Positions 1 through 59,632 of a stretch of DNA of 59,632 bases are shown here, piece after piece. The DNA lies in the IMG/VR virus record IMGVR_UViG_3300046501_000385, one strand, 5' to 3'. Position numbers and translations under genes: made by a program. The first letter of the stretch is position 1. Every line of letters begins with the position of its first letter. Origin of the DNA: a virus. The notes beneath the pieces are model-generated. The model saw nothing but the letters and a program-made list of their open reading frames with translations, was not told the DNA's origin and did not search any database.

Positions 1-127
1 AGCCCATGAAGCCGATGAGCGAGAACGCGCTGGGTTACCTTCTGAACCGTGCTGGCTACTATCAGCGCCAAGTCCCCCACGGCTTCCGTTCGACCTTCAG
101 CACCATCATGAACGAACGATTCCCCGC
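1..127. repeat. Terminal overlap copy A (identical to 59506..59632)
   Basis: Direct comparison: agcccatgaagccgatgagc...acgaacgattccccgc occurs at both ends. Confidence 0.95.
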
Positions 128-347
128 TGACCGCGCAGTCATCGATTTCATGCTCGCGCACGTGCCGAAGGATAAGGTGGAAGCGGCCTATAACCGATCG
201 CTCTACCTGCAACGCCGCAAGGAGCTGGCGCAGGAATGGGCTGATCTCATCATGGAAGGAGCGCCCAGCGCTCAAGAGCTGCTGAGCGGGCCGCGAAAAA
301 TCCTCAACCCTGAAAACTACCGGCGGCCGAAGAAGGCGGCGGCCTAG
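1..347 (+). CDS. int: Tyrosine integrase, C-terminal part (continues 58557..59632 across the circular junction)
   Basis: ORF 6..347 is in the same frame as the open frame leaving the window end. It has HGFRSTFST (box II H-x-x-R) and the AYNRSLY catalytic Tyr region. Confidence 0.85.
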   Translation, partial: PMKPMSENALGYLLNRAGYYQRQVPHGFRSTFSTIMNERFPADRAVIDFMLAHVPKDKVEAAYNRSLYLQRRKELAQEWADLIMEGAPSAQELLSGPRKILNPENYRRPKKAAA

Positions 348-440
348 TGCATCGCGATCGCGATCCAGACTACGCAGATGAGGAGGGCAACGGCGAGCAC
401 CCTCCCCTGCGGCTTTGCCGCTTCCGTAATGTGCCTTGGC

Positions 441-794
441 CTAAGCTTCGTCATGCCGGCGCCTCCGTCTGCGGTCCGTCACTTGGCCAAGCTCGGCGCT
501 CCGCAGGCGGAACGCCTTCAGGATGATTTCAATGATGATCACCCCGCCGATTCCCATGATGAAACCGCCGACACCGGCTGCTTGTTCCCCAGGCACTTCC
601 AGATGCCCCAGCGCCCATTGAAACAAGGGAACGCCAAGAGGTGCCATGAAGTAGGCCGTGACTGCGCCGACGAACAGGCGACGGAAGCCAGAAACGATCC
701 CGTTCCATTCCATCGCCACCGACACGGCGGAGCCTGCGATGCCTGCAAGCGCAATCTCGCCCTTCCCACTGCTGAGCCAATCAAGGAAGTTCAC
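441..794 (-). CDS. Holin (three predicted TM helices, highly basic C-terminus)
   Basis: 117 aa with three hydrophobic segments and an RRRRRRHDEA tail. GTGA overlap with the spanin gene. Last gene of the lysis cassette. Confidence 0.6.
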   Translation of the reverse strand: MNFLDWLSSGKGEIALAGIAGSAVSVAMEWNGIVSGFRRLFVGAVTAYFMAPLGVPLFQWALGHLEVPGEQAAGVGGFIMGIGGVIIIEIILKAFRLRSAELGQVTDRRRRRRHDEA

Positions 795-1090
795 TTAGGC
801 AATCCCCCTGTGGCTCGCCGAAACTGCTTGTAGCTGTCGATCGTGATCTTGCAGCTTGCAAGCCCTTCATATGAAACGCGTGCGAACTCAGCGAGGTCCC
901 GATCCGATGCGTTCTTTGATGGGACCTTTGGGAGTGCGGGGCTTTGCAACTGGCTCTCCGGATTGTCCTGCGCCTGGTATTCGATCGTCGCGCGGCTGAC
1001 CGTCACCCTGTTGTTGCTCGAAGAGATGCAGCCCGTCGAGGAGAGCGCCAAAAGGAGCGCTGCCGATGCACGCAGTGCTATCCGGAGCAT
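791..1090 (-). CDS. o-spanin (outer-membrane lipoprotein subunit), overlapped with the i-spanin gene
   Basis: 99 aa with a signal sequence ending LSSTGC (lipobox-like). It starts inside the i-spanin gene in another frame and runs past its stop. Confidence 0.55.
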   Translation of the reverse strand: MLRIALRASAALLLALSSTGCISSSNNRVTVSRATIEYQAQDNPESQLQSPALPKVPSKNASDRDLAEFARVSYEGLASCKITIDSYKQFRRATGGLPK

Positions 1091-1376
1091 TTTGGATGTC
1101 CTTTTTTATGCCAGCCATGAAGACGGCGATGTCGCGCTCGGCTTTGGCCTTGGTCCGTTCGGTTGAGAGAAGCGCGTCCTTCTCTGCGACGATTCGATTG
1201 TGGTTGGCCTCGGACACGTCGATATCGGCATTTGCCTCGTAGAGCTTCCGGTCGACGAGAGCCTTTTCGGCCGTCAGGGTGTCGATGGTCTGTCCGCGGC
1301 TGTGGGCCACAAGCCCGGCACCGGCCGAAGCCAGCAGCAGCAGCGCGCACGCGATGATGAGCGCCTTCTGGATCAT
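888..1376 (-). CDS. i-spanin (Rz-like, N-terminal TM plus coiled coil)
   Basis: The internal start MIQKALIIACALLLLASAG gives a TM anchor followed by a charged helical region. ATGA overlap with the endolysin stop at 1373. Confidence 0.55.
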   Translation of the reverse strand: MIQKALIIACALLLLASAGAGLVAHSRGQTIDTLTAEKALVDRKLYEANADIDVSEANHNRIVAEKDALLSTERTKAKAERDIAVFMAGIKKDIQNAPDSTACIGSAPFGALLDGLHLFEQQQGDGQPRDDRIPGAGQSGEPVAKPRTPKGPIKERIGSGPR

Positions 1377-2002
1377 GCCGCGTTCTTCAGCGCCATGTAG
1401 AACGCCTTGGCATAGCCCGCGACCTTCTCGGCACTCTCGACGCCGTTGATGATGCGGCGGGCATTCACCCAATCGGTGTTGTTGCTGTTGAAATAGTCGG
1501 CGAGGCTCTTGCCGGTGAACAGCCCGTCGCGCATGCCGACGAACATGATATCAACCGCCACCTGGCTTTCCATGGCGCGGTCTGGATCGGCGACGAGATC
1601 GGCACCGACAGCTTTGCCGAGAATTTCATAGTTGCGCTTGTGGGTGAGTTGGACGAGGCCGCGGCCGAGCCACGACTTGCCGTCAGCATCCTTGCGCCAA
1701 TAAGGGCTTTTCACCCAGGGCAATTGACCCGTTGCGAAAGCCTTATCAAGAATTGCGATGGCAGCGTTGTCGTTCGCGGCTTTTGTTTCGCGGACTGGCT
1801 GCATCGTGCGGGCCGTCTCGTGAAACGCGGTCGCAAGCTCATAGGCCAGCCAGCGAGGATCCTGCTTGAACTTTGCGTCCTCGGCCAGAATGGCATTGAT
1901 GCCGGCAACCTGCGACGACGACATGCTGCCGCGAAAGAGGCCGCCGTCCTCGCGGATTGTGTCGAAGAAAAGCTTGGGATTTTTCAGCGCTGTCGCGGTC
2001 AT
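1373..2002 (-). CDS. Endolysin, glycoside hydrolase family 19 (chitinase-like) type
   Basis: 209 aa with HETA...GRGLVQLTHKRNY motifs typical of GH19 phage lysins. It heads the lysis cassette. Confidence 0.8.
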   Translation of the reverse strand: MTATALKNPKLFFDTIREDGGLFRGSMSSSQVAGINAILAEDAKFKQDPRWLAYELATAFHETARTMQPVRETKAANDNAAIAILDKAFATGQLPWVKSPYWRKDADGKSWLGRGLVQLTHKRNYEILGKAVGADLVADPDRAMESQVAVDIMFVGMRDGLFTGKSLADYFNSNNTDWVNARRIINGVESAEKVAGYAKAFYMALKNAA

Positions 2003-2004
2003 CA

Positions 2005-2116
2005 GTGCAGCTCCGTTGAAGAAGCTGCACCTCTTGCGCAGTCACCGGTTCAATATCATGTGCCGGTTATTGCAACAACACGCTATTTCCAGTATTTAGA
2101 GCGTGACTGCGCAAGA
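2005..2116. promoter_or_regulatory. Divergent control region: 8-bp-stem hairpin (2005..2030) and 14-bp perfect inverted repeat (2032..2045 / 2103..2116)
   Basis: gtgcagct-N10-agctgcac lies next to the endolysin ATG. tcttgcgcagtcac and gtgactgcgcaaga flank 57 bp between the lysis and capsid genes. Confidence 0.35.
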
Positions 2117-2151
2117 CGTGCTGATTGTCCTCACTCAGGAGATTGGCACTC

Positions 2152-3249
2152 ATGGCCCCAGTTACCGTCGGCTTTGGTGATCCCAAGGCGCAGAAAAAGT
2201 GGTCCGGCAACCTCTTCATCGCGACATTCGCGAAGAGCTACTGGGACCGCAAGTTCATCGGCGAAAGCGACGAATACGCGATCCAGCGTCTTACCGATCT
2301 GGAATCGGACGCCGGCGACACCATCACCTTCGACCTTTCCGTTCAGCTACGCGGCAAGCCGACATACGGCGACAACCGTCTGCAGGGCAAGGAAGAAAAC
2401 CTTCGCTTCTTCTCGGATCAAATCCTCATCGACCAGATGCGCCACGGCGTTTCTGCTGGCGGCAAGATGAGCCGCAAGCGCACGGTCCACAACATCCGCA
2501 AGATCGGCAAGGACCGCCTGTCCGACTACTGGTCCAAGTTCATCGACCAGATGATCTTCATTTATCTCGCCGGCGCCCGCGGCATCAACGAGAACTTCAT
2601 TGAAGACACGAGCTGGACCGGTCACGCGACCAACCCCATTCAGGCTCCCGACACCGACCACATCCTCTACGGCGGCGACGCAACCAGCAAGGCATCGATC
2701 GACGCGACGGACAAGATTTCGCGTGGCCTGATCGAAAAGGCTGGCACGAAGGCAAGCATGATGGCTGCCGTCGCACCTGAGAACGCGCAGATGATGCCGC
2801 TGATGATCAACGGCGAATCCCACTACGTCTGCGTCATGAGCAAGTTCCAGTCTTATGACCTGCGCACCAACGATCAGGGCGGCTGGCTGGAAATCCAGAA
2901 GGCTGCAGCAACGGCCGAAGGGCGCAACAACCCGATCTTCAAGGGCGGCCTCGGCATGATCAACAACGTCGTGCTTCACGAGCACGAGGACGTGATCCGC
3001 TTCTCCGACTTCGGCGCTGGCGGCAACGTGAACGCTGCTCGTGCCCTGTTCATGGGACGCCAGGCAGGCGTCGTGGCCTTCGGCTCGACCGGCGGCTTCC
3101 GCTTCACATGGACTGAAGAAATGCAGGACCACGGCAACGAACCCGTGATCTCCGCAGGCGTGATCGCTGGCGTCAAGAAGACGCGCTTCAACGGCAAGGA
3201 CTTTGGCCTTCTGGCGCTGGACACCGCCGCAAAGGACCCGAACTCGTAA
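2152..3249 (+). CDS. Major capsid protein (N4 gp56 / DUF4043-like family)
   Basis: N-terminus WSGNLF...SYWDRKFIGE...LTDLESDAGDTITFDL...GDNRLQGKEENLRFFSDQILIDQMRHGV matches my memory of the DUF4043 capsid pattern. AGGAG precedes ATG 2152 (the track start 2125 is TTG). Confidence 0.75.
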   Translation: MAPVTVGFGDPKAQKKWSGNLFIATFAKSYWDRKFIGESDEYAIQRLTDLESDAGDTITFDLSVQLRGKPTYGDNRLQGKEENLRFFSDQILIDQMRHGVSAGGKMSRKRTVHNIRKIGKDRLSDYWSKFIDQMIFIYLAGARGINENFIEDTSWTGHATNPIQAPDTDHILYGGDATSKASIDATDKISRGLIEKAGTKASMMAAVAPENAQMMPLMINGESHYVCVMSKFQSYDLRTNDQGGWLEIQKAAATAEGRNNPIFKGGLGMINNVVLHEHEDVIRFSDFGAGGNVNAARALFMGRQAGVVAFGSTGGFRFTWTEEMQDHGNEPVISAGVIAGVKKTRFNGKDFGLLALDTAAKDPNS

Positions 3250-3254
3250 GTCAG

Positions 3255-3287
3255 GCGCGCGGCTCTCGGGCCGCGCTTTCTCTTTCC
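3255..3287 (+). terminator. Rho-independent terminator after the capsid gene
   Basis: gcgcggc-tctcgg-gccgcgc stem followed by tttctctttcc. Confidence 0.6.
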
Positions 3288-3329
3288 AGTTAGCGCGCTC
3301 CGGCAGTCGGAGTTTACAGGAGAAAATCA

Positions 3330-3782
3330 ATGGCGCTCATTCAGAGCAAATATGCAAAGGGCCTCATCATCCCGCCTTTCCCGGCCTTCGCCGGCGGCGT
3401 TGTTGCACACCGCTTCTTTCATGACTTCGCAGCAGCACCGGCCCTCAACGATATCCTCGAGCTCGCCCTCATCCCGGCGGGAGCCCGCGTCGTCGACATG
3501 ATCGTTGACACGGACGATTTGGATAGCGGCACAGCCCTGCTTTTCGACATCGGCATCATGTCCGGTGCGTGGCAAGAGAACAACGGCGCGCGCACCGTCG
3601 GCGCCGAGTTCTTCTCGGGCCTGAACCTCGGCCAGGCTGGCGGCAGCGCTCGCCCAACGCTCAAGACGGCGTTCCGCACTGTAAGGACCGGCGCCGATCG
3701 ATCCATCGGCGTAAAGATCGCGACCGCAGCGGGAACGTTCGTTGCTGGCCAGATCGGCTTGACCCTTCTCATCGAAGGGTAA
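3330..3782 (+). CDS. Virion protein, candidate abundant head-associated (decoration-like) protein
   Basis: 150 aa, SD caggag upstream, bracketed by two terminators directly after the capsid gene. No recognised motif. Confidence 0.5.
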   Translation: MALIQSKYAKGLIIPPFPAFAGGVVAHRFFHDFAAAPALNDILELALIPAGARVVDMIVDTDDLDSGTALLFDIGIMSGAWQENNGARTVGAEFFSGLNLGQAGGSARPTLKTAFRTVRTGADRSIGVKIATAAGTFVAGQIGLTLLIEG

Positions 3783-3807
3783 GCGGCACCCGCTTTCAGC
3801 TTTGAAA

Positions 3808-3843
3808 GGGGGCTCTGTATTTCCGAGCCCCCTGTTTTCTTTC
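3808..3843 (+). terminator. Strong Rho-independent terminator
   Basis: gggggctc-N9-gagccccc perfect 8-bp stem followed by tgttttctttc. Confidence 0.7.
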
Positions 3844-3854
3844 AGGGGAGACAC

Positions 3855-4112
3855 ATGCCGCTAATTCAGTGCAAGCTTGGTCCAGCCCAGCCCGTCGTCG
3901 GCGACAACACTTACGACTTTCGCGTGGACAAGCACGGCCGCTACGTGGCCGAAGTCCACAACATCACTCACATGACCGTTTTGCTTTCGGTGGAGCACTA
4001 CATCATTGCTCCTGAAATTCAGGAAGCTCAGGCCGAACCGGCAGCCGACGCCACGCCACCCCAGCCGACGCGCACTCCCGTTGTTCGCCGCGACAAGCGT
4101 CGAGGCAACTGA
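3855..4112 (+). CDS. Hypothetical virion-module protein
   Basis: 85-aa ORF, SD caggggag upstream, TGATG coupling to the next gene. Confidence 0.5.
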   Translation: MPLIQCKLGPAQPVVGDNTYDFRVDKHGRYVAEVHNITHMTVLLSVEHYIIAPEIQEAQAEPAADATPPQPTRTPVVRRDKRRGN

Positions 4113-4795
4113 TGTTCGCAAGCGCCATCATCTCGAGCGCCGCCATCCTCCTCCTCGATGAGGAGCATGTGCGCTGGCCGCTGGCTGAACTCGCCGGCTG
4201 GCTGGATGAAGGCGTGCGCGCGATTGTGGTAGTAAAGCCCTCCGCGTCGAGTGTGACGATGACGCTTACGCTGGAGAAAGGAACCAAGCAGAAGCTGCCC
4301 GATGATGCCAGCATCCTTCAGCTGCTCGATATCCTCCGAAACGTCGAAGGTATCAACGGTGCAGCCGGCCGCGCCATTAGGTCAGCATCGCGCGCCGAGC
4401 TCGATTCCAACCAGCCGCGCTGGCACGATCCATCCTACGTCCCTTTCCGCAAGGAGGTCCGGCAGTTCGTCTTCGACGCAGGCCTGCCGCGCGAATACTT
4501 CGTGTACCCGGGCAATGACGGCACCGGCCAAGTGGACGCGGCTGTGGCGAAGCTGCCGGAGACCATCGTCGATCGTCATGAGGGCGATGAAACGTCCTTG
4601 GCAACATGGGAAATTGAGGTCGGGATCGCCGATCAGTACCAGCCGGCGTTGCTTGACTATGTGATGTACCGCGCCTTCAGCAAGGAAGATCCTGCGGCTT
4701 CGCCGCAACGCGCCGTCACGCACTACCAGGCATTCGCAACCGCCATCGGTCTCCGCTCTCAGGTCGAGAGCGCGACGAGCCCGGGGAGGAAGTAA
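4112..4795 (+). CDS. Hypothetical head-completion/adaptor-like protein
   Basis: 227-aa ORF in the structural operon. Called from position only. Confidence 0.45.
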   Translation: MFASAIISSAAILLLDEEHVRWPLAELAGWLDEGVRAIVVVKPSASSVTMTLTLEKGTKQKLPDDASILQLLDILRNVEGINGAAGRAIRSASRAELDSNQPRWHDPSYVPFRKEVRQFVFDAGLPREYFVYPGNDGTGQVDAAVAKLPETIVDRHEGDETSLATWEIEVGIADQYQPALLDYVMYRAFSKEDPAASPQRAVTHYQAFATAIGLRSQVESATSPGRK

Positions 4796-5422
4796 ATGAC
4801 GCGAATGCTCGACATCGACGACTTCCTGCCGGAAGTGTTGCGATACGCTCCGAACGCCAGCGATATCGTCGCACAGCGCCATATCCTGATGGCAGCACGC
4901 GAACTCTGCTCCCGCCTGAAAATCTGGCGCGAGAGCGATAGCTTCCCGATCACCGCACCGGACATGCAAGGTGTCTGCACCATCAGGGATGCCGACATCG
5001 AGCGCATCGAAGCAGCTTTTCTCGATGGTGTCGCACTTGAGCCAAGGACCGTTGCTTGGCTCGACGCCAACGACCCCACTTGGTCGATCACGGAGGATTC
5101 GAGCGGCGCCGCCCGCTACGTAACCCAGCTCGAGCCGAACACGGTCACCGTCGTTCCTCGCGCCACCGGGAGCATGAGCATCCGTCTGATTCTGAAGCCA
5201 GCACGTGATGCTCTGTCACTGCCGGCGTTCCTGCTCAACGACTATGCAAATGAAATCGGCCGTGGTGCCGCCGGAGCAATCCTTACGGACCCCAATTCCG
5301 ACAATCCGCAGCTGGGCCTCGATCATCGTTCGTGGTTCGAGGGGCGGCTCGACTATCTGGCAACCAAGGCAGCCAAAGGCCAGCAAGGCGCCCGGCTCCG
5401 CACAAAGGGAGCATATCTCTGA
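4796..5422 (+). CDS. Hypothetical head-tail joining-like protein
   Basis: 208-aa ORF immediately after the previous stop. Called from position only. Confidence 0.45.
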   Translation: MTRMLDIDDFLPEVLRYAPNASDIVAQRHILMAARELCSRLKIWRESDSFPITAPDMQGVCTIRDADIERIEAAFLDGVALEPRTVAWLDANDPTWSITEDSSGAARYVTQLEPNTVTVVPRATGSMSIRLILKPARDALSLPAFLLNDYANEIGRGAAGAILTDPNSDNPQLGLDHRSWFEGRLDYLATKAAKGQQGARLRTKGAYL

Positions 5423-5838
5423 TGCCCGCTAGCACTTATCTCGGCAACGCATTGCTCAACCAGTTCCTACGCGGCGTCGCGGTAACGCCCCCGACGCGGG
5501 TCTATGTGTCGCTTCACACGGCCGATCCAGGCGACGCCGGTGCAAACGAAGTCACAACCGTCGCGTGGCCCGCTTACGTTCGGCTCGACGCTGCACAGGG
5601 CGGCGCGATTGCTACGGGTTTTGGCGCAGCTGCGGCGAAATTGAGCGCCAATCTCAAGGAAATGCTTTGGGCTGCCAATAACGGTGCCAGCCCAGTCACA
5701 GTGACGCATTTCGGCATTTGGGATGCCGCCACCGGTGGAAACCTGCTGTTCCATGACGCGCTTTCGTCGTCAAAAACGTATCAGCCGTCGGATGAAGGCG
5801 TGCTGCACGCCGGCGCGCTCGAAGTCGAGGTGGATTGA
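5422..5838 (+). CDS. Hypothetical virion protein
   Basis: Internal ATG at 5422 overlaps the upstream TGA (TGATG). 138 aa beginning MPASTYLGNALLNQFLRG. Confidence 0.5.
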   Translation: MPASTYLGNALLNQFLRGVAVTPPTRVYVSLHTADPGDAGANEVTTVAWPAYVRLDAAQGGAIATGFGAAAAKLSANLKEMLWAANNGASPVTVTHFGIWDAATGGNLLFHDALSSSKTYQPSDEGVLHAGALEVEVD

Positions 5839-6350
5839 TGTTGTCCCACGGCTCGATCAACGGCAGCGAAATGAATGCGCTCGCGATCGATGCGGGCACC
5901 TTCGTGCTTGAGATGGATTCGGGCGTCACGGTCTCGATTGCCTCCGAGGCTGTCGTGATCCCCCGCCGAGGCATGGGCGCCGACATTTCGGTCTTGGTCG
6001 ACTTTCAGGCTGGATTGCTTCGCCGTGTCACCCCACACGCGCATGGTTTCACCGCCCTGGATGCTACATGTGTCCTGCTTCGCCGCCCCGTGCTCGTCGC
6101 AAAAATCAACATCGCAGCCAGCATGGAAATGTTGTTGGTCCGACGGGTGTCGAACGAGTTTGCGGTATCTGTCCGATTCGTCGGCAGAGCTACCCCTGCG
6201 TGGCGGGCACTACGCGCCACCCAGCCGGCACGCATTGTCAGAGTGTCGGACTACAGGCTGGTTTCCGTGATGCGTGAGGACCGCTCCGTTTTGATCGGTC
6301 CGGAACGCCGCGCCGTTGTCGTGCCGCTGGATCGGGAGGCGATTCAATGA
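5838..6350 (+). CDS. Hypothetical virion protein
   Basis: ATG 5838 overlaps the upstream stop. 170 aa. Confidence 0.45.
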   Translation: MLSHGSINGSEMNALAIDAGTFVLEMDSGVTVSIASEAVVIPRRGMGADISVLVDFQAGLLRRVTPHAHGFTALDATCVLLRRPVLVAKINIAASMEMLLVRRVSNEFAVSVRFVGRATPAWRALRATQPARIVRVSDYRLVSVMREDRSVLIGPERRAVVVPLDREAIQ

Positions 6351-6625
6351 GCGTCGACGTCATCACCAAGGCACCGACTGACCTTCTCGATTTCGATTTC
6401 AATTTCAGCCGCTGGCTGCCATCCGGCGACCGCATCACCAGCGCCGATGCCCTGCTGCAGGGAACGACCGCAGTAGTCGATCATATCGATAGTTCGGACG
6501 CGGTTGCCCGAATCTGGATCGCTGCTGGCGCCGATGGCGACCACGGCGCTGTTACCGTTACTATCTCGACCCTTCAGGGTCGAACCAAGCAAGTCTCCGC
6601 AATCCTCAAAATCAGGGAGCCTTGA
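6347..6625 (+). CDS. Hypothetical small virion protein
   Basis: 92 aa, ATGA overlap with the previous gene. Confidence 0.5.
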   Translation: MSVDVITKAPTDLLDFDFNFSRWLPSGDRITSADALLQGTTAVVDHIDSSDAVARIWIAAGADGDHGAVTVTISTLQGRTKQVSAILKIREP

Positions 6626-6626
6626 G

Positions 6627-8165
6627 ATGGCTTTAAAGGTTGCCAACAACGCCGTTTCAACTCTTGCTGGCGCTATCACGGCCGGCGACACCAGCCTCAG
6701 CGTGGCGTCGGGAGATGCCTCGAAATTTCCGACGTTGGGTGCCGGGGACTGGTTCCCCCTGACGATTGTCGACGCCAGTGCAAACTTAGAGATTGTGAAG
6801 GTCACCGGGCGTGCTGGCGCGATTCTTACAATTGTGCGCGGGCAGGAAGGCACCACAGCACGATCCTTTGCAGCTGGCTCAAAGTGTGATCTGCGCCAGA
6901 CTGCCGCCGCGATCGACGCGAAGGTGGATGTCAGTGCCCTCGACACTGACGGCACGCTGGCTAACAATAGTGACCAAAAGGTCGCGACGCAGAAAGCTGC
7001 GAAGTCTTATGTCGACACAGCAATAAGCGCAATCAAAGGCGGCGTCTCTTCGGCATTTGACACGCTTGCCGAGATTGCGACGGCACTCACGACGTTGCTT
7101 CCCTTGGCCGGCGGCACGATGGCCGGCGACATCGATATGAATGGGAATGACCTCCGTAAGCTCGCTACCCTCAACGATGGTCCTCTCGGTGGCCTTCGAA
7201 ACAAGCTTTTAAATGGTGATTTCTATTTCTACGAACGCGCTTCGGCGCAAAGCATTGCTCCGACGACAGGGGTATCGGTTGCGGCAGGGGCGAGCGCTTA
7301 TGTGCTTGACCGCTGGCGAATTACCAACAACACCAATCAAGCTGTCGTGATTTCACAGCAACTCCATACGTTGGGCCAATCCGGCGTGCCGGGGTCGCCA
7401 AAATTCAAAATGCGTGCTGCATTTGCGACAGCACCGACCTCTGGAACTCTCCGTGTTGCCCAACGCGTCGAAGGTTCTGATACATTGTCTGGATCTGCTG
7501 CATCAGCTCGCGGGTATTTCACAGGCCCGGCAGGCGCCGAAGTGCTGGCGTGCGAAATTGTTCAAAACTTTGGAACGGGAGGCTCACCATCACCTTCCGT
7601 GACGACAGGGGCAGCTTCCCTCGATGTTGCCACGATCTACAACGCCGCTACACAATCCAGAAAAGCCCTGTTTGCGATCCCCACTATCGCCGGTAAGACG
7701 CTCGGAACAAGCGGCGATTATCTTGAGTTAGCGTGGACGCTGACACCGCGCCAGGCGGGAAACTACGAGCTATCGCATATGTCGCTAGTGGAAGGCGACG
7801 CCTCAAGCGAAAGCGATCCTTTCAGTCCTCGCCCAAATGTACTGGAACTGGCTCTGATCCGCCGTTACTTTTGGTATGAATTTGTCGTGGCTAAAGCTTC
7901 AAGACGCACCATTGATGCAAACGGCGCGTTGGGATTTAGCTACAATTTTCCAGTACGAATGAGAGCTCTCCCGGCACTCGGTTACGTCGCGAATTTAGGA
8001 TGGGCGGATGGGGAGGCTCAGTATGTCTTCACGACCGGCATAACTTTTGGGCGCATCCACATCAGCGGATTTAGCGGTGCTGGCGGTTTACCGTCCGGCA
8101 TCGGAAGCACTGTAAACGCCACATGGGTAGTCGGCGTTCCTGTTTATGGCGACGCGGAGCTTTAA
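6627..8165 (+). CDS. Tail fibre / receptor-binding protein
   Basis: ATG 6627 with SD agggag. The N-terminus MALKVANNAVSTLAGAITAGDTSLSVASGDASKFP...IVKVTGR...LTIVRGQEGT is typical of phage fibre N-domains. The C-terminal half looks divergent. Confidence 0.65.
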   Translation: MALKVANNAVSTLAGAITAGDTSLSVASGDASKFPTLGAGDWFPLTIVDASANLEIVKVTGRAGAILTIVRGQEGTTARSFAAGSKCDLRQTAAAIDAKVDVSALDTDGTLANNSDQKVATQKAAKSYVDTAISAIKGGVSSAFDTLAEIATALTTLLPLAGGTMAGDIDMNGNDLRKLATLNDGPLGGLRNKLLNGDFYFYERASAQSIAPTTGVSVAAGASAYVLDRWRITNNTNQAVVISQQLHTLGQSGVPGSPKFKMRAAFATAPTSGTLRVAQRVEGSDTLSGSAASARGYFTGPAGAEVLACEIVQNFGTGGSPSPSVTTGAASLDVATIYNAATQSRKALFAIPTIAGKTLGTSGDYLELAWTLTPRQAGNYELSHMSLVEGDASSESDPFSPRPNVLELALIRRYFWYEFVVAKASRRTIDANGALGFSYNFPVRMRALPALGYVANLGWADGEAQYVFTTGITFGRIHISGFSGAGGLPSGIGSTVNATWVVGVPVYGDAEL

Positions 8166-8167
8166 CA

Positions 8168-8698
8168 ATGATTGACATCATCGGCCGCAACTCAGCGGGA
8201 TACATCGTTTGCATTATCGACGGTGAAACAATCACCGTTCCAGATGATGCTGGAAACAGACATCGCCAGTTGATCGCCGAATGGGAAGACGCAGGGAACA
8301 TAATTCCCGAATACTCGTCACCGGCGCCGACGCTGAGCGAAGTGGACGTAGAACGAGACCGCCGGATCGGGGCGGGGTTTATCTTCCAGGGCGCTCTCTT
8401 CCAATCCCGTACAGAAGACCGTGAGAATATCATGGGCGCATCGACGGCGGCTCTTGCGGCAATTGTGTCGGGGGCACAGACGGGCGACTATCGCTGGCAT
8501 GGCGGGGATAGTGATTTCCAATGGATCGACGCCGCAAACGTCATGCATCCGATGGATGCGCAGACGATGTTCGTGTTCGGCAAAGCGGCGATGACGCATA
8601 AGCAGGCGCATATCTTCGCCGCCCGCGCCATTAAGGACATGTCACCGACGCCTGCCGATTTCGCAACAAATCCAACCTATTGGCCCACGGTGGTCTAA
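8168..8698 (+). CDS. Tail-fibre accessory protein (DUF4376-like)
   Basis: 176 aa from MIDIIGRN. The C-terminal pattern DRRIGAGFIFQGALFQS...ENI...MHPMDAQTMF...HKQAHIFAAR resembles DUF4376 proteins found next to fibre genes. Confidence 0.5.
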   Translation: MIDIIGRNSAGYIVCIIDGETITVPDDAGNRHRQLIAEWEDAGNIIPEYSSPAPTLSEVDVERDRRIGAGFIFQGALFQSRTEDRENIMGASTAALAAIVSGAQTGDYRWHGGDSDFQWIDAANVMHPMDAQTMFVFGKAAMTHKQAHIFAARAIKDMSPTPADFATNPTYWPTVV

Positions 8699-10444
8699 AT
8701 GCCAGTCGTAAAGATTGCTGCCTTCGCGGGTGAGAAGCCGCTGATCACGGCCCGATTGCTGCCGGAAACGGCGGCAAAGGCAGCATTCAACACACGGCTC
8801 AATGACGGTGCATTGACCCCAGCCAATAAACCCACGAGCAGCGGTTCGTCCGCCAGCGCATCGAGCGACCGTACGATTTGCCGGCACCAGGGGGAATGGC
8901 TGTCATGGGTCGGCGATGTATCTGCGGCACCGGGGCCGGTCGCGGAAGACAGGCTATATTTCACCGGCGATGGCGTACCGAAGATGCGCATCGATTCGAC
9001 GGTCTATGAACTCGCCATTGATCGCCCATCCTCAGCTTTGACGGCAACGCTTGGAGGCACCGGTTCCGGTGACACGCAGAGCCGGACCTATGTTTACACT
9101 TGGGTGACTGATTTCGGCGAGGAATCGGCGCCCTGCCCCGCGTCGAACATCATCGACTGGAAGCCGGGGAACACGGTCACCCTATCCGGCTTTGCCACCA
9201 CGCCTGCCGGTCGTGCAATATCGAAACAGCGGATCTATCGCTCGCAAACAGGTTCGAGCGGCACGTATTTCTATCTAATCGCCGAACGAACCGCGACCAA
9301 CGCCAATTTTTCCGACACCGTTGCGGTAGACGCCTTTCAGGAGCCGCTTCCATCGGCGGACTGGACGCCACCACCGGACACCCTTGACGGACTGATCGCA
9401 ATGCCGAACGGCATGATGGCCGCTTTCTCCGGGCGCGACGTCTATTTCTGCGAACCATACCGACCGCACGCCTGGCCGGAAAAATACGCCATGACCTGCG
9501 ATAGCGAGATCGTAGCGCTCCGCGCCATCGGCACATCGCTGATCGTCATGACTGCAGGTCAACCCTATCTTATGACAGGCTCCACGCCGGACACGATGCA
9601 GAGCCTAAAATTAGAAGCTAACTTCCCCTGCATCAACTCGCGCGGTGTCGCGGACCTTGGTTTTGCGATCTGCTACCCCTCGAACCTCGGTTTGATTGCG
9701 GTGAAGGCTGACGGTTCGATTAACCTCGCGACGAGCGACCTGTTCGACCGTGACGCCTGGCTTGCGCTGTCACCGAGCACAATTGTCGGAGCTCAGCACG
9801 CCGGCAACTACGTCCTGTTCTACAACACGCTTGACGCCTCGGGTGCTCGCCTGCAAGGAGCGCTGCTCATCAATGTAAACGCAGCGCAATATCTCGTCAG
9901 GGCAAACGAAGTTGCCGATGCCACCTTCTATTCGCTCGAGGATGAAGGCCTCTATTTCAAGAGGCCGGGTGAAACCAACATCCGGCTCTTCGACTCGCCC
10001 GACGGCTCCCCGGAAACCTACTACTGGCGCTCGAAAGAGTTCTGGCTGACGCAACCCGTGAATTTCGGGGCGGCGCTGATAGACCTTGGCGATGGCGCCT
10101 CGCTCAAGTCTCAGGCCAACATCGAGGCAGAGCGAGCGGCGATCATTGCGCAGAACACCGCCATCATTGCCTCCGGCGCCCTCGTGTCGTCGATCAACGA
10201 CTACGCCATCAACGCCGAGGCGGTGAACGAGGATGCGCTGCTCACGATCCCCGACTACGGCGAGATCACGTTCAACGTCTATGCGGACAAGAAGCTGGTG
10301 TATTCCGGGCACGTCGCCGGCAGGGTTCTGCGGCTTCCCGCCGGCTTCAAGGCGCGCTGCTGGGAAGTTGATGTGACCGCCAATGTCCAGATCACTCAAA
10401 TCATCATCGCCGGCACCGTCGATGAACTACGGAACGCAGCATGA
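8699..10444 (+). CDS. Large tail structural protein (nozzle / tail-tubular-B-like)
   Basis: 581 aa with RIYRSQTGSSGTYFYLIAE...DWTPPPDTLDGL...VYFCEPYRPHAWPEKY, a pattern I associate with podovirus tail-tube propeller proteins. Confidence 0.5.
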   Translation: MPVVKIAAFAGEKPLITARLLPETAAKAAFNTRLNDGALTPANKPTSSGSSASASSDRTICRHQGEWLSWVGDVSAAPGPVAEDRLYFTGDGVPKMRIDSTVYELAIDRPSSALTATLGGTGSGDTQSRTYVYTWVTDFGEESAPCPASNIIDWKPGNTVTLSGFATTPAGRAISKQRIYRSQTGSSGTYFYLIAERTATNANFSDTVAVDAFQEPLPSADWTPPPDTLDGLIAMPNGMMAAFSGRDVYFCEPYRPHAWPEKYAMTCDSEIVALRAIGTSLIVMTAGQPYLMTGSTPDTMQSLKLEANFPCINSRGVADLGFAICYPSNLGLIAVKADGSINLATSDLFDRDAWLALSPSTIVGAQHAGNYVLFYNTLDASGARLQGALLINVNAAQYLVRANEVADATFYSLEDEGLYFKRPGETNIRLFDSPDGSPETYYWRSKEFWLTQPVNFGAALIDLGDGASLKSQANIEAERAAIIAQNTAIIASGALVSSINDYAINAEAVNEDALLTIPDYGEITFNVYADKKLVYSGHVAGRVLRLPAGFKARCWEVDVTANVQITQIIIAGTVDELRNAA

Positions 10445-10698
10445 GCACGAAATTCGAAGGTACCCGCCTGCAGGAAATGCTCGAAGTTCTCGCGGGCGCC
10501 CGCGCCGGCGATCGAAGCAAGGCTGCGGTCCGGATCGAGGACTTCACTGAGATTCTAAAGCTACCGGAGATGCAGACGGATACTATCGCCGCGGCGCCGA
10601 CGATGGACCAATTCAACTCTTTGGTTCGCGACGTGCGCGCGACCAATGCCGCTTTGAACGCGCTTGCCCTGGCGATCCAGAAGAGGCAGATCCGGTGA
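10441..10698 (+). CDS. Hypothetical protein
   Basis: 85 aa, ATGA overlap upstream and GTGA overlap downstream. Confidence 0.5.
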   Translation: MSTKFEGTRLQEMLEVLAGARAGDRSKAAVRIEDFTEILKLPEMQTDTIAAAPTMDQFNSLVRDVRATNAALNALALAIQKRQIR

Positions 10699-11150
10699 AG
10701 GAAGTCGTATACGACCGATCGGACGAGATGATCGCCTGGGCCGAGGAGAAAATCGGGCACAACTGCCGATTCCGGGATGATGCGCGGGCCATTGGCGTTC
10801 GCAACGAAAATGACTATCTCGGCGTGGTCGTGTTCGACGCCTTCACCACGACAGGGTGTTGGATCAGCGTGGCGTCCGACGGCACCGGGAAATGGCTTAC
10901 CCGCGAATTCATCCTCCGCGTCTTTGCCTATCCATTCATTCAGTGCGGCCACCCTCGCCTCAATGCTTTCGTGTCTGCCGGAAACCTTGCATCGGCTGAA
11001 TTCTGCCGCGGTTTCGGCTTTACGGAAGAAGGCCGAATGCGCGAAGCTGGCTTCAATCGCGAGGACCTTATCGTATTCGGGATGCTCCGCCGCGAATGCC
11101 GCTGGCTCCCTGAGCGGTTCTCTGGAAAACTAGGCCGGGCTTTGCTATAA
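10695..11150 (+). CDS. GNAT-family acetyltransferase-like protein inside the virion module
   Basis: 151 aa. The C-terminal RLNAFVSAGNLASAEFCRGFGFTEEGRMREA resembles the GNAT core. Confidence 0.5.
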   Translation: MKEVVYDRSDEMIAWAEEKIGHNCRFRDDARAIGVRNENDYLGVVVFDAFTTTGCWISVASDGTGKWLTREFILRVFAYPFIQCGHPRLNAFVSAGNLASAEFCRGFGFTEEGRMREAGFNREDLIVFGMLRRECRWLPERFSGKLGRALL

Positions 11151-11202
11151 AGCCCCGAACACGTCGCGCAAGAGTGCGGCCTCCATCACGAGGTTGGCAC
11201 AT

Positions 11203-12363
11203 ATGGGCAAGTCGTCGACGTCCGCACCCGATCCAGATCCGAAGATTGGCGAATCCGCTCTCCTGCAAGCGCAGACCGGAGAGAAGTGGCTCAGCTTCGC
11301 GAAAGACGCCTTTTCCGTCTCGCAGGATCGCCAGAAAGAGCTCGATGCGCTGACGACGCAGGTGCAGCAGCAGCAGCTCGGACTTGCGACCGATCAGGCC
11401 AACTGGGCGCGTGAGGATCGAAACCGCTACAACACCACGTTCAAGCCGGTCGAGGATGATTTCATCAACGAGGCGACGAACTATGCCTCCGACGAGAAAC
11501 AGGCGGAGGCGGCGGCAGAAGCGCGGGCCGATGTCTCCACGGCGGCAGCCAACGCGCGCGCCGCCAATGAGCGCAATGCGGCCTCGATGGGTATCAACCC
11601 CGCCTCCGGCCGCTTCGCTGGCATCTCCGCGGCCACCGACATGAACCAGACGCTGGCGGAAGCCGGCGCCGCCAACACCGCGCGGCAGAGCGTCCGCGAC
11701 AAGGGCCTTGCGCTCAAGGCTGACGTTGTAAATCTCGGCAAAGGCCTGCCTGCGCAGGCCGCGGCGGGCGCTGGCAGCAGCGTGGCAGCGAGCGGCACCG
11801 CCCTCAGCGGCACGCAGGCGAGCAATGCCCAGGCGCTCGCCGCGCCCAGCATCGTATCCCAGGGCTACTCCGGCGCGATGCAGGGTTACGCTGGTCAGGC
11901 GAGCACCCTCAACCAGCAATACGGGTTGCAGCTCGACGCGTGGAAGGCCCAGCAGCAGGCCAACGCGCAGGGCGCCGCAGGTATCGGCAGCTTCCTCGGC
12001 GGCATCGCCTCTATGTTTACCTTCCCCTCCGACGAGAACGTCAAGCACGACAAGGCGGACATCGCCGACGGCAAGGCGCTCGATGCGGTCAACAACATGC
12101 CGGTCACTGAGTGGACCTATGATGAAGGCGTCGGCGACGGCGGCCGTCACGTTGGCCCGATGGCGCAGGATTTCCAGCGTGAAACCGGCAAGGGTGACGG
12201 CAAGTCCATCGCCGTGCAGGACGCGATCGGCATCCTGATGAAGGCGACGCAGGATCTCGATCGGAAGGTTGTCCGCATGGCGGACGTCATCGGTCTTGGC
12301 GACACCCCGGCTCCGCGGCAGAAGGCAAAGCAGCAACAGTCTGATGTGAGGATGGCCGCATGA
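11203..12363 (+). CDS. Virion protein with C-terminal intramolecular-chaperone (peptidase S74-like) autoprocessing domain
   Basis: ATG 11203 with GAGG upstream. SDENVKHDKADI...VTEWTYDEG...HVGPMAQDF matches the S74 chaperone-domain pattern. The N-terminal half is coiled-coil and Ala/Gln-rich. Confidence 0.6.
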   Translation: MGKSSTSAPDPDPKIGESALLQAQTGEKWLSFAKDAFSVSQDRQKELDALTTQVQQQQLGLATDQANWAREDRNRYNTTFKPVEDDFINEATNYASDEKQAEAAAEARADVSTAAANARAANERNAASMGINPASGRFAGISAATDMNQTLAEAGAANTARQSVRDKGLALKADVVNLGKGLPAQAAAGAGSSVAASGTALSGTQASNAQALAAPSIVSQGYSGAMQGYAGQASTLNQQYGLQLDAWKAQQQANAQGAAGIGSFLGGIASMFTFPSDENVKHDKADIADGKALDAVNNMPVTEWTYDEGVGDGGRHVGPMAQDFQRETGKGDGKSIAVQDAIGILMKATQDLDRKVVRMADVIGLGDTPAPRQKAKQQQSDVRMAA

Positions 12364-13595
12364 GCTTGGGCGCAATCGGAATCGGCCTTGGCGGCTTCAT
12401 GGATGGCTATCAGAAGGGCCAGCAGATTCGGCAGGAGCGCAAGCGCTCCGAGTATCTCGATGGCCAGGCTGAACGGCAGAAGAAACTCGATGCACGCGCT
12501 GACGCCGACTACGCCCGTGACGAGAAGCAGCGGCAGGACATCGCCGCGATCGGGACACAGGCGCAGGAGAAGTTCGATTCCGCCGTGAAGGCCGGAACGC
12601 AACAACCCGGCGACTTCGATACATTCTGGTCGAGCTATGCAGTGCCAAAGCTCTCGCAGACCTACATCGCGAATGGCGATCTGGACAACGCACGGAAGGT
12701 TCAGGCGTGGGGCGACAGCGCAGAAGCCAAGGCAGGCGGCAAGCTTGCCATGGGTGCCCTCCTGAAGGCCCAAACCGGTGATACTGACGGCGCTCTGGCA
12801 GACGTGATGAAAGCCGGTCAGATGAAAGGCTACATCGATCACGGATACGAAGTTCTCGGCCACGATAACCTCGCTGCGCCTGATGGTTCCGTCGCCGGCT
12901 ACCGTCTTCGTCTGAAGACACCCGATGGCAAGGAAGTCGAACAGGACATCCAGAAGGCGGACATGCCGCGGCTGATCGCGACATTCCTCAATCCAGAAGC
13001 CGCGTGGCAAAGCCAGGTCGAGGCTCGGGCCGCGACTGCGAAAGATGCCAAGGACCTTGATCAGTACGAGGCGAAGAAGAAAATCGACAAGCAATACGGC
13101 ACTGGCGAGAACAAGACCCGTGGCGATGCCATTTCAGCCCTTCGCAAACGTATGGACGGCGGCATTGCCGGGAATGAAACGAAGTTCGATGATCTTTCGC
13201 GTCAGGAGCAAGAGAAGCTGATCGCTTCGGAAATCGATCTGCAGGGCGGCCAGCCTGGATTGTCCGCCGATGGCCCCGTGGCATCGGCTGCACCAAGTGG
13301 ACCGTCGCGGAAGGTTATCGTCGACACCGCGACCGGCAAGCCGGTTGCGGCTGCTCCCCAGCAGCAGCAACCGCAGCAGACGCCTTCGGCGCAGCAGCCG
13401 GCTCCCAAGCAAACGCGCGAAGACAACGTGACATACCTTCTACAGTCGGCAGACGAAGCCGTGAAATCCGGCGAGAACCCGCAGCGCATCGCCCAGGAAC
13501 TCCTCAACAACGGCATTCCGCGCGAGCAGTGGCCGGAATCCCTCGGGTCCGCCCTAGCGGTTTCCAGCCGGAACCAGATCGGCCTCGGCCGGTAA
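12360..13595 (+). CDS. Hypothetical internal virion-like protein (charged, Gln/Pro-rich segment)
   Basis: 411 aa, ATGA overlap with the previous gene. No motif recognised. Confidence 0.5.
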   Translation: MSLGAIGIGLGGFMDGYQKGQQIRQERKRSEYLDGQAERQKKLDARADADYARDEKQRQDIAAIGTQAQEKFDSAVKAGTQQPGDFDTFWSSYAVPKLSQTYIANGDLDNARKVQAWGDSAEAKAGGKLAMGALLKAQTGDTDGALADVMKAGQMKGYIDHGYEVLGHDNLAAPDGSVAGYRLRLKTPDGKEVEQDIQKADMPRLIATFLNPEAAWQSQVEARAATAKDAKDLDQYEAKKKIDKQYGTGENKTRGDAISALRKRMDGGIAGNETKFDDLSRQEQEKLIASEIDLQGGQPGLSADGPVASAAPSGPSRKVIVDTATGKPVAAAPQQQQPQQTPSAQQPAPKQTREDNVTYLLQSADEAVKSGENPQRIAQELLNNGIPREQWPESLGSALAVSSRNQIGLGR

Positions 13596-13621
13596 TTTCA
13601 AGCCAAACGAAAGGAACCCCA

Positions 13622-13882
13622 ATGGCCGATGAAAGAAAGATGCGTGCGAAGGTGCGCGTGGGCGCTGTATTCCCCAATCAAGGCGGCACAGAGCGTCTAC
13701 AACTGAGCGGCGTTGCAAAAAGCGATGGCCCCTACCCTGCCGATGGGAGCGACGAAAACAACAGCTTTGCTCGTTGGTCGCCCTCGGTGTCGTTCGACAT
13801 GCTTATCGCCAATCCTTCGCTGGTAGGCACATTCGAAGTTGGCGACACCTTCTATGTTGATTTCACCCCAGCCCCAAAGTGA
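13622..13882 (+). CDS. Hypothetical small protein (last gene of the plus-strand virion operon)
   Basis: ATG 13622 with aaaggaa SD. 86 aa. Followed by a strong terminator. Confidence 0.5.
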   Translation: MADERKMRAKVRVGAVFPNQGGTERLQLSGVAKSDGPYPADGSDENNSFARWSPSVSFDMLIANPSLVGTFEVGDTFYVDFTPAPK

Positions 13883-13906
13883 TCGTTGGCCTGAGGGACT
13901 CAATTT

Positions 13907-13948
13907 AAAGCCGCGCGGTGGGCAACCTGCGCGGCTTTTGCGTTTTTC
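13907..13948. terminator. Bidirectional Rho-independent terminator
   Basis: aaagccgcgc-N12-gcgcggcttt 10-bp stem with T-runs on both strands, between convergent transcription units. Confidence 0.7.
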
Positions 13949-13971
13949 AACAGTTTTATTTCAAAGGAAAT

Positions 13972-14184
13972 TCAGGATGCCTGCTTAGGCTCTTTGGTTT
14001 TGCCCCGCCGCTTCAGCTCGCGCTCAATCGCCGAGCGAATAAAGTCAAGCCTCACCTCACCTTTTTCGAGAGATGCGTCTATCCGTTCCGTCGTACCTTC
14101 GGTCAACGGCAACTGAATACGCTCGGTGAACTGTTTCTTGCGCCCCATTTTAGAGGGACTTACATGTATACGAAAGTCTGTCAA
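13972..14184 (-). CDS. Ribbon-helix-helix (CopG/Arc-like) regulator
   Basis: 70 aa from TTG, or 58 aa from ATG 14148. ERIQLPLTEGTTERIDASL...RLDFIRSAIEREL fits a strand-helix-helix pattern. Confidence 0.5.
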   Translation of the reverse strand: MTDFRIHVSPSKMGRKKQFTERIQLPLTEGTTERIDASLEKGEVRLDFIRSAIERELKRRGKTKEPKQAS

Positions 14185-14255
14185 GCGTCACCCTTTATCG
14201 TGTATACGCATTGACTAAATAACATGTATATCTTATCTGTTCAATCAGATACACG
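14162..14255. promoter_or_regulatory. Four copies of a TGTATA-core motif (candidate RHH operators)
   Basis: acatgtatac (14162), tcgtgtatacg (14198), acatgtatat (14222) and inverted cagatacacg (14246), in and upstream of the 13972..14184 gene. Confidence 0.4.
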
Positions 14256-14282
14256 ATTGAGATTTGAGCTTTGACCGCGCCC

Positions 14283-14639
14283 TCACCCTGGAAGGTAGTG
14301 CCTTTCCTTCAACCACTCGGCCAGCATGTCGGCAACGGCGGACCCTCGGTCTACAGACTGTGGGAAACACTCCGTTCTCGCCTTGCAAAACGCTTGGAAG
14401 GTTTCCCGGGGAAGCATCACGACAACCGGCGCACCGTTTTCCCTGTGCTGATTGTCTATCAGGTCCGCGGATTCGGCCCAAAGGGTGAAGATTTGCTTAA
14501 TGACCTGCGGCCTCGTTATCCCGGTCGCACTGGCGAAATTATCGAGCGCATCGTACAAATCTTCCTGCAGGCGCACCTGAACGGGAATTCCCTTTCCCGT
14601 TGGCGGGCGCCCACGCTTCTTAGGTTGCATTTTTTCCAT
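14283..14639 (-). CDS. RHH-domain protein with a C-terminal extension of unknown function
   Basis: ATG 14639 with aaggg SD (the track start 14663 is TTG). RGRPPTGKGIPVQVRLQEDLYDALDNFASATGITRPQVIKQ is RHH-like. Confidence 0.5.
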   Translation of the reverse strand: MEKMQPKKRGRPPTGKGIPVQVRLQEDLYDALDNFASATGITRPQVIKQIFTLWAESADLIDNQHRENGAPVVVMLPRETFQAFCKARTECFPQSVDRGSAVADMLAEWLKERHYLPG

Positions 14640-14689
14640 TGTGGGGACCCTTAATTTGTGCAACCAATAAATTACAAGTCGAAAAAAAC

Positions 14690-14716
14690 GTTAGTTACTC
14701 GACCGTAGTTAGTTAC
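14690..14716. promoter_or_regulatory. Direct repeat GTTAGTTAC x2 in a divergent promoter region
   Basis: Copies at 14690..14698 and 14708..14716, 18 bp start to start, between the 14283..14639 (-) and 14730..15059 (+) genes. Confidence 0.35.
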
Positions 14717-14729
14717 CCGGTCAGGGGGA

Positions 14730-15059
14730 ATGCCGGAAATGCCAGACAGTGCTTGTATCACGCGTAGAACGCTTCTTTCGGCAGTGCCTCCAGCGGGATT
14801 AGCCCTTTTAGCTCCAACAAAAGCCTCCGCCACTTGTACGCCCGAACCCGTGATCGGATTACTTCGGCAGCATACGATGTCGCTGGAAAACGACACGGAC
14901 GAGTGGAAGGAGATAGAGCGGGAAGTCTCGTCGTCTCCGCCAAGTATTTTGACACGCGAAGGCGCGCTCGAGTGTCTGCGGAGTGCGTTGCGGGTCGACG
15001 GGATGGGCAAGTTTGAAAATGCCCTCGTCACTGCCGCGCTGAAATATTTCCAGGCATAA
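14730..15059 (+). CDS. Small exported protein with a twin-arginine-like signal
   Basis: 109 aa. ITRRTLLSAVPPAGLALLAPTKASA resembles a Tat signal. SD agggg upstream. Confidence 0.45.
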   Translation: MPEMPDSACITRRTLLSAVPPAGLALLAPTKASATCTPEPVIGLLRQHTMSLENDTDEWKEIEREVSSSPPSILTREGALECLRSALRVDGMGKFENALVTAALKYFQA

Positions 15060-15347
15060 TTAAAAGCACTGACCGTTGACGCAGGTCGTCGACCAGTTTC
15101 GGCCTCGGCTGTCTCGACCATATTGAAACGTCGTATCCCCGTGGTCGTAAGTCTCTTGCGACCAGTTGGACCCTGTTCGCGCGTTGGTGCCCTGCATTTG
15201 CGTGGTGTTTCCGTAGCGCTGGATCGTATACGAATTGCCGCTCGTGCCGTCGTAGCATGTCGCAAACGTTTGCGTTCCGACGCAGGATGCGGAAGCAGCG
15301 CCTGCCCATGCCGCGATAAGTGTTGCAGCGGCGATCGATTTCAACAT
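15060..15347 (-). CDS. Small secreted Cys-containing G/N/T/Q-rich protein
   Basis: Start MLKSIAAATLIAAWAGAASA (Sec signal) with ggggagaag SD. The mature part has 4 Cys. Confidence 0.5.
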   Translation of the reverse strand: MLKSIAAATLIAAWAGAASASCVGTQTFATCYDGTSGNSYTIQRYGNTTQMQGTNARTGSNWSQETYDHGDTTFQYGRDSRGRNWSTTCVNGQCF

Positions 15348-15406
15348 CTTCTCCCCTTTCACGTTTTGGGGAGAAGATGCTTGTTTCCGCAACGGTTGTA
15401 AAGCGG

Positions 15407-18140
15407 TCACCGATACACGGGGTCAGCCAAGCTCTCTCGCAGGCGAAGGCTGAGGATCTTGTTGCGGATCAGGACGCCATCCTCCCGTTTTGCCGAATTG
15501 CTGGCCCGGGTTTTCAGCGATCGTTGCAGGGTGTCCTTCGTGATTGCCACCCCACCATGTACCGGCGCCGCGTTGAACTTCTCGATCGCCTTCACGGCAT
15601 CATCGATCGCACCATCATCCTGTGACATGGCTGCCATCGCGAACTTGTTGACCAGGCGCTGACGCTCGTCGAGCACGCGCCGCTCCGCGTTCTTCAATGC
15701 CGTGTTACGGTCCCACGTCTCCGCGACCCTTGCCGGGTTGAAGCCGAGCGCTTGCGCAACGATGTCATGATAGCCCATCTCATCGGCCGGCAGCACCTGA
15801 TCCCCGCCGATGGTCGCCAGCCCTTCGCTGGCGTAGCGGTAGGATTTCATCAGGTCGCGAATCGCCTTGGGCGCCATCATCTCAATGCCACGGGCAACAT
15901 CGCCGTCATAGATCAGGCTGCCACCGGTGTAGAGCGTCTCCCCGAGCCCCGCAGTCGCGCCGAGCGTCTGCGTGAGCCAGTATTGGTACTCGTCCTTGCC
16001 CTGCAGGTCGCGAGACGGAGAACGGAACCACAAGTCCGGCATGCCGATCCGGCTCGAAAGATCAATGCCGAGGTAGTGACCTGGCACACCATTCAACACT
16101 ACGCCACCGAGCTCGGGCCCGAGGATATCAATGACGTTGGCCTTAAACTGCGTTTCGAAATCCATTGGATCGTCATCGTCGCCGAACACCATACCGGCGA
16201 GCCCCATCAGCAGATGGAAGCCAACGGTGCCCGAGACGCCCGCCATCAGCGACATCATGCCGACGACGCCGGCGAGTTGATAGCGCGCCTCCTTGCGCGC
16301 CTGGGCGGTTTCACCCTTCATGGATTGCTGAACATCCCGGAACAGCCGATAGAGCATGTTGATGTTGTGCTGGCGGAAGACGAGAGCGACCTTGGCAAGG
16401 TCGTTCTGCAACACGGCAGGCCGGGAGGAGTTCGCATAGTCAAAGTGCGTCTTCCACGTCAGATCGTGCGCGGTGTCGATCGCCGCCGACATCGTTTCGC
16501 CTGCGTCACGCGCCATGCGATAGGCCGCCAGCGCCGTCACTTCTCGGTTCCAGACCTCGGCACGGTGGAACGCCCAGGAGATAACACCCATCACCCGGGC
16601 CCGCAGCGGCGTGTACTCCACACCGGTCTCGCCGACGCCTGCAAGATCGTGGCTCTGCGTCCGGTCGATCAGGCCCGATTCATAGAAGGCCTTGATCGCT
16701 GCCTTTTCGTCCTTCGAGAGGTTGCCGTTGACGATCGAGCCGCGGCCTCTGACCGTATCCATGGACGCCTGCGCGAGCGCCGCGCCTGCCTTGGCGAAGC
16801 TGCCGAACTTCGCCGACAGGATCGGCAGGCCGAGCATAACAGTCTGCGTCATGTTGACGGCGGCAGCGGCCGGTGAGGCTGCGAGGAACCACACAAAGGC
16901 AGTGCTCGTCATGGTCTGCGCGACCTTGCTGCCGGTCGGGTTCATCACCCACTCATGGCGCTTCGACAGCTCGTTGGCGAGCGTAACGCCACGGGTCTGA
17001 TCGTCGCTCTCCTTTGCCTGATCCATGGCCTGACCGGTGAGCTCCTGCAACTCAAGCCCGTACTTCAGCCGCGCGATCTGGTGGGCGCTGTGGAACATGT
17101 GCGACGAGAACACCCGCAACGCGTCGCCGGTGAAGCCTGCGGTGCCCTGGCGATGGATGAAACGCTTGCGAGCCGAAAGGTCCGGCATGCTTTCCAGATA
17201 GCGCTGCCAGATCTGATCCATGATGTCGTTGCCGACGCCTGCGCCACCGAGAATTTCTTCGATCTCGGCAACAATGCGCGGATCCATGGCTTTGCGAAGA
17301 TCGCTCCCCGCCTCCATCACACCCACCTCGACCTTGGCGCCGCCAGCACCACGGCTCAGCTCCGCCGCAAAACGGTCACGGGCCGCGGCCGTCTCGAACT
17401 TCGAGAAACTCAAAACCCTGCCGTCAATATCGCGCTGGGTGACGAAATACCGTCCGAAGCGGCCAAGCGGGAAATAGGGCTCTTCGACGCGGCTTGCCTC
17501 GAACGCGATGCGCATCTTCGTCAGCCGGGCCTTCGCCGCCCACGTGGCCTTCGTCGTCTCCGCCTTGTGTGCACTTGCTGCATCTTCTTCGGCATTGCGC
17601 CGATCGATGCCCGTCAGTCCACTGTCCCTGATTTTCTCCATGGTCTTGCGATAGCGAGCCTCGGCGCGATCGTGGGCGATCTGCTGGGCCTTCCTCACAT
17701 TATCGAGAAGGATATCGTCGAGCTCGAGCGCCTGTTTCTTGTAGGCGTCGCGGACACTCCGATAGAGCTGCCTGCCCTTCTCCGGCATCGCCATATACTG
17801 CTTCCGTAGCAGCTCATATCCGGGCTTTTTCGTGGTCTCCTCGTCAGTCTTGCTCGGATCGACGCCAGCAAGCGTGCTGTTGTGCATCAGGTTCGCCAAT
17901 TCCTGGGCCCGGCTCTTGTCCTTGCCGAGGAAACCGAGGCGGGCATATTTCAGCCACTCCCCGGCGATCTCGTCGGCGGCGGCATGCTTCGTGCCACGGT
18001 AGGCGTCCATGAGGCGCTTGACGCGGAGGTAGTCTCCGACAGCGGTCATGTTCGGCCGGGCGAGTTCCGTGAAATAGTTCAGCGGGACCGTCTTCAGGAG
18101 TGTCGGCTGGATGTCGATGAGCTTACCATTGAGCTCCTTG
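15407..18140 (-). other. C-terminal module: PLxRFG motif region plus hydrophobic membrane-insertion segments
   Basis: EPYFPLGRFGRYF at 17453..17470. Long hydrophobic stretches FVWFLAASPAAAAVNMTQTVMLGLPIL (about 16803..16905) and LAGVVGMMSLMAGVSGTVGFHLLMGLAGMVFG (about 16182..16283). Confidence 0.55.
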
Positions 18141-21100
18141 ACGACGCGCGTTTCGGTTACGCGCTTTCGCCCTTCGACTTTTCCTGAATCATCTGGCGTG
18201 CTTGCTTCAGAAAGACCTGTCGCTGCGGATCGTGGGCCGGCCACTTGCTGATCGACTGAGCCCAATCCTTCCATGCCTGCAACGTGTCGAACGGCGTTGG
18301 AGGATCGATTAGTCCCTGGACTGCTTGGATCTGGTTTTCCATTTTTGAAGAATGCCCTCGCGAGTTTCAGAGCGGCTTCGTCAATTTTCCGATCAAGCCC
18401 CGGAACAATTGACGGGTTATAAGGCCTGCTCGTTGAAAAGTCGATGATGCCGGCTCGGTTAGCCACAATCGCTGCAAAGTGATGGAATGCCTCTTTGGCC
18501 TGTGCTTCGGTGATACGGCGCTCCTTCACGAGGTTGGCGAGATAGGGCTCGACCTCATAGGAAATCGTCGCAAGATTGTTCGAGAAGGTGAGGCTGTCCC
18601 GCGTGATATTCGGGCTGGCAGAAAGATAGTCCCTTGCCGCGGATGTCATGCCACCAACGGTATCGTAGCCATTATGCCCGAGCGCGTAGATCTGGTGCAC
18701 GCCGGGGTAAACGGTCGCGGCGATGTCCTGGGCGCTAAGCGGCGTGTCGGCCGGATGATTATGATAGAGCACCAGGCTGCGATCCGGGTTCGCCATTGCC
18801 GAGGCGAGCTTGTTGCTCATGCCGGTGTAGCGTGGATCGCCGGCCGTACCGAACTCAATCGTCGAACCGTCATCGTCAATCGCAACGAGATACTCGTGAC
18901 CGCTCGATCGGCCATTCTCCATGACAATGCGGCGGGCCCAATCGGCGTAGCTCTCGCCCTCGCCACGCTCCGGAGCCTGCGCCTCCTTGAACCGGCCGTC
19001 GCCACGAACAACTGGATCGGGGCGCTTTGCCACGGCAGCGTTTGCAGCACCCTTCTGCTTTGGCTTCAGTGCATCGAGAATACGGCGATGGCGCGCAGAT
19101 GTGTCTGTGAGCTCTTCGGCGTGCTTCCACGGGCCGAGTTGCTTTTCAAGCGCCGGGATCTGCCCCCTCGCCTCTGTCGCGCGATCGCGGTCCAACTGGG
19201 GCACCGTCGAGAGCTTCTTGACGGTGTTGATCACGCGCATGCCGAGACCGGTCGCGTCAACGTCGGCAGCATCCTGGACGTGCACCTGATAGTCACGATC
19301 GCCAGATACCGTGACTTCGAACGCCCGATCATACTGGTGCTCGATCGACAGCGTGAAATCGCCATACTTACCGAGTTCCGTGTCGCCGGCGTGGTCGATC
19401 AGCTCCTTGCGCATGGCCGCGGCTATTGCGGCACCGAATTCCTTCGGCTTATCGAAGCTCTGACCGCCGATCGTCGCCTCAAATGGCTTGTCGGCAATCG
19501 CCTCCGCCCGCTCCGCATCCTTCTGCACGGAGATCGAGCGCGCTTCGATCTCGTCGGCCTCCTGCTTGAGCGACCTGATCTTGCCCTTGATACGGTGCTG
19601 TTCGCGATCGTGCTCGACCGATTGGCCTTCAAGCTGGCGGAGCTTACGGCGGGTTTCCATCTCTTCGAGAATGAGAGGATTGCCGGAGGCCGCAGCCTTC
19701 ATCTCGGCCGCGTTCGCTGCCTCGCCGGCGATGTCCTCGATCTCGCGGGTTTTCAGATTGCCCTTGCGGACCTGCTGGATAAACCGAGCCTTCGCCTCGA
19801 TGCCCTGCCACTGGCGCGCATCGAGGGTGTTCTTCGTCGCGTAGCGAAGGATTTCGATTTCGAAGTTGTCCGGATCCTGTCCATAGAGCTCATTGCCCTG
19901 GCGGATACCACGGCCGTCGCGCTGTTCGAGGTCGGACGGACGCCACGGCGCATCGAGGTGATGGAGCGCAACGAGACGGTTCTGAACGTTGGTGCCGGCG
20001 CCCATCTTCGGCGTTGAACCGAGAAGGACTCGGACGCGGCCTGATCGGACCTTTCCGAACAGTTCTTCCTTCTGCGCCTCGGTGTTGGCGTCGTGGATGA
20101 AGGCGATCTCATCGGCAGGGATGCCGCGGGAAATCAGCTTCTCGCGAAGATCATCGTAGACCGAGAACGTGCTCTGCAGCGCGAGGAAGTCATCGGGCGA
20201 CATGTTGTCGAGCTTTTCCTGCGCCGCCTCGTCGCCCTCGTCTGCCTTCTGGATCAGGGCACGGAGCTCCGCCTCTTCACGGGCGCGAGCCTTCTTCGGC
20301 GTCGAGAGGTCGATGAACACCAGCTGCGTGCCGCGGTCCCCGCTCCAGCGATCGTAGATGCGCTTGATGTTGTCGGCGGAGACATGGACCTTCGAGCCCG
20401 GATGATCCGAATAAGCGGGATCGATCAGGCGCATGTCGAGCGCCGCCTTGCGGGCATCCGACATAACCTTCAGCATGTTATCGGCGCCCTTCTCCGCCTT
20501 CTTCGGCAGATTTTCGGCGCGGTGCACGAGGGAGCCCTTCGGGAACTCGAGGTTACCGTTTTCGTCTGCCTTGCCCTCGCCAATGAAGGCTGCCTGATCT
20601 GGCGAGCGTTCGACGGTGATGTTCGTCGGCTTGCCGCCCTTCACCTTCGGCAGCGGCAGCTTCTTGCCGATCGCAGCCAGCTGCGCCTTGATGTCGTCGT
20701 TGGTGATGACGTCGGCGAAGCTGAGATAGCGCTGCATCAGCTCGGGCATGTTCACGAACTTGGCGAACCGGCTGTTGAGCTTGTACTGACCGCTCGGCGA
20801 GAGCTCCCAATCGCTGACTACCTCGCCGAACACTCTTGCCCAGGCATCGAAATGCGCGACACCGAGATTGCGCAGCGCCTTCTCGTCGAGGTACCGCTGA
20901 ACGGTGAACATCTCGGCCATGGTGTTGCTGAGCGGCGTTCCGGTGAGAAACGCCACGTTATTGCCGCCGGTCTTTTCGAGGATGAACCGGCTCTTCATAT
21001 AAAGGTCGGACGCCTTCTGGCTGCCCGCCTGATTGCCGAGACCGGCAACGCGGTTCATGGATGTGGCGAAAGCGAGGTTTTTGAACTCATGCGCCTCGTC

Positions 21101-24100
21101 GACATAGAGGGCGTCAACGCCGAGCTCGTCGAACGTGAGGCCATCGTCCTTCTTGCCGGCATCCAGCAGCCGTTCCATCTTGGCCTTGAGGTTGTCGCGC
21201 CATTTGGTGAGCTGGGCGACGTTCCGCGACTTCTCGCCGGTGTTACGCCGCAGCTCCCCGATGGACTGTTCGAGATCATCCATCTGTTGCTGGATGAATC
21301 GGCTTTCGTAGTTCGGGTCGATCCCGATCTTGCCGAAAGAGGAGTGGGCGACAATGACGGCGTCCCAGTCACCGGTGGCGACGCGGGCAAATAGCCGCTT
21401 GCGGTTATCCTTCTCGAAATCCTTTTTCGTGGCGGCCAAAACTTTCGCGCCCGGATAGAGGCGAACGAAATCCGCCGCCCACTGCCCAACGAGATGGTTC
21501 GGTACGACAAACATGGGCTTGCGTGCCTGGCCGATGCGGCGCTTTTCCATCGCCGACGCGATTGCGGCGAAGGTTTTACCCGCGCCCACGGTATGGTCGG
21601 CCAATGCCGTTCCGGATTGCAGCGACCGCCATACGAAGTTCTTCTGATGCGGCCGGAAGGAAATGATGTCGTCACCAACCTTGCCCGGCAGCGTGAGGTG
21701 CCCGCCGTCAAAGCTTCGCATGACGTCGGTGTTGAAGGTGTCGTTGTAGAGCCGCGCCAGCTCATCGCGGCGGGCGTCATTATCCCACAACCAACGGCGC
21801 CATTCCGCCTTTACGCGCTCCGCCTTCTCGTTCGCTGCTTCGGTTGCCGGCTGATTGAGGACCGTCGTGCCGTCGTTCATCCGGTCTGAGATCGTGATGG
21901 ACTGACCGTTCATCACCGCACTGAGGACGGTGTCAACGCTGGCGCGATCGGTGCCCCATTGTGTCTGAGCCGCCGAAGCGGGCGACGGAACGTCGAGCAC
22001 CCACTTGGCATTCGCTGCGGAATAGTAGGCCTTCGGCTTCACTGAGGACTGAGCAACATGCTTGATGAAGTCCTCGATGTGCTTCGCCGGCACCCAGGGT
22101 GAACCGGGCTTAACATCGATGTCGATCGCCTCGATATCGGCCGGCTGCACGTCACGCAGAGCGTTGATGTTCCGGCGGAAGTCCGAATCCTGCTCGGCGG
22201 CGCGCTCCGCCTCGGCGAGCTTTTGCTTCACATTACCGGAGAGATAGGCGTCCGCCGTCTCATATGCGCCCGACGGGGTTTTATAGAGAAGTGGGCCAAG
22301 CTCGCTGACAATCGCGTCCGAGGGCTTGCCGTAGAGCCGAGACATTGCGTCCAGATCAACCCGGCCAAGATCATTAAGGATGGTCGCGAGAGCGTCCTTG
22401 GCACTGCTGGCCGACGTCGGGCGGCGGTACGGCTGCTGGGTTCGCTTCGAGAAGATCGCTGCTTTTTGCGCCGATGCTGGCGTTGCCTTCTCGCCGGTCG
22501 CCTTCGCAACGGTAGCGCTGATACCCTTATCGAAACCCTGCTCCAGTGCCGAAATTTGGGGCCAAGTGGGATCATCGCGAAACAGCCGCTTGTTGGCGTC
22601 CGCATTGATCGGGCCGTGTTTCTTGACGAACCCGTCGTAGAGAGTGTTGAGCCGGTTGCGGAGGTTCTCGATCTGCTGGTCGGTAGCCTTCTCGTCAATC
22701 TGCGCACGACGCAGCCGGGCGAAGGCGTCACGCACGCGCACCATGCCCGACACACGTTCCTTTGCCGTCTCATTCGGGAAAGCAACGGCAGCAGACTGCG
22801 CTTGCCCGATTGAATCGGAAAGGCGCTGGTGGATGGTTCCATCCGGAGCCGCAAACATCGAGCCAACCTGCACGTCGTTGACCGTCTCCGGCACTGACAC
22901 GGTCTCTGTGGCAACGTGACCGGGCTCCACCATGATGTTTTCGGGAAGGCTGCGGATAGCCTTCGCGAGCTCGGCCGGCGTGTCCTGGCCCCCACGCGCG
23001 ATCAGCGCTGGCTCATCTGGCCCATACATCGAGCCGAACGCGCCGAACTCGCCGAGCATCATCTCGGGATGCGCAACGAAGTAGTCATTGAGCGGGACCA
23101 CGTTACCGTCACGCCCGCGATAGTCGGACACACCAAGCCATTGGCTCGACGATGGTGCCTCGCCGGCAAGGCGTTTGCGGAGAATGACGATATCCGTGGT
23201 TACCTCGGTACCTGCATTCTTGAGGAACGCGTTATTCGGCAGGCGAATTGCCGCGACGAGATCGGCCTGTTTCGCGATGAGGTTTCGCGCCGCGGCTGAC
23301 TGACCATCGAGGAAGCGGTTGGTGACAACCATCGCCAACACGCCACCCGGGCGCAGAGCGTCGACACTCTTTGCGAAGAAGAAATTATGAATAGACAGCT
23401 TGTTTAGGTGACGACGGTCCTTGTCGTATACCTTTTCGCTGCCGAAAGGCGGGTTGCCGATCGCTAGATCGAAATAGCTATCAGGCACCGAGAGCTTTTC
23501 GAAGCCCATCGGGGTCTGGATGTTGGCGCTGGGATAGAGGTTCTTCGCGATACCGCCGGTAACGCGATCGAGCTCGACGCCAGTCACCTTTGCCGCGTTC
23601 CGGACATCCCCCGGCATCAGGCCGAGGAAGTTGCCAGCGCCCACCGACGGTTCGAGCACCTGCCCGCCCTTGAAACCAAGCTTCCGTGCAATGTCCCAAA
23701 TCGCAGACACGACTTCGGCCGCGGTGTAGTGCGCGTTGCGCGTCGAGGATTCGGCGGCGCTGTATTCCTCCGGTGAAAGCAGGCCCTTCAATTCGGCCGC
23801 CTGCTTCTCCCATCCCTTGGCAACAGAACCATCTTCGCGGGCGAATGCCTGGCGTAATCCGCCCCAGCCTACCCACTTTGCAAGCACTGCCTGTTCGTCA
23901 CGGGTTGCCGGGCGCTTCTCTTCGTCGAGGGTGCGCAGTAGCCTGATCGCAGCGACGTTGCCAGCAAACTTGGCCTTCTGACCGCCCTCGCCGAGGTTGT
24001 CGTCGGCAGACAACGTGTAGTCAACTGCGCGCTGCTGTGCCGGCACCGCGGCGGATTGGACATCGCGCAACTGATCCGATATATTCTCATCTGTTCGCGG

Positions 24101-27100
24101 CGGGGCCGACGCAGGCCGGTCACCCCACAAAGCGCTGAGACGGCGTGAACTTTTCTCAGAGCGCCGCGAACCATTTTCAAAAGCAGTCAGCAGCCATGTT
24201 TTCGCGGTGCCGTCATAGTCGAGACGCACACCGGCATTGCCGCTCTCGTCACTGAGCTGGATGCGACGAGTGGTGCTGCGATCCTTGTCAACGTGAAGAC
24301 GATCGATGAAACCTTGGAGATTGCCGAGCACTTCCGGGTGCCATGCAATCAGCTTGGCGAGGCCAGCTCCGTTGCTCGCGTTCGTGCCGGCATTCCCCCA
24401 AACGAGATCGATGGGCCCTACGTCTGGATGCGAGAGAGCGCCGATCGCGTCGCCGGTCTGGCGGCGCTCGAGCTCTAGCGCTGCTTCCCGCCACTTGCCT
24501 TCGTAGCCGCGAAGAATCGGGCCGAACGGACCCTGCTCTAGATTTTCATCGACCGCTGGCCGCTTGCTGCGGCTTTCGCCATCTGATGCGTCAGTTCGCT
24601 TTTCGGAGCGGGTGTCGCGGTCTCTTCCGGCAGCAAGAGATAGTTCTCCCTGCTCATCTGCCACGCCTCGTCCGGACTGTACCCGCTCTCCTCGAGCTGG
24701 CTTGTCTCGCGATACGTCTGCTCGGCCGCGTCCGTCAGCGCCTGGTCGAGTTTCCCGGCTGCTTTCAGCTCCCGGTACTTCGTCGGCAGGTGTTCCTTCC
24801 AGTGCTGGCGACCCAGCTCGATCCAGTTCTGCAGGTTCACTCTCGTCTCCCGTGATCGTGGCGACATCGATGCCGTCCACCTCGGTCGCGCTCGACATGT
24901 CGGCGAAGGCTGACGCGCGCGGATCGTACTTTACACCCATATACCACGATTTCAGATACGGGCGCGCTGCCTCGCCTAGATCGACGAGCATGGCATTGGC
25001 ATAAGCCGCGAAAGTGCGGGCGCCCCTCTCGATGTGGTAACCGGCGAGCGTAATGCCAGCCTGCATAAGCTCAGGATCGATACCAGAGTTGATCTGGTTA
25101 AGCTTCTTGCGAAGAAGCGCGCGGGCCTTTTCAGCCGCATCGAGCGTGAAAATCTTGTTGACGGACACGGCCGGCTTTGACTTCGGCTGTGCGGCCGGCG
25201 TGGCCTGATCGACAATCTGGATGATGTCGGGGTTCAGGATCTCGTAGACCTGATATGTACCGGTTCCGCTAGCATAGGTCAGGACGTCATAGCCGCGCTC
25301 GCGAGCCTCTTCCCGGAAAAAGGCCTGGCGCTGATCCATATCGAACCCCGGCCGTTTGCCAGACGCATTTAGCACTTCGTCGAACGCCGGTGGTCGGTCG
25401 CTCAGTGACTTGCGGTCAAGGATCTTCGCAGACGTCGGGATCTTGATCGCCAACGTTTCGTTGCCAGTCGTTCCACCATATGATTCCGCCGTCCTACGAT
25501 CGGTCGTGAACATGATGCCCTTGTGGGTCGGGCGGAATTCGTATTCGCCGGCCTTGATCGCCGCGATTTCGGCTTTGCTCGCGCCGCGCCAAAGGTCGAT
25601 CTCGGGTGCGTCGGCGGATACGATCTGCGGCGGCCCGGATTGTGCGCGTTCCTGCTGCGGGGCCTGTTCTTCCCGTGTCGGAGCCGCGGGTTTCTCCCTG
25701 ACCTCGAACCGCTTCCCGTTCTCGACGACTTCGTGCGAGCTCCCGAGCGACTGCTTGGCAATATAGGCGTCCGCCTTCTCGCGCGAGCCGAACCACTTCG
25801 GCGCGAACGGCTGATCAGTCTTGCCCGACTTCAGCCACTGCTTGAAATCATCCATCGTGGTTGCGGAGATGTCGCCAAGGCCTTTCCAGCCGGCGGTGTA
25901 GTTTTCGAGGTAGGCCTTGCGCGCCGCCTCCTCGGTATCGAAACCGAGCATCACCTTGTGCTCGTCGAAACGGCCGTTCTCGCTCTTCTGGTCAACAACA
26001 AACACCGGCGCGCTGTCGTCGAGCTCGCTCACACCAGGGCGAACGAAGGTATCGATATGATCCTTGTCGCGGCCAATGGTCCCGCGGATGTAGCCATAGT
26101 GGCTCTTCATCTTGACGGACCATGGCTTGCCGCTGGCGTCGGTGCCCTTGCGTTCAGAGCCTTCGGGGTTCTCTACTGAGATATCGAGGCCGCCGAGCTT
26201 GAGCCTGCCAACCTTGTAGTTTCCGGCTTCCTTCTGAGCCTGCGTCGGCTCGGGCAAATCGTTCTTGGGAGAGGTTGCCGCCTCATGCGCAGATGAATCG
26301 TCCGCGCCGTCTGTCCTCTGTCCTTGGACAGCGGACGCAGACATTTCGGTGATGGCGTTGCCAGCGTGCATGCGGCTGTAGGCTTCGTAGCCGTTGACAT
26401 CGGAGGCCGGTTGCCAAAGCTCCAGCGGGAAGCGGCCAACGGCTGGCTGATCGTGCACTGGAACGTCGCGTCCGTCCGGCATCACGCCCCAGCGGTTCTG
26501 TGCTTCGTTCCATGTCAGCAGCGACGCCTTGCCATCCTTGATGATGACGCGCGAGCCTTTCGAGCCGATACCGCTCATGCCTGCTGTGCTGAGAACGGAC
26601 GCGTTCGCATCGACGTAAACCGTCTTCGCGGTGCGCGGCTTCAGGCCGCTATCACCCTCGTGCCCCGGATCGTTCCTCGCCGCCTTGGTGCGAACCGTGG
26701 TTCCGTCCTGGTGGACCTCGTACACACTGCCCTTGGCCGTGGTGAAGCGGGACACGACACCAGCCGGCATATCCGGAACCGCGGTGACATCGGCGGGCGT
26801 CGTCTTAGGCGTCTCCGGCGTCCGAACCGCCTCGAGCTTCTTCCTGATCGCGGGCGTGAAACCAGCCCACTTCGATTTCTCGCTACGCTTGATGCCGGTC
26901 TCTGCGAGGACACGCTTGCGCCCGAGATCATCGAGCGTCAGGTCCCACCAGTCGGCAAAGCTATCGCCCTGCTCTGTGGTTTCCGGCGCAGCGCTGGCGG
27001 CGCTCTCCTCGTTCTTGCGATCACGCTGCCACTGGCGCAGCCGCGTGTCGTTGACCGGATGCATATGCACCGGCAACGTGGATCGGGCTTCCTTCGCCGC

Positions 27101-30100
27101 GCGGTCGACACGATAGCGGTAATCATCGGCCATCGAGGTGATGGCAGTCGGCGAGACATTGAAGGCATCGGCAAGACGCTTCACCTCGGCGGCACTTACC
27201 CGTTCAAGGTCTGTGTGAGCTTCCCTGCCCAACTTCTTCGCAATAAAGCGAGATTTCGCGAGGTCGAACAACGCGGCGTGGTTCTCGTCGGGAAGTACGA
27301 CTGTCTTTCCGATAACCTTTCGGCTGTTTGGACCGGCGTCACCAATCTCGCGTTCGATCGGTGGATTTCGTTCAAGATCCTGCTTCTCGATCTGCTTTGG
27401 GGTAAGCTTATCGACATAGAGGCGGTCAACAGGAACCTGCAGCACCTCGCCGTCGTCGGTCGTGACAACGGTTTCGGTGTCGCCTTCCTCATAGCTCTCG
27501 ACCTTTGCAGCGAAGCGCCCTACCCGCGCATCATCGACGATGACGCGCTGACCAGGCGACGGGCGCCCGCGAAGACGTTCCGTCGCCGCCTGCATATCCT
27601 TCTGAGCGGGAAGCGGCTCGCTCTTGATCTCGCTGGCAACCGGTGCCTGCGGTTCAAGCGCTGGGTCTTTCGAAAATTCGGGAATGCTATCATTGATCGG
27701 AACCGGTCCTTTCTCGATCGGGTTTTCCCGATTGAGCTGTTCCGGCGATTTGGCAATCTGGCTGATGCTCGCGATCGGAACCTGATACACTTCGCCGCTG
27801 CCGCCATCGATGACGACGGCCTCATCGCCCTCGTAGCTGTCTACGCGCGCCATGAACGGGTCGATGCCCTCATGATCAACGCGGACCGTCGCGCCGACTG
27901 AGGGACGGTTGGCCTGCTCCCGCTCGATGTCAGCAGATGCCGTTTTCAGCAACCCGTCGATGTGATCGTTGGCGGTCTTTCCGCTCCGCCCGAGGTCCAG
28001 CAGCCAATCCGGCATGGTATCGTCGGCCAGTCGCTGCTGCTGTCGGCCTGCGATCTGCTCCTCGGCGTGCTGCACCGAGCGCCCGATCGGGCCCTTGGGC
28101 TGAGGCGCGGCCTCGGGTGCCGGTGCTGCTACGGCAGGCGCCGCCGCGGAATGTTCGGGGGAGGCTGGGCGGAACGCGCCGCCTGCGCCGCCCATGCCTG
28201 CACCCATGGCACCGCCAGCCGCGACACCGGATGCAACCGCCTCCCCCACGCCTTCCGTCAGAGACTGGTTTGGATCAGCCTTCTGAACGGCCGCGTTTTC
28301 CGCAATCGTCTGTGCCGCGCCCTGCGGCGCTTCTTCGAGCAAGCCTTCGCCCACGAAACCACGGGTGGCTCCGGCGACGATGCGCTTGACGATGCCGCCA
28401 CCGACACCTTCGGCAATAATCTTGGCGAGCGCCCGATCGCCCATACCGCCAAACATGCCGGTGGCAACACCTGCTGTGAGGAACGCCTGGGAGGCAGCGT
28501 CCTCGGAAAGAGCCTTGATGGCCTCGTCTTCCGACATGCCACCCTGTACCATCGCCCGAACGGCTTCAGTCTTCGCCAGCTGCTCGCGCGGCAGTTTCCC
28601 GATCTTGTCACGAACGTTGCGAGCGGAATCGGCTCCGCCCATGGTGCCTTCGGTAATGGCACCTGCGAGTGTGGCCGTTCTGGCAGCAGTCGCGGCTGCC
28701 GCGCGTTCCGTAGCGCCAGCCGCAAGAGCACGCAGATATGCCCCACGCGCCAACACGCCGCCTGGCAACATCGTGACGACGGTACCGGGAGCGCTTTCAC
28801 CGACGGTGCGGAGATAGCTGCGAGGATCGCGCCACGCTGGGCCGAAGGTATGCTTCTTATCGTCCCACCAGTTCTTGGCGTCGGCGTCCTGCTGGCGCTC
28901 TGTCACGCTGGCATTCGCCCGCTGCTGGGAATCGGCCATCTTTTGGTCGATGGTCTTGCCCATCACCCAACGGTCGATGTCGTCGGACGCCTTCAGGAAG
29001 TCGTCGCCGCCTGGCAGCTTCCGAAATAGCGTGTCGGCCAACGAGGATAGCGACTGCCCAACTCCGATCGTACCGGATTTCAGGATGCGGGCTGTGTCGC
29101 CGCCAATGCCGCCGGAGCGGTTATCGGCTTCCCACTGTTTCTGCCAGTTCGGAAGCTCGCTCTCGTCGATCGCGACGTAGCGGCCCGGGTTCTCCGCCTC
29201 GAGCTGCTGCTGCCGATCGGTCACTCCGACGTTGTGCTGCTCGGTGAAGGCACCCATCCGGTTCTGTTCAGCCTGGGCGCTGGCGTCCGCCTGCCGCTGA
29301 TCGGCAGCCGCCACCTGCGTATCCACCGTCTGCTGGATTGGGTTGCCCTCGGGATAAAGCCCCATCGGATCTTTGACCGCGAAGTGAGCATTGGCAACAA
29401 TCGTTGGCGCTTCTGACTTTGGTGAGCTGGGCGCCTCAGCGTCATGACCGTCACGAGCGTCCGCCGTCTCGATATGCCAGTTCTCGTTCTTGAGCGGGAA
29501 GCGCATGCCATACTTCCCGGCATTCGCGTGCACCCAATCGACGACTTCCTTCGGCGCCGATGAAAATTCGCCTCCGTTCCAGCCGAGATCGGCAGCATCG
29601 CCGTGTTGATGCCGCGATCCACCTGGGGCGCCGATGTTCGCCGACATGCCGGTCTGCTTGAAAATCGGCTTCCACTTCTGACCGGCCTCAACTGGGCCCA
29701 TGGCGTCGACGTCAGCCAGCCACGCCTTGCGGTCGATCCCGTACTTACCGGCGTTCTCCGCGATGATCTGCGCCTGCCGCTCCGGAGAGCGCGCACCAGA
29801 AAGGATGTCGAGGCCGGATTTCACGAAATCCGGTGCATCGTTGAACATCGCAGTGAGGCCAGACTGAAGGCCCGGCTTCATGTTGCTGACGTACTCGGCG
29901 GGCTTGCCTGGCTGAAGCTTGCTCAGCAGCATGGAGCTGTCGGCGCTACCGTCCTTCGGCTGTTCCGCCTTCTTCGGGTTCAGGATTGCCTCGAACGGAT
30001 CGACGACGCTGCCATCGAGGCCGGGTGCAAAGGCTGTCTTGGCGGAAGGCTTGCTCTGCCCGGGCTGACCGGACTTGTAGAAGACGTGGCGACCGCGTTT

Positions 30101-30565
30101 TGTCGTCTCCTGCATCGAGCTCGCCCAATCTGGCATGACAGAATCGGCGTGATAGTGATCGGCACCTCCAGTCTCATCAGGGAGTGCGCCGGAGAAGACA
30201 CCATCGATGATGGCCTCGGCGCGCTGGCGCAGGACTGGATCCTGCTGGGCGCGCTTGGCAGCCTCGCCCGGGGCCTCATAACCGGTGAACTGTCTTTTCT
30301 GGCGCACAACGTCGCCGGGGCTGATGCCTCTCTCAGAAGAGCGGTTGCGAATAACGGACGCAACGTCGGCCATGCCGGCGTCACCCTCGCCCGCAGCTTC
30401 AGCAATCACCGTGTTGACGAGATCGCTTCTGTCCGCATCGCTGAACGACGGGCGCGTGGATGCGCTCGCCTCACTGGTCTTTGGAGCTTCGGGGGCTTTG
30501 CCGCCGTAGAGATTGAGGGGGTCTTTCCAGCTATCATCTCGGCCGAGGCCAATCACCAGAGGCAT
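15407..30565 (-). CDS. Giant polyvalent virion/ejection-type protein (about 5,050 aa)
   Basis: Uninterrupted 15.2-kb ORF. ATG 30565 has GGAG 7 nt upstream (the track start 30592 is GTG). Multiple catalytic motifs are listed as separate domain features. Confidence 0.85.
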   Translation of the reverse strand: MPLVIGLGRDDSWKDPLNLYGGKAPEAPKTSEASASTRPSFSDADRSDLVNTVIAEAAGEGDAGMADVASVIRNRSSERGISPGDVVRQKRQFTGYEAPGEAAKRAQQDPVLRQRAEAIIDGVFSGALPDETGGADHYHADSVMPDWASSMQETTKRGRHVFYKSGQPGQSKPSAKTAFAPGLDGSVVDPFEAILNPKKAEQPKDGSADSSMLLSKLQPGKPAEYVSNMKPGLQSGLTAMFNDAPDFVKSGLDILSGARSPERQAQIIAENAGKYGIDRKAWLADVDAMGPVEAGQKWKPIFKQTGMSANIGAPGGSRHQHGDAADLGWNGGEFSSAPKEVVDWVHANAGKYGMRFPLKNENWHIETADARDGHDAEAPSSPKSEAPTIVANAHFAVKDPMGLYPEGNPIQQTVDTQVAAADQRQADASAQAEQNRMGAFTEQHNVGVTDRQQQLEAENPGRYVAIDESELPNWQKQWEADNRSGGIGGDTARILKSGTIGVGQSLSSLADTLFRKLPGGDDFLKASDDIDRWVMGKTIDQKMADSQQRANASVTERQQDADAKNWWDDKKHTFGPAWRDPRSYLRTVGESAPGTVVTMLPGGVLARGAYLRALAAGATERAAAATAARTATLAGAITEGTMGGADSARNVRDKIGKLPREQLAKTEAVRAMVQGGMSEDEAIKALSEDAASQAFLTAGVATGMFGGMGDRALAKIIAEGVGGGIVKRIVAGATRGFVGEGLLEEAPQGAAQTIAENAAVQKADPNQSLTEGVGEAVASGVAAGGAMGAGMGGAGGAFRPASPEHSAAAPAVAAPAPEAAPQPKGPIGRSVQHAEEQIAGRQQQRLADDTMPDWLLDLGRSGKTANDHIDGLLKTASADIEREQANRPSVGATVRVDHEGIDPFMARVDSYEGDEAVVIDGGSGEVYQVPIASISQIAKSPEQLNRENPIEKGPVPINDSIPEFSKDPALEPQAPVASEIKSEPLPAQKDMQAATERLRGRPSPGQRVIVDDARVGRFAAKVESYEEGDTETVVTTDDGEVLQVPVDRLYVDKLTPKQIEKQDLERNPPIEREIGDAGPNSRKVIGKTVVLPDENHAALFDLAKSRFIAKKLGREAHTDLERVSAAEVKRLADAFNVSPTAITSMADDYRYRVDRAAKEARSTLPVHMHPVNDTRLRQWQRDRKNEESAASAAPETTEQGDSFADWWDLTLDDLGRKRVLAETGIKRSEKSKWAGFTPAIRKKLEAVRTPETPKTTPADVTAVPDMPAGVVSRFTTAKGSVYEVHQDGTTVRTKAARNDPGHEGDSGLKPRTAKTVYVDANASVLSTAGMSGIGSKGSRVIIKDGKASLLTWNEAQNRWGVMPDGRDVPVHDQPAVGRFPLELWQPASDVNGYEAYSRMHAGNAITEMSASAVQGQRTDGADDSSAHEAATSPKNDLPEPTQAQKEAGNYKVGRLKLGGLDISVENPEGSERKGTDASGKPWSVKMKSHYGYIRGTIGRDKDHIDTFVRPGVSELDDSAPVFVVDQKSENGRFDEHKVMLGFDTEEAARKAYLENYTAGWKGLGDISATTMDDFKQWLKSGKTDQPFAPKWFGSREKADAYIAKQSLGSSHEVVENGKRFEVREKPAAPTREEQAPQQERAQSGPPQIVSADAPEIDLWRGASKAEIAAIKAGEYEFRPTHKGIMFTTDRRTAESYGGTTGNETLAIKIPTSAKILDRKSLSDRPPAFDEVLNASGKRPGFDMDQRQAFFREEARERGYDVLTYASGTGTYQVYEILNPDIIQIVDQATPAAQPKSKPAVSVNKIFTLDAAEKARALLRKKLNQINSGIDPELMQAGITLAGYHIERGARTFAAYANAMLVDLGEAARPYLKSWYMGVKYDPRASAFADMSSATEVDGIDVATITGDESEPAELDRAGSPALEGTPADEVPGAESSRETRPGADGRGRADVSRDKPARGERVQSGRGVADEQGELSLAAGRDRDTRSEKRTDASDGESRSKRPAVDENLEQGPFGPILRGYEGKWREAALELERRQTGDAIGALSHPDVGPIDLVWGNAGTNASNGAGLAKLIAWHPEVLGNLQGFIDRLHVDKDRSTTRRIQLSDESGNAGVRLDYDGTAKTWLLTAFENGSRRSEKSSRRLSALWGDRPASAPPRTDENISDQLRDVQSAAVPAQQRAVDYTLSADDNLGEGGQKAKFAGNVAAIRLLRTLDEEKRPATRDEQAVLAKWVGWGGLRQAFAREDGSVAKGWEKQAAELKGLLSPEEYSAAESSTRNAHYTAAEVVSAIWDIARKLGFKGGQVLEPSVGAGNFLGLMPGDVRNAAKVTGVELDRVTGGIAKNLYPSANIQTPMGFEKLSVPDSYFDLAIGNPPFGSEKVYDKDRRHLNKLSIHNFFFAKSVDALRPGGVLAMVVTNRFLDGQSAAARNLIAKQADLVAAIRLPNNAFLKNAGTEVTTDIVILRKRLAGEAPSSSQWLGVSDYRGRDGNVVPLNDYFVAHPEMMLGEFGAFGSMYGPDEPALIARGGQDTPAELAKAIRSLPENIMVEPGHVATETVSVPETVNDVQVGSMFAAPDGTIHQRLSDSIGQAQSAAVAFPNETAKERVSGMVRVRDAFARLRRAQIDEKATDQQIENLRNRLNTLYDGFVKKHGPINADANKRLFRDDPTWPQISALEQGFDKGISATVAKATGEKATPASAQKAAIFSKRTQQPYRRPTSASSAKDALATILNDLGRVDLDAMSRLYGKPSDAIVSELGPLLYKTPSGAYETADAYLSGNVKQKLAEAERAAEQDSDFRRNINALRDVQPADIEAIDIDVKPGSPWVPAKHIEDFIKHVAQSSVKPKAYYSAANAKWVLDVPSPASAAQTQWGTDRASVDTVLSAVMNGQSITISDRMNDGTTVLNQPATEAANEKAERVKAEWRRWLWDNDARRDELARLYNDTFNTDVMRSFDGGHLTLPGKVGDDIISFRPHQKNFVWRSLQSGTALADHTVGAGKTFAAIASAMEKRRIGQARKPMFVVPNHLVGQWAADFVRLYPGAKVLAATKKDFEKDNRKRLFARVATGDWDAVIVAHSSFGKIGIDPNYESRFIQQQMDDLEQSIGELRRNTGEKSRNVAQLTKWRDNLKAKMERLLDAGKKDDGLTFDELGVDALYVDEAHEFKNLAFATSMNRVAGLGNQAGSQKASDLYMKSRFILEKTGGNNVAFLTGTPLSNTMAEMFTVQRYLDEKALRNLGVAHFDAWARVFGEVVSDWELSPSGQYKLNSRFAKFVNMPELMQRYLSFADVITNDDIKAQLAAIGKKLPLPKVKGGKPTNITVERSPDQAAFIGEGKADENGNLEFPKGSLVHRAENLPKKAEKGADNMLKVMSDARKAALDMRLIDPAYSDHPGSKVHVSADNIKRIYDRWSGDRGTQLVFIDLSTPKKARAREEAELRALIQKADEGDEAAQEKLDNMSPDDFLALQSTFSVYDDLREKLISRGIPADEIAFIHDANTEAQKEELFGKVRSGRVRVLLGSTPKMGAGTNVQNRLVALHHLDAPWRPSDLEQRDGRGIRQGNELYGQDPDNFEIEILRYATKNTLDARQWQGIEAKARFIQQVRKGNLKTREIEDIAGEAANAAEMKAAASGNPLILEEMETRRKLRQLEGQSVEHDREQHRIKGKIRSLKQEADEIEARSISVQKDAERAEAIADKPFEATIGGQSFDKPKEFGAAIAAAMRKELIDHAGDTELGKYGDFTLSIEHQYDRAFEVTVSGDRDYQVHVQDAADVDATGLGMRVINTVKKLSTVPQLDRDRATEARGQIPALEKQLGPWKHAEELTDTSARHRRILDALKPKQKGAANAAVAKRPDPVVRGDGRFKEAQAPERGEGESYADWARRIVMENGRSSGHEYLVAIDDDGSTIEFGTAGDPRYTGMSNKLASAMANPDRSLVLYHNHPADTPLSAQDIAATVYPGVHQIYALGHNGYDTVGGMTSAARDYLSASPNITRDSLTFSNNLATISYEVEPYLANLVKERRITEAQAKEAFHHFAAIVANRAGIIDFSTSRPYNPSIVPGLDRKIDEAALKLARAFFKNGKPDPSSPGTNRSSNAVRHVAGMEGLGSVDQQVAGPRSAATGLSEASTPDDSGKVEGRKRVTETRVVKELNGKLIDIQPTLLKTVPLNYFTELARPNMTAVGDYLRVKRLMDAYRGTKHAAADEIAGEWLKYARLGFLGKDKSRAQELANLMHNSTLAGVDPSKTDEETTKKPGYELLRKQYMAMPEKGRQLYRSVRDAYKKQALELDDILLDNVRKAQQIAHDRAEARYRKTMEKIRDSGLTGIDRRNAEEDAASAHKAETTKATWAAKARLTKMRIAFEASRVEEPYFPLGRFGRYFVTQRDIDGRVLSFSKFETAAARDRFAAELSRGAGGAKVEVGVMEAGSDLRKAMDPRIVAEIEEILGGAGVGNDIMDQIWQRYLESMPDLSARKRFIHRQGTAGFTGDALRVFSSHMFHSAHQIARLKYGLELQELTGQAMDQAKESDDQTRGVTLANELSKRHEWVMNPTGSKVAQTMTSTAFVWFLAASPAAAAVNMTQTVMLGLPILSAKFGSFAKAGAALAQASMDTVRGRGSIVNGNLSKDEKAAIKAFYESGLIDRTQSHDLAGVGETGVEYTPLRARVMGVISWAFHRAEVWNREVTALAAYRMARDAGETMSAAIDTAHDLTWKTHFDYANSSRPAVLQNDLAKVALVFRQHNINMLYRLFRDVQQSMKGETAQARKEARYQLAGVVGMMSLMAGVSGTVGFHLLMGLAGMVFGDDDDPMDFETQFKANVIDILGPELGGVVLNGVPGHYLGIDLSSRIGMPDLWFRSPSRDLQGKDEYQYWLTQTLGATAGLGETLYTGGSLIYDGDVARGIEMMAPKAIRDLMKSYRYASEGLATIGGDQVLPADEMGYHDIVAQALGFNPARVAETWDRNTALKNAERRVLDERQRLVNKFAMAAMSQDDGAIDDAVKAIEKFNAAPVHGGVAITKDTLQRSLKTRASNSAKREDGVLIRNKILSLRLRESLADPVYR
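18650..18901 (-). other. Domain: JAB/MPN (RadC-like) metallopeptidase motif
   Basis: GHEYLV ... LYHNHPADTPLSAQD approximates E...HxHx(6-7)Sx2D (aa 3898-3981). Confidence 0.5.
19880..21660 (-). other. Domain: SNF2/DEAD-like superfamily-2 helicase (N and C lobes)
   Basis: FRPHQ, VGAGKTF (Walker A, aa 3002), YVDEAHEFKN (DEAH, aa 3165), LTGTPLSN, GAGTNVQ...HHLDAPWRPSDLEQRDGRGIRQGN. Confidence 0.8.
23185..23745 (-). other. Domain: N6-adenine DNA methyltransferase
   Basis: Motif I VLEPSVGAGNF and motif IV DLAIGNPPFG (NPPF at aa 2380-2383), preceded by a WVGWGG helical region. Confidence 0.8.
25190..25620 (-). other. Domain: candidate ADP-ribosyltransferase-like R-(S/T)-E module (tentative)
   Basis: LWRGAS (R1669), IMFTTD (T1696/T1697) and QVYEIL (E1784) are spaced like the R-STS-E triad. 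Confidence 0.3.
25823..26224 (-). other. Domain: inorganic-pyrophosphatase-like module (tentative)
   Basis: GNYKVGRLKLGGLDISVENPEGSERKG...WSVKMKSHYGYIRGTIGRDKDHIDTFV resembles the InPase module I recall from polyvalent phage proteins. Confidence 0.4.
27404..27898 (-). repeat. Two tandem copies of a roughly 50-aa beta-rich (SH3/Tudor-like) module within the giant protein
   Basis: VGATVRVDHEGIDPFMARVDSYEGDEAVVIDGGSGEVYQVPIASI (aa 899-947) aligns with PGQRVIVDDARVGRFAAKVESYEEGDTETVVTTDDGEVLQVPVDRL (aa 1013-1063). Confidence 0.6.
29465..29875 (-). other. Domain: peptidase M15 (VanY / D-Ala-D-Ala carboxypeptidase-like)
   Basis: SGARSPERQ ... GGSRHQHGDAADL ... NENWHIE: the three zinc-ligand and catalytic motifs in canonical order (aa 240-376). 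Confidence 0.7.
30077..30430 (-). other. Domain: SleB-type cell-wall hydrolase (Hydrolase_2-like)
   Basis: LVNTVIAEAAGEGDAGMADVASVIRNRSSERG...VVRQKRQFTGYE...HYHAD (aa 55-172 of the 5061-codon ORF). Confidence 0.7.
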
Positions 30566-30615
30566 GCGCGGGCTCCATCGTAGAAGCCGCACTCATGCGC
30601 GGTAAATGACACCTG

Positions 30616-30644
30616 TTTATATGCGGTAGGAAGACTTTTTGGAA
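30616..30644 (-). promoter_or_regulatory. Candidate sigma70-type promoter of the giant gene
   Basis: On the minus strand, TTCCAA-N17-TATAAA about 50 nt upstream of ATG 30565. Confidence 0.35.
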
Positions 30645-30731
30645 GCGGCGATTGGCACGTGTCAGGACTGGAAAACGCCCTATGGGAAACATAAATCTCG
30701 CATACCTGAATTACGGTTTCGAAGGTTCCGG

Positions 30732-31022
30732 ATGGACTACCACCCGAAATACAAATGGAAGCCTACGTGGCCGGGTGAAACCGGCCTCGATGGGAAACTA
30801 CTACAGGATTTCCTCGGTCTCGACGGTACCGTGCCAGTTGGTCGAATTCGCCTGGAAGAAGCGGGGCCGATGAAAGGCAAGTGGCAGTGGAACGGCCATG
30901 GCCCGATGAAGGTCAAGCGGCACCTACCTCATCAGGGCTATGTCGCCACAGCCAGAGAAGCCTCTCGCATGGCCGAGGACTATTATGATCGGCTGCTCGA
31001 GCACAACGGGATTAAGCGCTGA
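30732..31022 (+). CDS. Hypothetical protein
   Basis: ATG 30732 (MDYHPKYKWKPTWPGE...) with gaagg SD. The track start 30639 is TTG and would overlap the divergent promoter. Confidence 0.45.
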   Translation: MDYHPKYKWKPTWPGETGLDGKLLQDFLGLDGTVPVGRIRLEEAGPMKGKWQWNGHGPMKVKRHLPHQGYVATAREASRMAEDYYDRLLEHNGIKR

Positions 31023-31351
31023 TGCCAGACCCCTCGCCCCTGCCACTTCAGCGGTTCGGGATCGCCGTTCACGGTCCCGGCAAATACCGAGCTGTGACGT
31101 CAGTCGCGAAGATGGCGGAGATATTGCTGGAATTCTGGCCACTGTCGAAGCGAGGAGATGCATGGCATGGCGCTATGGAAGCATGCCTGCGGGCGCTCGA
31201 AGCGCAGAGTAACCCTGAAGCGGCGAAGGCTGCGTTCGTGATGGCGGCGCGGGATGCCGAGATGCACATCGACAATAACGCCGAGAACTATGCGCCGCCG
31301 CCCCAGCGCCTTCCTAGAGAGAAACGACCGGGGCGGCGGCGCCAAAGATAG
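31022..31351 (+). CDS. DUF982-family protein
   Basis: AEILLEFWPLSKRGDAWHGAMEACLRALEAQSNPEAAKAAFVMAARDAEM fits the DUF982 pattern common in rhizobia. Confidence 0.6.
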   Translation: MPDPSPLPLQRFGIAVHGPGKYRAVTSVAKMAEILLEFWPLSKRGDAWHGAMEACLRALEAQSNPEAAKAAFVMAARDAEMHIDNNAENYAPPPQRLPREKRPGRRRQR

Positions 31352-31353
31352 CC

Positions 31354-31665
31354 TTACGCTGCGGAAGCTTCCGCAACGTCACCCTCCGGCGGATTGGACG
31401 ACACAAAATCCCGCTCGAAAGTCGCCTCATCGTACACAGCAACCACGCCCAGGCTGTCGCGAGCGATGTAGTCCTCTGGCCGCGCCTTCGAATCCTCCGG
31501 CACATTGAGGATCGTCACGCCATCCGCGGCAATGATCATCTGGCCGTTCTCGTAGATCTCGCGCACCCAGTCCGGCAGCATGCTCCAATCGTTCTCCGGA
31601 GAAGCGATGATTTCACGTGCCTGCACCGCTTCGACCCGAACGGGTATCTTCAGAAATTCGCGCAT
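31354..31665 (-). CDS. Hypothetical protein
   Basis: ATG 31665 preceded by gaaggagg (the track start 31686 is TTG). Last gene of the long minus-strand operon. Confidence 0.5.
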   Translation of the reverse strand: MREFLKIPVRVEAVQAREIIASPENDWSMLPDWVREIYENGQMIIAADGVTILNVPEDSKARPEDYIARDSLGVVAVYDEATFERDFVSSNPPEGDVAEASAA

Positions 31666-31695
31666 TGCTTTAATGTCCTCCTTCAACAGGCTGAT

Positions 31696-32094
31696 TCAAT
31701 TAGCAGCATCAGTCAGAGACGCCTTGATCTTCGCGTCGGTGACAGCGTGGAAAACGTAGCCCGTGAGGCCGAATTGGTTACGGTACTCGATAGCGAGGAG
31801 TGCCGGATCCCGGCGCATTATCTCATCGCTGAGCGAAGCGCCAAACGGCGTTGGCGAGAGCCGTGCCGTGGCGACAACGCGGTATGGATACTTCATCAGC
31901 GTGCCATCGCGCGAAGTCCGAAAGTCGAACAAACTTCCGTAGCGGTCGAACTTCCGCAGGAAATTGAAGATGTCGTGGTTGAGCACCCAGCAAACCGGCT
32001 GGCACTCCTTCACGTCCACCTGCCTGAGCATGTCTGCCAGCAGCCTGCCGGCTTGGTGCTCGCCTGCTTTGAGGGTATTCAAGAATTCATCCAT
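31696..32094 (-). CDS. Hypothetical protein
   Basis: 132-aa ORF with a start/stop overlap with the upstream gene. Confidence 0.5.
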   Translation of the reverse strand: MDEFLNTLKAGEHQAGRLLADMLRQVDVKECQPVCWVLNHDIFNFLRKFDRYGSLFDFRTSRDGTLMKYPYRVVATARLSPTPFGASLSDEIMRRDPALLAIEYRNQFGLTGYVFHAVTDAKIKASLTDAAN

Positions 32095-32324
32095 CAGAAC
32101 GGAATCCCATCGTCTTTTTCCGGCTTCCTGATCTTCACAGTCTCGACGACTGGCCGGGCAGCAGAGAATGCACCTACGGCAGCGAGAACAACGAACGTCG
32201 AGCCGGGGTTCAAGCTTGCAAGCCGCTCCGCCTCTGCCGTTGCCTGCGCCTTGGAACGATGCTGGTATGTTGATCCGCGCTGGCCGACGCCGTACACCAT
32301 CCAGAATTTCGTAATCTCAGTCAT
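32094..32324 (-). CDS. Hypothetical protein
   Basis: ATG 32324 forms an ATGA overlap with the upstream stop. 76 aa. Confidence 0.5.
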   Translation of the reverse strand: MTEITKFWMVYGVGQRGSTYQHRSKAQATAEAERLASLNPGSTFVVLAAVGAFSAARPVVETVKIRKPEKDDGIPF

Positions 32325-32527
32325 CTTGGCATGTCGCTCCAAATACTCTTGTGCTCTCTCAAGCAGTTGAACACCGTGACCAACGCGTCGTGTTCGGCGC
32401 AGAGGCGAGCGATGTGTATTGCCTCGTCGGTGTCGCGGGTTCGCGTGCGGCCACGGGCAGCAGCGTCGATCGCGGCAGCCTTCTTGTCGATTTCCCGCCC
32501 CAGTGCATCATGGTCGATAGCCCACAT
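32321..32527 (-). CDS. Hypothetical protein
   Basis: ATG 32527 (MWAIDHDALG...) with gaggtg SD. 68 aa. Confidence 0.4.
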   Translation of the reverse strand: MWAIDHDALGREIDKKAAAIDAAARGRTRTRDTDEAIHIARLCAEHDALVTVFNCLREHKSIWSDMPR

Positions 32528-32529
32528 GG

Positions 32530-32751
32530 TCAATCGCACCTCAACACGGTCTGCCGCCCAGCAAGCTTGATGCTGCCATCGGCTGCCTGCACCCACCACT
32601 CGATCACGAATGGCTCACATTTCCGGCGCAGCGCTGGCTCTTCGCGCTGCGCCTCGATCGTCGGGCGCTCTGGCTTCAATTGCTCCTGTTTCGCCAACGC
32701 CGCACCTGTGGCGACGAAGCAGACCAGAGCGCCGACGATCGCCGCCCTCAT
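32530..32751 (-). CDS. Small secreted protein
   Basis: MRAAIVGALVCFVATGAALA signal-like N-terminus. 73 aa. Confidence 0.4.
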   Translation of the reverse strand: MRAAIVGALVCFVATGAALAKQEQLKPERPTIEAQREEPALRRKCEPFVIEWWVQAADGSIKLAGRQTVLRCD

Positions 32752-32753
32752 CT

Positions 32754-32999
32754 TCAAAATCCGCAAGCGAAGATGATGATTGCCCAAAGAGCGGCGGCAA
32801 AGCCGATCCACGAAACCCACAAGTGAAAGGATTTCGCCTGATCGTCCTGCGCTGAAAATTGCGAGATTACAGCGAGGAACGCGGCAAATAGGGCCGCAAC
32901 CTTGGCCCAATGGCCGCCGAACTGGATGACGGTCAGAAGGACCAAGAGCGCGAAAAGGGTGGCGGCCAATGCACAAAATATCTTTCGAGCTTCGCTCAT
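32754..32999 (-). CDS. Small integral membrane protein (three hydrophobic segments)
   Basis: 81 aa from MSEARKIFCALAATLFALLVLL. ATGA overlap with the upstream gene. Confidence 0.5.
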   Translation of the reverse strand: MSEARKIFCALAATLFALLVLLTVIQFGGHWAKVAALFAAFLAVISQFSAQDDQAKSFHLWVSWIGFAAALWAIIIFACGF

Positions 33000-33190
33000 T
33001 CCCTGCTCCCTGCCTTCGTCCCAAGCGTCAGCAGCCGTAGCGCCACCCAAAGGAGCAGCACGAGCAGCAGGCCGATCAGGAGGTCGAAGAACGTTCCCAC
33101 CACGATCTGAAGAAGGATGAGCGCCACGGCGATGACCGTGAAAATCGCAACGAGGCGCTCGCGAAGGAGGGCGACCAACCGCCCGATCAT
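32996..33190 (-). CDS. Small integral membrane protein (two hydrophobic segments)
   Basis: 64 aa, almost entirely hydrophobic. ATGA overlap with the TAXI-like gene. Confidence 0.5.
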   Translation of the reverse strand: MIGRLVALLRERLVAIFTVIAVALILLQIVVGTFFDLLIGLLLVLLLWVALRLLTLGTKAGSRE

Positions 33191-34074
33191 TTGCCGAACT
33201 CGGCCTTGATGCCCGAAGCGGATCGGCTGGCCGCCTGGATGAAGGTGGCGAGCGACTTCTGGTCAACGCGGTCAATGTTGACATAGACCCCGGCAAGCCA
33301 AGAGATCGTCTTCACGTCGCTCCAGTAGTCGAAGGACTTCGGATAGACATCGCCCGGGATCTTCGCATACTCGTAAAGCGGCTGCCCCTTCATGTCCAAG
33401 GCGTCGTCGAAATCCTTGTCATTGGCGCCGACGAGGGCAATCGTGTCGCCGAACGTGCTATCGGCTTCCATCACCGTGCCATTTTTGAGGCCAGCCGGGA
33501 CAAGCATGCAGGTGGTATCGCCGCTGGACACGGACGATAGCGCCATGATGCCGCCTTCGTTCGACACCGGTACCGCCCCATAGTCGCTGTCCTCGGATAC
33601 GAGGTTCTGCCAAACCAGCCAAGCGCCTGAGCCCTGCTCGCCAATCGCAATGCGGTACTTGTCGGGCGCGCTTTCGAGGTCACCGAGATCGTCGACGCCA
33701 CTCTGTTTGTTGCAGAGCACATGCAGGTATTCACGATGCAGGCTCGCGACTTGGCGGAGCTTCTTCACGTTCGCTGGTGAGCTGCGAGAGATGTAGACCG
33801 GACCGTCTGGCTGGCCGATCATTGCATCGCAGGCCTGCGCGTCATCCTTCGCGACCGTCAGCAGACGGTCAAGGTTGTCAATCGTGCCCTCGGTCTCGAC
33901 GACTTCAATATCGAGGCTGGCGCCCGCCATTTTCTTGATCATGTCGCCAGCCGCGAAATAGTTGCCGCTGGCCGCGCCAGTGCAGAGGCGAACGGTTTGA
34001 GCTGCGGCAGGTGAGATGGAGAGGCAGACGAGGCCAATGATGGCGCTCAGCATGCTTAACTTGGCAATCTTCAT
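33187..34074 (-). CDS. TAXI-family (TRAP-associated) periplasmic solute-binding-protein-like protein
   Basis: Start MKIAKLSMLSAIIGLVCLSISPAAA (signal) with aggaag SD. CTGAASGNYFAAGDMI...ETEGTIDNLDRL...LHREYLHVLC...IAIGEQGSGAW resembles TAXI receptors. Confidence 0.55.
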   Translation of the reverse strand: MKIAKLSMLSAIIGLVCLSISPAAAQTVRLCTGAASGNYFAAGDMIKKMAGASLDIEVVETEGTIDNLDRLLTVAKDDAQACDAMIGQPDGPVYISRSSPANVKKLRQVASLHREYLHVLCNKQSGVDDLGDLESAPDKYRIAIGEQGSGAWLVWQNLVSEDSDYGAVPVSNEGGIMALSSVSSGDTTCMLVPAGLKNGTVMEADSTFGDTIALVGANDKDFDDALDMKGQPLYEYAKIPGDVYPKSFDYWSDVKTISWLAGVYVNIDRVDQKSLATFIQAASRSASGIKAEFGK

Positions 34075-34186
34075 CGCAAACTTCCTGTTTGTGAGAGATT
34101 GGGGCGCGGTAACGTCCACGAACACAGACGCGCGTTGCTTCTTTGCATACCGCGCCCCGGTCCGCTCGGGGGTTATGGGAGACGAC

Positions 34187-34263
34187 TGGTTGCCGAGGCT
34201 GGATTTGAACCAGCGACCTATAGGTTATGAGCCTAACGAGCTACCGGGCTGCTCTACTCGGCG
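34187..34263 (-). tRNA. Initiator-type tRNA-Met (anticodon CAU), 77 nt with encoded CCA
   Basis: The hand-folded cloverleaf has a C1-A72 mismatch, A11:U24, CUCAUAA loop, G30:C40 and G31:C39, UUCAAAU T-loop and a GCAACCA 3' end. It closely parallels E. coli tRNA-fMet. Confidence 0.85.
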
Positions 34264-34365
34264 TCAGTCGATAATGGTGAGAAGAAAGAGGGCTAGGATT
34301 TTTGTCAACGGGCATCGGCAACATTCACAGATGCCGGAGCGGGCACTCTTGCGCCCGTGCGTCCG

Positions 34366-34539
34366 TTACTTCGTGACCAGCTCACGGTCCGCCCCCGGTA
34401 GCGGGAGCAGCTTGATCTCTTGATCTGTGCTGACGTCGAAGGCGAGTTTAGCGCAACGGCCGCTCTTCTCCTTCAAGATGATTCTCCCGACGCCCGGGAT
34501 ATCGACTGCCTGTCCGATCTTAACCGTGAGATGGAGCAT
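34366..34539 (-). CDS. CsrA-like small protein (57 aa, below the ORF-track cutoff)
   Basis: Hand translation: MLHLTVKIGQAVDIPGVGRIILKEKSGRCAKLAFDVSTDQEIKLLPLPGADRELVTK. It follows the ML-LT-K-G...I...I...G...KL...I pattern of CsrA. GAGG lies 4 nt before the ATG, 7 nt after the scaffold stop. Confidence 0.4.
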   Translation of the reverse strand: MLHLTVKIGQAVDIPGVGRIILKEKSGRCAKLAFDVSTDQEIKLLPLPGADRELVTK

Positions 34540-34545
34540 TGTGCC

Positions 34546-35499
34546 TCACTGAGCCAGGTATTGTTCGCGCTTGGCTTCCGGCAAGGCGGCGAGCGCCTTC
34601 TCGTAACCAAGGGAATCGTTCTTCGACAACATGCGGTCGAGGTGCGCGAACTCGCCACCATCATCCGCATCCGTTGGATCAGAGGCAGGCACATGCGCCA
34701 GCGTCGGCGGCGGATCGTCCCGCTTCTTCGCTGGCTTCCCCGGATCGGCCTGTTTGCCCGTGGGTTTCCCTGCCGGATTCGGATCGGCCGGCTTGAACGC
34801 AGACGTGATCTCTCCGGCAATCTTGGCATGGGCCTTGGCAAGGATTTTCGGGTTGAGCGGATTTACCGACGTCGACTGAAGCTGGCGAACCTCGGCGTCC
34901 AGCGCGTCGCGTAGGTATTTCGACTTCGTGTACTCCGGATGCTCGCCCATGAAGCTGGCAACATCATCCTTCCACGTGTCGATCGCGGTGTCGCGTGCGA
35001 CTTCCGCCCTGATCTTGACGCTCTTCAGTTCGTCCGCCTGCTTATCGAGCGCCTTCATAGATGCGCGATACTCCCCACCGGTCAGCTCGCCGTCGTCGAA
35101 CTTCTCGGTAAGCGCGTCCTTCTGCGCCTCGATATCGTCGATCTTCGTCTGATGGTCCGCTGGCAAGATCCACCGCGGCGCCTGTTCCTCGGGCTCATCC
35201 TCGGCGATATCCTCGACCACTGGCGCTGCTGCAGCGGCGGCGGCTTCGGCTGCCTTCTGGTCCTGAGTTGCAACAGCCGCAGCCTCTGCGGCAGCGACAT
35301 CATCACCGTCGTCTTGGCCGTCTTCATCGCCCTCATCCTCACCTTCGCCGCCGGTGTCAGCACCATCGGCGGACGTCGTATCCTCGGCGCCATCATCACC
35401 GCCGTCTTCATCGCCCTCGCCCTCGTCGATCTCCTCGAGGAGGCCTTCGCGTTCTTCATCTGTAAGCAACGCCAGTTGCTCTGCACTCATCTTGTCCAT
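34546..35499 (-). CDS. Scaffolding protein
   Basis: 317 aa with an extremely acidic N-terminal third (GDEDGGDDG...) and then a coiled coil. It lies directly downstream of the portal gene. Confidence 0.6.
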   Translation of the reverse strand: MDKMSAEQLALLTDEEREGLLEEIDEGEGDEDGGDDGAEDTTSADGADTGGEGEDEGDEDGQDDGDDVAAAEAAAVATQDQKAAEAAAAAAAPVVEDIAEDEPEEQAPRWILPADHQTKIDDIEAQKDALTEKFDDGELTGGEYRASMKALDKQADELKSVKIRAEVARDTAIDTWKDDVASFMGEHPEYTKSKYLRDALDAEVRQLQSTSVNPLNPKILAKAHAKIAGEITSAFKPADPNPAGKPTGKQADPGKPAKKRDDPPPTLAHVPASDPTDADDGGEFAHLDRMLSKNDSLGYEKALAALPEAKREQYLAQ

Positions 35500-35512
35500 T
35501 TCGCCCTCGTCG

Positions 35513-37798
35513 TTAACCCAGCCCTATCGGAGCTGGCCTGTTGTCCGCCGGTGCGGCTGCTCCGGGCGGTATCTGTGGTTGCTGCTGTTGCTGTGCCTGC
35601 TGGGCTGCCGCCTGTTGCTGAGCGGCGACGGCCAGTTGCTTGAGATTGTTCTCCTGCTCGGTGCGGGAGACGAATCCGGCCTCGTGCAGGAGATGATCGG
35701 CCACGTCGGCGAGCGCCGGCGCGATCGCCACCTTGCCAGCAGCATCGAGCGCAGTGCTCTGCGTCGTGATGTTGGTGGATGCCACCTTCGCGCCGATCTC
35801 CTCGGCTTGCGCCTTGCTTTTCGCCGCATCGGCCTCGGCCTTGGCTGCATCGGCCACCATCTTGCGCAGCTGCGCCATGACCGTCTGCATCTGCAGTTCC
35901 GCCTGCTGGGCCTTCGCCTGGTTCTGCGCCTGCATCTCCGGACTGTCTTCCTCAGCATCGGGGTCCTGCATGCCGGTGACCTGCCGAATCCGCTTCACGA
36001 TCTCGTCGCCATTCGGGATGTCCATCGACTCGACGAGGAGATCGAGCGTGACGATCGCCGCCTGGGGGGCGACGGGAGCAAGCTTCGCCATCAGCTCCAG
36101 CAGCTTGTCCACCTGCGCCTGACGGACGCTCGCGCGCCAATCCTCTTCGGAAATGACATAGTCCGCCTTGGTGCGGATGATGTCGTTCTCCGGCAGGCCA
36201 TCGTTGATGCCGATGTATTCCGGCGAGCCGCGCTTGTTCGTGATGCGGAATTGCTTCTTCTGATCCATGAACTGCTCGGTCAGAGAGAGCTTCTTCTCGC
36301 CGCGGACCTGCTGGGCAAGCCGATGATTGTCGAATAGGCCCGACGTTGCCAACGCGCCCTGTGACTGCCGCGCCTCGATGGCAACACCAGAAACCGCGTT
36401 GGTAGACCGGCCAAGGTTCTCGTCCGTGACCCCGCCGACCTGCTGGAGCATCTGAATGTTGCGAGACATCAGCTCAAGGTGCCATTGCGACAGGTCGCGA
36501 TCGACGTCGAGCTTGAGATCCTTGCCAGACTTCTTGACGATGATGGCGTCCGGCCGCGCGACCTCTTCGGCGAACTCGTCGAGATCCTCGACGGCGCCAT
36601 CATCCATGATAACCTTGTTCGACGACAGGATCGCCAAGGCCTTGCTGGCGCGCTTGTTGATGTCCGCCTGGATGTCGCGGACGTTGCGCACCAGACCGTA
36701 GGGCATGCCGTCACGGCCACGACGCTTGTACCAGATGGGCGTGAACGGGAACTTGTTGTGGCGATACGGCGACGGCGAGAGCCAGAGCAGTCCGGCTGAC
36801 GTGAACAACGCGACATAGGTGCGCATCGCCACTTTCTTGACCACTTCGGCCTCGCCGTTCTCGACGTCCTCGGTGTGCCCGGGCGAATACTCGTCGAAGA
36901 GCTCACCGGCAAAGACGCCGCCGCGCATTTTCTCAACTTCGGCCGGCATGCGGAACCAGAGCTCGAAAATGCGTGTGCGCTGCCGGCGATAGCCCGTCAC
37001 CTGGTCACTGGTGTAGCCGCTCTCGCCCTTGCCTTGGCTTTCGAGCTCGAGCTGATCCATAGGCAAATCGCCATAGGCATCGAGCATGGCGAAGTTGTCG
37101 GCCTCGTCGACCGAACGTCGCAAGAGCGCCTTGCGCTTCGAAAAGGTGGCGCAGGCAACATCGAGGTCGACCCACTTCGAGCGGCCGACATAGCGACCGT
37201 CCTCGATGTCGAGCCGGGTTGCCGTGCTGTCCCACAGCATGTTGCGCCAGTTCTCGTAACGGGAATAGATCGGCTCACCTTCCTCGTCGCCCTGCCAGCC
37301 GTCTTCCATCCAGCCGATGCCAACCTTGGCGGCGTCGCCGAACGCTCGGCTAACCTCGAATGGCTCCCGGTTGGCGTCCGAGAGGTACTTCAGCAGCTCG
37401 GTCTTTCGCTCGGCCGGCTTGCCGTCTTCCTTCCGTCGCGGCAGGACCTTGAAATCAGTCCTGTTGTTCTTCTCAGTGCCAATGACCCAATCAACCGTGG
37501 TGGCGGTGACGTTGAAGACGAGCGGCATCTGCCCGCGATCGCGCAGCGTTTGTGCGTCGGCCTCGTCCCACTGAATGCTGTCGTAGAAATCCTCGTCTAT
37601 CGCCTGATCTCGGCGATTGGCTGCTTGGCGATCGAGCTCGCGCTGCCAGATATCGAGCAGGCGGAGATGCAGCCGCTGCATCGGGCCGCTGTCGAGCCTG
37701 TTGCCCGCAATCTGCCGCATCGGCGCTGGTGTGTCCGGTATGGGGGACTTGTATTTCTTTTTTCGGACGGAGCCGTCCTCCGCCGCGAGATCAAACAT
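35513..37798 (-). CDS. Portal protein
   Basis: 761 aa. DEDFYDSIQWDEADAQTLRDRGQMPLVFNV is a classic portal N-region pattern. It sits between terminase and scaffold. Confidence 0.8.
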   Translation of the reverse strand: MFDLAAEDGSVRKKKYKSPIPDTPAPMRQIAGNRLDSGPMQRLHLRLLDIWQRELDRQAANRRDQAIDEDFYDSIQWDEADAQTLRDRGQMPLVFNVTATTVDWVIGTEKNNRTDFKVLPRRKEDGKPAERKTELLKYLSDANREPFEVSRAFGDAAKVGIGWMEDGWQGDEEGEPIYSRYENWRNMLWDSTATRLDIEDGRYVGRSKWVDLDVACATFSKRKALLRRSVDEADNFAMLDAYGDLPMDQLELESQGKGESGYTSDQVTGYRRQRTRIFELWFRMPAEVEKMRGGVFAGELFDEYSPGHTEDVENGEAEVVKKVAMRTYVALFTSAGLLWLSPSPYRHNKFPFTPIWYKRRGRDGMPYGLVRNVRDIQADINKRASKALAILSSNKVIMDDGAVEDLDEFAEEVARPDAIIVKKSGKDLKLDVDRDLSQWHLELMSRNIQMLQQVGGVTDENLGRSTNAVSGVAIEARQSQGALATSGLFDNHRLAQQVRGEKKLSLTEQFMDQKKQFRITNKRGSPEYIGINDGLPENDIIRTKADYVISEEDWRASVRQAQVDKLLELMAKLAPVAPQAAIVTLDLLVESMDIPNGDEIVKRIRQVTGMQDPDAEEDSPEMQAQNQAKAQQAELQMQTVMAQLRKMVADAAKAEADAAKSKAQAEEIGAKVASTNITTQSTALDAAGKVAIAPALADVADHLLHEAGFVSRTEQENNLKQLAVAAQQQAAAQQAQQQQQPQIPPGAAAPADNRPAPIGLG

Positions 37799-38219
37799 CT
37801 CTCATCTCCGTCTCCACAGTCCTGCCGGTGCTGTGGTTGATCATGGTTGCTTCCGCGACCACGGGCGTTGTGTCTGGCTGGTACGGGGGGATGGACAGGA
37901 GCTCGCCGAGCATGTCGTTGATGAACGACGCGATGAAGATCAGCGTGCGTCTGTCATGCGCGGAAAGTCTGAGGCAGTTGGCGAACTGGAACGCAGTGCG
38001 TGCGGCTTCCGCTGGATCGCCGATTTCTTCAGACCAGATCCATGCGCGGTCTTGCGTGACCACACACGGTATCAGCCCGTCCTCCAATTCGCTGCCCGCT
38101 CGAATTAGGACCATGCAGGGCCGGAAAGAGCCATCCAGCCGCAACCATGTTCCAATAGCGGTAATTGGCCCTCGGGTTTTTGTCCACTGCCTACGATTTA
38201 GGTCTAGGTCGGGTGTCAA
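37791..38219 (-). CDS. Hypothetical protein between terminase and portal
   Basis: 142 aa from a TTG start with an aggagg SD at 6-nt spacing. It overlaps the portal start. Confidence 0.45.
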   Translation of the reverse strand: MTPDLDLNRRQWTKTRGPITAIGTWLRLDGSFRPCMVLIRAGSELEDGLIPCVVTQDRAWIWSEEIGDPAEAARTAFQFANCLRLSAHDRRTLIFIASFINDMLGELLSIPPYQPDTTPVVAEATMINHSTGRTVETEMRDV

Positions 38220-38223
38220 GGTT

Positions 38224-38245
38224 GTCCTCCTGAAAGATGGAGGAC
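38224..38245 (-). promoter_or_regulatory. Hairpin sequestering the SD of the 37791..38219 gene
   Basis: gtcctcc-N8-ggaggac. On the mRNA the AGGAGG SD is the 3' arm of the 7-bp stem. Confidence 0.35.
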
Positions 38246-38279
38246 GTCTTGCCCAAGGGTGAAAACTGCTGTGATGGCC

Positions 38280-39827
38280 TCATGCCGCCATTCCTGATCT
38301 GTTGCCGCGACGTGCACGGGTTCTAGCGCCGCCAGTGACTGCAAGGCGGCGCACCTCGTCGCGGGCCTGCGCTTTCTGGCGCAGCGCGTCGGCTGCGTGC
38401 TGGTGACCGTTGTTGTGAGGCCGGTCAGACCAGACGCCCATATTCTCGTTCCAAGCCTTGCGGTAGTTTTCGAGATGGATGATGCCGGGGGCGCATTTCA
38501 CCTCGTCGAAGTAGTACGTCGAGAAGTCGTCGCGCAGCTGCTGGATGCCAACGTTCACGAGATCGGGCGTCCGATCGACGATCTCAATGTTTTTCAGCCC
38601 GAGACCTTCGAGCATATCCTTCGGCGTCTGGATCATCACAGCGCCCGGGCGCCGCTGATTGCCGTCATGCGGCAGGTAGTGATGCCCGAAGACATACCCA
38701 CGCTTGTCGAACTCGCGCACGATGAACGAATACGGCTCGCCGCTGCACTCGAAGTAGTCGATGAAATGATCTGCCATGCCAACGGCCTGATGAAACCAGA
38801 TGGCGATGTCGTCGTTCACGCCAAGGTCCCAAAAGGTGTTGACCGGGATGCTCGGCATGTAGGGAACTTTGGTAATGCGCCCATCGAGGCGGCAGCGCTC
38901 CAGCTGCTTGGCGAGGTATACGCCTTCAGTCGAGACCTTGAACGCCTCTTCGAGCGTCGTCGGGTACTCCGACCACATCTTCTCGTCTTCGTCGGCGAAG
39001 GTGTTGCGGCGCGTCGCCACGTACCAGGCGCGCTTGCGTGCTGACAGCGGGCGGCCAATCTCCCGCTCCATGCGGTCGAAGTAGTCGTGATCCTTCTTGC
39101 TGATCACGGTCGTGTTGGGATCTTCCTCATACTCCTCGGCGTCCCACCACGACGCGAAGTGCAGCCGGTATTCCTTCTTCGACAGCTTTTTGCGGAGATC
39201 GGCGTTGTTCTTCGCCTCGGTGACCATCTTGTAGTAGGCGCCATCCCTGCCCTTGGCAGTCGACTCGATGAAGATGATGCCCTGCTCGGCGGCCGGCAAC
39301 GCGCCCGTGACGATCTCGTCAGCCTTCAACGGCGACTGGTAGCAGATGATGCCGAACTCGGAGACGTGCAGCCAATTGAGCGTGGTACCGCGCGCAGACG
39401 TCGAAACCGAGATCGACGAGCCGTTCGCGAACACCTTCTCCTTCACGTTGTCGGTCTTGATCGGGATCATCGCCCGAATCGGCGGCGGGAGCTTGTCATA
39501 GGCGAACTCGATCTTGTCGCGCATGATCTTCGTCGCGGTGTCCTGATCCTGGGCGATGATGGCGCCGGTCTGGTTTTCATTCCAAAGGCAGGCATCGAGG
39601 ATCATGATCTGGATCAGCGTCGAGAAGCCACGCTGGCGAGCCTTCGGCACGATATTTCGGTACCAGAGGTTTTGAATAAGGCGTTCCTGCACCTCATTCG
39701 GCACGAACAGGACCGTGTTCTTGTCCTTGTCGAGGATGTAGTAGAGGTTCCGGATGCGCCAATGCGGATCCCTGAGCTTCTCTTTGAGCTCGTCCTCCGT
39801 AATGCCCGCAAGATGTTTATACAGCAT
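38280..39827 (-). CDS. terL: Terminase large subunit
   Basis: KARQRGFSTLIQIMILD (Walker A-like region), WLHVSEFG and the nuclease-half pattern. The alternative GTG start at 39851 lacks an SD. Confidence 0.8.
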   Translation of the reverse strand: MLYKHLAGITEDELKEKLRDPHWRIRNLYYILDKDKNTVLFVPNEVQERLIQNLWYRNIVPKARQRGFSTLIQIMILDACLWNENQTGAIIAQDQDTATKIMRDKIEFAYDKLPPPIRAMIPIKTDNVKEKVFANGSSISVSTSARGTTLNWLHVSEFGIICYQSPLKADEIVTGALPAAEQGIIFIESTAKGRDGAYYKMVTEAKNNADLRKKLSKKEYRLHFASWWDAEEYEEDPNTTVISKKDHDYFDRMEREIGRPLSARKRAWYVATRRNTFADEDEKMWSEYPTTLEEAFKVSTEGVYLAKQLERCRLDGRITKVPYMPSIPVNTFWDLGVNDDIAIWFHQAVGMADHFIDYFECSGEPYSFIVREFDKRGYVFGHHYLPHDGNQRRPGAVMIQTPKDMLEGLGLKNIEIVDRTPDLVNVGIQQLRDDFSTYYFDEVKCAPGIIHLENYRKAWNENMGVWSDRPHNNGHQHAADALRQKAQARDEVRRLAVTGGARTRARRGNRSGMAA

Positions 39828-40722
39828 CCGTCGTGTCCTGCTCGTCGTCACGCGGAGCGAAAGCAGTGTTTCGCGGTGCGTCCGAAGATGCAGGACCGTC
39901 TTGGTCCTTGGGGGTGAAAGCGTTGCCGCTAATGTCCTTCAGCCAGGAGCCGAGCGCGCTGTCCTCTTCTACATCATGTTTGATGTGTTTGGTATCCCGC
40001 CAGATGCCGGGCCTGCGGTTCTGAAGCCAGAACATCGCGGCCTTGGTATCGGGCGGCACGTGCTCGATCGTCTCGACGCGCTGCAGCTCCTTGTCGACGA
40101 CAACGATCTTCTCGGAATCAAACGTGTAACCGACGGCGCGTCGATAGAGGGATTCCTCAACCTTCTTGTCGGCCTCGTCTTTGCCCATCTCCAGCGCTTC
40201 GCGAAACTCGGGATGCTCGACCTTCCAGCGATGGATGGTGCGCAGCGCTACGCCGAAGAACTGCGAAATCTCCAGATCGGTGGCGCCAAGCTTAGCGAGG
40301 AGCTTCGCCTGCTCAGCGAACTTCTCCTCGTAAGCCGTTGGCCTTCCACCCGCATCTCCGCTGACATCGAAAGCCCGATCGAACTTCCAGTGCTCGATGC
40401 GCCACAACACCAGCGTCTCGATGTCGATGCCCAGCGCAACGGCAACCTCATCCTCGGTCTTGCCGGCACGGCTCATGATGTGAGCGAGGCCGCAAAACCG
40501 CTCCTGATATTCCACCGGCTCCACCGAAGTTGCATTCTTCGCAACTTCCTTCGCGGCCTTCGTCACCCTCGCCTTCCGCGTCACCTTCGGAGCGCTCTCC
40601 CCCTTGCCAGCCACGGGTTTCGCCGCTTTGGCCTTCCCGCCCTGCGAAACCGGCTTGTCCTTTAGGGGTGACAAAACCTTCTCGGGCTGCTTCGCCGGGG
40701 TTTTCGTCTTCCTGCCTGCCAT
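39817..40722 (-). CDS. terS: Terminase small subunit
   Basis: TDLEISQFFGVALRTIHRWKVEHPEFREALEMGKDEADKKVEESLYRRAVGY...PPDTKAAMFWLQNRRPGIWRD is the typical TerS HTH and core pattern. Confidence 0.75.
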   Translation of the reverse strand: MAGRKTKTPAKQPEKVLSPLKDKPVSQGGKAKAAKPVAGKGESAPKVTRKARVTKAAKEVAKNATSVEPVEYQERFCGLAHIMSRAGKTEDEVAVALGIDIETLVLWRIEHWKFDRAFDVSGDAGGRPTAYEEKFAEQAKLLAKLGATDLEISQFFGVALRTIHRWKVEHPEFREALEMGKDEADKKVEESLYRRAVGYTFDSEKIVVVDKELQRVETIEHVPPDTKAAMFWLQNRRPGIWRDTKHIKHDVEEDSALGSWLKDISGNAFTPKDQDGPASSDAPRNTAFAPRDDEQDTTDAV

Positions 40723-40934
40723 CAACGCTCCCCGATCTCGTCCATCCGCGCCGACACAATGCGTGCAATCGCCTCCTGTTCGGCGTCAGGCATGTGCAGG
40801 AACGACTGATGCGCATCGTCGCGAAACTTCGACCAGGCAACGTCGCTCAGCGGTCCAGCCTCTTTCTCGAGCTCATGCCGGTCGATGCTTTGCATCACGG
40901 CGACGATGTTGCGGAGTGTGCCAGCGGTGATCAT
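40722..40934 (-). CDS. Hypothetical protein
   Basis: 70 aa, coupled to its neighbours by start/stop overlaps. Confidence 0.5.
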   Translation of the reverse strand: MITAGTLRNIVAVMQSIDRHELEKEAGPLSDVAWSKFRDDAHQSFLHMPDAEQEAIARIVSARMDEIGER

Positions 40935-41263
40935 TTGGCAACTCCATGCGCCACAAGCACCTCACGTGCCTTTCTGAAATCGCCCACGGTTAGCTCCTGC
41001 GACGGGCTCAGATATCCACGACGGCGCTCGTTCTCCCAGTCGGGGTGAATGCGATCAGCTTCCTCTGCGAACGGCTTCAGGGCAGCGCTGAGGGCTTCGT
41101 TCTCGACATAAGCGCCGCAACGAGCCTGAAGGACGCGGAAGAGATCATCGAGCTGGTAGCCGAGGCCATAGCCGGCGCCTAACATTTTCCTGACCTTTAT
41201 TGTGAACTCGTGGCACTGCTGGAGATAACCGGCCTCGTCCATCTTGTCGGTGACTTCGCTCAT
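40931..41263 (-). CDS. Hypothetical protein
   Basis: 110 aa, ATGA overlaps on both sides. Confidence 0.5.
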   Translation of the reverse strand: MSEVTDKMDEAGYLQQCHEFTIKVRKMLGAGYGLGYQLDDLFRVLQARCGAYVENEALSAALKPFAEEADRIHPDWENERRRGYLSPSQELTVGDFRKAREVLVAHGVAK

Positions 41264-41685
41264 CGTGGTTCAGCTCCATCCGCGGAGAGAGTGACGCGCG
41301 CAATACGCTGAAAATCGCGTGCAGCTTCGCGCCACGTCCCGTCATTCATAAGCGACCATGACGAACCGGTTGGGTGGGCGTCTCGGATCTCCTCCAACGC
41401 CGCCGCTAGCTTTTCGCATGTGGCTTCTGCCTTCTCGGCGCGCCCGCATACGGCGTTGAAACGTGGCGTTCCGTTGTCACGGATGAGCTTCCCAAGCTTC
41501 TCGACTTCCGCTTCCGCCTTCTCGGCTCTGGATAGGAGGGATTCGAGGCAATCGTACAAAGCATTCGGCTTAATGTCTTGGCTCGGATTTCCCCTGACGA
41601 GAAGTTCCTGAACATCGGAAGGTATGCCAGCTTCGGCCAGAACGACCAGTGCCGCGACAAAATCGTCTACAGTGACCTCGGTCAT
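41260..41685 (-). CDS. Hypothetical protein
   Basis: 141 aa, SD ggagggg, ATGA overlap. Confidence 0.5.
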   Translation of the reverse strand: MTEVTVDDFVAALVVLAEAGIPSDVQELLVRGNPSQDIKPNALYDCLESLLSRAEKAEAEVEKLGKLIRDNGTPRFNAVCGRAEKAEATCEKLAAALEEIRDAHPTGSSWSLMNDGTWREAARDFQRIARVTLSADGAEPR

Positions 41686-42320
41686 CTCGCCCCTCCCCGT
41701 TTCTGCCGCTGCCCACGCAACAACGCATCCAGATCAGCACGGCCCTGCGGCCGCCCTTTCAGAGCTTCAATCAGTTTGACGTTTCCAGTGAGCGCTTCGA
41801 TGGGAATCGGAGGCGAGGCAGAGACGGACATCGCCCGCTTCTCCGGCTGCGTGGTATCCTCATCCACCACAGGGTTAATATTATTTATATATGGCTCTGG
41901 TACTGGTATTACAGAGCTATTGCTTTGCATTTGCTCCGGGTTTCCGCTGATTTTGTTGCGGAATTTGGCGTTGTCGCCGTCATCTCGCTTTGGTTTCGTC
42001 GCGACTTCGGCGCGTTTTCGCGAGATTTTCAGCGAGTTTTCTATTTCCGTTTCCGCTCGGTGATTGCTGATCTTCCCCTGCACATTGATAAAAATCTTCC
42101 GCATGGAGAGCAGCTCCTCTAGGAGCACGCGGACCTTCCGAAGGGAGCAATTTAGCTCACCGGCAAGCCAGCGCTCGTTGTTTTCGATGGGGCCGCCCTC
42201 GTCGTAGATTAAGTCGAGGATCGTCGTGTATGCGCCGCGCTGCTCCAGCGTGAGCCTACGGTATCCTTGGAGGGCGTCGCCGTGATAGCGGCGATGGTAG
42301 GGCATGGTTCTGCGGCTCAT
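41682..42320 (-). CDS. DUF1376 (YdaU-like) protein, candidate replication-module protein
   Basis: ATG 42320 with caggagg SD. YHRRYHGDALQGYRRLTLEQRGAYTTILDLIYDEGGPI matches the DUF1376 N-domain pattern. Confidence 0.6.
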   Translation of the reverse strand: MSRRTMPYHRRYHGDALQGYRRLTLEQRGAYTTILDLIYDEGGPIENNERWLAGELNCSLRKVRVLLEELLSMRKIFINVQGKISNHRAETEIENSLKISRKRAEVATKPKRDDGDNAKFRNKISGNPEQMQSNSSVIPVPEPYINNINPVVDEDTTQPEKRAMSVSASPPIPIEALTGNVKLIEALKGRPQGRADLDALLRGQRQKRGGAR

Positions 42321-43009
42321 GCTGCCTCCTGATGAAATTGTCTGACGGCGTAGTCGCCCCATTGATCGGCCATCGCCTGCGCAATGCCTGGGAAAAACCG
42401 CGACCGTTCTTTCGCTCTCACTTCACCATGCCGGCCCCATCCAGAATGACGATGCACTCGGGCTTGGCGTCCATTGACGATGTTCGTAGACTGAAGGGCT
42501 GGGAGGTTTCGAAGCCACAAGCAAGTTCGCTTCACTTCGGGATGGCCGAATTGCCAAGGCTGGACGCTCTGTGCGAACTCTTCGTAGTTCTGGATACGCT
42601 CTTTGGCGTGTTTGTGCATGACCGGGTTTTCGATGCAGACGCGATCGACCGGAGCATTCCAGAAGGTAGAGAACAGGGCGGCGCCCTCGTCCAGTTCGGC
42701 CCACATGTCTTCGACAGTGCGGCGTGGGGGCGGAACAGAGAGCCACCGCACGCCGCTGTTGCAAAGCCTTGTGCATGGCGGGTGCGCTACGACGAGCAGA
42801 TCCCATCCATCATTCAGATAGTCTCTGGCATCACCGCGGATATGTCGGTTGCTGCCGTTCTCGGCCGGCAAGAGATCGCAGGACCACGCATCATGGCCTC
42901 GATCGAGGAAGGCATTGCGGACGGTGCCTGAGAACTCGCAAGCGACCAGAACGCGGAGCGAATGGGTAGGGCTCCGCGTCCTAATGGGAAACGCAAAGGA
43001 TGACTGCAT
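42317..43009 (-). CDS. Compact C5-cytosine DNA methyltransferase-like protein
   Basis: ACEFSGTVRNAF (motif I-like), VVAHPPCTRLCNSG (PC motif IV-like), CIENPV (ENV motif VI-like), FFPGIAQAMADQW (motif X-like). Confidence 0.5.
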   Translation of the reverse strand: MQSSFAFPIRTRSPTHSLRVLVACEFSGTVRNAFLDRGHDAWSCDLLPAENGSNRHIRGDARDYLNDGWDLLVVAHPPCTRLCNSGVRWLSVPPPRRTVEDMWAELDEGAALFSTFWNAPVDRVCIENPVMHKHAKERIQNYEEFAQSVQPWQFGHPEVKRTCLWLRNLPALQSTNIVNGRQARVHRHSGWGRHGEVRAKERSRFFPGIAQAMADQWGDYAVRQFHQEAA

Positions 43010-43010
43010 C

Positions 43011-43412
43011 TCAGCCCTCCGGTGGGGCTTCGATCATGCCGAGCGCGTGCAGATAGGTGTCGAGGATCGCATCCTCTTCCATCCGCTCCTGCTCGTCCTT
43101 CCGGCGCAGGGCAACTACCTTTTTCAGAATTTTGGTGTCAAAGCCCATGCCCTTGGCCTCGCCGTAGACATCCTTGATGTCGTCCGCGACCGTCTTTTTC
43201 TCCTCTTCCAGGCGCTCGATACGTTCGATGAAGGCACGGAGCTGGTCGCGCGCAACACCGTGCGCGTCTGCGGCACCGGTTTGGCGTGGCGTGAAAGCTT
43301 CCATCTGGCGCTTGTCGCCGGAAACGATGGATTTGCCGATCGCCTCGGCACTGGCTACCTTTGCGCCAGCCTTGATCATTCCGGCTGAAGCACCGGATAT
43401 TCCGCTATGCAT
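43011..43412 (-). CDS. GapR-like (DUF2312) nucleoid-associated protein with an N-terminal extension
   Basis: [69 protein letters not shown] is near-canonical DUF2312. Confidence 0.75.
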
Positions 43413-43863
43413 TTTCTACCCCTTCCTCGTCGAGGTGCGCCTTCAGTCCTGCGACCGTTGGTCTGCGTTTCTCTTTTCTCCGGACGCGTTGAGCCTTCCT
43501 CGCGAACTCGCGTTCGGAAAGAAGCTTAAGGCGGCCATATTCTTTGGGGCGCGGCGGAAAAATCGTGACGACGGCACCGCTGGCGGTTTCGATCAGCGCC
43601 AGAAAATGCCCATTGTCCACGCTCGGGAGCCCCATGCGGACAGCCAGCGCGAGGCCAGGCGTCCAGATGATCTGACGAACCTTTCGGATAGTGAGGCCAA
43701 CGGCGCGGCAATGAGCCCTCGCCTCGTCCCTTGCGCATTCGAATGGTCCGTCAAGCTTTGTGTGCAAGATACGCTGCACGTACCGGGTCACCGCATGATT
43801 GGTGATGGCCAACGCCGGATCGACGAAGGCAACGCTTACTGCCTTAACTTGGAGGTCCTGCAT
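43405..43863 (-). CDS. Hypothetical protein
   Basis: ATG 43863 (MQDLQVKAV...) with ggaagggg SD. 152 aa. Confidence 0.45.
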
Positions 43864-44125
43864 GCGCACCCCTTCCGAGAACACGGTCGTAGGCCTGAAC
43901 CAAAACGGCCAACTCGTGCCGGCGCGATGCAATCTCTTTGGCGGGCTTCTGGTTGCCGTGAGAGAAATTCTCCAGCCACCAGAGCTTTGTCGTGATGAGC
44001 TTTTTCAGCCCAGATGCGATGTCAGCGACGGACAGTACCGGCACTCGGGCCGCTGCCATTCCGACTATGATCTTCCGATCTTCGGCACGACGAATGATGT
44101 TGTCGACCGACGTGTATGTCTTCAC
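43844..44125 (-). CDS. Hypothetical protein
   Basis: GTG start with gagggaag SD. 93 aa. Confidence 0.45.
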   Translation of the reverse strand: MKTYTSVDNIIRRAEDRKIIVGMAAARVPVLSVADIASGLKKLITTKLWWLENFSHGNQKPAKEIASRRHELAVLVQAYDRVLGRGAHAGPPS

Positions 44126-44137
44126 GATGCGCTTCCC

Positions 44138-44833
44138 TCATCCTGCAACCTGCTGTCGTTCGCCTTGCAGCTTGGCTATCTGCTCGTCGATTTCCCTCGC
44201 ACGCTCGTGTTTTGCCGCCTGTTCCACCCAGCCAGGCTTTTGGCGGAGGCAGGCATGGAGAAGCGCTGGACCGAATACGGTGAGAAGGATCATGAAATGC
44301 TCCACCGAGGGCTGAGAGCGCCGGTGAAGCCAGTTTTCCACGCTGGCCGCGGGAATGCCGGTTTCAGCTTCGACATGATGGATCGTCGATCGCGGAAACC
44401 TATCCCGCAGCCAGGCGGTAAGCCCCTCTACGTCAAACAGGAGTGCTGCGTTCTTCCCGTAAAGTTGCGGTCTGTTGCGGGCAGAACCGCGCCAGCCTCT
44501 TGGGCCATATTCTAGGCACTGAGGCTCGTCTTCCGACAAACCCACGCATTCGGGCCGTAACTCCCAACAAGGAATGGAGTTCGGGCCGTGCGGGATGTAG
44601 GAGGACTGGCGAGGCAGCAGGGCAATCAAGTGCTGGATGCGGACAGCGTTCACAATCATGGCCTGCTGGCTCACCCGCATGGGTGCGGGTTTTCTGAAGC
44701 GATCGGCGAGGTAGCTAAGAAGCTTGTCGATCGTCTTCGGGAGGATCGCTGGAACGGGCCTGACACCCGTTCCAGCGACAGTCAGGATCCGGCTCGCGCC
44801 GAAATCCCGGGGGTTGGAAATGGAATTGTTCAT
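44138..44833 (-). CDS. Hypothetical early protein (C-terminal HTH-like segment)
   Basis: 231 aa, ATGA overlap with cro. IHHVEAETGIPAASVENWLHRRSQPS looks HTH-like. Confidence 0.45.
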   Translation of the reverse strand: MNNSISNPRDFGASRILTVAGTGVRPVPAILPKTIDKLLSYLADRFRKPAPMRVSQQAMIVNAVRIQHLIALLPRQSSYIPHGPNSIPCWELRPECVGLSEDEPQCLEYGPRGWRGSARNRPQLYGKNAALLFDVEGLTAWLRDRFPRSTIHHVEAETGIPAASVENWLHRRSQPSVEHFMILLTVFGPALLHACLRQKPGWVEQAAKHERAREIDEQIAKLQGERQQVAG

Positions 44834-45072
44834 TGAGCGAGTGCCTCCGGTATTTTCGACAGGTCGAAAACGTCAGGGCGAAGGAGGTACCGGGAGATGC
44901 CGGTGGCTTCCTCGACCTCAAGGCAGCGCTCAAGGGGAACACCCTCACGCTCCCACTTCAGGATCGTGCTCTTATTGAACGCAGGATCGAACATCGCGCC
45001 GAAGGCCTCGAGGCTCATATGGCGGTCAGAACGGAACTGCTTGATCGGTGAAAGGGGCGTGTCGTGCTGCAT
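44830..45072 (-). CDS. cro: Cro-like HTH regulator (first gene of the leftward lytic operon)
   Basis: 80 aa. MSLEAFGAMFDPAFNKSTILKWEREGVPLERCLEVEEATG is a Cro/YdaS-type HTH. It is divergent from the CI-like gene. Confidence 0.65.
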   Translation of the reverse strand: MQHDTPLSPIKQFRSDRHMSLEAFGAMFDPAFNKSTILKWEREGVPLERCLEVEEATGISRYLLRPDVFDLSKIPEALAQ

Positions 45073-45078
45073 AACCCA

Positions 45079-45107
45079 AATGTTGCGTTAAAAACAACTT
45101 TCGTCAA
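45079..45107 (-). promoter_or_regulatory. Candidate leftward early promoter (TTGACG-N17-AACATT) with operator O1 in the spacer
   Basis: The -10 ends 6 nt before the cro ATG. No SD is present. Confidence 0.4.
45082..45098. promoter_or_regulatory. Operator O1, 17-bp palindrome GTTGCGTTAAAAACAAC
   Basis: Member of a six-site family (half-site GTTGCGTT). Confidence 0.6.
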
Positions 45108-45115
45108 GGGCTATG

Positions 45116-45133
45116 GTTGCTTTTCACGCCAAC
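45116..45133. promoter_or_regulatory. Operator O2 (18-bp variant GTTGCTTTTCACGCCAAC)
   Basis: GTTG...CAAC ends with one extra central base, between O1 and O3. Confidence 0.4.
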
Positions 45134-45158
45134 TCATCAAAACAAACCCGCTGCTAGA

Positions 45159-45175
45159 GTTGCGTCATGAACAAC
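45159..45175. promoter_or_regulatory. Operator O3, GTTGCGTCATGAACAAC, overlapping the CI start codon
   Basis: Same 17-bp architecture. It contains ATG 45167. Confidence 0.55.
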
Positions 45176-45532
45176 GTTAGGCAGGACAACGGTATGTCCT
45201 CAGATAGCAAAAGGCATTTTATCCCCGAGTGGACGGAGCGGCGGCACTTGAAACAGGCCGATATCGTCCGCGAGCTGGATGTGGATAAAGGCGTGGTCTC
45301 CCGCTGGTTCTCCGGCGTCATCCCCTCCGACAAATACCTAGAGCCCCTGGCGGGTCTCCTTGAGACTTCAGTGACCGGGCTATTCCGGCATCCGGATGAT
45401 GACTGGATCGCCAAGATGTTCCGCGATAGAACCGAGGAGCAGAAGGAAGGCGCGATCCGGATGCTCAAGGCATTCTTCGAGACCATGGACGCGCAGACCG
45501 GCAGCCGGCCATCGGAGAAGGCAAAGGGATAA
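45167..45532 (+). CDS. cI: CI-like XRE-family repressor
   Basis: 121 aa. RRHLKQADIVRELDVDKGVVSRWFSGVIPS is an HTH_3-type motif. It is divergent from cro. Confidence 0.65.
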   Translation: MNNVRQDNGMSSDSKRHFIPEWTERRHLKQADIVRELDVDKGVVSRWFSGVIPSDKYLEPLAGLLETSVTGLFRHPDDDWIAKMFRDRTEEQKEGAIRMLKAFFETMDAQTGSRPSEKAKG

Positions 45533-46197
45533 TGGGCAAGCGCTGGGGCGCACTGATTGCTGCTCTAGCCGTTGGCGCCGGCCTCCCCGCCCGGGCCGAG
45601 ATCGACATTTCCAGGCACACGACGCAACGCGGCCTCCAATATCTCTACGTCACCGGCGAAATCACATCGCAAAGCCCGCGTAAGCTTCAGAGCTTTATCG
45701 CCGACCAGCCGAATACCCCAGCTGTAATCGTTCTCGACTCGCCCGGCGGATCGCTCGATGGCGGAATCGCCCTTGGCAAAGTCATCAGGGCCAATGCCAT
45801 CCGCACCATGATCTTGGAAGACGGCTCCTGCCTCTCCGCCTGCAGCTTCGCTTTCATCGGCGGCACCGAGCGGAAAGTCGTCGAAGGCGGTCGCCTGGGC
45901 ATGCACCAGTTCCGATTCAACGGTTCGATCGACGGCGCGCACGCCATGGAGACCTCTCAGGCCTACAGTGGCACGCTGCTCTCCTATTTCCGGACCATGG
46001 GCGTAGATCTCGAAGCCCTTGAGCGCGCGATGCAAACGCCATCGGCGCAGATGTACATCTTTGATCCCGCCGAGCTCGCTGCTTTCCGCCTGGTCACGCC
46101 CGATCGCTCGACCGATTCGGGCTTATCGACCGGCTGCCCGTTTCCAAAGGGCCTGAAGATAAGTGATCCCCTCGGCCTCTATCCTGCCTGCAAATAA
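45532..46197 (+). CDS. Exported ClpP/SppA-fold (COG3904-like) periplasmic protein co-transcribed with CI
   Basis: Signal MGKRWGALIAALAVGAGLPARA. VIVLDSPGGSLDGGIALGKVIR is the ClpP/NfeD-class motif. TAATG junction with cI. Confidence 0.5.
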   Translation: MGKRWGALIAALAVGAGLPARAEIDISRHTTQRGLQYLYVTGEITSQSPRKLQSFIADQPNTPAVIVLDSPGGSLDGGIALGKVIRANAIRTMILEDGSCLSACSFAFIGGTERKVVEGGRLGMHQFRFNGSIDGAHAMETSQAYSGTLLSYFRTMGVDLEALERAMQTPSAQMYIFDPAELAAFRLVTPDRSTDSGLSTGCPFPKGLKISDPLGLYPACK

Positions 46198-46256
46198 CTG
46201 AAATGTCGCAATCAAGGGATTGATGGCGTTTTGCGCTAACACGCGCCTTTCGGTTG

Positions 46257-46273
46257 GTTGTTTCAAAAACAAC
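46257..46273. promoter_or_regulatory. Operator, GTTGTTTCAAAAACAAC
   Basis: Same palindrome family, immediately upstream of the CTTGAC -35-like hexamer at 46281..46286. Confidence 0.55.
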
Positions 46274-46290
46274 TTTTCCTCTTGACTTGC

Positions 46291-46307
46291 GTTGTTTTAA
46301 ACGCAAC
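46291..46307. promoter_or_regulatory. Operator, GTTGTTTTAAACGCAAC
   Basis: One mismatch from the reverse complement of O1. It lies just downstream of the -35-like hexamer. Confidence 0.6.
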
Positions 46308-46360
46308 CATGAGAGCGTAAACAACGGCTGCGTCGCCGTTGGGGCACGGAGCAACACCAC

Positions 46361-46489
46361 ATGAAAAGTATGGCCGCTTTGGCGAGCGTGATTGCGCTCG
46401 CGCTCATTTCCTCATTCCAGTCGCAGGATATGACGACGTGCCTCACTGGGCACACGTTCGATGTCTGCCACTACGCGCTGAACCGATAA
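46361..46489 (+). CDS. Possible 42-aa signal-peptide-bearing micro-protein (not in the ORF track)
   Basis: Hand translation MKSMAALASVIALALISSFQSQDMTTCLTGHTFDVCHYALNR. GGAG lies 9 nt upstream. First ORF after the operator-flanked promoter. Confidence 0.3.
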   Translation: MKSMAALASVIALALISSFQSQDMTTCLTGHTFDVCHYALNR

Positions 46490-46498
46490 GAGGCGCCC

Positions 46499-46687
46499 GT
46501 GGCTAACGATCCGATCACAGAAGCAAGCGAAGCAGCTGACATGGGTGACGCTGCCTCGATCATCGAGCTCTGGCATGCCGGCATCGACCTCAGCGTCAAG
46601 CAGCTCGAAATCCTCCATGAGCTCATGCTCGGCAACCGTGTCGACCTGATGAGCCAGTCCTACGAATTCATTGGGAGCGCCGCATGA
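46499..46687 (+). CDS. Hypothetical early protein
   Basis: GTG start with aagagg SD. 62 aa, acidic. Confidence 0.4.
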   Translation: MANDPITEASEAADMGDAASIIELWHAGIDLSVKQLEILHELMLGNRVDLMSQSYEFIGSAA

Positions 46688-46986
46688 GCTTGGCAGTCCA
46701 TTCCACGGGCGGCCTCGCCGCTGAAATCTTCGATCGGGCCTTGTCGGCAGCGGCTTTGGCCCAGCCGAACGCGCGCCGTGCCCGCCATGTCGCCTTCGAG
46801 GCGCTGTCGGTCCTGTATCCGGGCTACGGCAATACGCGCCTCGGTATCCGCCTTGGCTATTCCAACCCCGCCAATGCCGGCGCCATGGTCGCCGATGCCA
46901 AGTACGCCTTCTGGTGGAACGATTGCCACGTCGACGAGGTGATTGGCGCCCTGGTGGCCGATCAGTACGGCGAGAGGGCTGCCTGA
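46684..46986 (+). CDS. Hypothetical early protein
   Basis: 100 aa, ATGA overlap upstream. Confidence 0.5.
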   Translation: MSLAVHSTGGLAAEIFDRALSAAALAQPNARRARHVAFEALSVLYPGYGNTRLGIRLGYSNPANAGAMVADAKYAFWWNDCHVDEVIGALVADQYGERAA

Positions 46987-47568
46987 GTGGGTTTGTATTC
47001 CAACTTCCCGCGTAAGAAGCACGATGAGTATCTTACGCCATACGAAGCCGCTCGTCCGCTGGCACCGTTCCTGACTGGTATCCGAACGTTCATGGAACCG
47101 TGCTGCGGCGACGGCCGTCTGATCAACCACGTCGAGAGCTTCGGTCCGCTCTGCATCTATCATGGCGATATTCAGACCGGCACCGACGCGCTGACCGATA
47201 TCGTCCTGGCCCGCACGATCGCCGACGCCATCATCACCAATCCTCCCTATACGGAGGAGCTGTTGCTGCCGATGATCGAGCGGTTCTCCAAGATCGCGCC
47301 GACTTGGCTGCTGCTCGAGGCGAACTTCAAGTACAACCACTACGCCACGCCCTTCATTCCAACTTGCAGCGACATCGTGCCGATCGGCCGCGTCTGCTGG
47401 TTCGAGGGCACCGACGAAGGCAAGCAGAACTACGCCTGGTACCGCTTCCACGCGCAGCACACGCGCGGTCCCACCTTCCACCCCCGTCAGAAGTTCCCGC
47501 CAAAGCCGAGGCAGAAGAAAGCCAAGGCAACTGACGCCACCGTTTTATCCACCAGCCAAGGAGAATGA
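46987..47568 (+). CDS. Small orphan N6-adenine DNA methyltransferase
   Basis: Motif I FMEPCCGDGRL and motif IV AIITNPPY. GTG start directly after the upstream stop. Confidence 0.6.
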   Translation: MGLYSNFPRKKHDEYLTPYEAARPLAPFLTGIRTFMEPCCGDGRLINHVESFGPLCIYHGDIQTGTDALTDIVLARTIADAIITNPPYTEELLLPMIERFSKIAPTWLLLEANFKYNHYATPFIPTCSDIVPIGRVCWFEGTDEGKQNYAWYRFHAQHTRGPTFHPRQKFPPKPRQKKAKATDATVLSTSQGE

Positions 47569-47996
47569 TTATGCTGGATACCACCAACGCCACCACTGCG
47601 ACCCGTTACAAGGTCAAGTCGCCCTCACCCGTAGACGTCGCGATCGGTCGCCGCATCCGCATGCGCCGCAAGATGCTGAGCATGTCGCAGACGACGCTCG
47701 CCACGGCGCTGGGCGTCACCTTCCAGCAGGTGCAGAAGTACGAACGCGGTGCCAATCGTGTCGGCGGCAGCCGCATGCAGCGGATCGCCGAAGTTCTCCA
47801 GACCAAGGTCGCATTCTTCTTCGACGACACGCCTGACGATGGCCGCACGTCGGAGGAGAACGAAATCCTTGCCTTCGCATCGACGACTGAAGGCCTAGCG
47901 CTGATCCGCGCCTTCTCGAAGATCACGAGCGAAGCGGCCCGCAAGTCGATTATCGGCATCGCCGAGACCGTCGCCAATAAGACCTCCGCTCACTGA
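47565..47996 (+). CDS. XRE-family HTH transcriptional regulator
   Basis: IGRRIRMRRKMLSMSQTTLATALGVTFQQVQKYERGANR is a canonical HTH_3 motif. SD aaggaga. Confidence 0.7.
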   Translation: MIMLDTTNATTATRYKVKSPSPVDVAIGRRIRMRRKMLSMSQTTLATALGVTFQQVQKYERGANRVGGSRMQRIAEVLQTKVAFFFDDTPDDGRTSEENEILAFASTTEGLALIRAFSKITSEAARKSIIGIAETVANKTSAH

Positions 47997-48059
47997 TCGA
48001 TTCTGGTTTCCGCCCGCGTGTCGGGCGGTTTCTTGAAACGATCGCAAGAGGGATCAATC

Positions 48060-48581
48060 ATGGAAAGCACTGCAATTCCCGCGCGCCCACGGTATGGGTC
48101 ACAAGAGGGTCGCGCCCTCGCCGTCGAGGCAATTCTCGACGATGTAATGGAGTGGCTTGGGGCATCTGTTGGTGCGTCTGATATCGACCTCGATCGCGTC
48201 AGAAATCAGCTCACGGTGTCGTTTGAGAGAAACGGGTACGATTTCGCCAGCGTCCTGGAACGCCGCCATGGCTGGTCACCAGACGCACGCCTGGTGGAAA
48301 TCCTCGACGGAGCGGATCTCTCGTCGGCGCATCGGAAGGTCCAGTCCGACTGGGTGAAGGCATACGGCATCGCCGTGCCATTCAAAGTGGGCGATCAGGT
48401 CTCTACTGCCAGCTACCCGAAAGCTTGCGTTGCCGCCATTTGGGATGCGACGGCTGAGATCGTCGTGCAGCCCGAACGCGAAAAGGAATGGTGGGCCGAT
48501 GAGCCAGGCTGCGGCTACGTCGTTGCCTTCGAGCTCGCGACCCCTCTAGCCGGCACGATCGGCGACGAGGTGGCGGCATGA
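48060..48581 (+). CDS. Hypothetical protein
   Basis: ATG 48060 with agaggga SD. 173 aa. Confidence 0.5.
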   Translation: MESTAIPARPRYGSQEGRALAVEAILDDVMEWLGASVGASDIDLDRVRNQLTVSFERNGYDFASVLERRHGWSPDARLVEILDGADLSSAHRKVQSDWVKAYGIAVPFKVGDQVSTASYPKACVAAIWDATAEIVVQPEREKEWWADEPGCGYVVAFELATPLAGTIGDEVAA

Positions 48582-48973
48582 GCGCGGCACAGATTACTAC
48601 GTTCGATCAGGCGCTGAAAATCACCAAGGGGATTACCCAGCGCGCATTCTTGACGATGGGCCTGACGGACAGCCCAGTTCTGCCTCCCCTCAGAGAGATT
48701 TCCCTCACTGACATGCTCGCGGCTGTCCATATGGTGCGCGACCACAACGAACATGCTCAGCCGGTGGACGGCGTGAGGCACGTCTACGTGGTACCGGATG
48801 ATCGTCTGATCGCGGCGGTCTACGTCGCGATCCACTACAGCGTTGATACCGAGCAGCCCATTGTCATGGAGCCCGAGAAGAACGACTTCGACCAATGGGT
48901 CATGAAGGCTGTCGCTATCGTCGATGTGACCGAGAAGGCCGAGCTCCGCGGCGTGGAGCGGTCCGATGGCTGA
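48578..48973 (+). CDS. Hypothetical protein
   Basis: 131 aa, ATGA overlap. Confidence 0.5.
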   Translation: MSAAQITTFDQALKITKGITQRAFLTMGLTDSPVLPPLREISLTDMLAAVHMVRDHNEHAQPVDGVRHVYVVPDDRLIAAVYVAIHYSVDTEQPIVMEPEKNDFDQWVMKAVAIVDVTEKAELRGVERSDG

Positions 48974-49276
48974 CCGTCCTATGCTCTTCTCCACGCCGAT
49001 GATCCAGGCAATCCTTGCCGGCCGCAAGACGCAGACCCGACGGCTCGTCAAATTCGAGGGCGTCGAGAGCCTCATTTCTCGGGTTGGATGCCCTATTCCA
49101 CCGCGTTCTACCAAGCCGACGGCAAAACGCCGGCCAACTACCATCCCGATCCTCGTGAGAGCTACCGCTCCCTTTGGAACGTTATCGGCTACGGCGCCTG
49201 GGAAATAAACCCATGGGTCATTGCCTACACCTTCACCGCCGTTTTTCAAAACATCGATAGGATTTCCAATGACTGA
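48966..49276 (+). pseudogene. Frameshifted (or recoded) small gene: N-terminal MLFSTPMIQAILAGRKTQTRR in frame 0, C-terminal YRSLWNVIGYGAWEINPWVIAYTF in another frame
   Basis: ORFs 48966..49208 and 49088..49276 each carry one conserved half of what I recognise as a single phage protein family. The frame-0 tail after about 49085 is low-complexity and basic. Confidence 0.4.
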
Positions 49277-49970
49277 AGCATCTTCTTCGGCACCGACTGA
49301 ACTCACGTCTTTCATCCTCGCTGAGGTCCAGCGCCAGACCTCCGAGGACGCCCTTCGCAAGCTGGTAGAGAAAAAGATCGGAGAATCGGTCGCTTCCGCT
49401 GTTGAGAGCTCATTTCGCTCCTATGGCGATCTTCGCAAGCAAATTGAAAAGGCAGTCAACAACAGCCTTCAGATTGGCCCGAACATGGACATCCCCTCCT
49501 TTGGGGTGATGGTGCTGTCTCTGTTGCGCCAGAAGCTCGACGAGCGCGTCAACGGGCTCATTTCGGACAGGCTCGACGCTGAGATGAATGAAATACTCTC
49601 GATTGCGCCCAAGGAGCTGAAACTCTCAGACTTGGTGGAAGCGATCGTGAAGAAAGCTTCCGAAGACCTGAGCGATCGGTACGGGACTAGCGTCACGTGC
49701 ATCGTCGAGCAGAACGAGCGCTATCCGGATTGGTACGATATCTACCTCGACGAGGAGGAGGATAAGCCCAAGCGTGACTGCGAAATTCAGATCAGCCTCA
49801 TTAGTGACGGCAAGATCCATTCGATCAAAATAGACGGCAAGGATCCGAAAACCACGATCCGCATGGGCGCCATGTGGGGCTATCAGAAGATGATCTTCGG
49901 CGCCTATTGCTGCGGCTCGAAGTTCATCGTCGACACCGAATATCCCTCGACGGGCATTGGTGATTACTGA
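49269..49970 (+). CDS. Hypothetical protein
   Basis: ATG 49269 (MTEASSSAP...). 233 aa. Confidence 0.5.
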   Translation: MTEASSSAPTELTSFILAEVQRQTSEDALRKLVEKKIGESVASAVESSFRSYGDLRKQIEKAVNNSLQIGPNMDIPSFGVMVLSLLRQKLDERVNGLISDRLDAEMNEILSIAPKELKLSDLVEAIVKKASEDLSDRYGTSVTCIVEQNERYPDWYDIYLDEEEDKPKRDCEIQISLISDGKIHSIKIDGKDPKTTIRMGAMWGYQKMIFGAYCCGSKFIVDTEYPSTGIGDY

Positions 49971-50569
49971 TGTCGGAAGCAGCTATCGAAAAGCTCCGCG
50001 AGAGCACCATCCGCCGCGCGATCGGCCCTACCATCCTTCTAGGCTCCGGCACTTACTTTGATTTCGAAGATCCGGAAAGCAGCGAGATCACGATCGAGGA
50101 CGTGGCTTACGGCCTCGCCTTCGAGGGCCGCTGCGCCGGTCAATGCTACAGCCGCATTCTGAAAAGGCGGGTGTTTTATTCGGTCGCGGAGCATTGTGTC
50201 CGGATGAGCCGCGCCGTCAAACCGGCACTCGCCCTGGAAGCACTTCTTCACGAGGTTGGCGAGGCCGTCTGCGGTGACATGACGGCACCCTTGAAAGCTC
50301 TCAACCCTACGTTCAAGGCTATCGAGAAGCGATGTGAAGCGGCGATCCTGGCTAAATTCGGCGTCACGATCAGCAACCCTCTCGAAATAAAGAAGGCGGA
50401 CGTTCGCATGCTCGCAACCGAGCGCCGCGACTTGCTGCCATGGAAGGGCGAACGCTGGTCAATGGATGACGATACTCAGCCGTACAGCTTCGAGATCATC
50501 CCGTGGTCACCGGACGTCGCGGCAAGGGACTTCCTGAATCGCTACAAGGAATTGACTACAAATGGCTGA
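49970..50569 (+). CDS. HD-superfamily phosphohydrolase-like protein (YfbR-type) with HE in place of HD
   Basis: YSVAEHCV ... ALLHEVGEAVCGDM ... KKADVRMLATE parallels the H...HD...D pattern of HD 5'-nucleotidases, but the doublet reads H94-E95. Confidence 0.45.
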   Translation: MSEAAIEKLRESTIRRAIGPTILLGSGTYFDFEDPESSEITIEDVAYGLAFEGRCAGQCYSRILKRRVFYSVAEHCVRMSRAVKPALALEALLHEVGEAVCGDMTAPLKALNPTFKAIEKRCEAAILAKFGVTISNPLEIKKADVRMLATERRDLLPWKGERWSMDDDTQPYSFEIIPWSPDVAARDFLNRYKELTTNG

Positions 50570-51545
50570 GCGCTCCGCAATCGAGTGGTGCGACGGCACC
50601 GTGAATTTCTGGTGGGGCTGCACGAAAGTCGGCCCAGGCTGCGACAACTGCTATGCCGAGGACTATAACAATTTCCGTGGCAATAAGCTTTGGGGCCCGA
50701 ACACTGAGCGCCGCCCGATCAAAGGCGCGCCAAGCCTTCTCTCCAAGCTTCAGCGCTCGGCAGCGGATTTCCACGCGCAGTATGGCCGCCCTCGCCGTGT
50801 CTTCATGCAGTCGATGTCAGACACCTTCGACAACGAGGCTGACGACGAACTGCGTGCTGACCTCTTTGCCCAGGCGGCCGCGGCCGATGCTGTCCGCATC
50901 ATCTTCCTGACGAAACGCATCAGCAACGTCCTCAAGATGATCCCGGCGGCATGGCGAGACCGCGGCTGGCCGAAACACATCGGCTTGATGGTCACCGTCG
51001 TCACACAGCGGGAAGCCGAGCGCGATATCCCTCGCCTGCTCGAGCTCAAGAAGCAGCTCCGCATTCCGTGGGTAGGCGTCAGCATTGAGCCGATGCTTGA
51101 GCCAATGAAGCTGCGCCAACTTCGCGTCGGCAAGTTCATGCTCGACGCCATAACCGGGCAATGGTCATACGCCCACTCGATGACGCTGGCTGCACTGCCC
51201 GATCGCCTTCCCGGCCTCGACTGGGTGATTGTAGGCGGCGAGAGCGGAAAGAACGCTCGTCCGATTCATCCGAACTGGGTGCGCGATATCCGCCGCGAGT
51301 GCTCTGTTCTCGCTGCGTTCTTGTTCAAGCAGTGGGGCGAATGGGCGCCGGATAGCGATTTGCATCCGGCCGTCCGAGCGAATTTTATCAAGCGCCGCGT
51401 CGAGCGCCAGGAGCTGCACCGCGATCCCAGCGCCTTCGCGACGGTCCAGCTTGAAATCATGACCATGTACCGCGTCGGCAAGCATGCCGCCGGCCGCCTT
51501 CTCGACGGCGCCGAGTATCTTGCCTTTCCGAAGGAGTTGCAGTGA
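50562..51545 (+). CDS. Phage Gp37/Gp68-family (DUF5131) protein
   Basis: IEWCDGTVNFWWGCTKVGPGCDNCYAE ... DWVIVGGESG ... PIHPNWVRDIRREC is the family signature. Confidence 0.8.
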   Translation: MAERSAIEWCDGTVNFWWGCTKVGPGCDNCYAEDYNNFRGNKLWGPNTERRPIKGAPSLLSKLQRSAADFHAQYGRPRRVFMQSMSDTFDNEADDELRADLFAQAAAADAVRIIFLTKRISNVLKMIPAAWRDRGWPKHIGLMVTVVTQREAERDIPRLLELKKQLRIPWVGVSIEPMLEPMKLRQLRVGKFMLDAITGQWSYAHSMTLAALPDRLPGLDWVIVGGESGKNARPIHPNWVRDIRRECSVLAAFLFKQWGEWAPDSDLHPAVRANFIKRRVERQELHRDPSAFATVQLEIMTMYRVGKHAAGRLLDGAEYLAFPKELQ

Positions 51546-52246
51546 TGGCCTCAACTGAATGCGCCTATGTTGTAGTGGAAGCCGACGACAACTCCGGCGG
51601 CATCGTATTCGCCAAGAGCGCCAAGCAGGCCCGCCGCCGCGGTGCGTGTGAATTCGGGGACGGCGAACCGGAGCACGTCATCGCCTACCGCGCCAAGTGG
51701 GCTGACTGGTGTGCTCCCTCCGGCATCGTGCACGCAAGCTTGATGATCGAATACGGCTGGCACTTCGAATGCCATGGGTGCGCCAACAGGATCGATCTCG
51801 ACTGGCTGGCCGAGAACAACCTCTCTACCGACGACGTCATCGGCACGCAGGGCAGCGTCGTCTACTGCTGCGCCCATTGCAAAGCCGCTGACGAACGCGT
51901 CGAAGCCGAAAAGAAGCGTGTCGGCGAAGCCTTCCTTGAGACCATGCGCGCGGTGGTTCGGCAGCGGTTCGGCGACGTGAACTTTCATGACGTCGACGAC
52001 GATTTTAAGCCGAGCGCCTACATCCTCCCCCAGGACGGAGCCTATGGCATCGGTAGCGCTACCATTCACTTCGACTTCCCCGGCATGGCGATCGCGCCCG
52101 CCACGATCGAATTCAGATGGCCGTACAGCTTTCGCTGGGACGGCATCGGCCCTGTGAAGCTCGTCTATCGCTGCTGCGCCGGTGATCAGAAGGCGTTCGA
52201 GCAATTTGCTGATCAAACCAAAGGGGCTACCCAACATGCAGCCTGA
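51545..52246 (+). CDS. Hypothetical Cys-rich protein
   Basis: 233 aa with CHGC...CCAHC motifs and an aaggag SD. Confidence 0.5.
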   Translation: MASTECAYVVVEADDNSGGIVFAKSAKQARRRGACEFGDGEPEHVIAYRAKWADWCAPSGIVHASLMIEYGWHFECHGCANRIDLDWLAENNLSTDDVIGTQGSVVYCCAHCKAADERVEAEKKRVGEAFLETMRAVVRQRFGDVNFHDVDDDFKPSAYILPQDGAYGIGSATIHFDFPGMAIAPATIEFRWPYSFRWDGIGPVKLVYRCCAGDQKAFEQFADQTKGATQHAA

Positions 52247-52556
52247 AACTAAGCCGCTCGACGTGGCTGAACTGAAGCCCTGTGCCTTGTGCAAGCGCGG
52301 GATGATGCACTCCGGGTCCCCGGTTTTCTACGAGCTCAACTTTGCCACCTGTGTCGTGGACCTGCCCAATATACAGCGCATGCACGGTCTTGAGACGATG
52401 ATGGGTGGCAACGTCGGCGTTGCCCGCGCATTTTCGCCTTCCAACAACGTTGCGCACCGGATGCCGGCCACCCGTTCCATGATCTGCAGCGAGTGCGCCG
52501 AAACGCGTCCAATCCTTCCGCTCTTGCTCTTGGAGGAAGAGGCAGATGCAGCCTGA
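52236..52556 (+). CDS. Hypothetical Cys-containing protein
   Basis: ATG 52236 (MQPETKPL). 11-nt overlap junction ATGCAGCCTGA. Confidence 0.5.
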   Translation: MQPETKPLDVAELKPCALCKRGMMHSGSPVFYELNFATCVVDLPNIQRMHGLETMMGGNVGVARAFSPSNNVAHRMPATRSMICSECAETRPILPLLLLEEEADAA

Positions 52557-52839
52557 GATCAAGAGTTTCACTCCGACCATCGAAGAGTTTGAACGGCTGT
52601 TGGTGCAAGCACTCCCCAGCTGGGCACGCGAACATATCGAACGCCTAAAGGCCTTAAAGTTAGCACTTCAACCGCTGAAGCAGGTTCACGAATGCATTGT
52701 CCGGCAGCGGCAGGGTTGGGCGAACGAGGCTTTCATCATTTTCGAAAGCGACCTTGACGAGCGCGTGCGTTTCACCTTCGGCCAGTTGGACGCGATTGTT
52801 CGCGCCATGTCCGAACCACAGAGTGAGGAATCGGCATGA
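52546..52839 (+). CDS. Hypothetical protein
   Basis: MQPEIKSF start with the same ATGCAGCCTGA overlap junction as the previous gene. Confidence 0.5.
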   Translation: MQPEIKSFTPTIEEFERLLVQALPSWAREHIERLKALKLALQPLKQVHECIVRQRQGWANEAFIIFESDLDERVRFTFGQLDAIVRAMSEPQSEESA

Positions 52840-53177
52840 CGGACCGTATCTGCTGCCTCAACCCGACCTGCAAGCGCAGCGCCGCCGAGGAGAAGCACCC
52901 CGGTTCAACCTACATTGTCTGCGCCAAGTGCTGGCGCTCGATGCCCCGCGAGTTCAAGGGCCGGTGGAAGACGCTGAACGCCCGCAGCCGGAAGCTTTCG
53001 CGCATGTCCAACAAGCCGTCATTCAACCGGCCGGAGCGCACCCCCCAGTGGGACCGCCTTGCCGACATCTATGACCGCGCTTGGGCCGCCCTGACCATGG
53101 CGATCAAGCACTACTACACCGCGGGCGAACGCCCGATCGGCATCGAGGACTTCTTGAAGGAGAATGGCATTGTATAG
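52836..53177 (+). CDS. Hypothetical zinc-ribbon-like protein
   Basis: 113 aa with CCLNPTCK...CAKC. ATGA overlap. Confidence 0.5.
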   Translation: MTDRICCLNPTCKRSAAEEKHPGSTYIVCAKCWRSMPREFKGRWKTLNARSRKLSRMSNKPSFNRPERTPQWDRLADIYDRAWAALTMAIKHYYTAGERPIGIEDFLKENGIV

Positions 53178-54066
53178 TCCTGAAATCTGCTTCTACCACG
53201 GCGACTGCTTGGACGGTTTCACCGCCGCCTGGGCAATCTGGAAATCTTGGCCGCGCTGCGAGTTTCGCCCAGGCCATTACGGCAAGCCGCTTCCCCTCGA
53301 TGGCATCGCCGGCAAGAACGTTCTGTTCGTCGACTTTTCGGCCAGCGCCATTCAGCTCGAAGCGATCGGCAGCGTTGCGGCGTCCGTCATCGTGCTCGAC
53401 CACCACAAGACCGCCGAGGCAGACCTTGAAGCCTATCGCTCCGATTTCCTCATGGAAGACTTCAATGTGGAGCTCAAAACGCGAGCTCTGCACGGTCGAA
53501 GCCCGATTGTCGCGTTCTTCGACATGGAACGTTCGGGAGCTTCGATGGCTTGGGAGTTTGCAAATATCGACTGCGGCAAGCGTGCATCTAAAGCGGTACC
53601 GAGCCTTATCGTCTATGTTGAGGACCGCGACCTATGGCGGTTCCGCTACGGCGATCGTACCCGGGCTATCGCCGCGGCGCTCCAGACATACCCCATGGAG
53701 TTTGACGTCTGGTCGATGCTCTCACGTCAGCACCTCGAGCTGGAGCAAGAAGGCAACGCAATCCTTCGGGCGAATCGCGCCAACGTCGCCAAGATCCTGA
53801 AAGACGCCTACGAGCACACGATCGCCAACCACACCGTGCCAGTCGTCAACTCCCCCTACCACTACGCAAGCGACGCCGGAAACGAGCTGCTGAAAGCCTA
53901 TCCGGACGCACCATTCGCGGCGACGTGGTTCCGCCGCTCTGACGGCTTCATCCAATGGTCGCTCCGGTCTGAGGAAGGCCGCATCGATGTCTCCGAGATC
54001 GCGAAGCGGTTGGGCGGCGGCGGGCATCGTAATGCGGCCGGTTTTCAGGAGGTGGTACATGCATGA
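53164..54066 (+). CDS. DHH/DHHA1-family phosphoesterase
   Basis: YHGDCLDG (motif I), VLDHHKT (DHH), GASMAWEF and GGGGHRNAAGF (DHHA1). Confidence 0.7.
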   Translation: MALYSPEICFYHGDCLDGFTAAWAIWKSWPRCEFRPGHYGKPLPLDGIAGKNVLFVDFSASAIQLEAIGSVAASVIVLDHHKTAEADLEAYRSDFLMEDFNVELKTRALHGRSPIVAFFDMERSGASMAWEFANIDCGKRASKAVPSLIVYVEDRDLWRFRYGDRTRAIAAALQTYPMEFDVWSMLSRQHLELEQEGNAILRANRANVAKILKDAYEHTIANHTVPVVNSPYHYASDAGNELLKAYPDAPFAATWFRRSDGFIQWSLRSEEGRIDVSEIAKRLGGGGHRNAAGFQEVVHA

Positions 54067-54319
54067 GGCACTGAAGAAGGCGGCGCGTCCGCTCGGTGGC
54101 AATGAGCGTGACGTTTTCCGGCAGCTTTTCATCCATGGTCCAACGCAGGACGGCGACCTTATTTCCAAGGTTGGCCGTGATGGCCTCGTAGAACGCGGCC
54201 TAGCCGTTCGCAATGACGGCTGGCAGACGTTGACCGAGGCGGGATTCGTTGCCGCGATGGCAGCTGGTTACAGCTACGATAAGGACAAGTGGCAGAACAA
54301 GCGGAGATCGCGCCCATGA
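54059..54319 (+). CDS. Hypothetical protein
   Basis: ATG 54059, 8-nt overlap with the DHH gene stop. 86 aa. Confidence 0.5.
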   Translation: MHEALKKAARPLGGNERDVFRQLFIHGPTQDGDLISKVGRDGLVERGLAVRNDGWQTLTEAGFVAAMAAGYSYDKDKWQNKRRSRP

Positions 54320-54477
54320 CCCGCCGCATCCGTCTGTCTATCTCGCGCGCCCTTGCATGGCTCGCGATTGTCGCGATCCCCGACGGCGAAGGCGATCCCA
54401 CCGTCAAATTGAGTGAAGCCGAATGGTCGCTGAAGCGCCGCATCGAGGACCTTTCGAAGGAGAACGGCATTGTCTGA
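54316..54477 (+). CDS. Hypothetical small membrane-associated protein
   Basis: ATG 54316 (ATGA overlap). 53 aa ending IEDLSKENGIV. Confidence 0.4.
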   Translation: MTRRIRLSISRALAWLAIVAIPDGEGDPTVKLSEAEWSLKRRIEDLSKENGIV

Positions 54478-55297
54478 ACCATACGGCTACGCGTTCCAGC
54501 ACGAGGAAACCGGCTTGCAGCAGGTTGTGGATGTGCAGCAAGTTGAGTGGGGGTTTGAAAAGAACAATCCGCGCTGGAAGAAACTCGGCCCGGTCTATTT
54601 TCAGCCCCCAACAGATAGTGAGACCATCGAAGCCCTGAAGGCTCGTGTGGCCGAACTCGAAAGGCTCGTTTACGTCCCCGGCCTCTGGAAGTGCGCCAAG
54701 TGCAAGTTCTCCCTTATGCAGGCCACTATCAGTGCCCACAGCGGCGCTATAGGCACTCGCGATGAACCGGGAGAGCGCTGCCCGAACTGTGATGTGCCGC
54801 TTTGGCGGGTGACCGAGCGGGATAGCGGGAATGAACTAGCTGTACGGTGCGAAGAGGCAATTCTTGAATGCATCGAACTGCGGAAGGACAAAGTGCTCCT
54901 CGATGCCCTCGCCGGCAATTACTGGGACCTGCGTTGTGTCTCTTCTCCGATCGCAGATACCGGAGACGGTGACGTCGACTGGATGGTCATTGGGCACCAC
55001 ATGGCGGCTCCTTGCGAGCGTGAGGTGGCGCGAGCCTATACGGATGATCCCCGCGTTGCCATACGTCGCGCCGCCCGAGCAAGTGACAAAGATGCAGAGC
55101 GTTGTGTCGCGTGTGATGAGGTGCTGCACGATGGCGATTCTGTCTACTACGAGAATTGCGAGGGCGGCCACCTCCATGCCTCATGCGCCGGAGACGATCC
55201 AGAGAGCTTCGTCGACGAAGACGAGGTGCCCCTCAAAAAGGACGACGCCGTTCCCGCTCCATTCGCTTACAGGGTAGAGGGCCGCGCCGATGTCTGA
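54470..55297 (+). CDS. Hypothetical protein with zinc-ribbon motifs
   Basis: TTG start after GAAGGAGA. CAKCKF...CPNCDV and CVACDE motifs. 275 aa. Confidence 0.5.
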   Translation: MSEPYGYAFQHEETGLQQVVDVQQVEWGFEKNNPRWKKLGPVYFQPPTDSETIEALKARVAELERLVYVPGLWKCAKCKFSLMQATISAHSGAIGTRDEPGERCPNCDVPLWRVTERDSGNELAVRCEEAILECIELRKDKVLLDALAGNYWDLRCVSSPIADTGDGDVDWMVIGHHMAAPCEREVARAYTDDPRVAIRRAARASDKDAERCVACDEVLHDGDSVYYENCEGGHLHASCAGDDPESFVDEDEVPLKKDDAVPAPFAYRVEGRADV

Positions 55298-55661
55298 GCA
55301 CGAACGCATCTGGCTTGAGCCTGCCGGAGCGCCTGACCGCTGCTGGTGCCAGGACAACGTGTGGGGCGATGAGGCCGTAGAGTATGTCCGCGCCGATCTC
55401 GTATCGTCGCCCGAGCAGCAGGTTGACTCGGACGCTATAGCGTTAGCAGCCGTCGAGGCCATCTTCGCAGACCTTCGCGACCGGCGGTTCCTGAAATGGC
55501 TCTTCGACCCACGCGGCGATTTCAACGTGATCGGTCATTTCGATGACGGCGACGAGCTGACAGGCCTCGACCTCGCCACGCAAGGCCAGATTAAGGCCGC
55601 GTGGCAGATAATCATCGCCAACGCCCTCTCCACCGCATCTACGGAGGGGTCGGAAGGATGA
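55290..55661 (+). CDS. Hypothetical protein
   Basis: 123 aa, 8-nt overlap upstream. Confidence 0.5.
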   Translation: MSEHERIWLEPAGAPDRCWCQDNVWGDEAVEYVRADLVSSPEQQVDSDAIALAAVEAIFADLRDRRFLKWLFDPRGDFNVIGHFDDGDELTGLDLATQGQIKAAWQIIIANALSTASTEGSEG

Positions 55662-55996
55662 GCTACCAGCAGCGCATGTTCCCGATACTATTCTCCTATC
55701 ACCGGATTGACGATGTCTTCCGGGTTATCAGGCAGCACGGCTCAACCTCGATCTGCGTCCAGATCCCGTGGGCGATGCTTGAACCGCACGAAGATCAGGC
55801 GATCAAAAATCACAGCCAGAGCCTTAACCGGTTGGCGGAGCGAGGGGGGCTCAGCACGCACGAAGCGCTTGCTGTCCTAGAGGATCGCCCTTGGCGAAAC
55901 ATGGGCTACGGAGCTGCGAACGCCCTTCTTCTCCTAGCCGTCGAACGCTGGACGGCACGGCAAAGCGAGCCCCCGGCAGCAGAGGAGACGCCGTGA
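55658..55996 (+). CDS. Hypothetical protein
   Basis: ATG 55658 with ggaagg SD and an ATGA overlap. 112 aa. Confidence 0.5.
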   Translation: MSYQQRMFPILFSYHRIDDVFRVIRQHGSTSICVQIPWAMLEPHEDQAIKNHSQSLNRLAERGGLSTHEALAVLEDRPWRNMGYGAANALLLLAVERWTARQSEPPAAEETP

Positions 55997-56208
55997 TGCG
56001 TATCATCGAAAAGCGCCGCGGCTACTTCTGCGGCACGCACAAGGGCGCCACCATCGAGATCGAGCGCGATCACGACTATCCGGACCGCAAGTTCTACATC
56101 CGCGTCCGCTGGAAGGACGGCGGATACCTATACGACGGGTATTCGCCAGAGGGCATCGAAACGATGGCCCAGGCAAAGAAGGAAGCTATCCGAGGAGCAT
56201 GCCTATGA
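55996..56208 (+). CDS. Hypothetical protein
   Basis: ATG 55996 (TGATG overlap). 70 aa. Confidence 0.5.
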   Translation: MRIIEKRRGYFCGTHKGATIEIERDHDYPDRKFYIRVRWKDGGYLYDGYSPEGIETMAQAKKEAIRGACL

Positions 56209-56420
56209 ATGACTGCCGTCACCCTCTCCGCGATCGCGTCAAAGGCGGCTACGGCGGCTGGACGATCAAACGTTACCCCCTGCGCTACGGCAGCGCGGAG
56301 GTCGATATTTGTGAACGATGCGGCGCTTGGACGATGCCGGTTCACAGCCCTGGCAAATGGAACGCAGGCCCATATGGCGTGGCTCGCGCTCAAGCGATCA
56401 AGGAGTGCGAGGAGCTATGA
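56205..56420 (+). CDS. Hypothetical protein
   Basis: ATG 56205, 7 nt after gaggag. 71 aa. Confidence 0.45.
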   Translation: MNDCRHPLRDRVKGGYGGWTIKRYPLRYGSAEVDICERCGAWTMPVHSPGKWNAGPYGVARAQAIKECEEL

Positions 56421-56974
56421 ATCGACAAATGATTAATTTCGGCGCGGTTCCTGTCCCCTACGCTGCCTCCTGGACGTCCGAGCAGGGCCAGATGACCGTT
56501 GGCATCTGCCGCCATACAAACCGCTTATCGATCTGCGAGCCCGAGGGTCGCGGAATTGGCAAACCCGTGTTCGGCAAGCCTCACATGAACCGGCAGCGCG
56601 AAGTAATCATGTGGGATCTCTGCGACCTTTGCGCCAAGCCACTCAAGGGCCGCACCAAGGTTTCGCTGTCTCACGCACGAGAAGTAGTCAGCGGCGGCGG
56701 CGGCATGTGCGTGATGCAGGTCGAGCCGATGGTGCATAAGGACTGCGCGGTCACCTGCATAGAGCACTGCCCTTCTCTGAAACGCGACATCCGCAATGGG
56801 ACACTGTTCGTTCGGCAGGTATTGAAGCATAGGCACCAGATAGCCTTGCTGACTTCAGCGGCCGTCGAGGAATTCACCGGCCAGCGCCGTGAGGGCGTTT
56901 CAGGCCACGCAAAGGTCGAACTGGTGCGCTGGATCGATCGTGACCTCTCTTGGGTCACCGGAGAGCAGGAGTGA
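56417..56974 (+). CDS. Hypothetical Cys-rich protein
   Basis: ATG 56417 (ATGA overlap). 185 aa. Confidence 0.5.
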   Translation: MNRQMINFGAVPVPYAASWTSEQGQMTVGICRHTNRLSICEPEGRGIGKPVFGKPHMNRQREVIMWDLCDLCAKPLKGRTKVSLSHAREVVSGGGGMCVMQVEPMVHKDCAVTCIEHCPSLKRDIRNGTLFVRQVLKHRHQIALLTSAAVEEFTGQRREGVSGHAKVELVRWIDRDLSWVTGEQE

Positions 56975-57420
56975 GCCGCGAACTCTTTGTCGTTCCAATG
57001 GATCTGGAAAGTGCCAATGATTGGGTGTCGATGTTTCATCGGCACCACAACCCGGTAGTGGGCCACAAATTCAGTCTTGGCTGCATGAAGGCCAACGACA
57101 TCGTCGGCGTTGTGATCGTTGGCCGGCCCGTTTCCCGCGTTCGCGACAACGGGTGGACGTTAGAAGTAACTCGGCTGGCGACGGACGGCACTAAGAACGC
57201 ATGCAGCTTTCTTTATGGTGCGGCAGCGCGAGCGGGATTTGCCCTGGGCTACAGGCGGATCGGCACCTACATCCTCGCATCCGAGACCGGAACTTCATTG
57301 CGGGCCGCAGGCTGGCGACAGGTGGCCGAAGTCCGAGGCCGGTCTTGGAACGCTCCGTCGCGACCGCGCGTCGACAAGCATCCTACCCTCGATAAAATTC
57401 TCTTTGAGACTTTCCCATGA
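56971..57420 (+). CDS. GNAT-fold XF1762-family-like protein
   Basis: GTG 56971 (GTGA overlap). ANDWVSMFHRHHNPVVGHKF...VIVGRPVSRVRDNGWTLEVTRLATDG...NACSFLYGAAARA...GTSLRAAGW matches my recollection of that family. Confidence 0.4.
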   Translation: MSRELFVVPMDLESANDWVSMFHRHHNPVVGHKFSLGCMKANDIVGVVIVGRPVSRVRDNGWTLEVTRLATDGTKNACSFLYGAAARAGFALGYRRIGTYILASETGTSLRAAGWRQVAEVRGRSWNAPSRPRVDKHPTLDKILFETFP

Positions 57421-57617
57421 AGTCCTGCCACTGGGTTAGCGCCAAAAACGTTTCGGGCGGCCGATTTCTCGTTCCCGGCTGCTGGAGCCGGGCGCTTAAC
57501 GACGACGCTGAGTGCCATTGCGACACACCCCGAAACAAACTGAGGGACTTATACGAGGCTGCGATGCGGCGCATTGATGACCTCGAAGCGCGGTTGGCGA
57601 CGCTGGAAGAACGATAA
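57417..57617 (+). CDS. Hypothetical protein
   Basis: 66 aa, ATGA overlap. Last gene of the rightward operon. Confidence 0.45.
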   Translation: MKSCHWVSAKNVSGGRFLVPGCWSRALNDDAECHCDTPRNKLRDLYEAAMRRIDDLEARLATLEER

Positions 57618-57642
57618 TCCACAGATGCGACGAAGGCTTTCA

Positions 57643-57659
57643 GTTGTTTTTTAAACAAC
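57643..57659. promoter_or_regulatory. Operator, GTTGTTTTTTAAACAAC, upstream of the excision/integration promoter
   Basis: Same palindrome family as the CI/Cro switch sites. Confidence 0.55.
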
Positions 57660-57664
57660 CGTGC

Positions 57665-57693
57665 TTGCATCCATTCGCATGCTATCGCATATT
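57665..57693 (+). promoter_or_regulatory. Candidate promoter TTGCAT-N17-CATATT for the alpA-like/int region
   Basis: Hexamers at 57665..57670 and 57688..57693, directly after the operator. Confidence 0.4.
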
Positions 57694-57783
57694 GCTGATG
57701 CGGACAGACCGACGGCGAGCACATCGCCATTCCCCCAAATCAGATTGATTGCGGCCAGCTACATCGAGCGGCCGGAGGTCTCA

Positions 57784-57987
57784 ATGTCCGAGTTTTCCAA
57801 AGTCCCCGTTGATCCGTATCTGACCCTGAAGGATATCAGGGCAATCACCCAGGTGAACCCGAGCACCATCTATCGCTGGATCGAGGCAGGCACCTTCCCT
57901 CGCGGCAAGCAGCTCGGCGCGAATTGCGTTCGCTGGCGGGCGTCCGACATTCAGGCTTGGCAAGAAGGCCATCAGGACGCGGCATAA
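57784..57987 (+). CDS. AlpA-family DNA-binding protein / excisionase
   Basis: YLTLKDIRAITQVNPSTIYRWIEAGTFPRGKQLGANCVRWRASDIQAW is the AlpA/MerR-like Xis signature. SD ggagg. Confidence 0.7.
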   Translation: MSEFSKVPVDPYLTLKDIRAITQVNPSTIYRWIEAGTFPRGKQLGANCVRWRASDIQAWQEGHQDAA

Positions 57988-57998
57988 GGAGAAGCGCT

Positions 57999-58343
57999 AT
58001 GAGCGAAAATGCTTGGGTGAACAACGACGATGTGGCGAAGATGACCGCCGCCCTCAGCGCCTTCCGAGCTTATGAATGGTGGTTCAAGACTGAGAACCCT
58101 GACCCGGGTGAAGGGTGCCTGTCTCCGCTAGTGCTTCAGAACATGAAGCTTGGGTATGAGAATGGCTCACTCTACCCGACGATGCACCAGTTCAAAAACC
58201 TTCTGACAACGGCTATCTTCTACCAGCAGAAGTGCTTTTCGTTCGCCGGAACCGCGATAAATCGAGCGAATGAAAAAGCGGGCATAGATGCGGGCACCCA
58301 CAACGATGCCAGTCAAATCGTCCCAGCAAAATCAACCCTTTAG
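57999..58343 (+). CDS. Hypothetical protein
   Basis: ATG 57999 with aaggagaag SD. 114 aa. Confidence 0.5.
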   Translation: MSENAWVNNDDVAKMTAALSAFRAYEWWFKTENPDPGEGCLSPLVLQNMKLGYENGSLYPTMHQFKNLLTTAIFYQQKCFSFAGTAINRANEKAGIDAGTHNDASQIVPAKSTL

Positions 58344-58445
58344 AGCGCCAAAGTAGACGGACACCTCTTCCGCCAATTCCCCTTCTCATAGCGTTGCATA
58401 TCTTCGCTTTAGCCCTTGATATCCGGGCTTTTTGGGTGTCCTCTG

Positions 58446-58530
58446 TTCGCATACATTCGCATCGAGTAGCGCCTATGCCCACGCATTTGTGGGCATTTCT
58501 GCGGGCATCTTCTCGGCGAAGTGTGGGCAT
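58446..58530. promoter_or_regulatory. Repeat cluster upstream of int (candidate attP core/arm or int regulatory sites)
   Basis: TTCGCAT x2 spaced 10 bp (58446, 58456). ATGCCCAC-N6-GTGGGCAT inverted repeat (58475..58496). Further GCGGGCAT (58501) and GTGGGCAT (58523). Confidence 0.4.
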
Positions 58531-58556
58531 CGCGTTTCAGGGGGCAAGACGCCGCT

Positions 58557-59632
58557 ATGGCTGGACTTACAGACGTTCAACTCCGAAAAGCCGGAAAAAA
58601 GGAAAAGGCCTACCGGATCGCCGACACCGGTGGTCTTTATCTTTTCGTCACGACAGCCGGCGCGAAGGTCTGGCGGCTCCGCTATCGTTACGATGGGAAA
58701 GAGCAAACCCTCATCATAGGCAACTACCCGGATGTGTCCTTGAGCGACGCGCGCAACGCTCGCGATGATGCAAAGCGGCTGCTGAAAGAAGGACGCCATC
58801 CCGGCACCGTGAAGAAGATCGAAAAGCTTGTGGGGCAGCAGCGTACGGGCGAGACGTTCGAAGTGATCGCCCGCGAATGGCATCAGCACCAAGTACCCAT
58901 GTGGGCGGAGCGGCATTCGGCTGACGTCATCGGCTCGCTCGAGAGTGACATATTCCCTGCCCTCGGCTCGCTCCCGATCAGGGACATCAATGAACAACTG
59001 GTCCTGGCGACGTTGCGCCTGGTCGAGCAGCGCGGCGCCAAGGAGACGGCGCGCAGACTGCGGCAGCGGATGTCGGCGGTCTTTGTCTATGGGATCGCGT
59101 CCGGCCGCGCCAGCTCGGACCCTGCCGCCGTCGTCGCCCAGGCGATGGCGCCGCTGACCAAGGGACGGCAACCGGCCATTACCAAGCTCGAGGAAGCGCT
59201 GAAGATGCTGCGAGCGGTCGAGAGCACGCCCGCCCACCCTATCACGAAGCTAGGCATTCGCCTGCTAGCCCTCACTGCAGCTCGTCCAGGACCATTCTCG
59301 ACTACCCCGTGGAGCGAGTTCGACGAGGTTGACCCCAACGACCCGGTTTGGACGATCCCGGCAGCGCGCATGAAGCTGAAGAAGAAATTCAAGGATGACG
59401 AGAACCGCGATCATTTCATCCCGCTGTCGCAACAGGCGCTCGAGACCATCAGCGTATTGCGGGAACTGACCGGCCGGGGGCCCTACGTATTCCCCAACGC
59501 CCGAAAGCCCATGAAGCCGATGAGCGAGAACGCGCTGGGTTACCTTCTGAACCGTGCTGGCTACTATCAGCGCCAAGTCCCCCACGGCTTCCGTTCGACC
59601 TTCAGCACCATCATGAACGAACGATTCCCCGC
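58557..59632 (+). CDS. int: Tyrosine integrase, N-terminal and core part (P4-type, DUF4102-like arm-binding N-domain); runs off the window end and continues at 128..347
   Basis: MAGLTDVQLRKAGKKEKAYRIADTGGLYLFVTTAGAKVWRLRYRYDGKEQTLIIGNYPDVSLSDARNARDDAK is the classic P4-integrase N-terminus. The joined gene would be 431 codons. Confidence 0.85.
   Translation, partial: MAGLTDVQLRKAGKKEKAYRIADTGGLYLFVTTAGAKVWRLRYRYDGKEQTLIIGNYPDVSLSDARNARDDAKRLLKEGRHPGTVKKIEKLVGQQRTGETFEVIAREWHQHQVPMWAERHSADVIGSLESDIFPALGSLPIRDINEQLVLATLRLVEQRGAKETARRLRQRMSAVFVYGIASGRASSDPAAVVAQAMAPLTKGRQPAITKLEEALKMLRAVESTPAHPITKLGIRLLALTAARPGPFSTTPWSEFDEVDPNDPVWTIPAARMKLKKKFKDDENRDHFIPLSQQALETISVLRELTGRGPYVFPNARKPMKPMSENALGYLLNRAGYYQRQVPHGFRSTFSTIMNERFP
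59506..59632. repeat. Terminal overlap copy B (identical to 1..127)
   Basis: Same 127-nt string as the window start. The offset of 59505 is a multiple of 3, so the integrase frame is preserved. Confidence 0.95.

Follow-up and report, generated by a model that had tools for sequence, protein, structure and literature searches.

The 59,632-nt viral sequence analyzed here (the window) encodes on its minus strand a giant protein that we consider, with a probability of about 80%, to be a DarB-like virion protein of a temperate podophage resembling PBC5 and Atu_ph08: a phage-type polyvalent protein made late, packaged, and injected with the DNA. Packaging and injection are the best-supported reading because the homolog in phage JC1, gp69, was detected by mass spectrometry in CsCl-purified virions, with 51 unique peptides and the second highest score (PMC9144972). 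The Pfam InPase, LPD39, and PBECR1 domains suggest, at the level of sequence, that the giant is polyvalent (PMC5512222), and the proposal of a first-pass annotation that a polyvalent protein here carries a DarB-like methylase-helicase is borne out by Pfam, by PHROG 10089, and by colinearity with P1 DarB.

The reading frame and its relatives

The giant ORF (15407..30592, minus strand, on which all features below lie) runs without interruption for 5061 codons from a GTG. The first and last 127 nt of the window are identical, and the window is thus a circular assembly of 59,505 bp, of which the gene occupies 25.5%; this agrees with the single uninterrupted minus-strand ORF of ∼15.2 kb, ∼25% of the genome, described earlier. 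The true start is likely the ATG at codon 10 (nt 30565), giving 5052 aa: a GGAG lies 7 nt upstream, and the alignment with Atu_ph08 gp21 pairs residue 1 of that protein with residue 10. Every motif previously called was located in the translation (EPSVGAGNF at aa 2314, NPPF at 2380, GAGKT at 3003, DEAH at 3165, QRDGRGIRQG at 3557, HNHP at 3944, and PLGRFG at 4375), and long, charged, low-complexity linkers, e.g., aa 1900-2030, separate the modules.

PHROG 10089 ("DarB-like antirestriction") matches the giant end to end, and equivalents occur in POI1126, PEp14, Pavtok, Mwe-JY07, and the Bcep22 group, the relatives' giants measuring 4515-5007 aa. Agrobacterium phage Atu_ph08 gp21 (4877 aa) is colinear with it, with 69% identity over aa 1441-5061, as are the giants of PBC5, POI1126, PEp14, and Mwe-JY07. 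Giants of this group were listed by Casjens and colleagues as very large putative ejection proteins (PMC8402733), and the published description of gp21 calls it DarB-like and notes an N-terminal hydrolase and peptidase. The earlier statement that no such one-polypeptide architecture had been described was wrong, since the Atu_ph08 paper describes it and PHROG 10089 covers it. In gp21 and in the giant of Sinorhizobium phage PBC5, the gene position and the order of modules are as here (SleB, M15, N-module, repeats, InPase, PBECR1, methylase, helicase, JAB-like cassette, LPD39, PLxRFG), and identity is 69-72% over the C-terminal ∼3,100-3,600 residues but just 22-45% over the N-terminal 400. The Bcep22-type giants (Bcep22 gp75, JC1 gp69 of 4515 aa, DC1, and CSP3) and the PEp14/Pavtok gp27 giants (4914-5007 aa) have the N-module, the aa 1812-1891 domain, and the methylase-helicase core in common with ours and represent about 22% of their genomes, at the end of the structural module; they carry a lytic transglycosylase at the N terminus instead of SleB and M15, and their cassette sets differ.

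The giant gene lies between the portal/terminase genes and the virion structural/internal virion protein genes, a placement kept in the related phages compared. The phage further encodes an internal virion protein of its own (PHROG 511). The capsid protein had been called N4 gp56-like, which is unsupported: it belongs to Pfam Phage_capsid_3, whereas N4 gp56 belongs to another family, Phage_capsid_4, and BLAST of the two revealed no similarity. Its closest counterpart is the T=9 capsid (PMC9698820) of Ralstonia phage GP4 (8h89, 6e-158), and the portal also matches that of GP4 (8jov, 3e-233).

Muralytic head, N-module, and DarB-like core

Pfam profiles back the SleB hydrolase and M15 peptidase proposed at the N terminus: a SleB-type cell-wall hydrolase domain at aa 68-172 (30077..30391; Hydrolase_2, 2.2e-12, with weak matches to PDB SleB structures 4fet/4f55) and a VanY/M15-type D-Ala-D-Ala carboxypeptidase domain at aa 238-373 (29474..29881; VanY, 1.6e-7, over its cutoff), in which the motifs SRHQHGDAADL and ENWHIE can be read. 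The Gly/Ala-rich conserved N-module (aa ∼460-870; 27983..29215) is common to all DarB-like giants on the BLAST map, and tblastn retrieved 25 phage records, DarB-like giants without exception. It matches PHROG 2206, "virion RNA polymerase," at 2.4e-16, and an HMM built on giants only scored 51.8 bits against N4 gp50 (z 13.7), compared to a mean of 5.6 and a maximum of 25.3 bits in a shuffle control. Judging from these profile comparisons, aa ∼607-870 are homologous to residues ∼255-507 of the N-terminal domain of the N4 virion RNA polymerase, gp50, a domain to which roles in injection and in associating with membranes are ascribed; to be encapsidated, gp50 requires its helical C-terminal domain (PMC13492108). 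N4 gp50 (3500 aa) is likewise a giant virion protein of a T=9-type podophage, and both proteins appear to combine a flexible N-terminal delivery domain, an enzymatic center, and a helical C-terminal domain. However, the cargo of gp50 is an RNA polymerase and that of the giant a methylase-helicase with effectors, and the two C-terminal domains have no detectable similarity (no PHROG 2206 match among the C-terminal tiles). The two tandem ∼60-aa beta-rich repeats called earlier (aa 896-958 and 1009-1072; 27377..27907) were recovered by local alignment (raw score 103) but not by self-BLAST at 1e-3, and against Pfam they gave SH3-like matches at chance level only.

The most conserved part of the giant is the DarB-like core (aa ∼2180-3850; 19043..24055), matched by Pfam Eco57I, MTS, ResIII, SNF2-rel, and Helicase_C and by PHROG 11801 and 10089. 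Both enzymatic calls made from motifs are upheld by Pfam profile searches, with a gamma-type N6-adenine methylase at aa ∼2290-2451 (Eco57I/MTS match at aa 2311-2451) and an SNF2/SF2 helicase at aa ∼2977-3612 (ResIII/SNF2/Helicase_C profiles at aa 2977-3566). The core, which also has conserved linker and coiled-coil regions, is kept in all relatives compared. Against P1 DarB (2255 aa), where the methylase likewise precedes the helicase, it yields four colinear HSPs spanning DarB residues 91-1556 at 24-30% identity. The giant is more than twice as long, adding muralytic, putative delivery, and extra effector modules, and belongs to a podovirus, whereas P1 is a myovirus. P1 DarB is packaged and shields incoming DNA from type I restriction; it needs DarA, Hdf, DdrA, and Ulx to be packaged. 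No homologs of the P1 partners DarA, Hdf, DdrA, DdrB, and Ulx were found in this phage, and packaging of the giant must therefore work differently from that of P1 DarB. POI1126 DNA is cut by EcoRI and EcoRV as expected if unmethylated (PMC5492332), which fits a methylase whose action is merely transient or directed at other sites.

Central cassettes and C-terminal end

Between the N-module and the core, a variable cassette of no assigned family (aa 1258-1440; 26273..26821), with no match in Pfam, is present in PBC5 and absent from Atu_ph08. The pyrophosphatase-like block is identified by Pfam as an InPase domain, the polyvalent-protein type of inorganic pyrophosphatase (aa 1451-1588; 25829..26242; PF18823, 1.2e-57), and matches the C-terminal domain of PDB 9b41 (3e-29), a phage portal with a fused InPase domain.

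The block with an R-(S/T)-E motif (aa 1650-1800; 25193..25645) is predicted to have an ADP-ribosyltransferase (ART) fold. In the model (pLDDT 77, pTM 0.72), strand 1 carries R1669, strand 2 has T1696/T1697 at its end, and E1784 belongs to a late strand; nearly all Foldseek matches have the ART fold, the best being AcrIF11 (6kyf, E 2.8e-4). The motif is thus present and the fold is seen in the model, but no sequence-family (Pfam) match was obtained. Although the best PDB match, AcrIF11 reaches a TM-score of only about 0.5 and has residues H-F-H-D in place of R/T/E. ART domains are the commonest protein-modifying modules of polyvalent proteins (PMC5512222); the ART-PolyVal domain (PF18760), with residues H-Y-D (PMC5512222), lies directly upstream of LPD39 in other members of the giant family and has no sequence-level relation to our cassette (hhalign probability, 3.7%). 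The cassette had no phage match and a single real homolog (P0099) among 1.84e9 representative proteins, and its position in Atu_ph08 and PBC5 is taken by unrelated sequence (∼20% identity to Atu_ph08 there).

A small conserved domain of no assigned function (aa 1812-1891; 24920..25159) is present in five of the five relatives compared. A borderline PBECR1 domain, a predicted barnase/EndoU/colicin-like RNase (aa 2054-2141; 24170..24433), adds to the domains named by the first-pass annotation; it scored 24.9 bits in a large tile and 27.9 bits as an isolated segment, for a profile cutoff of 27.6 bits, and its counterparts in PBC5 and Atu_ph08 scored 28.1 and 27.3 bits.

Downstream of the core, the RadC/JAB-like cassette (aa 3861-4135; 18188..19012) contains a motif of Glu (GHEYL), H-N-H-P, Ser, and Asp that is invariant in the aligned giants of four phages. 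Homologs of the cassette were restricted to PBC5, Atu_ph08, and the giant of Ruegeria phage 45A6. The JAB-like call made from HNHP...S..D is moderately supported by profile-profile comparison (hhalign with E. coli YicR/YeeS, 68.7%; reversed control, 0.6%), while HMMER gave no match to Pfam or PDB. No zincin processing peptidase was found, and no HExxH motif occurs anywhere in the giant. LPD39 (aa 4147-4331; 17600..18154; PF18858, 5.1e-62), possibly enzymatic according to Iyer et al. (PMC5512222), precedes the C-terminal PLxRFG ("tail-700") domain (aa 4372-5061; 15410..17479; NCBIfam NF032893, 874 bits over aa 4372-5046), which has 97 homologs and ends many viral polyvalent giants; in the JC1 giant, the LPD39-PLxRFG end is not detectable by BLAST. 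The PLxRFG model is nearly all helical (pLDDT 81, pTM 0.70) and had no solved structural relative and no significant membrane-protein neighbor in the PDB; a weak structural match was to "internal virion protein D" of podophage CRP-4. The two long hydrophobic segments noted earlier are present in this helical domain as uncharged stretches (aa 4557-4594, nt 16811-16924; aa 4771-4804, nt 16181-16282), but membrane insertion is hypothetical, given their moderate hydropathy (peak, 1.55) and the lack of significant membrane-protein neighbors of the model.

Probable packaging and injection, and alternative readings

We regard as possible, if doubtful, that the giant is a packaged precursor polyprotein cut into working pieces either within the prohead or once ejected, the candidate proteases being its own JAB-like domain and a host/prohead protease, and the chain never acting as one unit. 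Iyer et al. (PMC5512222) argue that polyvalent proteins, whose domains are aimed at different targets, must for that reason be processed, normally via a zincin MPTase, and the giant has no HExxH yet keeps a conserved JAMM-type E/HxH/S..D motif; the charged linkers parting its modules and the annotation of P1 DarA as processed in head maturation point the same way. However, the N4 vRNAP, with its 3,500 residues, is not processed (PMC13492108), Iyer et al. see nucleic acids as likelier targets of a RadC-type JAB than proteins (PMC5512222), the JAB assignment is itself moderate, and the cassette is absent from POI1126, PEp14, Mwe-JY07, and JC1 and is therefore no general processing device for the family. 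Somewhat less probable is an essentially mechanical role as the ejectosome, which would break down the wall, bridge the envelope, and draw DNA in with its SNF2 motor as translocase, antirestriction and effectors being secondary. The muralytic N terminus, the N-module in common with the N4 injection domain, and the helical C-terminal domain with its uncharged segments and weak CRP-4 match would suit such a machine, as would retention of the gene across the whole phage group at the cost of a quarter of the genome, and the PHROG 511 protein indicates that an ejectosome context exists. That protein and other virion-associated proteins may nevertheless already supply a conventional ejectosome, the PLxRFG C terminus is not universal (BLAST-undetectable in JC1/Bcep22 giants), and the best-conserved part is the methylase-helicase, homologous to P1 DarB, which is reportedly (Iida, in 1987) dispensable for infecting nonrestricting hosts.

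It is very unlikely that the giant stays unpackaged, as a late cytoplasmic enzyme complex modifying progeny DNA and aiding lysis from within. The wall hydrolases and the DNA methylase might conceivably work within the cell that makes them, but the homolog is in purified JC1 virions (PMC9144972), the gene lies within the structural module, relatives have a separate lysis cassette, packaged polyvalent proteins typically have InPase and LPD domains (PMC5512222), and the N-module is in common with the injected N4 vRNAP. We give even less credit to an assembly or sequencing artifact fusing two or more real genes. In its favor, PBC5 RefSeq gives two CDSs for the region, and the window, circular with an overlap of 127 nt, has the style of a short-read assembly. 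Against it, the 5061 stop-free codons show uniform codon bias at 60% GC, four phages sequenced independently have single ORFs of 4841-4985 aa that are colinear with this one, and the PBC5 split amounts to one frame change at about nt 26,500, more likely an error in PBC5, presumably a 2001-era accession.

For the packaged and injected polyvalent protein that we favor, also the reading of the first-pass annotation, packaging is supported by the JC1 virions and by the position among virion genes, while we infer injection, the order of events, the antidefense activity, and the functions of the two terminal modules. The giant would be made late alongside the structural genes, a few copies being packed inside the capsid (T=9 in the relative GP4), and at infection it would thread its way through portal and short tail, unfolded at least in part. 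The SleB hydrolase and M15 peptidase would cut peptidoglycan, the N-module and the helical PLxRFG domain would serve delivery and/or encapsidation, and the central cargo would act on the incoming DNA and the host or in their vicinity: the adenine methylase-helicase of DarB type may guard the DNA against restriction, and the swappable effectors (InPase, ART-fold, PBECR1 RNase, RadC/JAB-like, LPD39) may dampen other host responses. Since near-identical giants are already described in related phages, this one joins a known class, to which it adds modest new points: a PLxRFG domain without a solved structural relative, a RadC/JAB-like cassette without a zincin processing peptidase, the rarity of the predicted ART-fold cassette, and the homology of the N-module to the N4 injection domain.

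The giant gene, its relatives and its setting

The gene singled out by the first-pass annotation was confirmed as a single uninterrupted reading frame on the minus strand (15407..30592), with 5061 codons counted from a GTG, and each of the motif strings quoted in that annotation was found at its expected place in the product. An ATG at codon 10 (nt 30565) is the probable start, as it is preceded 7 nt upstream by GGAG and lines up with the first residue of the closest full-length relative, and translation from there yields 5052 aa; residue numbers used here count from the GTG. The sequence at 1-127 recurs without change at 59506-59632, and a tyrosine-integrase gene spans the junction (58557-59630, continuing 3-308), which identifies the window as a circular assembly, complete at 59,505 bp, of a temperate phage; the giant gene makes up 25.5% of it. 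The integrase gene, whose product is 55-66% identical over its N-terminal ~355 residues to the integrases of Agrobacterium phage Atu_ph08 and Sinorhizobium phage PBC5, supports the earlier description of the phage as temperate. In the ~760 bp that precede the giant gene (30593-31353), a crude gene caller based on codon usage accepted no ORF, and a search for sigma-70-like promoters gave no match.

The protein matched positions 171-4647 of PHROG 10089, a 4647-position profile named 'DarB-like antirestriction', over all six tiles searched (E-values from 1e-166 down to 0), which places it by sequence among the DarB-like giants of PBC5/Bcep22/PEp14-like podophages. The nearest phages are PBC5 and Atu_ph08, whose giants are ~72% identical in protein sequence across the final 3000 residues, followed by Microcystis phage Mwe-JY07, Ochrobactrum phage POI1126, Erwinia phages PEp14, Pavtok and Stean, Klebsiella phages SopranoGao and LASTA, and the Bcep22 group. 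The corresponding proteins measure 4877 aa in Atu_ph08, 4985 aa in Mwe-JY07, 4841 aa in POI1126, 4914 aa in PEp14 and 4515 aa in JC1. In the RefSeq record of PBC5, the giant is annotated as two CDSs (16949-24523 and 26155-32697); in tblastn the reading frame changes once, near nt 26,500, the match being colinear elsewhere, and the PBC5 giant is probably one gene of ~5,250 codons carrying a sequencing error, in which case it would exceed the window's giant in length. The gene neighbourhood, compared with those of Atu_ph08, PBC5, POI1126 and PEp14, is also that of the relatives, with portal and terminase genes on one side and genes for tail fibre, internal virion and virion structural proteins on the other. 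In this family of podophages with ~60-kb genomes, such a gene characteristically takes up between about one fifth and one quarter of the sequence, and the share found here agrees with that.

Proteins of this kind have been described repeatedly. [quoted passage not shown] The CSP3 giant is similar to that of JC1. Casjens and colleagues included them in a list of putative ejection proteins of very large size, Pavtok gp27 (5007 aa) being the longest phage protein known at that time (PMC8402733), and Iyer et al. defined the polyvalent class together with its InPase, LPD39, PBECR and ART modules (PMC5512222). The statement that no such case had been described is therefore wrong. The first-pass annotation had the class of the protein and its likely mode of action right, and erred on novelty and on the capsid.

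The capsid had been called N4 gp56-like. The window's capsid protein (2125-3249, plus strand) belongs to Pfam Phage_capsid_3, N4 gp56 belongs to Phage_capsid_4, and the two have no BLAST similarity; at the level of families the name is not supported. The closest match to the window's protein is the T=9 capsid of Ralstonia phage GP4 (8h89, E 6e-158), and the portal protein (35513-37798, minus strand) likewise matches that of GP4 (8jov, E 3e-233), a Bcep22-like podovirus with a T=9 capsid (PMC9698820). The window phage and N4 may nevertheless share T=9 geometry, and a T=9 shell holding a ~60-kb genome would have space to spare for bulky internal protein. A single tRNA gene, tRNA-Met (CAT), lies inside the packaging and head gene block (34187-34263, minus strand).

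Between the virion structural genes and the stop codon of the giant gene lies a ~1.8-kb spacer of lower GC content (13596-15406), which is absent from Atu_ph08, has no match in the phage collection and could be a moron island. Two of its minus-strand ORFs (13972-14184 and 14283-14663) resemble ribbon-helix-helix regulators by eye; a third (15060-15410, minus strand, with a probable ATG near 15347) is small, has a signal-peptide-like start by eye and directly follows the giant gene. An orphan ORF of 197 aa (14672-15265, minus strand) has no PHROG or Pfam match. A strong terminator-like hairpin at 13907-13938 (plus strand; 12 pairs, 8 of them G-C, followed by a T-rich tail) is placed after the plus-strand virion structural genes and faces the end of the giant gene's transcription unit. 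The virion structural protein adjoining the spacer (11194-12363, plus strand) contains a Peptidase_S74 'chaperone of endosialidase' domain (1e-10); it is probably a tail fibre or spike that cleaves itself.

Module map and comparison with phage P1

Tiled profile searches backed most of the domains that had been read from the sequence by eye, including the methylase and the helicase, all encoded on the minus strand. The muralytic N-terminus consists of a Hydrolase_2/SleB domain (aa 68-172) and a VanY/M15 domain (aa 238-373), both matched by profiles, and is followed by two tandem repeats of ~60 aa (aa 896-958 and 1009-1072) and an InPase domain (aa 1451-1588, E 1.2e-57). A PBECR1 domain absent from the first-pass annotation, predicted to be a barnase/EndoU-like RNase (aa 2054-2141), lies just at the Pfam cut-off: scanned alone, the segment scored 27.9 bits against a cut-off of 27.6, its PBC5 and Atu_ph08 counterparts scoring 28.1 and 27.3. 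Further along are an Eco57I/MTS-type adenine methylase (aa ~2311-2451), a ResIII/SNF2/Helicase_C region (aa ~2977-3566), LPD39 (aa 4147-4331, E 5.1e-62) and the PLxRFG domain of the curated family NCBIfam NF032893 (aa 4372-5046, 874 bits). With at least ten recognisable modules, counted against a class definition of 2-15 distinct effector domains per polypeptide, with InPase, LPD39 and PBECR1 among them and with a gene flanked by portal/terminase and virion genes, the protein is well accounted for as a phage-type polyvalent protein. Chain L of PDB entry 9b41, a phage portal protein of 765 aa, has at its end an InPase domain similar to aa 1460-1597 of the giant (3e-29), and is a direct structural example of this module built into a virion component.

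Pairwise mapping showed that conserved cores alternate with variable cassettes along the giant. Residues ~460-870, 1812-1891, 2180-3850 and 4130-5061 are conserved in all or nearly all relatives (the last stretch in all but JC1), and residues 1-460, 1258-1440, 1650-1800, 1900-2180 and 3860-4130 are variable. The slot just upstream of LPD39-PLxRFG is occupied in the window's giant by a JAB-like cassette, whereas other family members (database proteins P0009, P0011, P0041, P0050, P0061, P0083 and P0087) carry ART-PolyVal, MuF_C, LPD3 or LPD37 at this place. As read from these alignments, the giant appears to be a delivery-plus-DarB scaffold with exchangeable effector positions.

The designation DarB-like is upheld by four colinear HSPs with residues 91-1556 of P1 DarB (best E 6e-22) and by a match to PHROG 11801, and the order of P1 DarB, an N6-adenine methylase and then an SF2 helicase, is the same in the giant. 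In P1, DarB shields incoming DNA from type I restriction. P1 loads DarB into the head with the accessory proteins DarA, Hdf, DdrA, DdrB and Ulx, whereas none of these five has a homolog in the window (tblastn, E <= 0.01). Moreover, a zincin MPTase for self-processing is frequent, albeit not universal, in polyvalent proteins, whereas no HExxH or HxxEH motif occurs anywhere in the giant and no Pfam MPTase match was obtained. Packaging and any processing must therefore differ from those of P1 and of many polyvalent proteins. By analogy with JC1, whose homolog is present in virions, delivery of the giant into the host with the DNA is its likely mode of action.

Modules likely to serve delivery

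The Gly/Ala-rich N-module (aa ~460-870) is present in 25 phage records, all of them encoding DarB-like giants; it also matches PHROG 2206, 'virion RNA polymerase' (E 2.4e-16), in the N-terminal part of that profile. An HMM built from DarB-like giants only scored 51.8 bits against residues ~255-507 of N4 gp50 with composition correction switched off, compared with a mean of 5.6 and a maximum of 25.3 for 999 composition-matched block-shuffled controls (z 13.7). HMMER's correction, when applied, lowers this score to 2.3 bits, so that the connection to N4 gp50 depends on the shuffle test and, independently of it, on the PHROG 2206 match. A jackhmmer link between the two was set aside as circular. 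Based on these comparisons, the N-module was accepted as homologous to the N-terminal domain of N4 gp50, a flexible domain implicated in injection and membrane association, the helical C-terminal domain of that protein being needed for encapsidation (PMC13492108).

The PLxRFG domain, also known as tail-700, was modeled from 65 sequences as an almost entirely helical structure (pLDDT 81, pTM 0.70). The model has no significant neighbor in the PDB (best E 0.66); among predicted viral structures, many polyvalent giants carry the domain at their C-terminal end, and the model weakly matches 'Internal virion protein D' of Roseobacter podophage CRP-4 (E 2.7e-6, TMq 0.37). As to podovirus internal ejection proteins of the T7 gp14-16 or P22 gp7/16/20 type, this weak match and the homology of the N-module to N4 gp50 are the similarities observed. 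Both uncharged segments that had been noticed near the C-terminus are present (aa 4557-4594 and 4771-4804); these stretches of 34-38 residues are predicted to be helical, and their peak Kyte-Doolittle value is only 1.55. We suggest that the PLxRFG domain would function as an encapsidation signal, in membrane insertion, or in both.

A predicted ART-fold cassette, a JAB-like cassette and their possible roles

Of the domains read by eye, the R-(S/T)-E block and the JAB-like motif have the weakest backing. The R-(S/T)-E block (aa ~1650-1800) gave no Pfam match even at E <= 5 and no match among deposited phages, and the two closest relatives, PBC5 and Atu_ph08, have unrelated sequence at this position. 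When 1.84 billion representative proteins were searched exhaustively with HMMER, three matches were returned, of which one, P0099, a 289-aa metagenomic protein with 34% identity, is a real homolog; the neighboring gene of P0099 is unrelated to the giant. The other two, P0098 and P0100, are repetitive proteins that scored by summing weak repeats and were rejected as false positives. An AlphaFold model obtained from the two-sequence alignment was usable (pLDDT 77, pTM 0.72), and its Foldseek neighbors in the PDB are almost all proteins of the ADP-ribosyltransferase fold, the best being AcrIF11 (6kyf; PMC12421852) with an E-value of 2.8e-4 and a TM score of ~0.5, and others including diphtheria toxin/exotoxin A (ExoA), Tpt1/KptA, PARPs and RES toxins. 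In the ART superfamily the catalytic triad lies on strands 1, 2 and 5; the model places R1669 on strand 1, T1696/T1697 on strand 2 and E1784 on a late strand, and these residues are conserved in P0099 in the two-sequence alignment. The fold of aa 1650-1800 as that of an ADP-ribosyltransferase is thus supported, at the level of a predicted structure, by the Foldseek neighbors. Membership in a described ART sequence family such as ART-PolyVal (PF18760) is not supported (hhalign probability 3.7%, with the central motif alone aligned).

For the JAB-like cassette (aa 3861-4135), homologs were found only in PBC5, Atu_ph08 and the 3912-aa giant of Ruegeria phage 45A6. The Glu, H-N-H-P, Ser and Asp residues of the metal-binding motif are invariant in all four giants, which are 33-43% identical in this region, and HxH and S lie one residue closer together than they do in E. 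coli YicR/YeeS. A HMMER profile of the cassette yielded no link to Pfam or the PDB, its chance matches being to antibody chains only. Aligned by hhalign with the E. coli RadC-like proteins YicR and YeeS, the cassette profile reached 68.7% probability (44 columns, E 4.5e-5) and stayed in register across HNHP; the reversed control reached 0.6%. The motif behind the JAB-like call thus holds in four giants, no HMMER match accompanies it, and a RadC/JAB identity is plausible from these alignments. The 45A6 protein (8524-20262) is an unannotated 'hypothetical protein' of a marine roseophage, and its possession of the same cassette indicates that the cassette moves between otherwise different giants.

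Searches of a word-indexed protein database with either cassette found nothing. A third homolog search there returned 97 matches, all of at most 1189 aa, and this database therefore seems to be without very long proteins, the giants being invisible to it except as contig-truncated fragments; queries with internal cassettes fail in it, and absent matches say little at such length.

A far-reaching reading of the two cassettes would be that aa 1650-1800 found a new and very rare family of active ADP-ribosyltransferases, delivered pre-made by the virion within the giant and disabling a host defense or another early target at DNA entry, an injected enzymatic counter-defense of the AcrIF11 kind, while the RadC/JAB-like domain replaces the missing zincin peptidase in releasing the modules. 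We consider this combined proposal unlikely.

The giant itself belongs to a known and already published kind of phage protein, and knowledge of the class as such is unchanged by it. The new details are modest: a rare cassette with a predicted ART fold, a candidate RadC/JAB-like cassette in a phage-type giant, a link between the N-module and the N-terminal domain of the N4 virion RNA polymerase, and a PLxRFG domain with no solved relative. To our knowledge, none of the DarB-like giants has been dissected experimentally. Such proteins cost a quarter of a small phage genome and must therefore pay their way. The window's giant adds one full-length sequence and a clearer module map, in which conserved delivery and DarB-like cores alternate with swappable effector slots; it ties the N-terminal module to the injection domain of the N4 polymerase, and it brings out the lack of a solved structural relative for the widespread PLxRFG domain. 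This map is useful for virion proteomics, cryo-EM or anti-defense screens in the PBC5/Bcep22/PEp14-like phage group.
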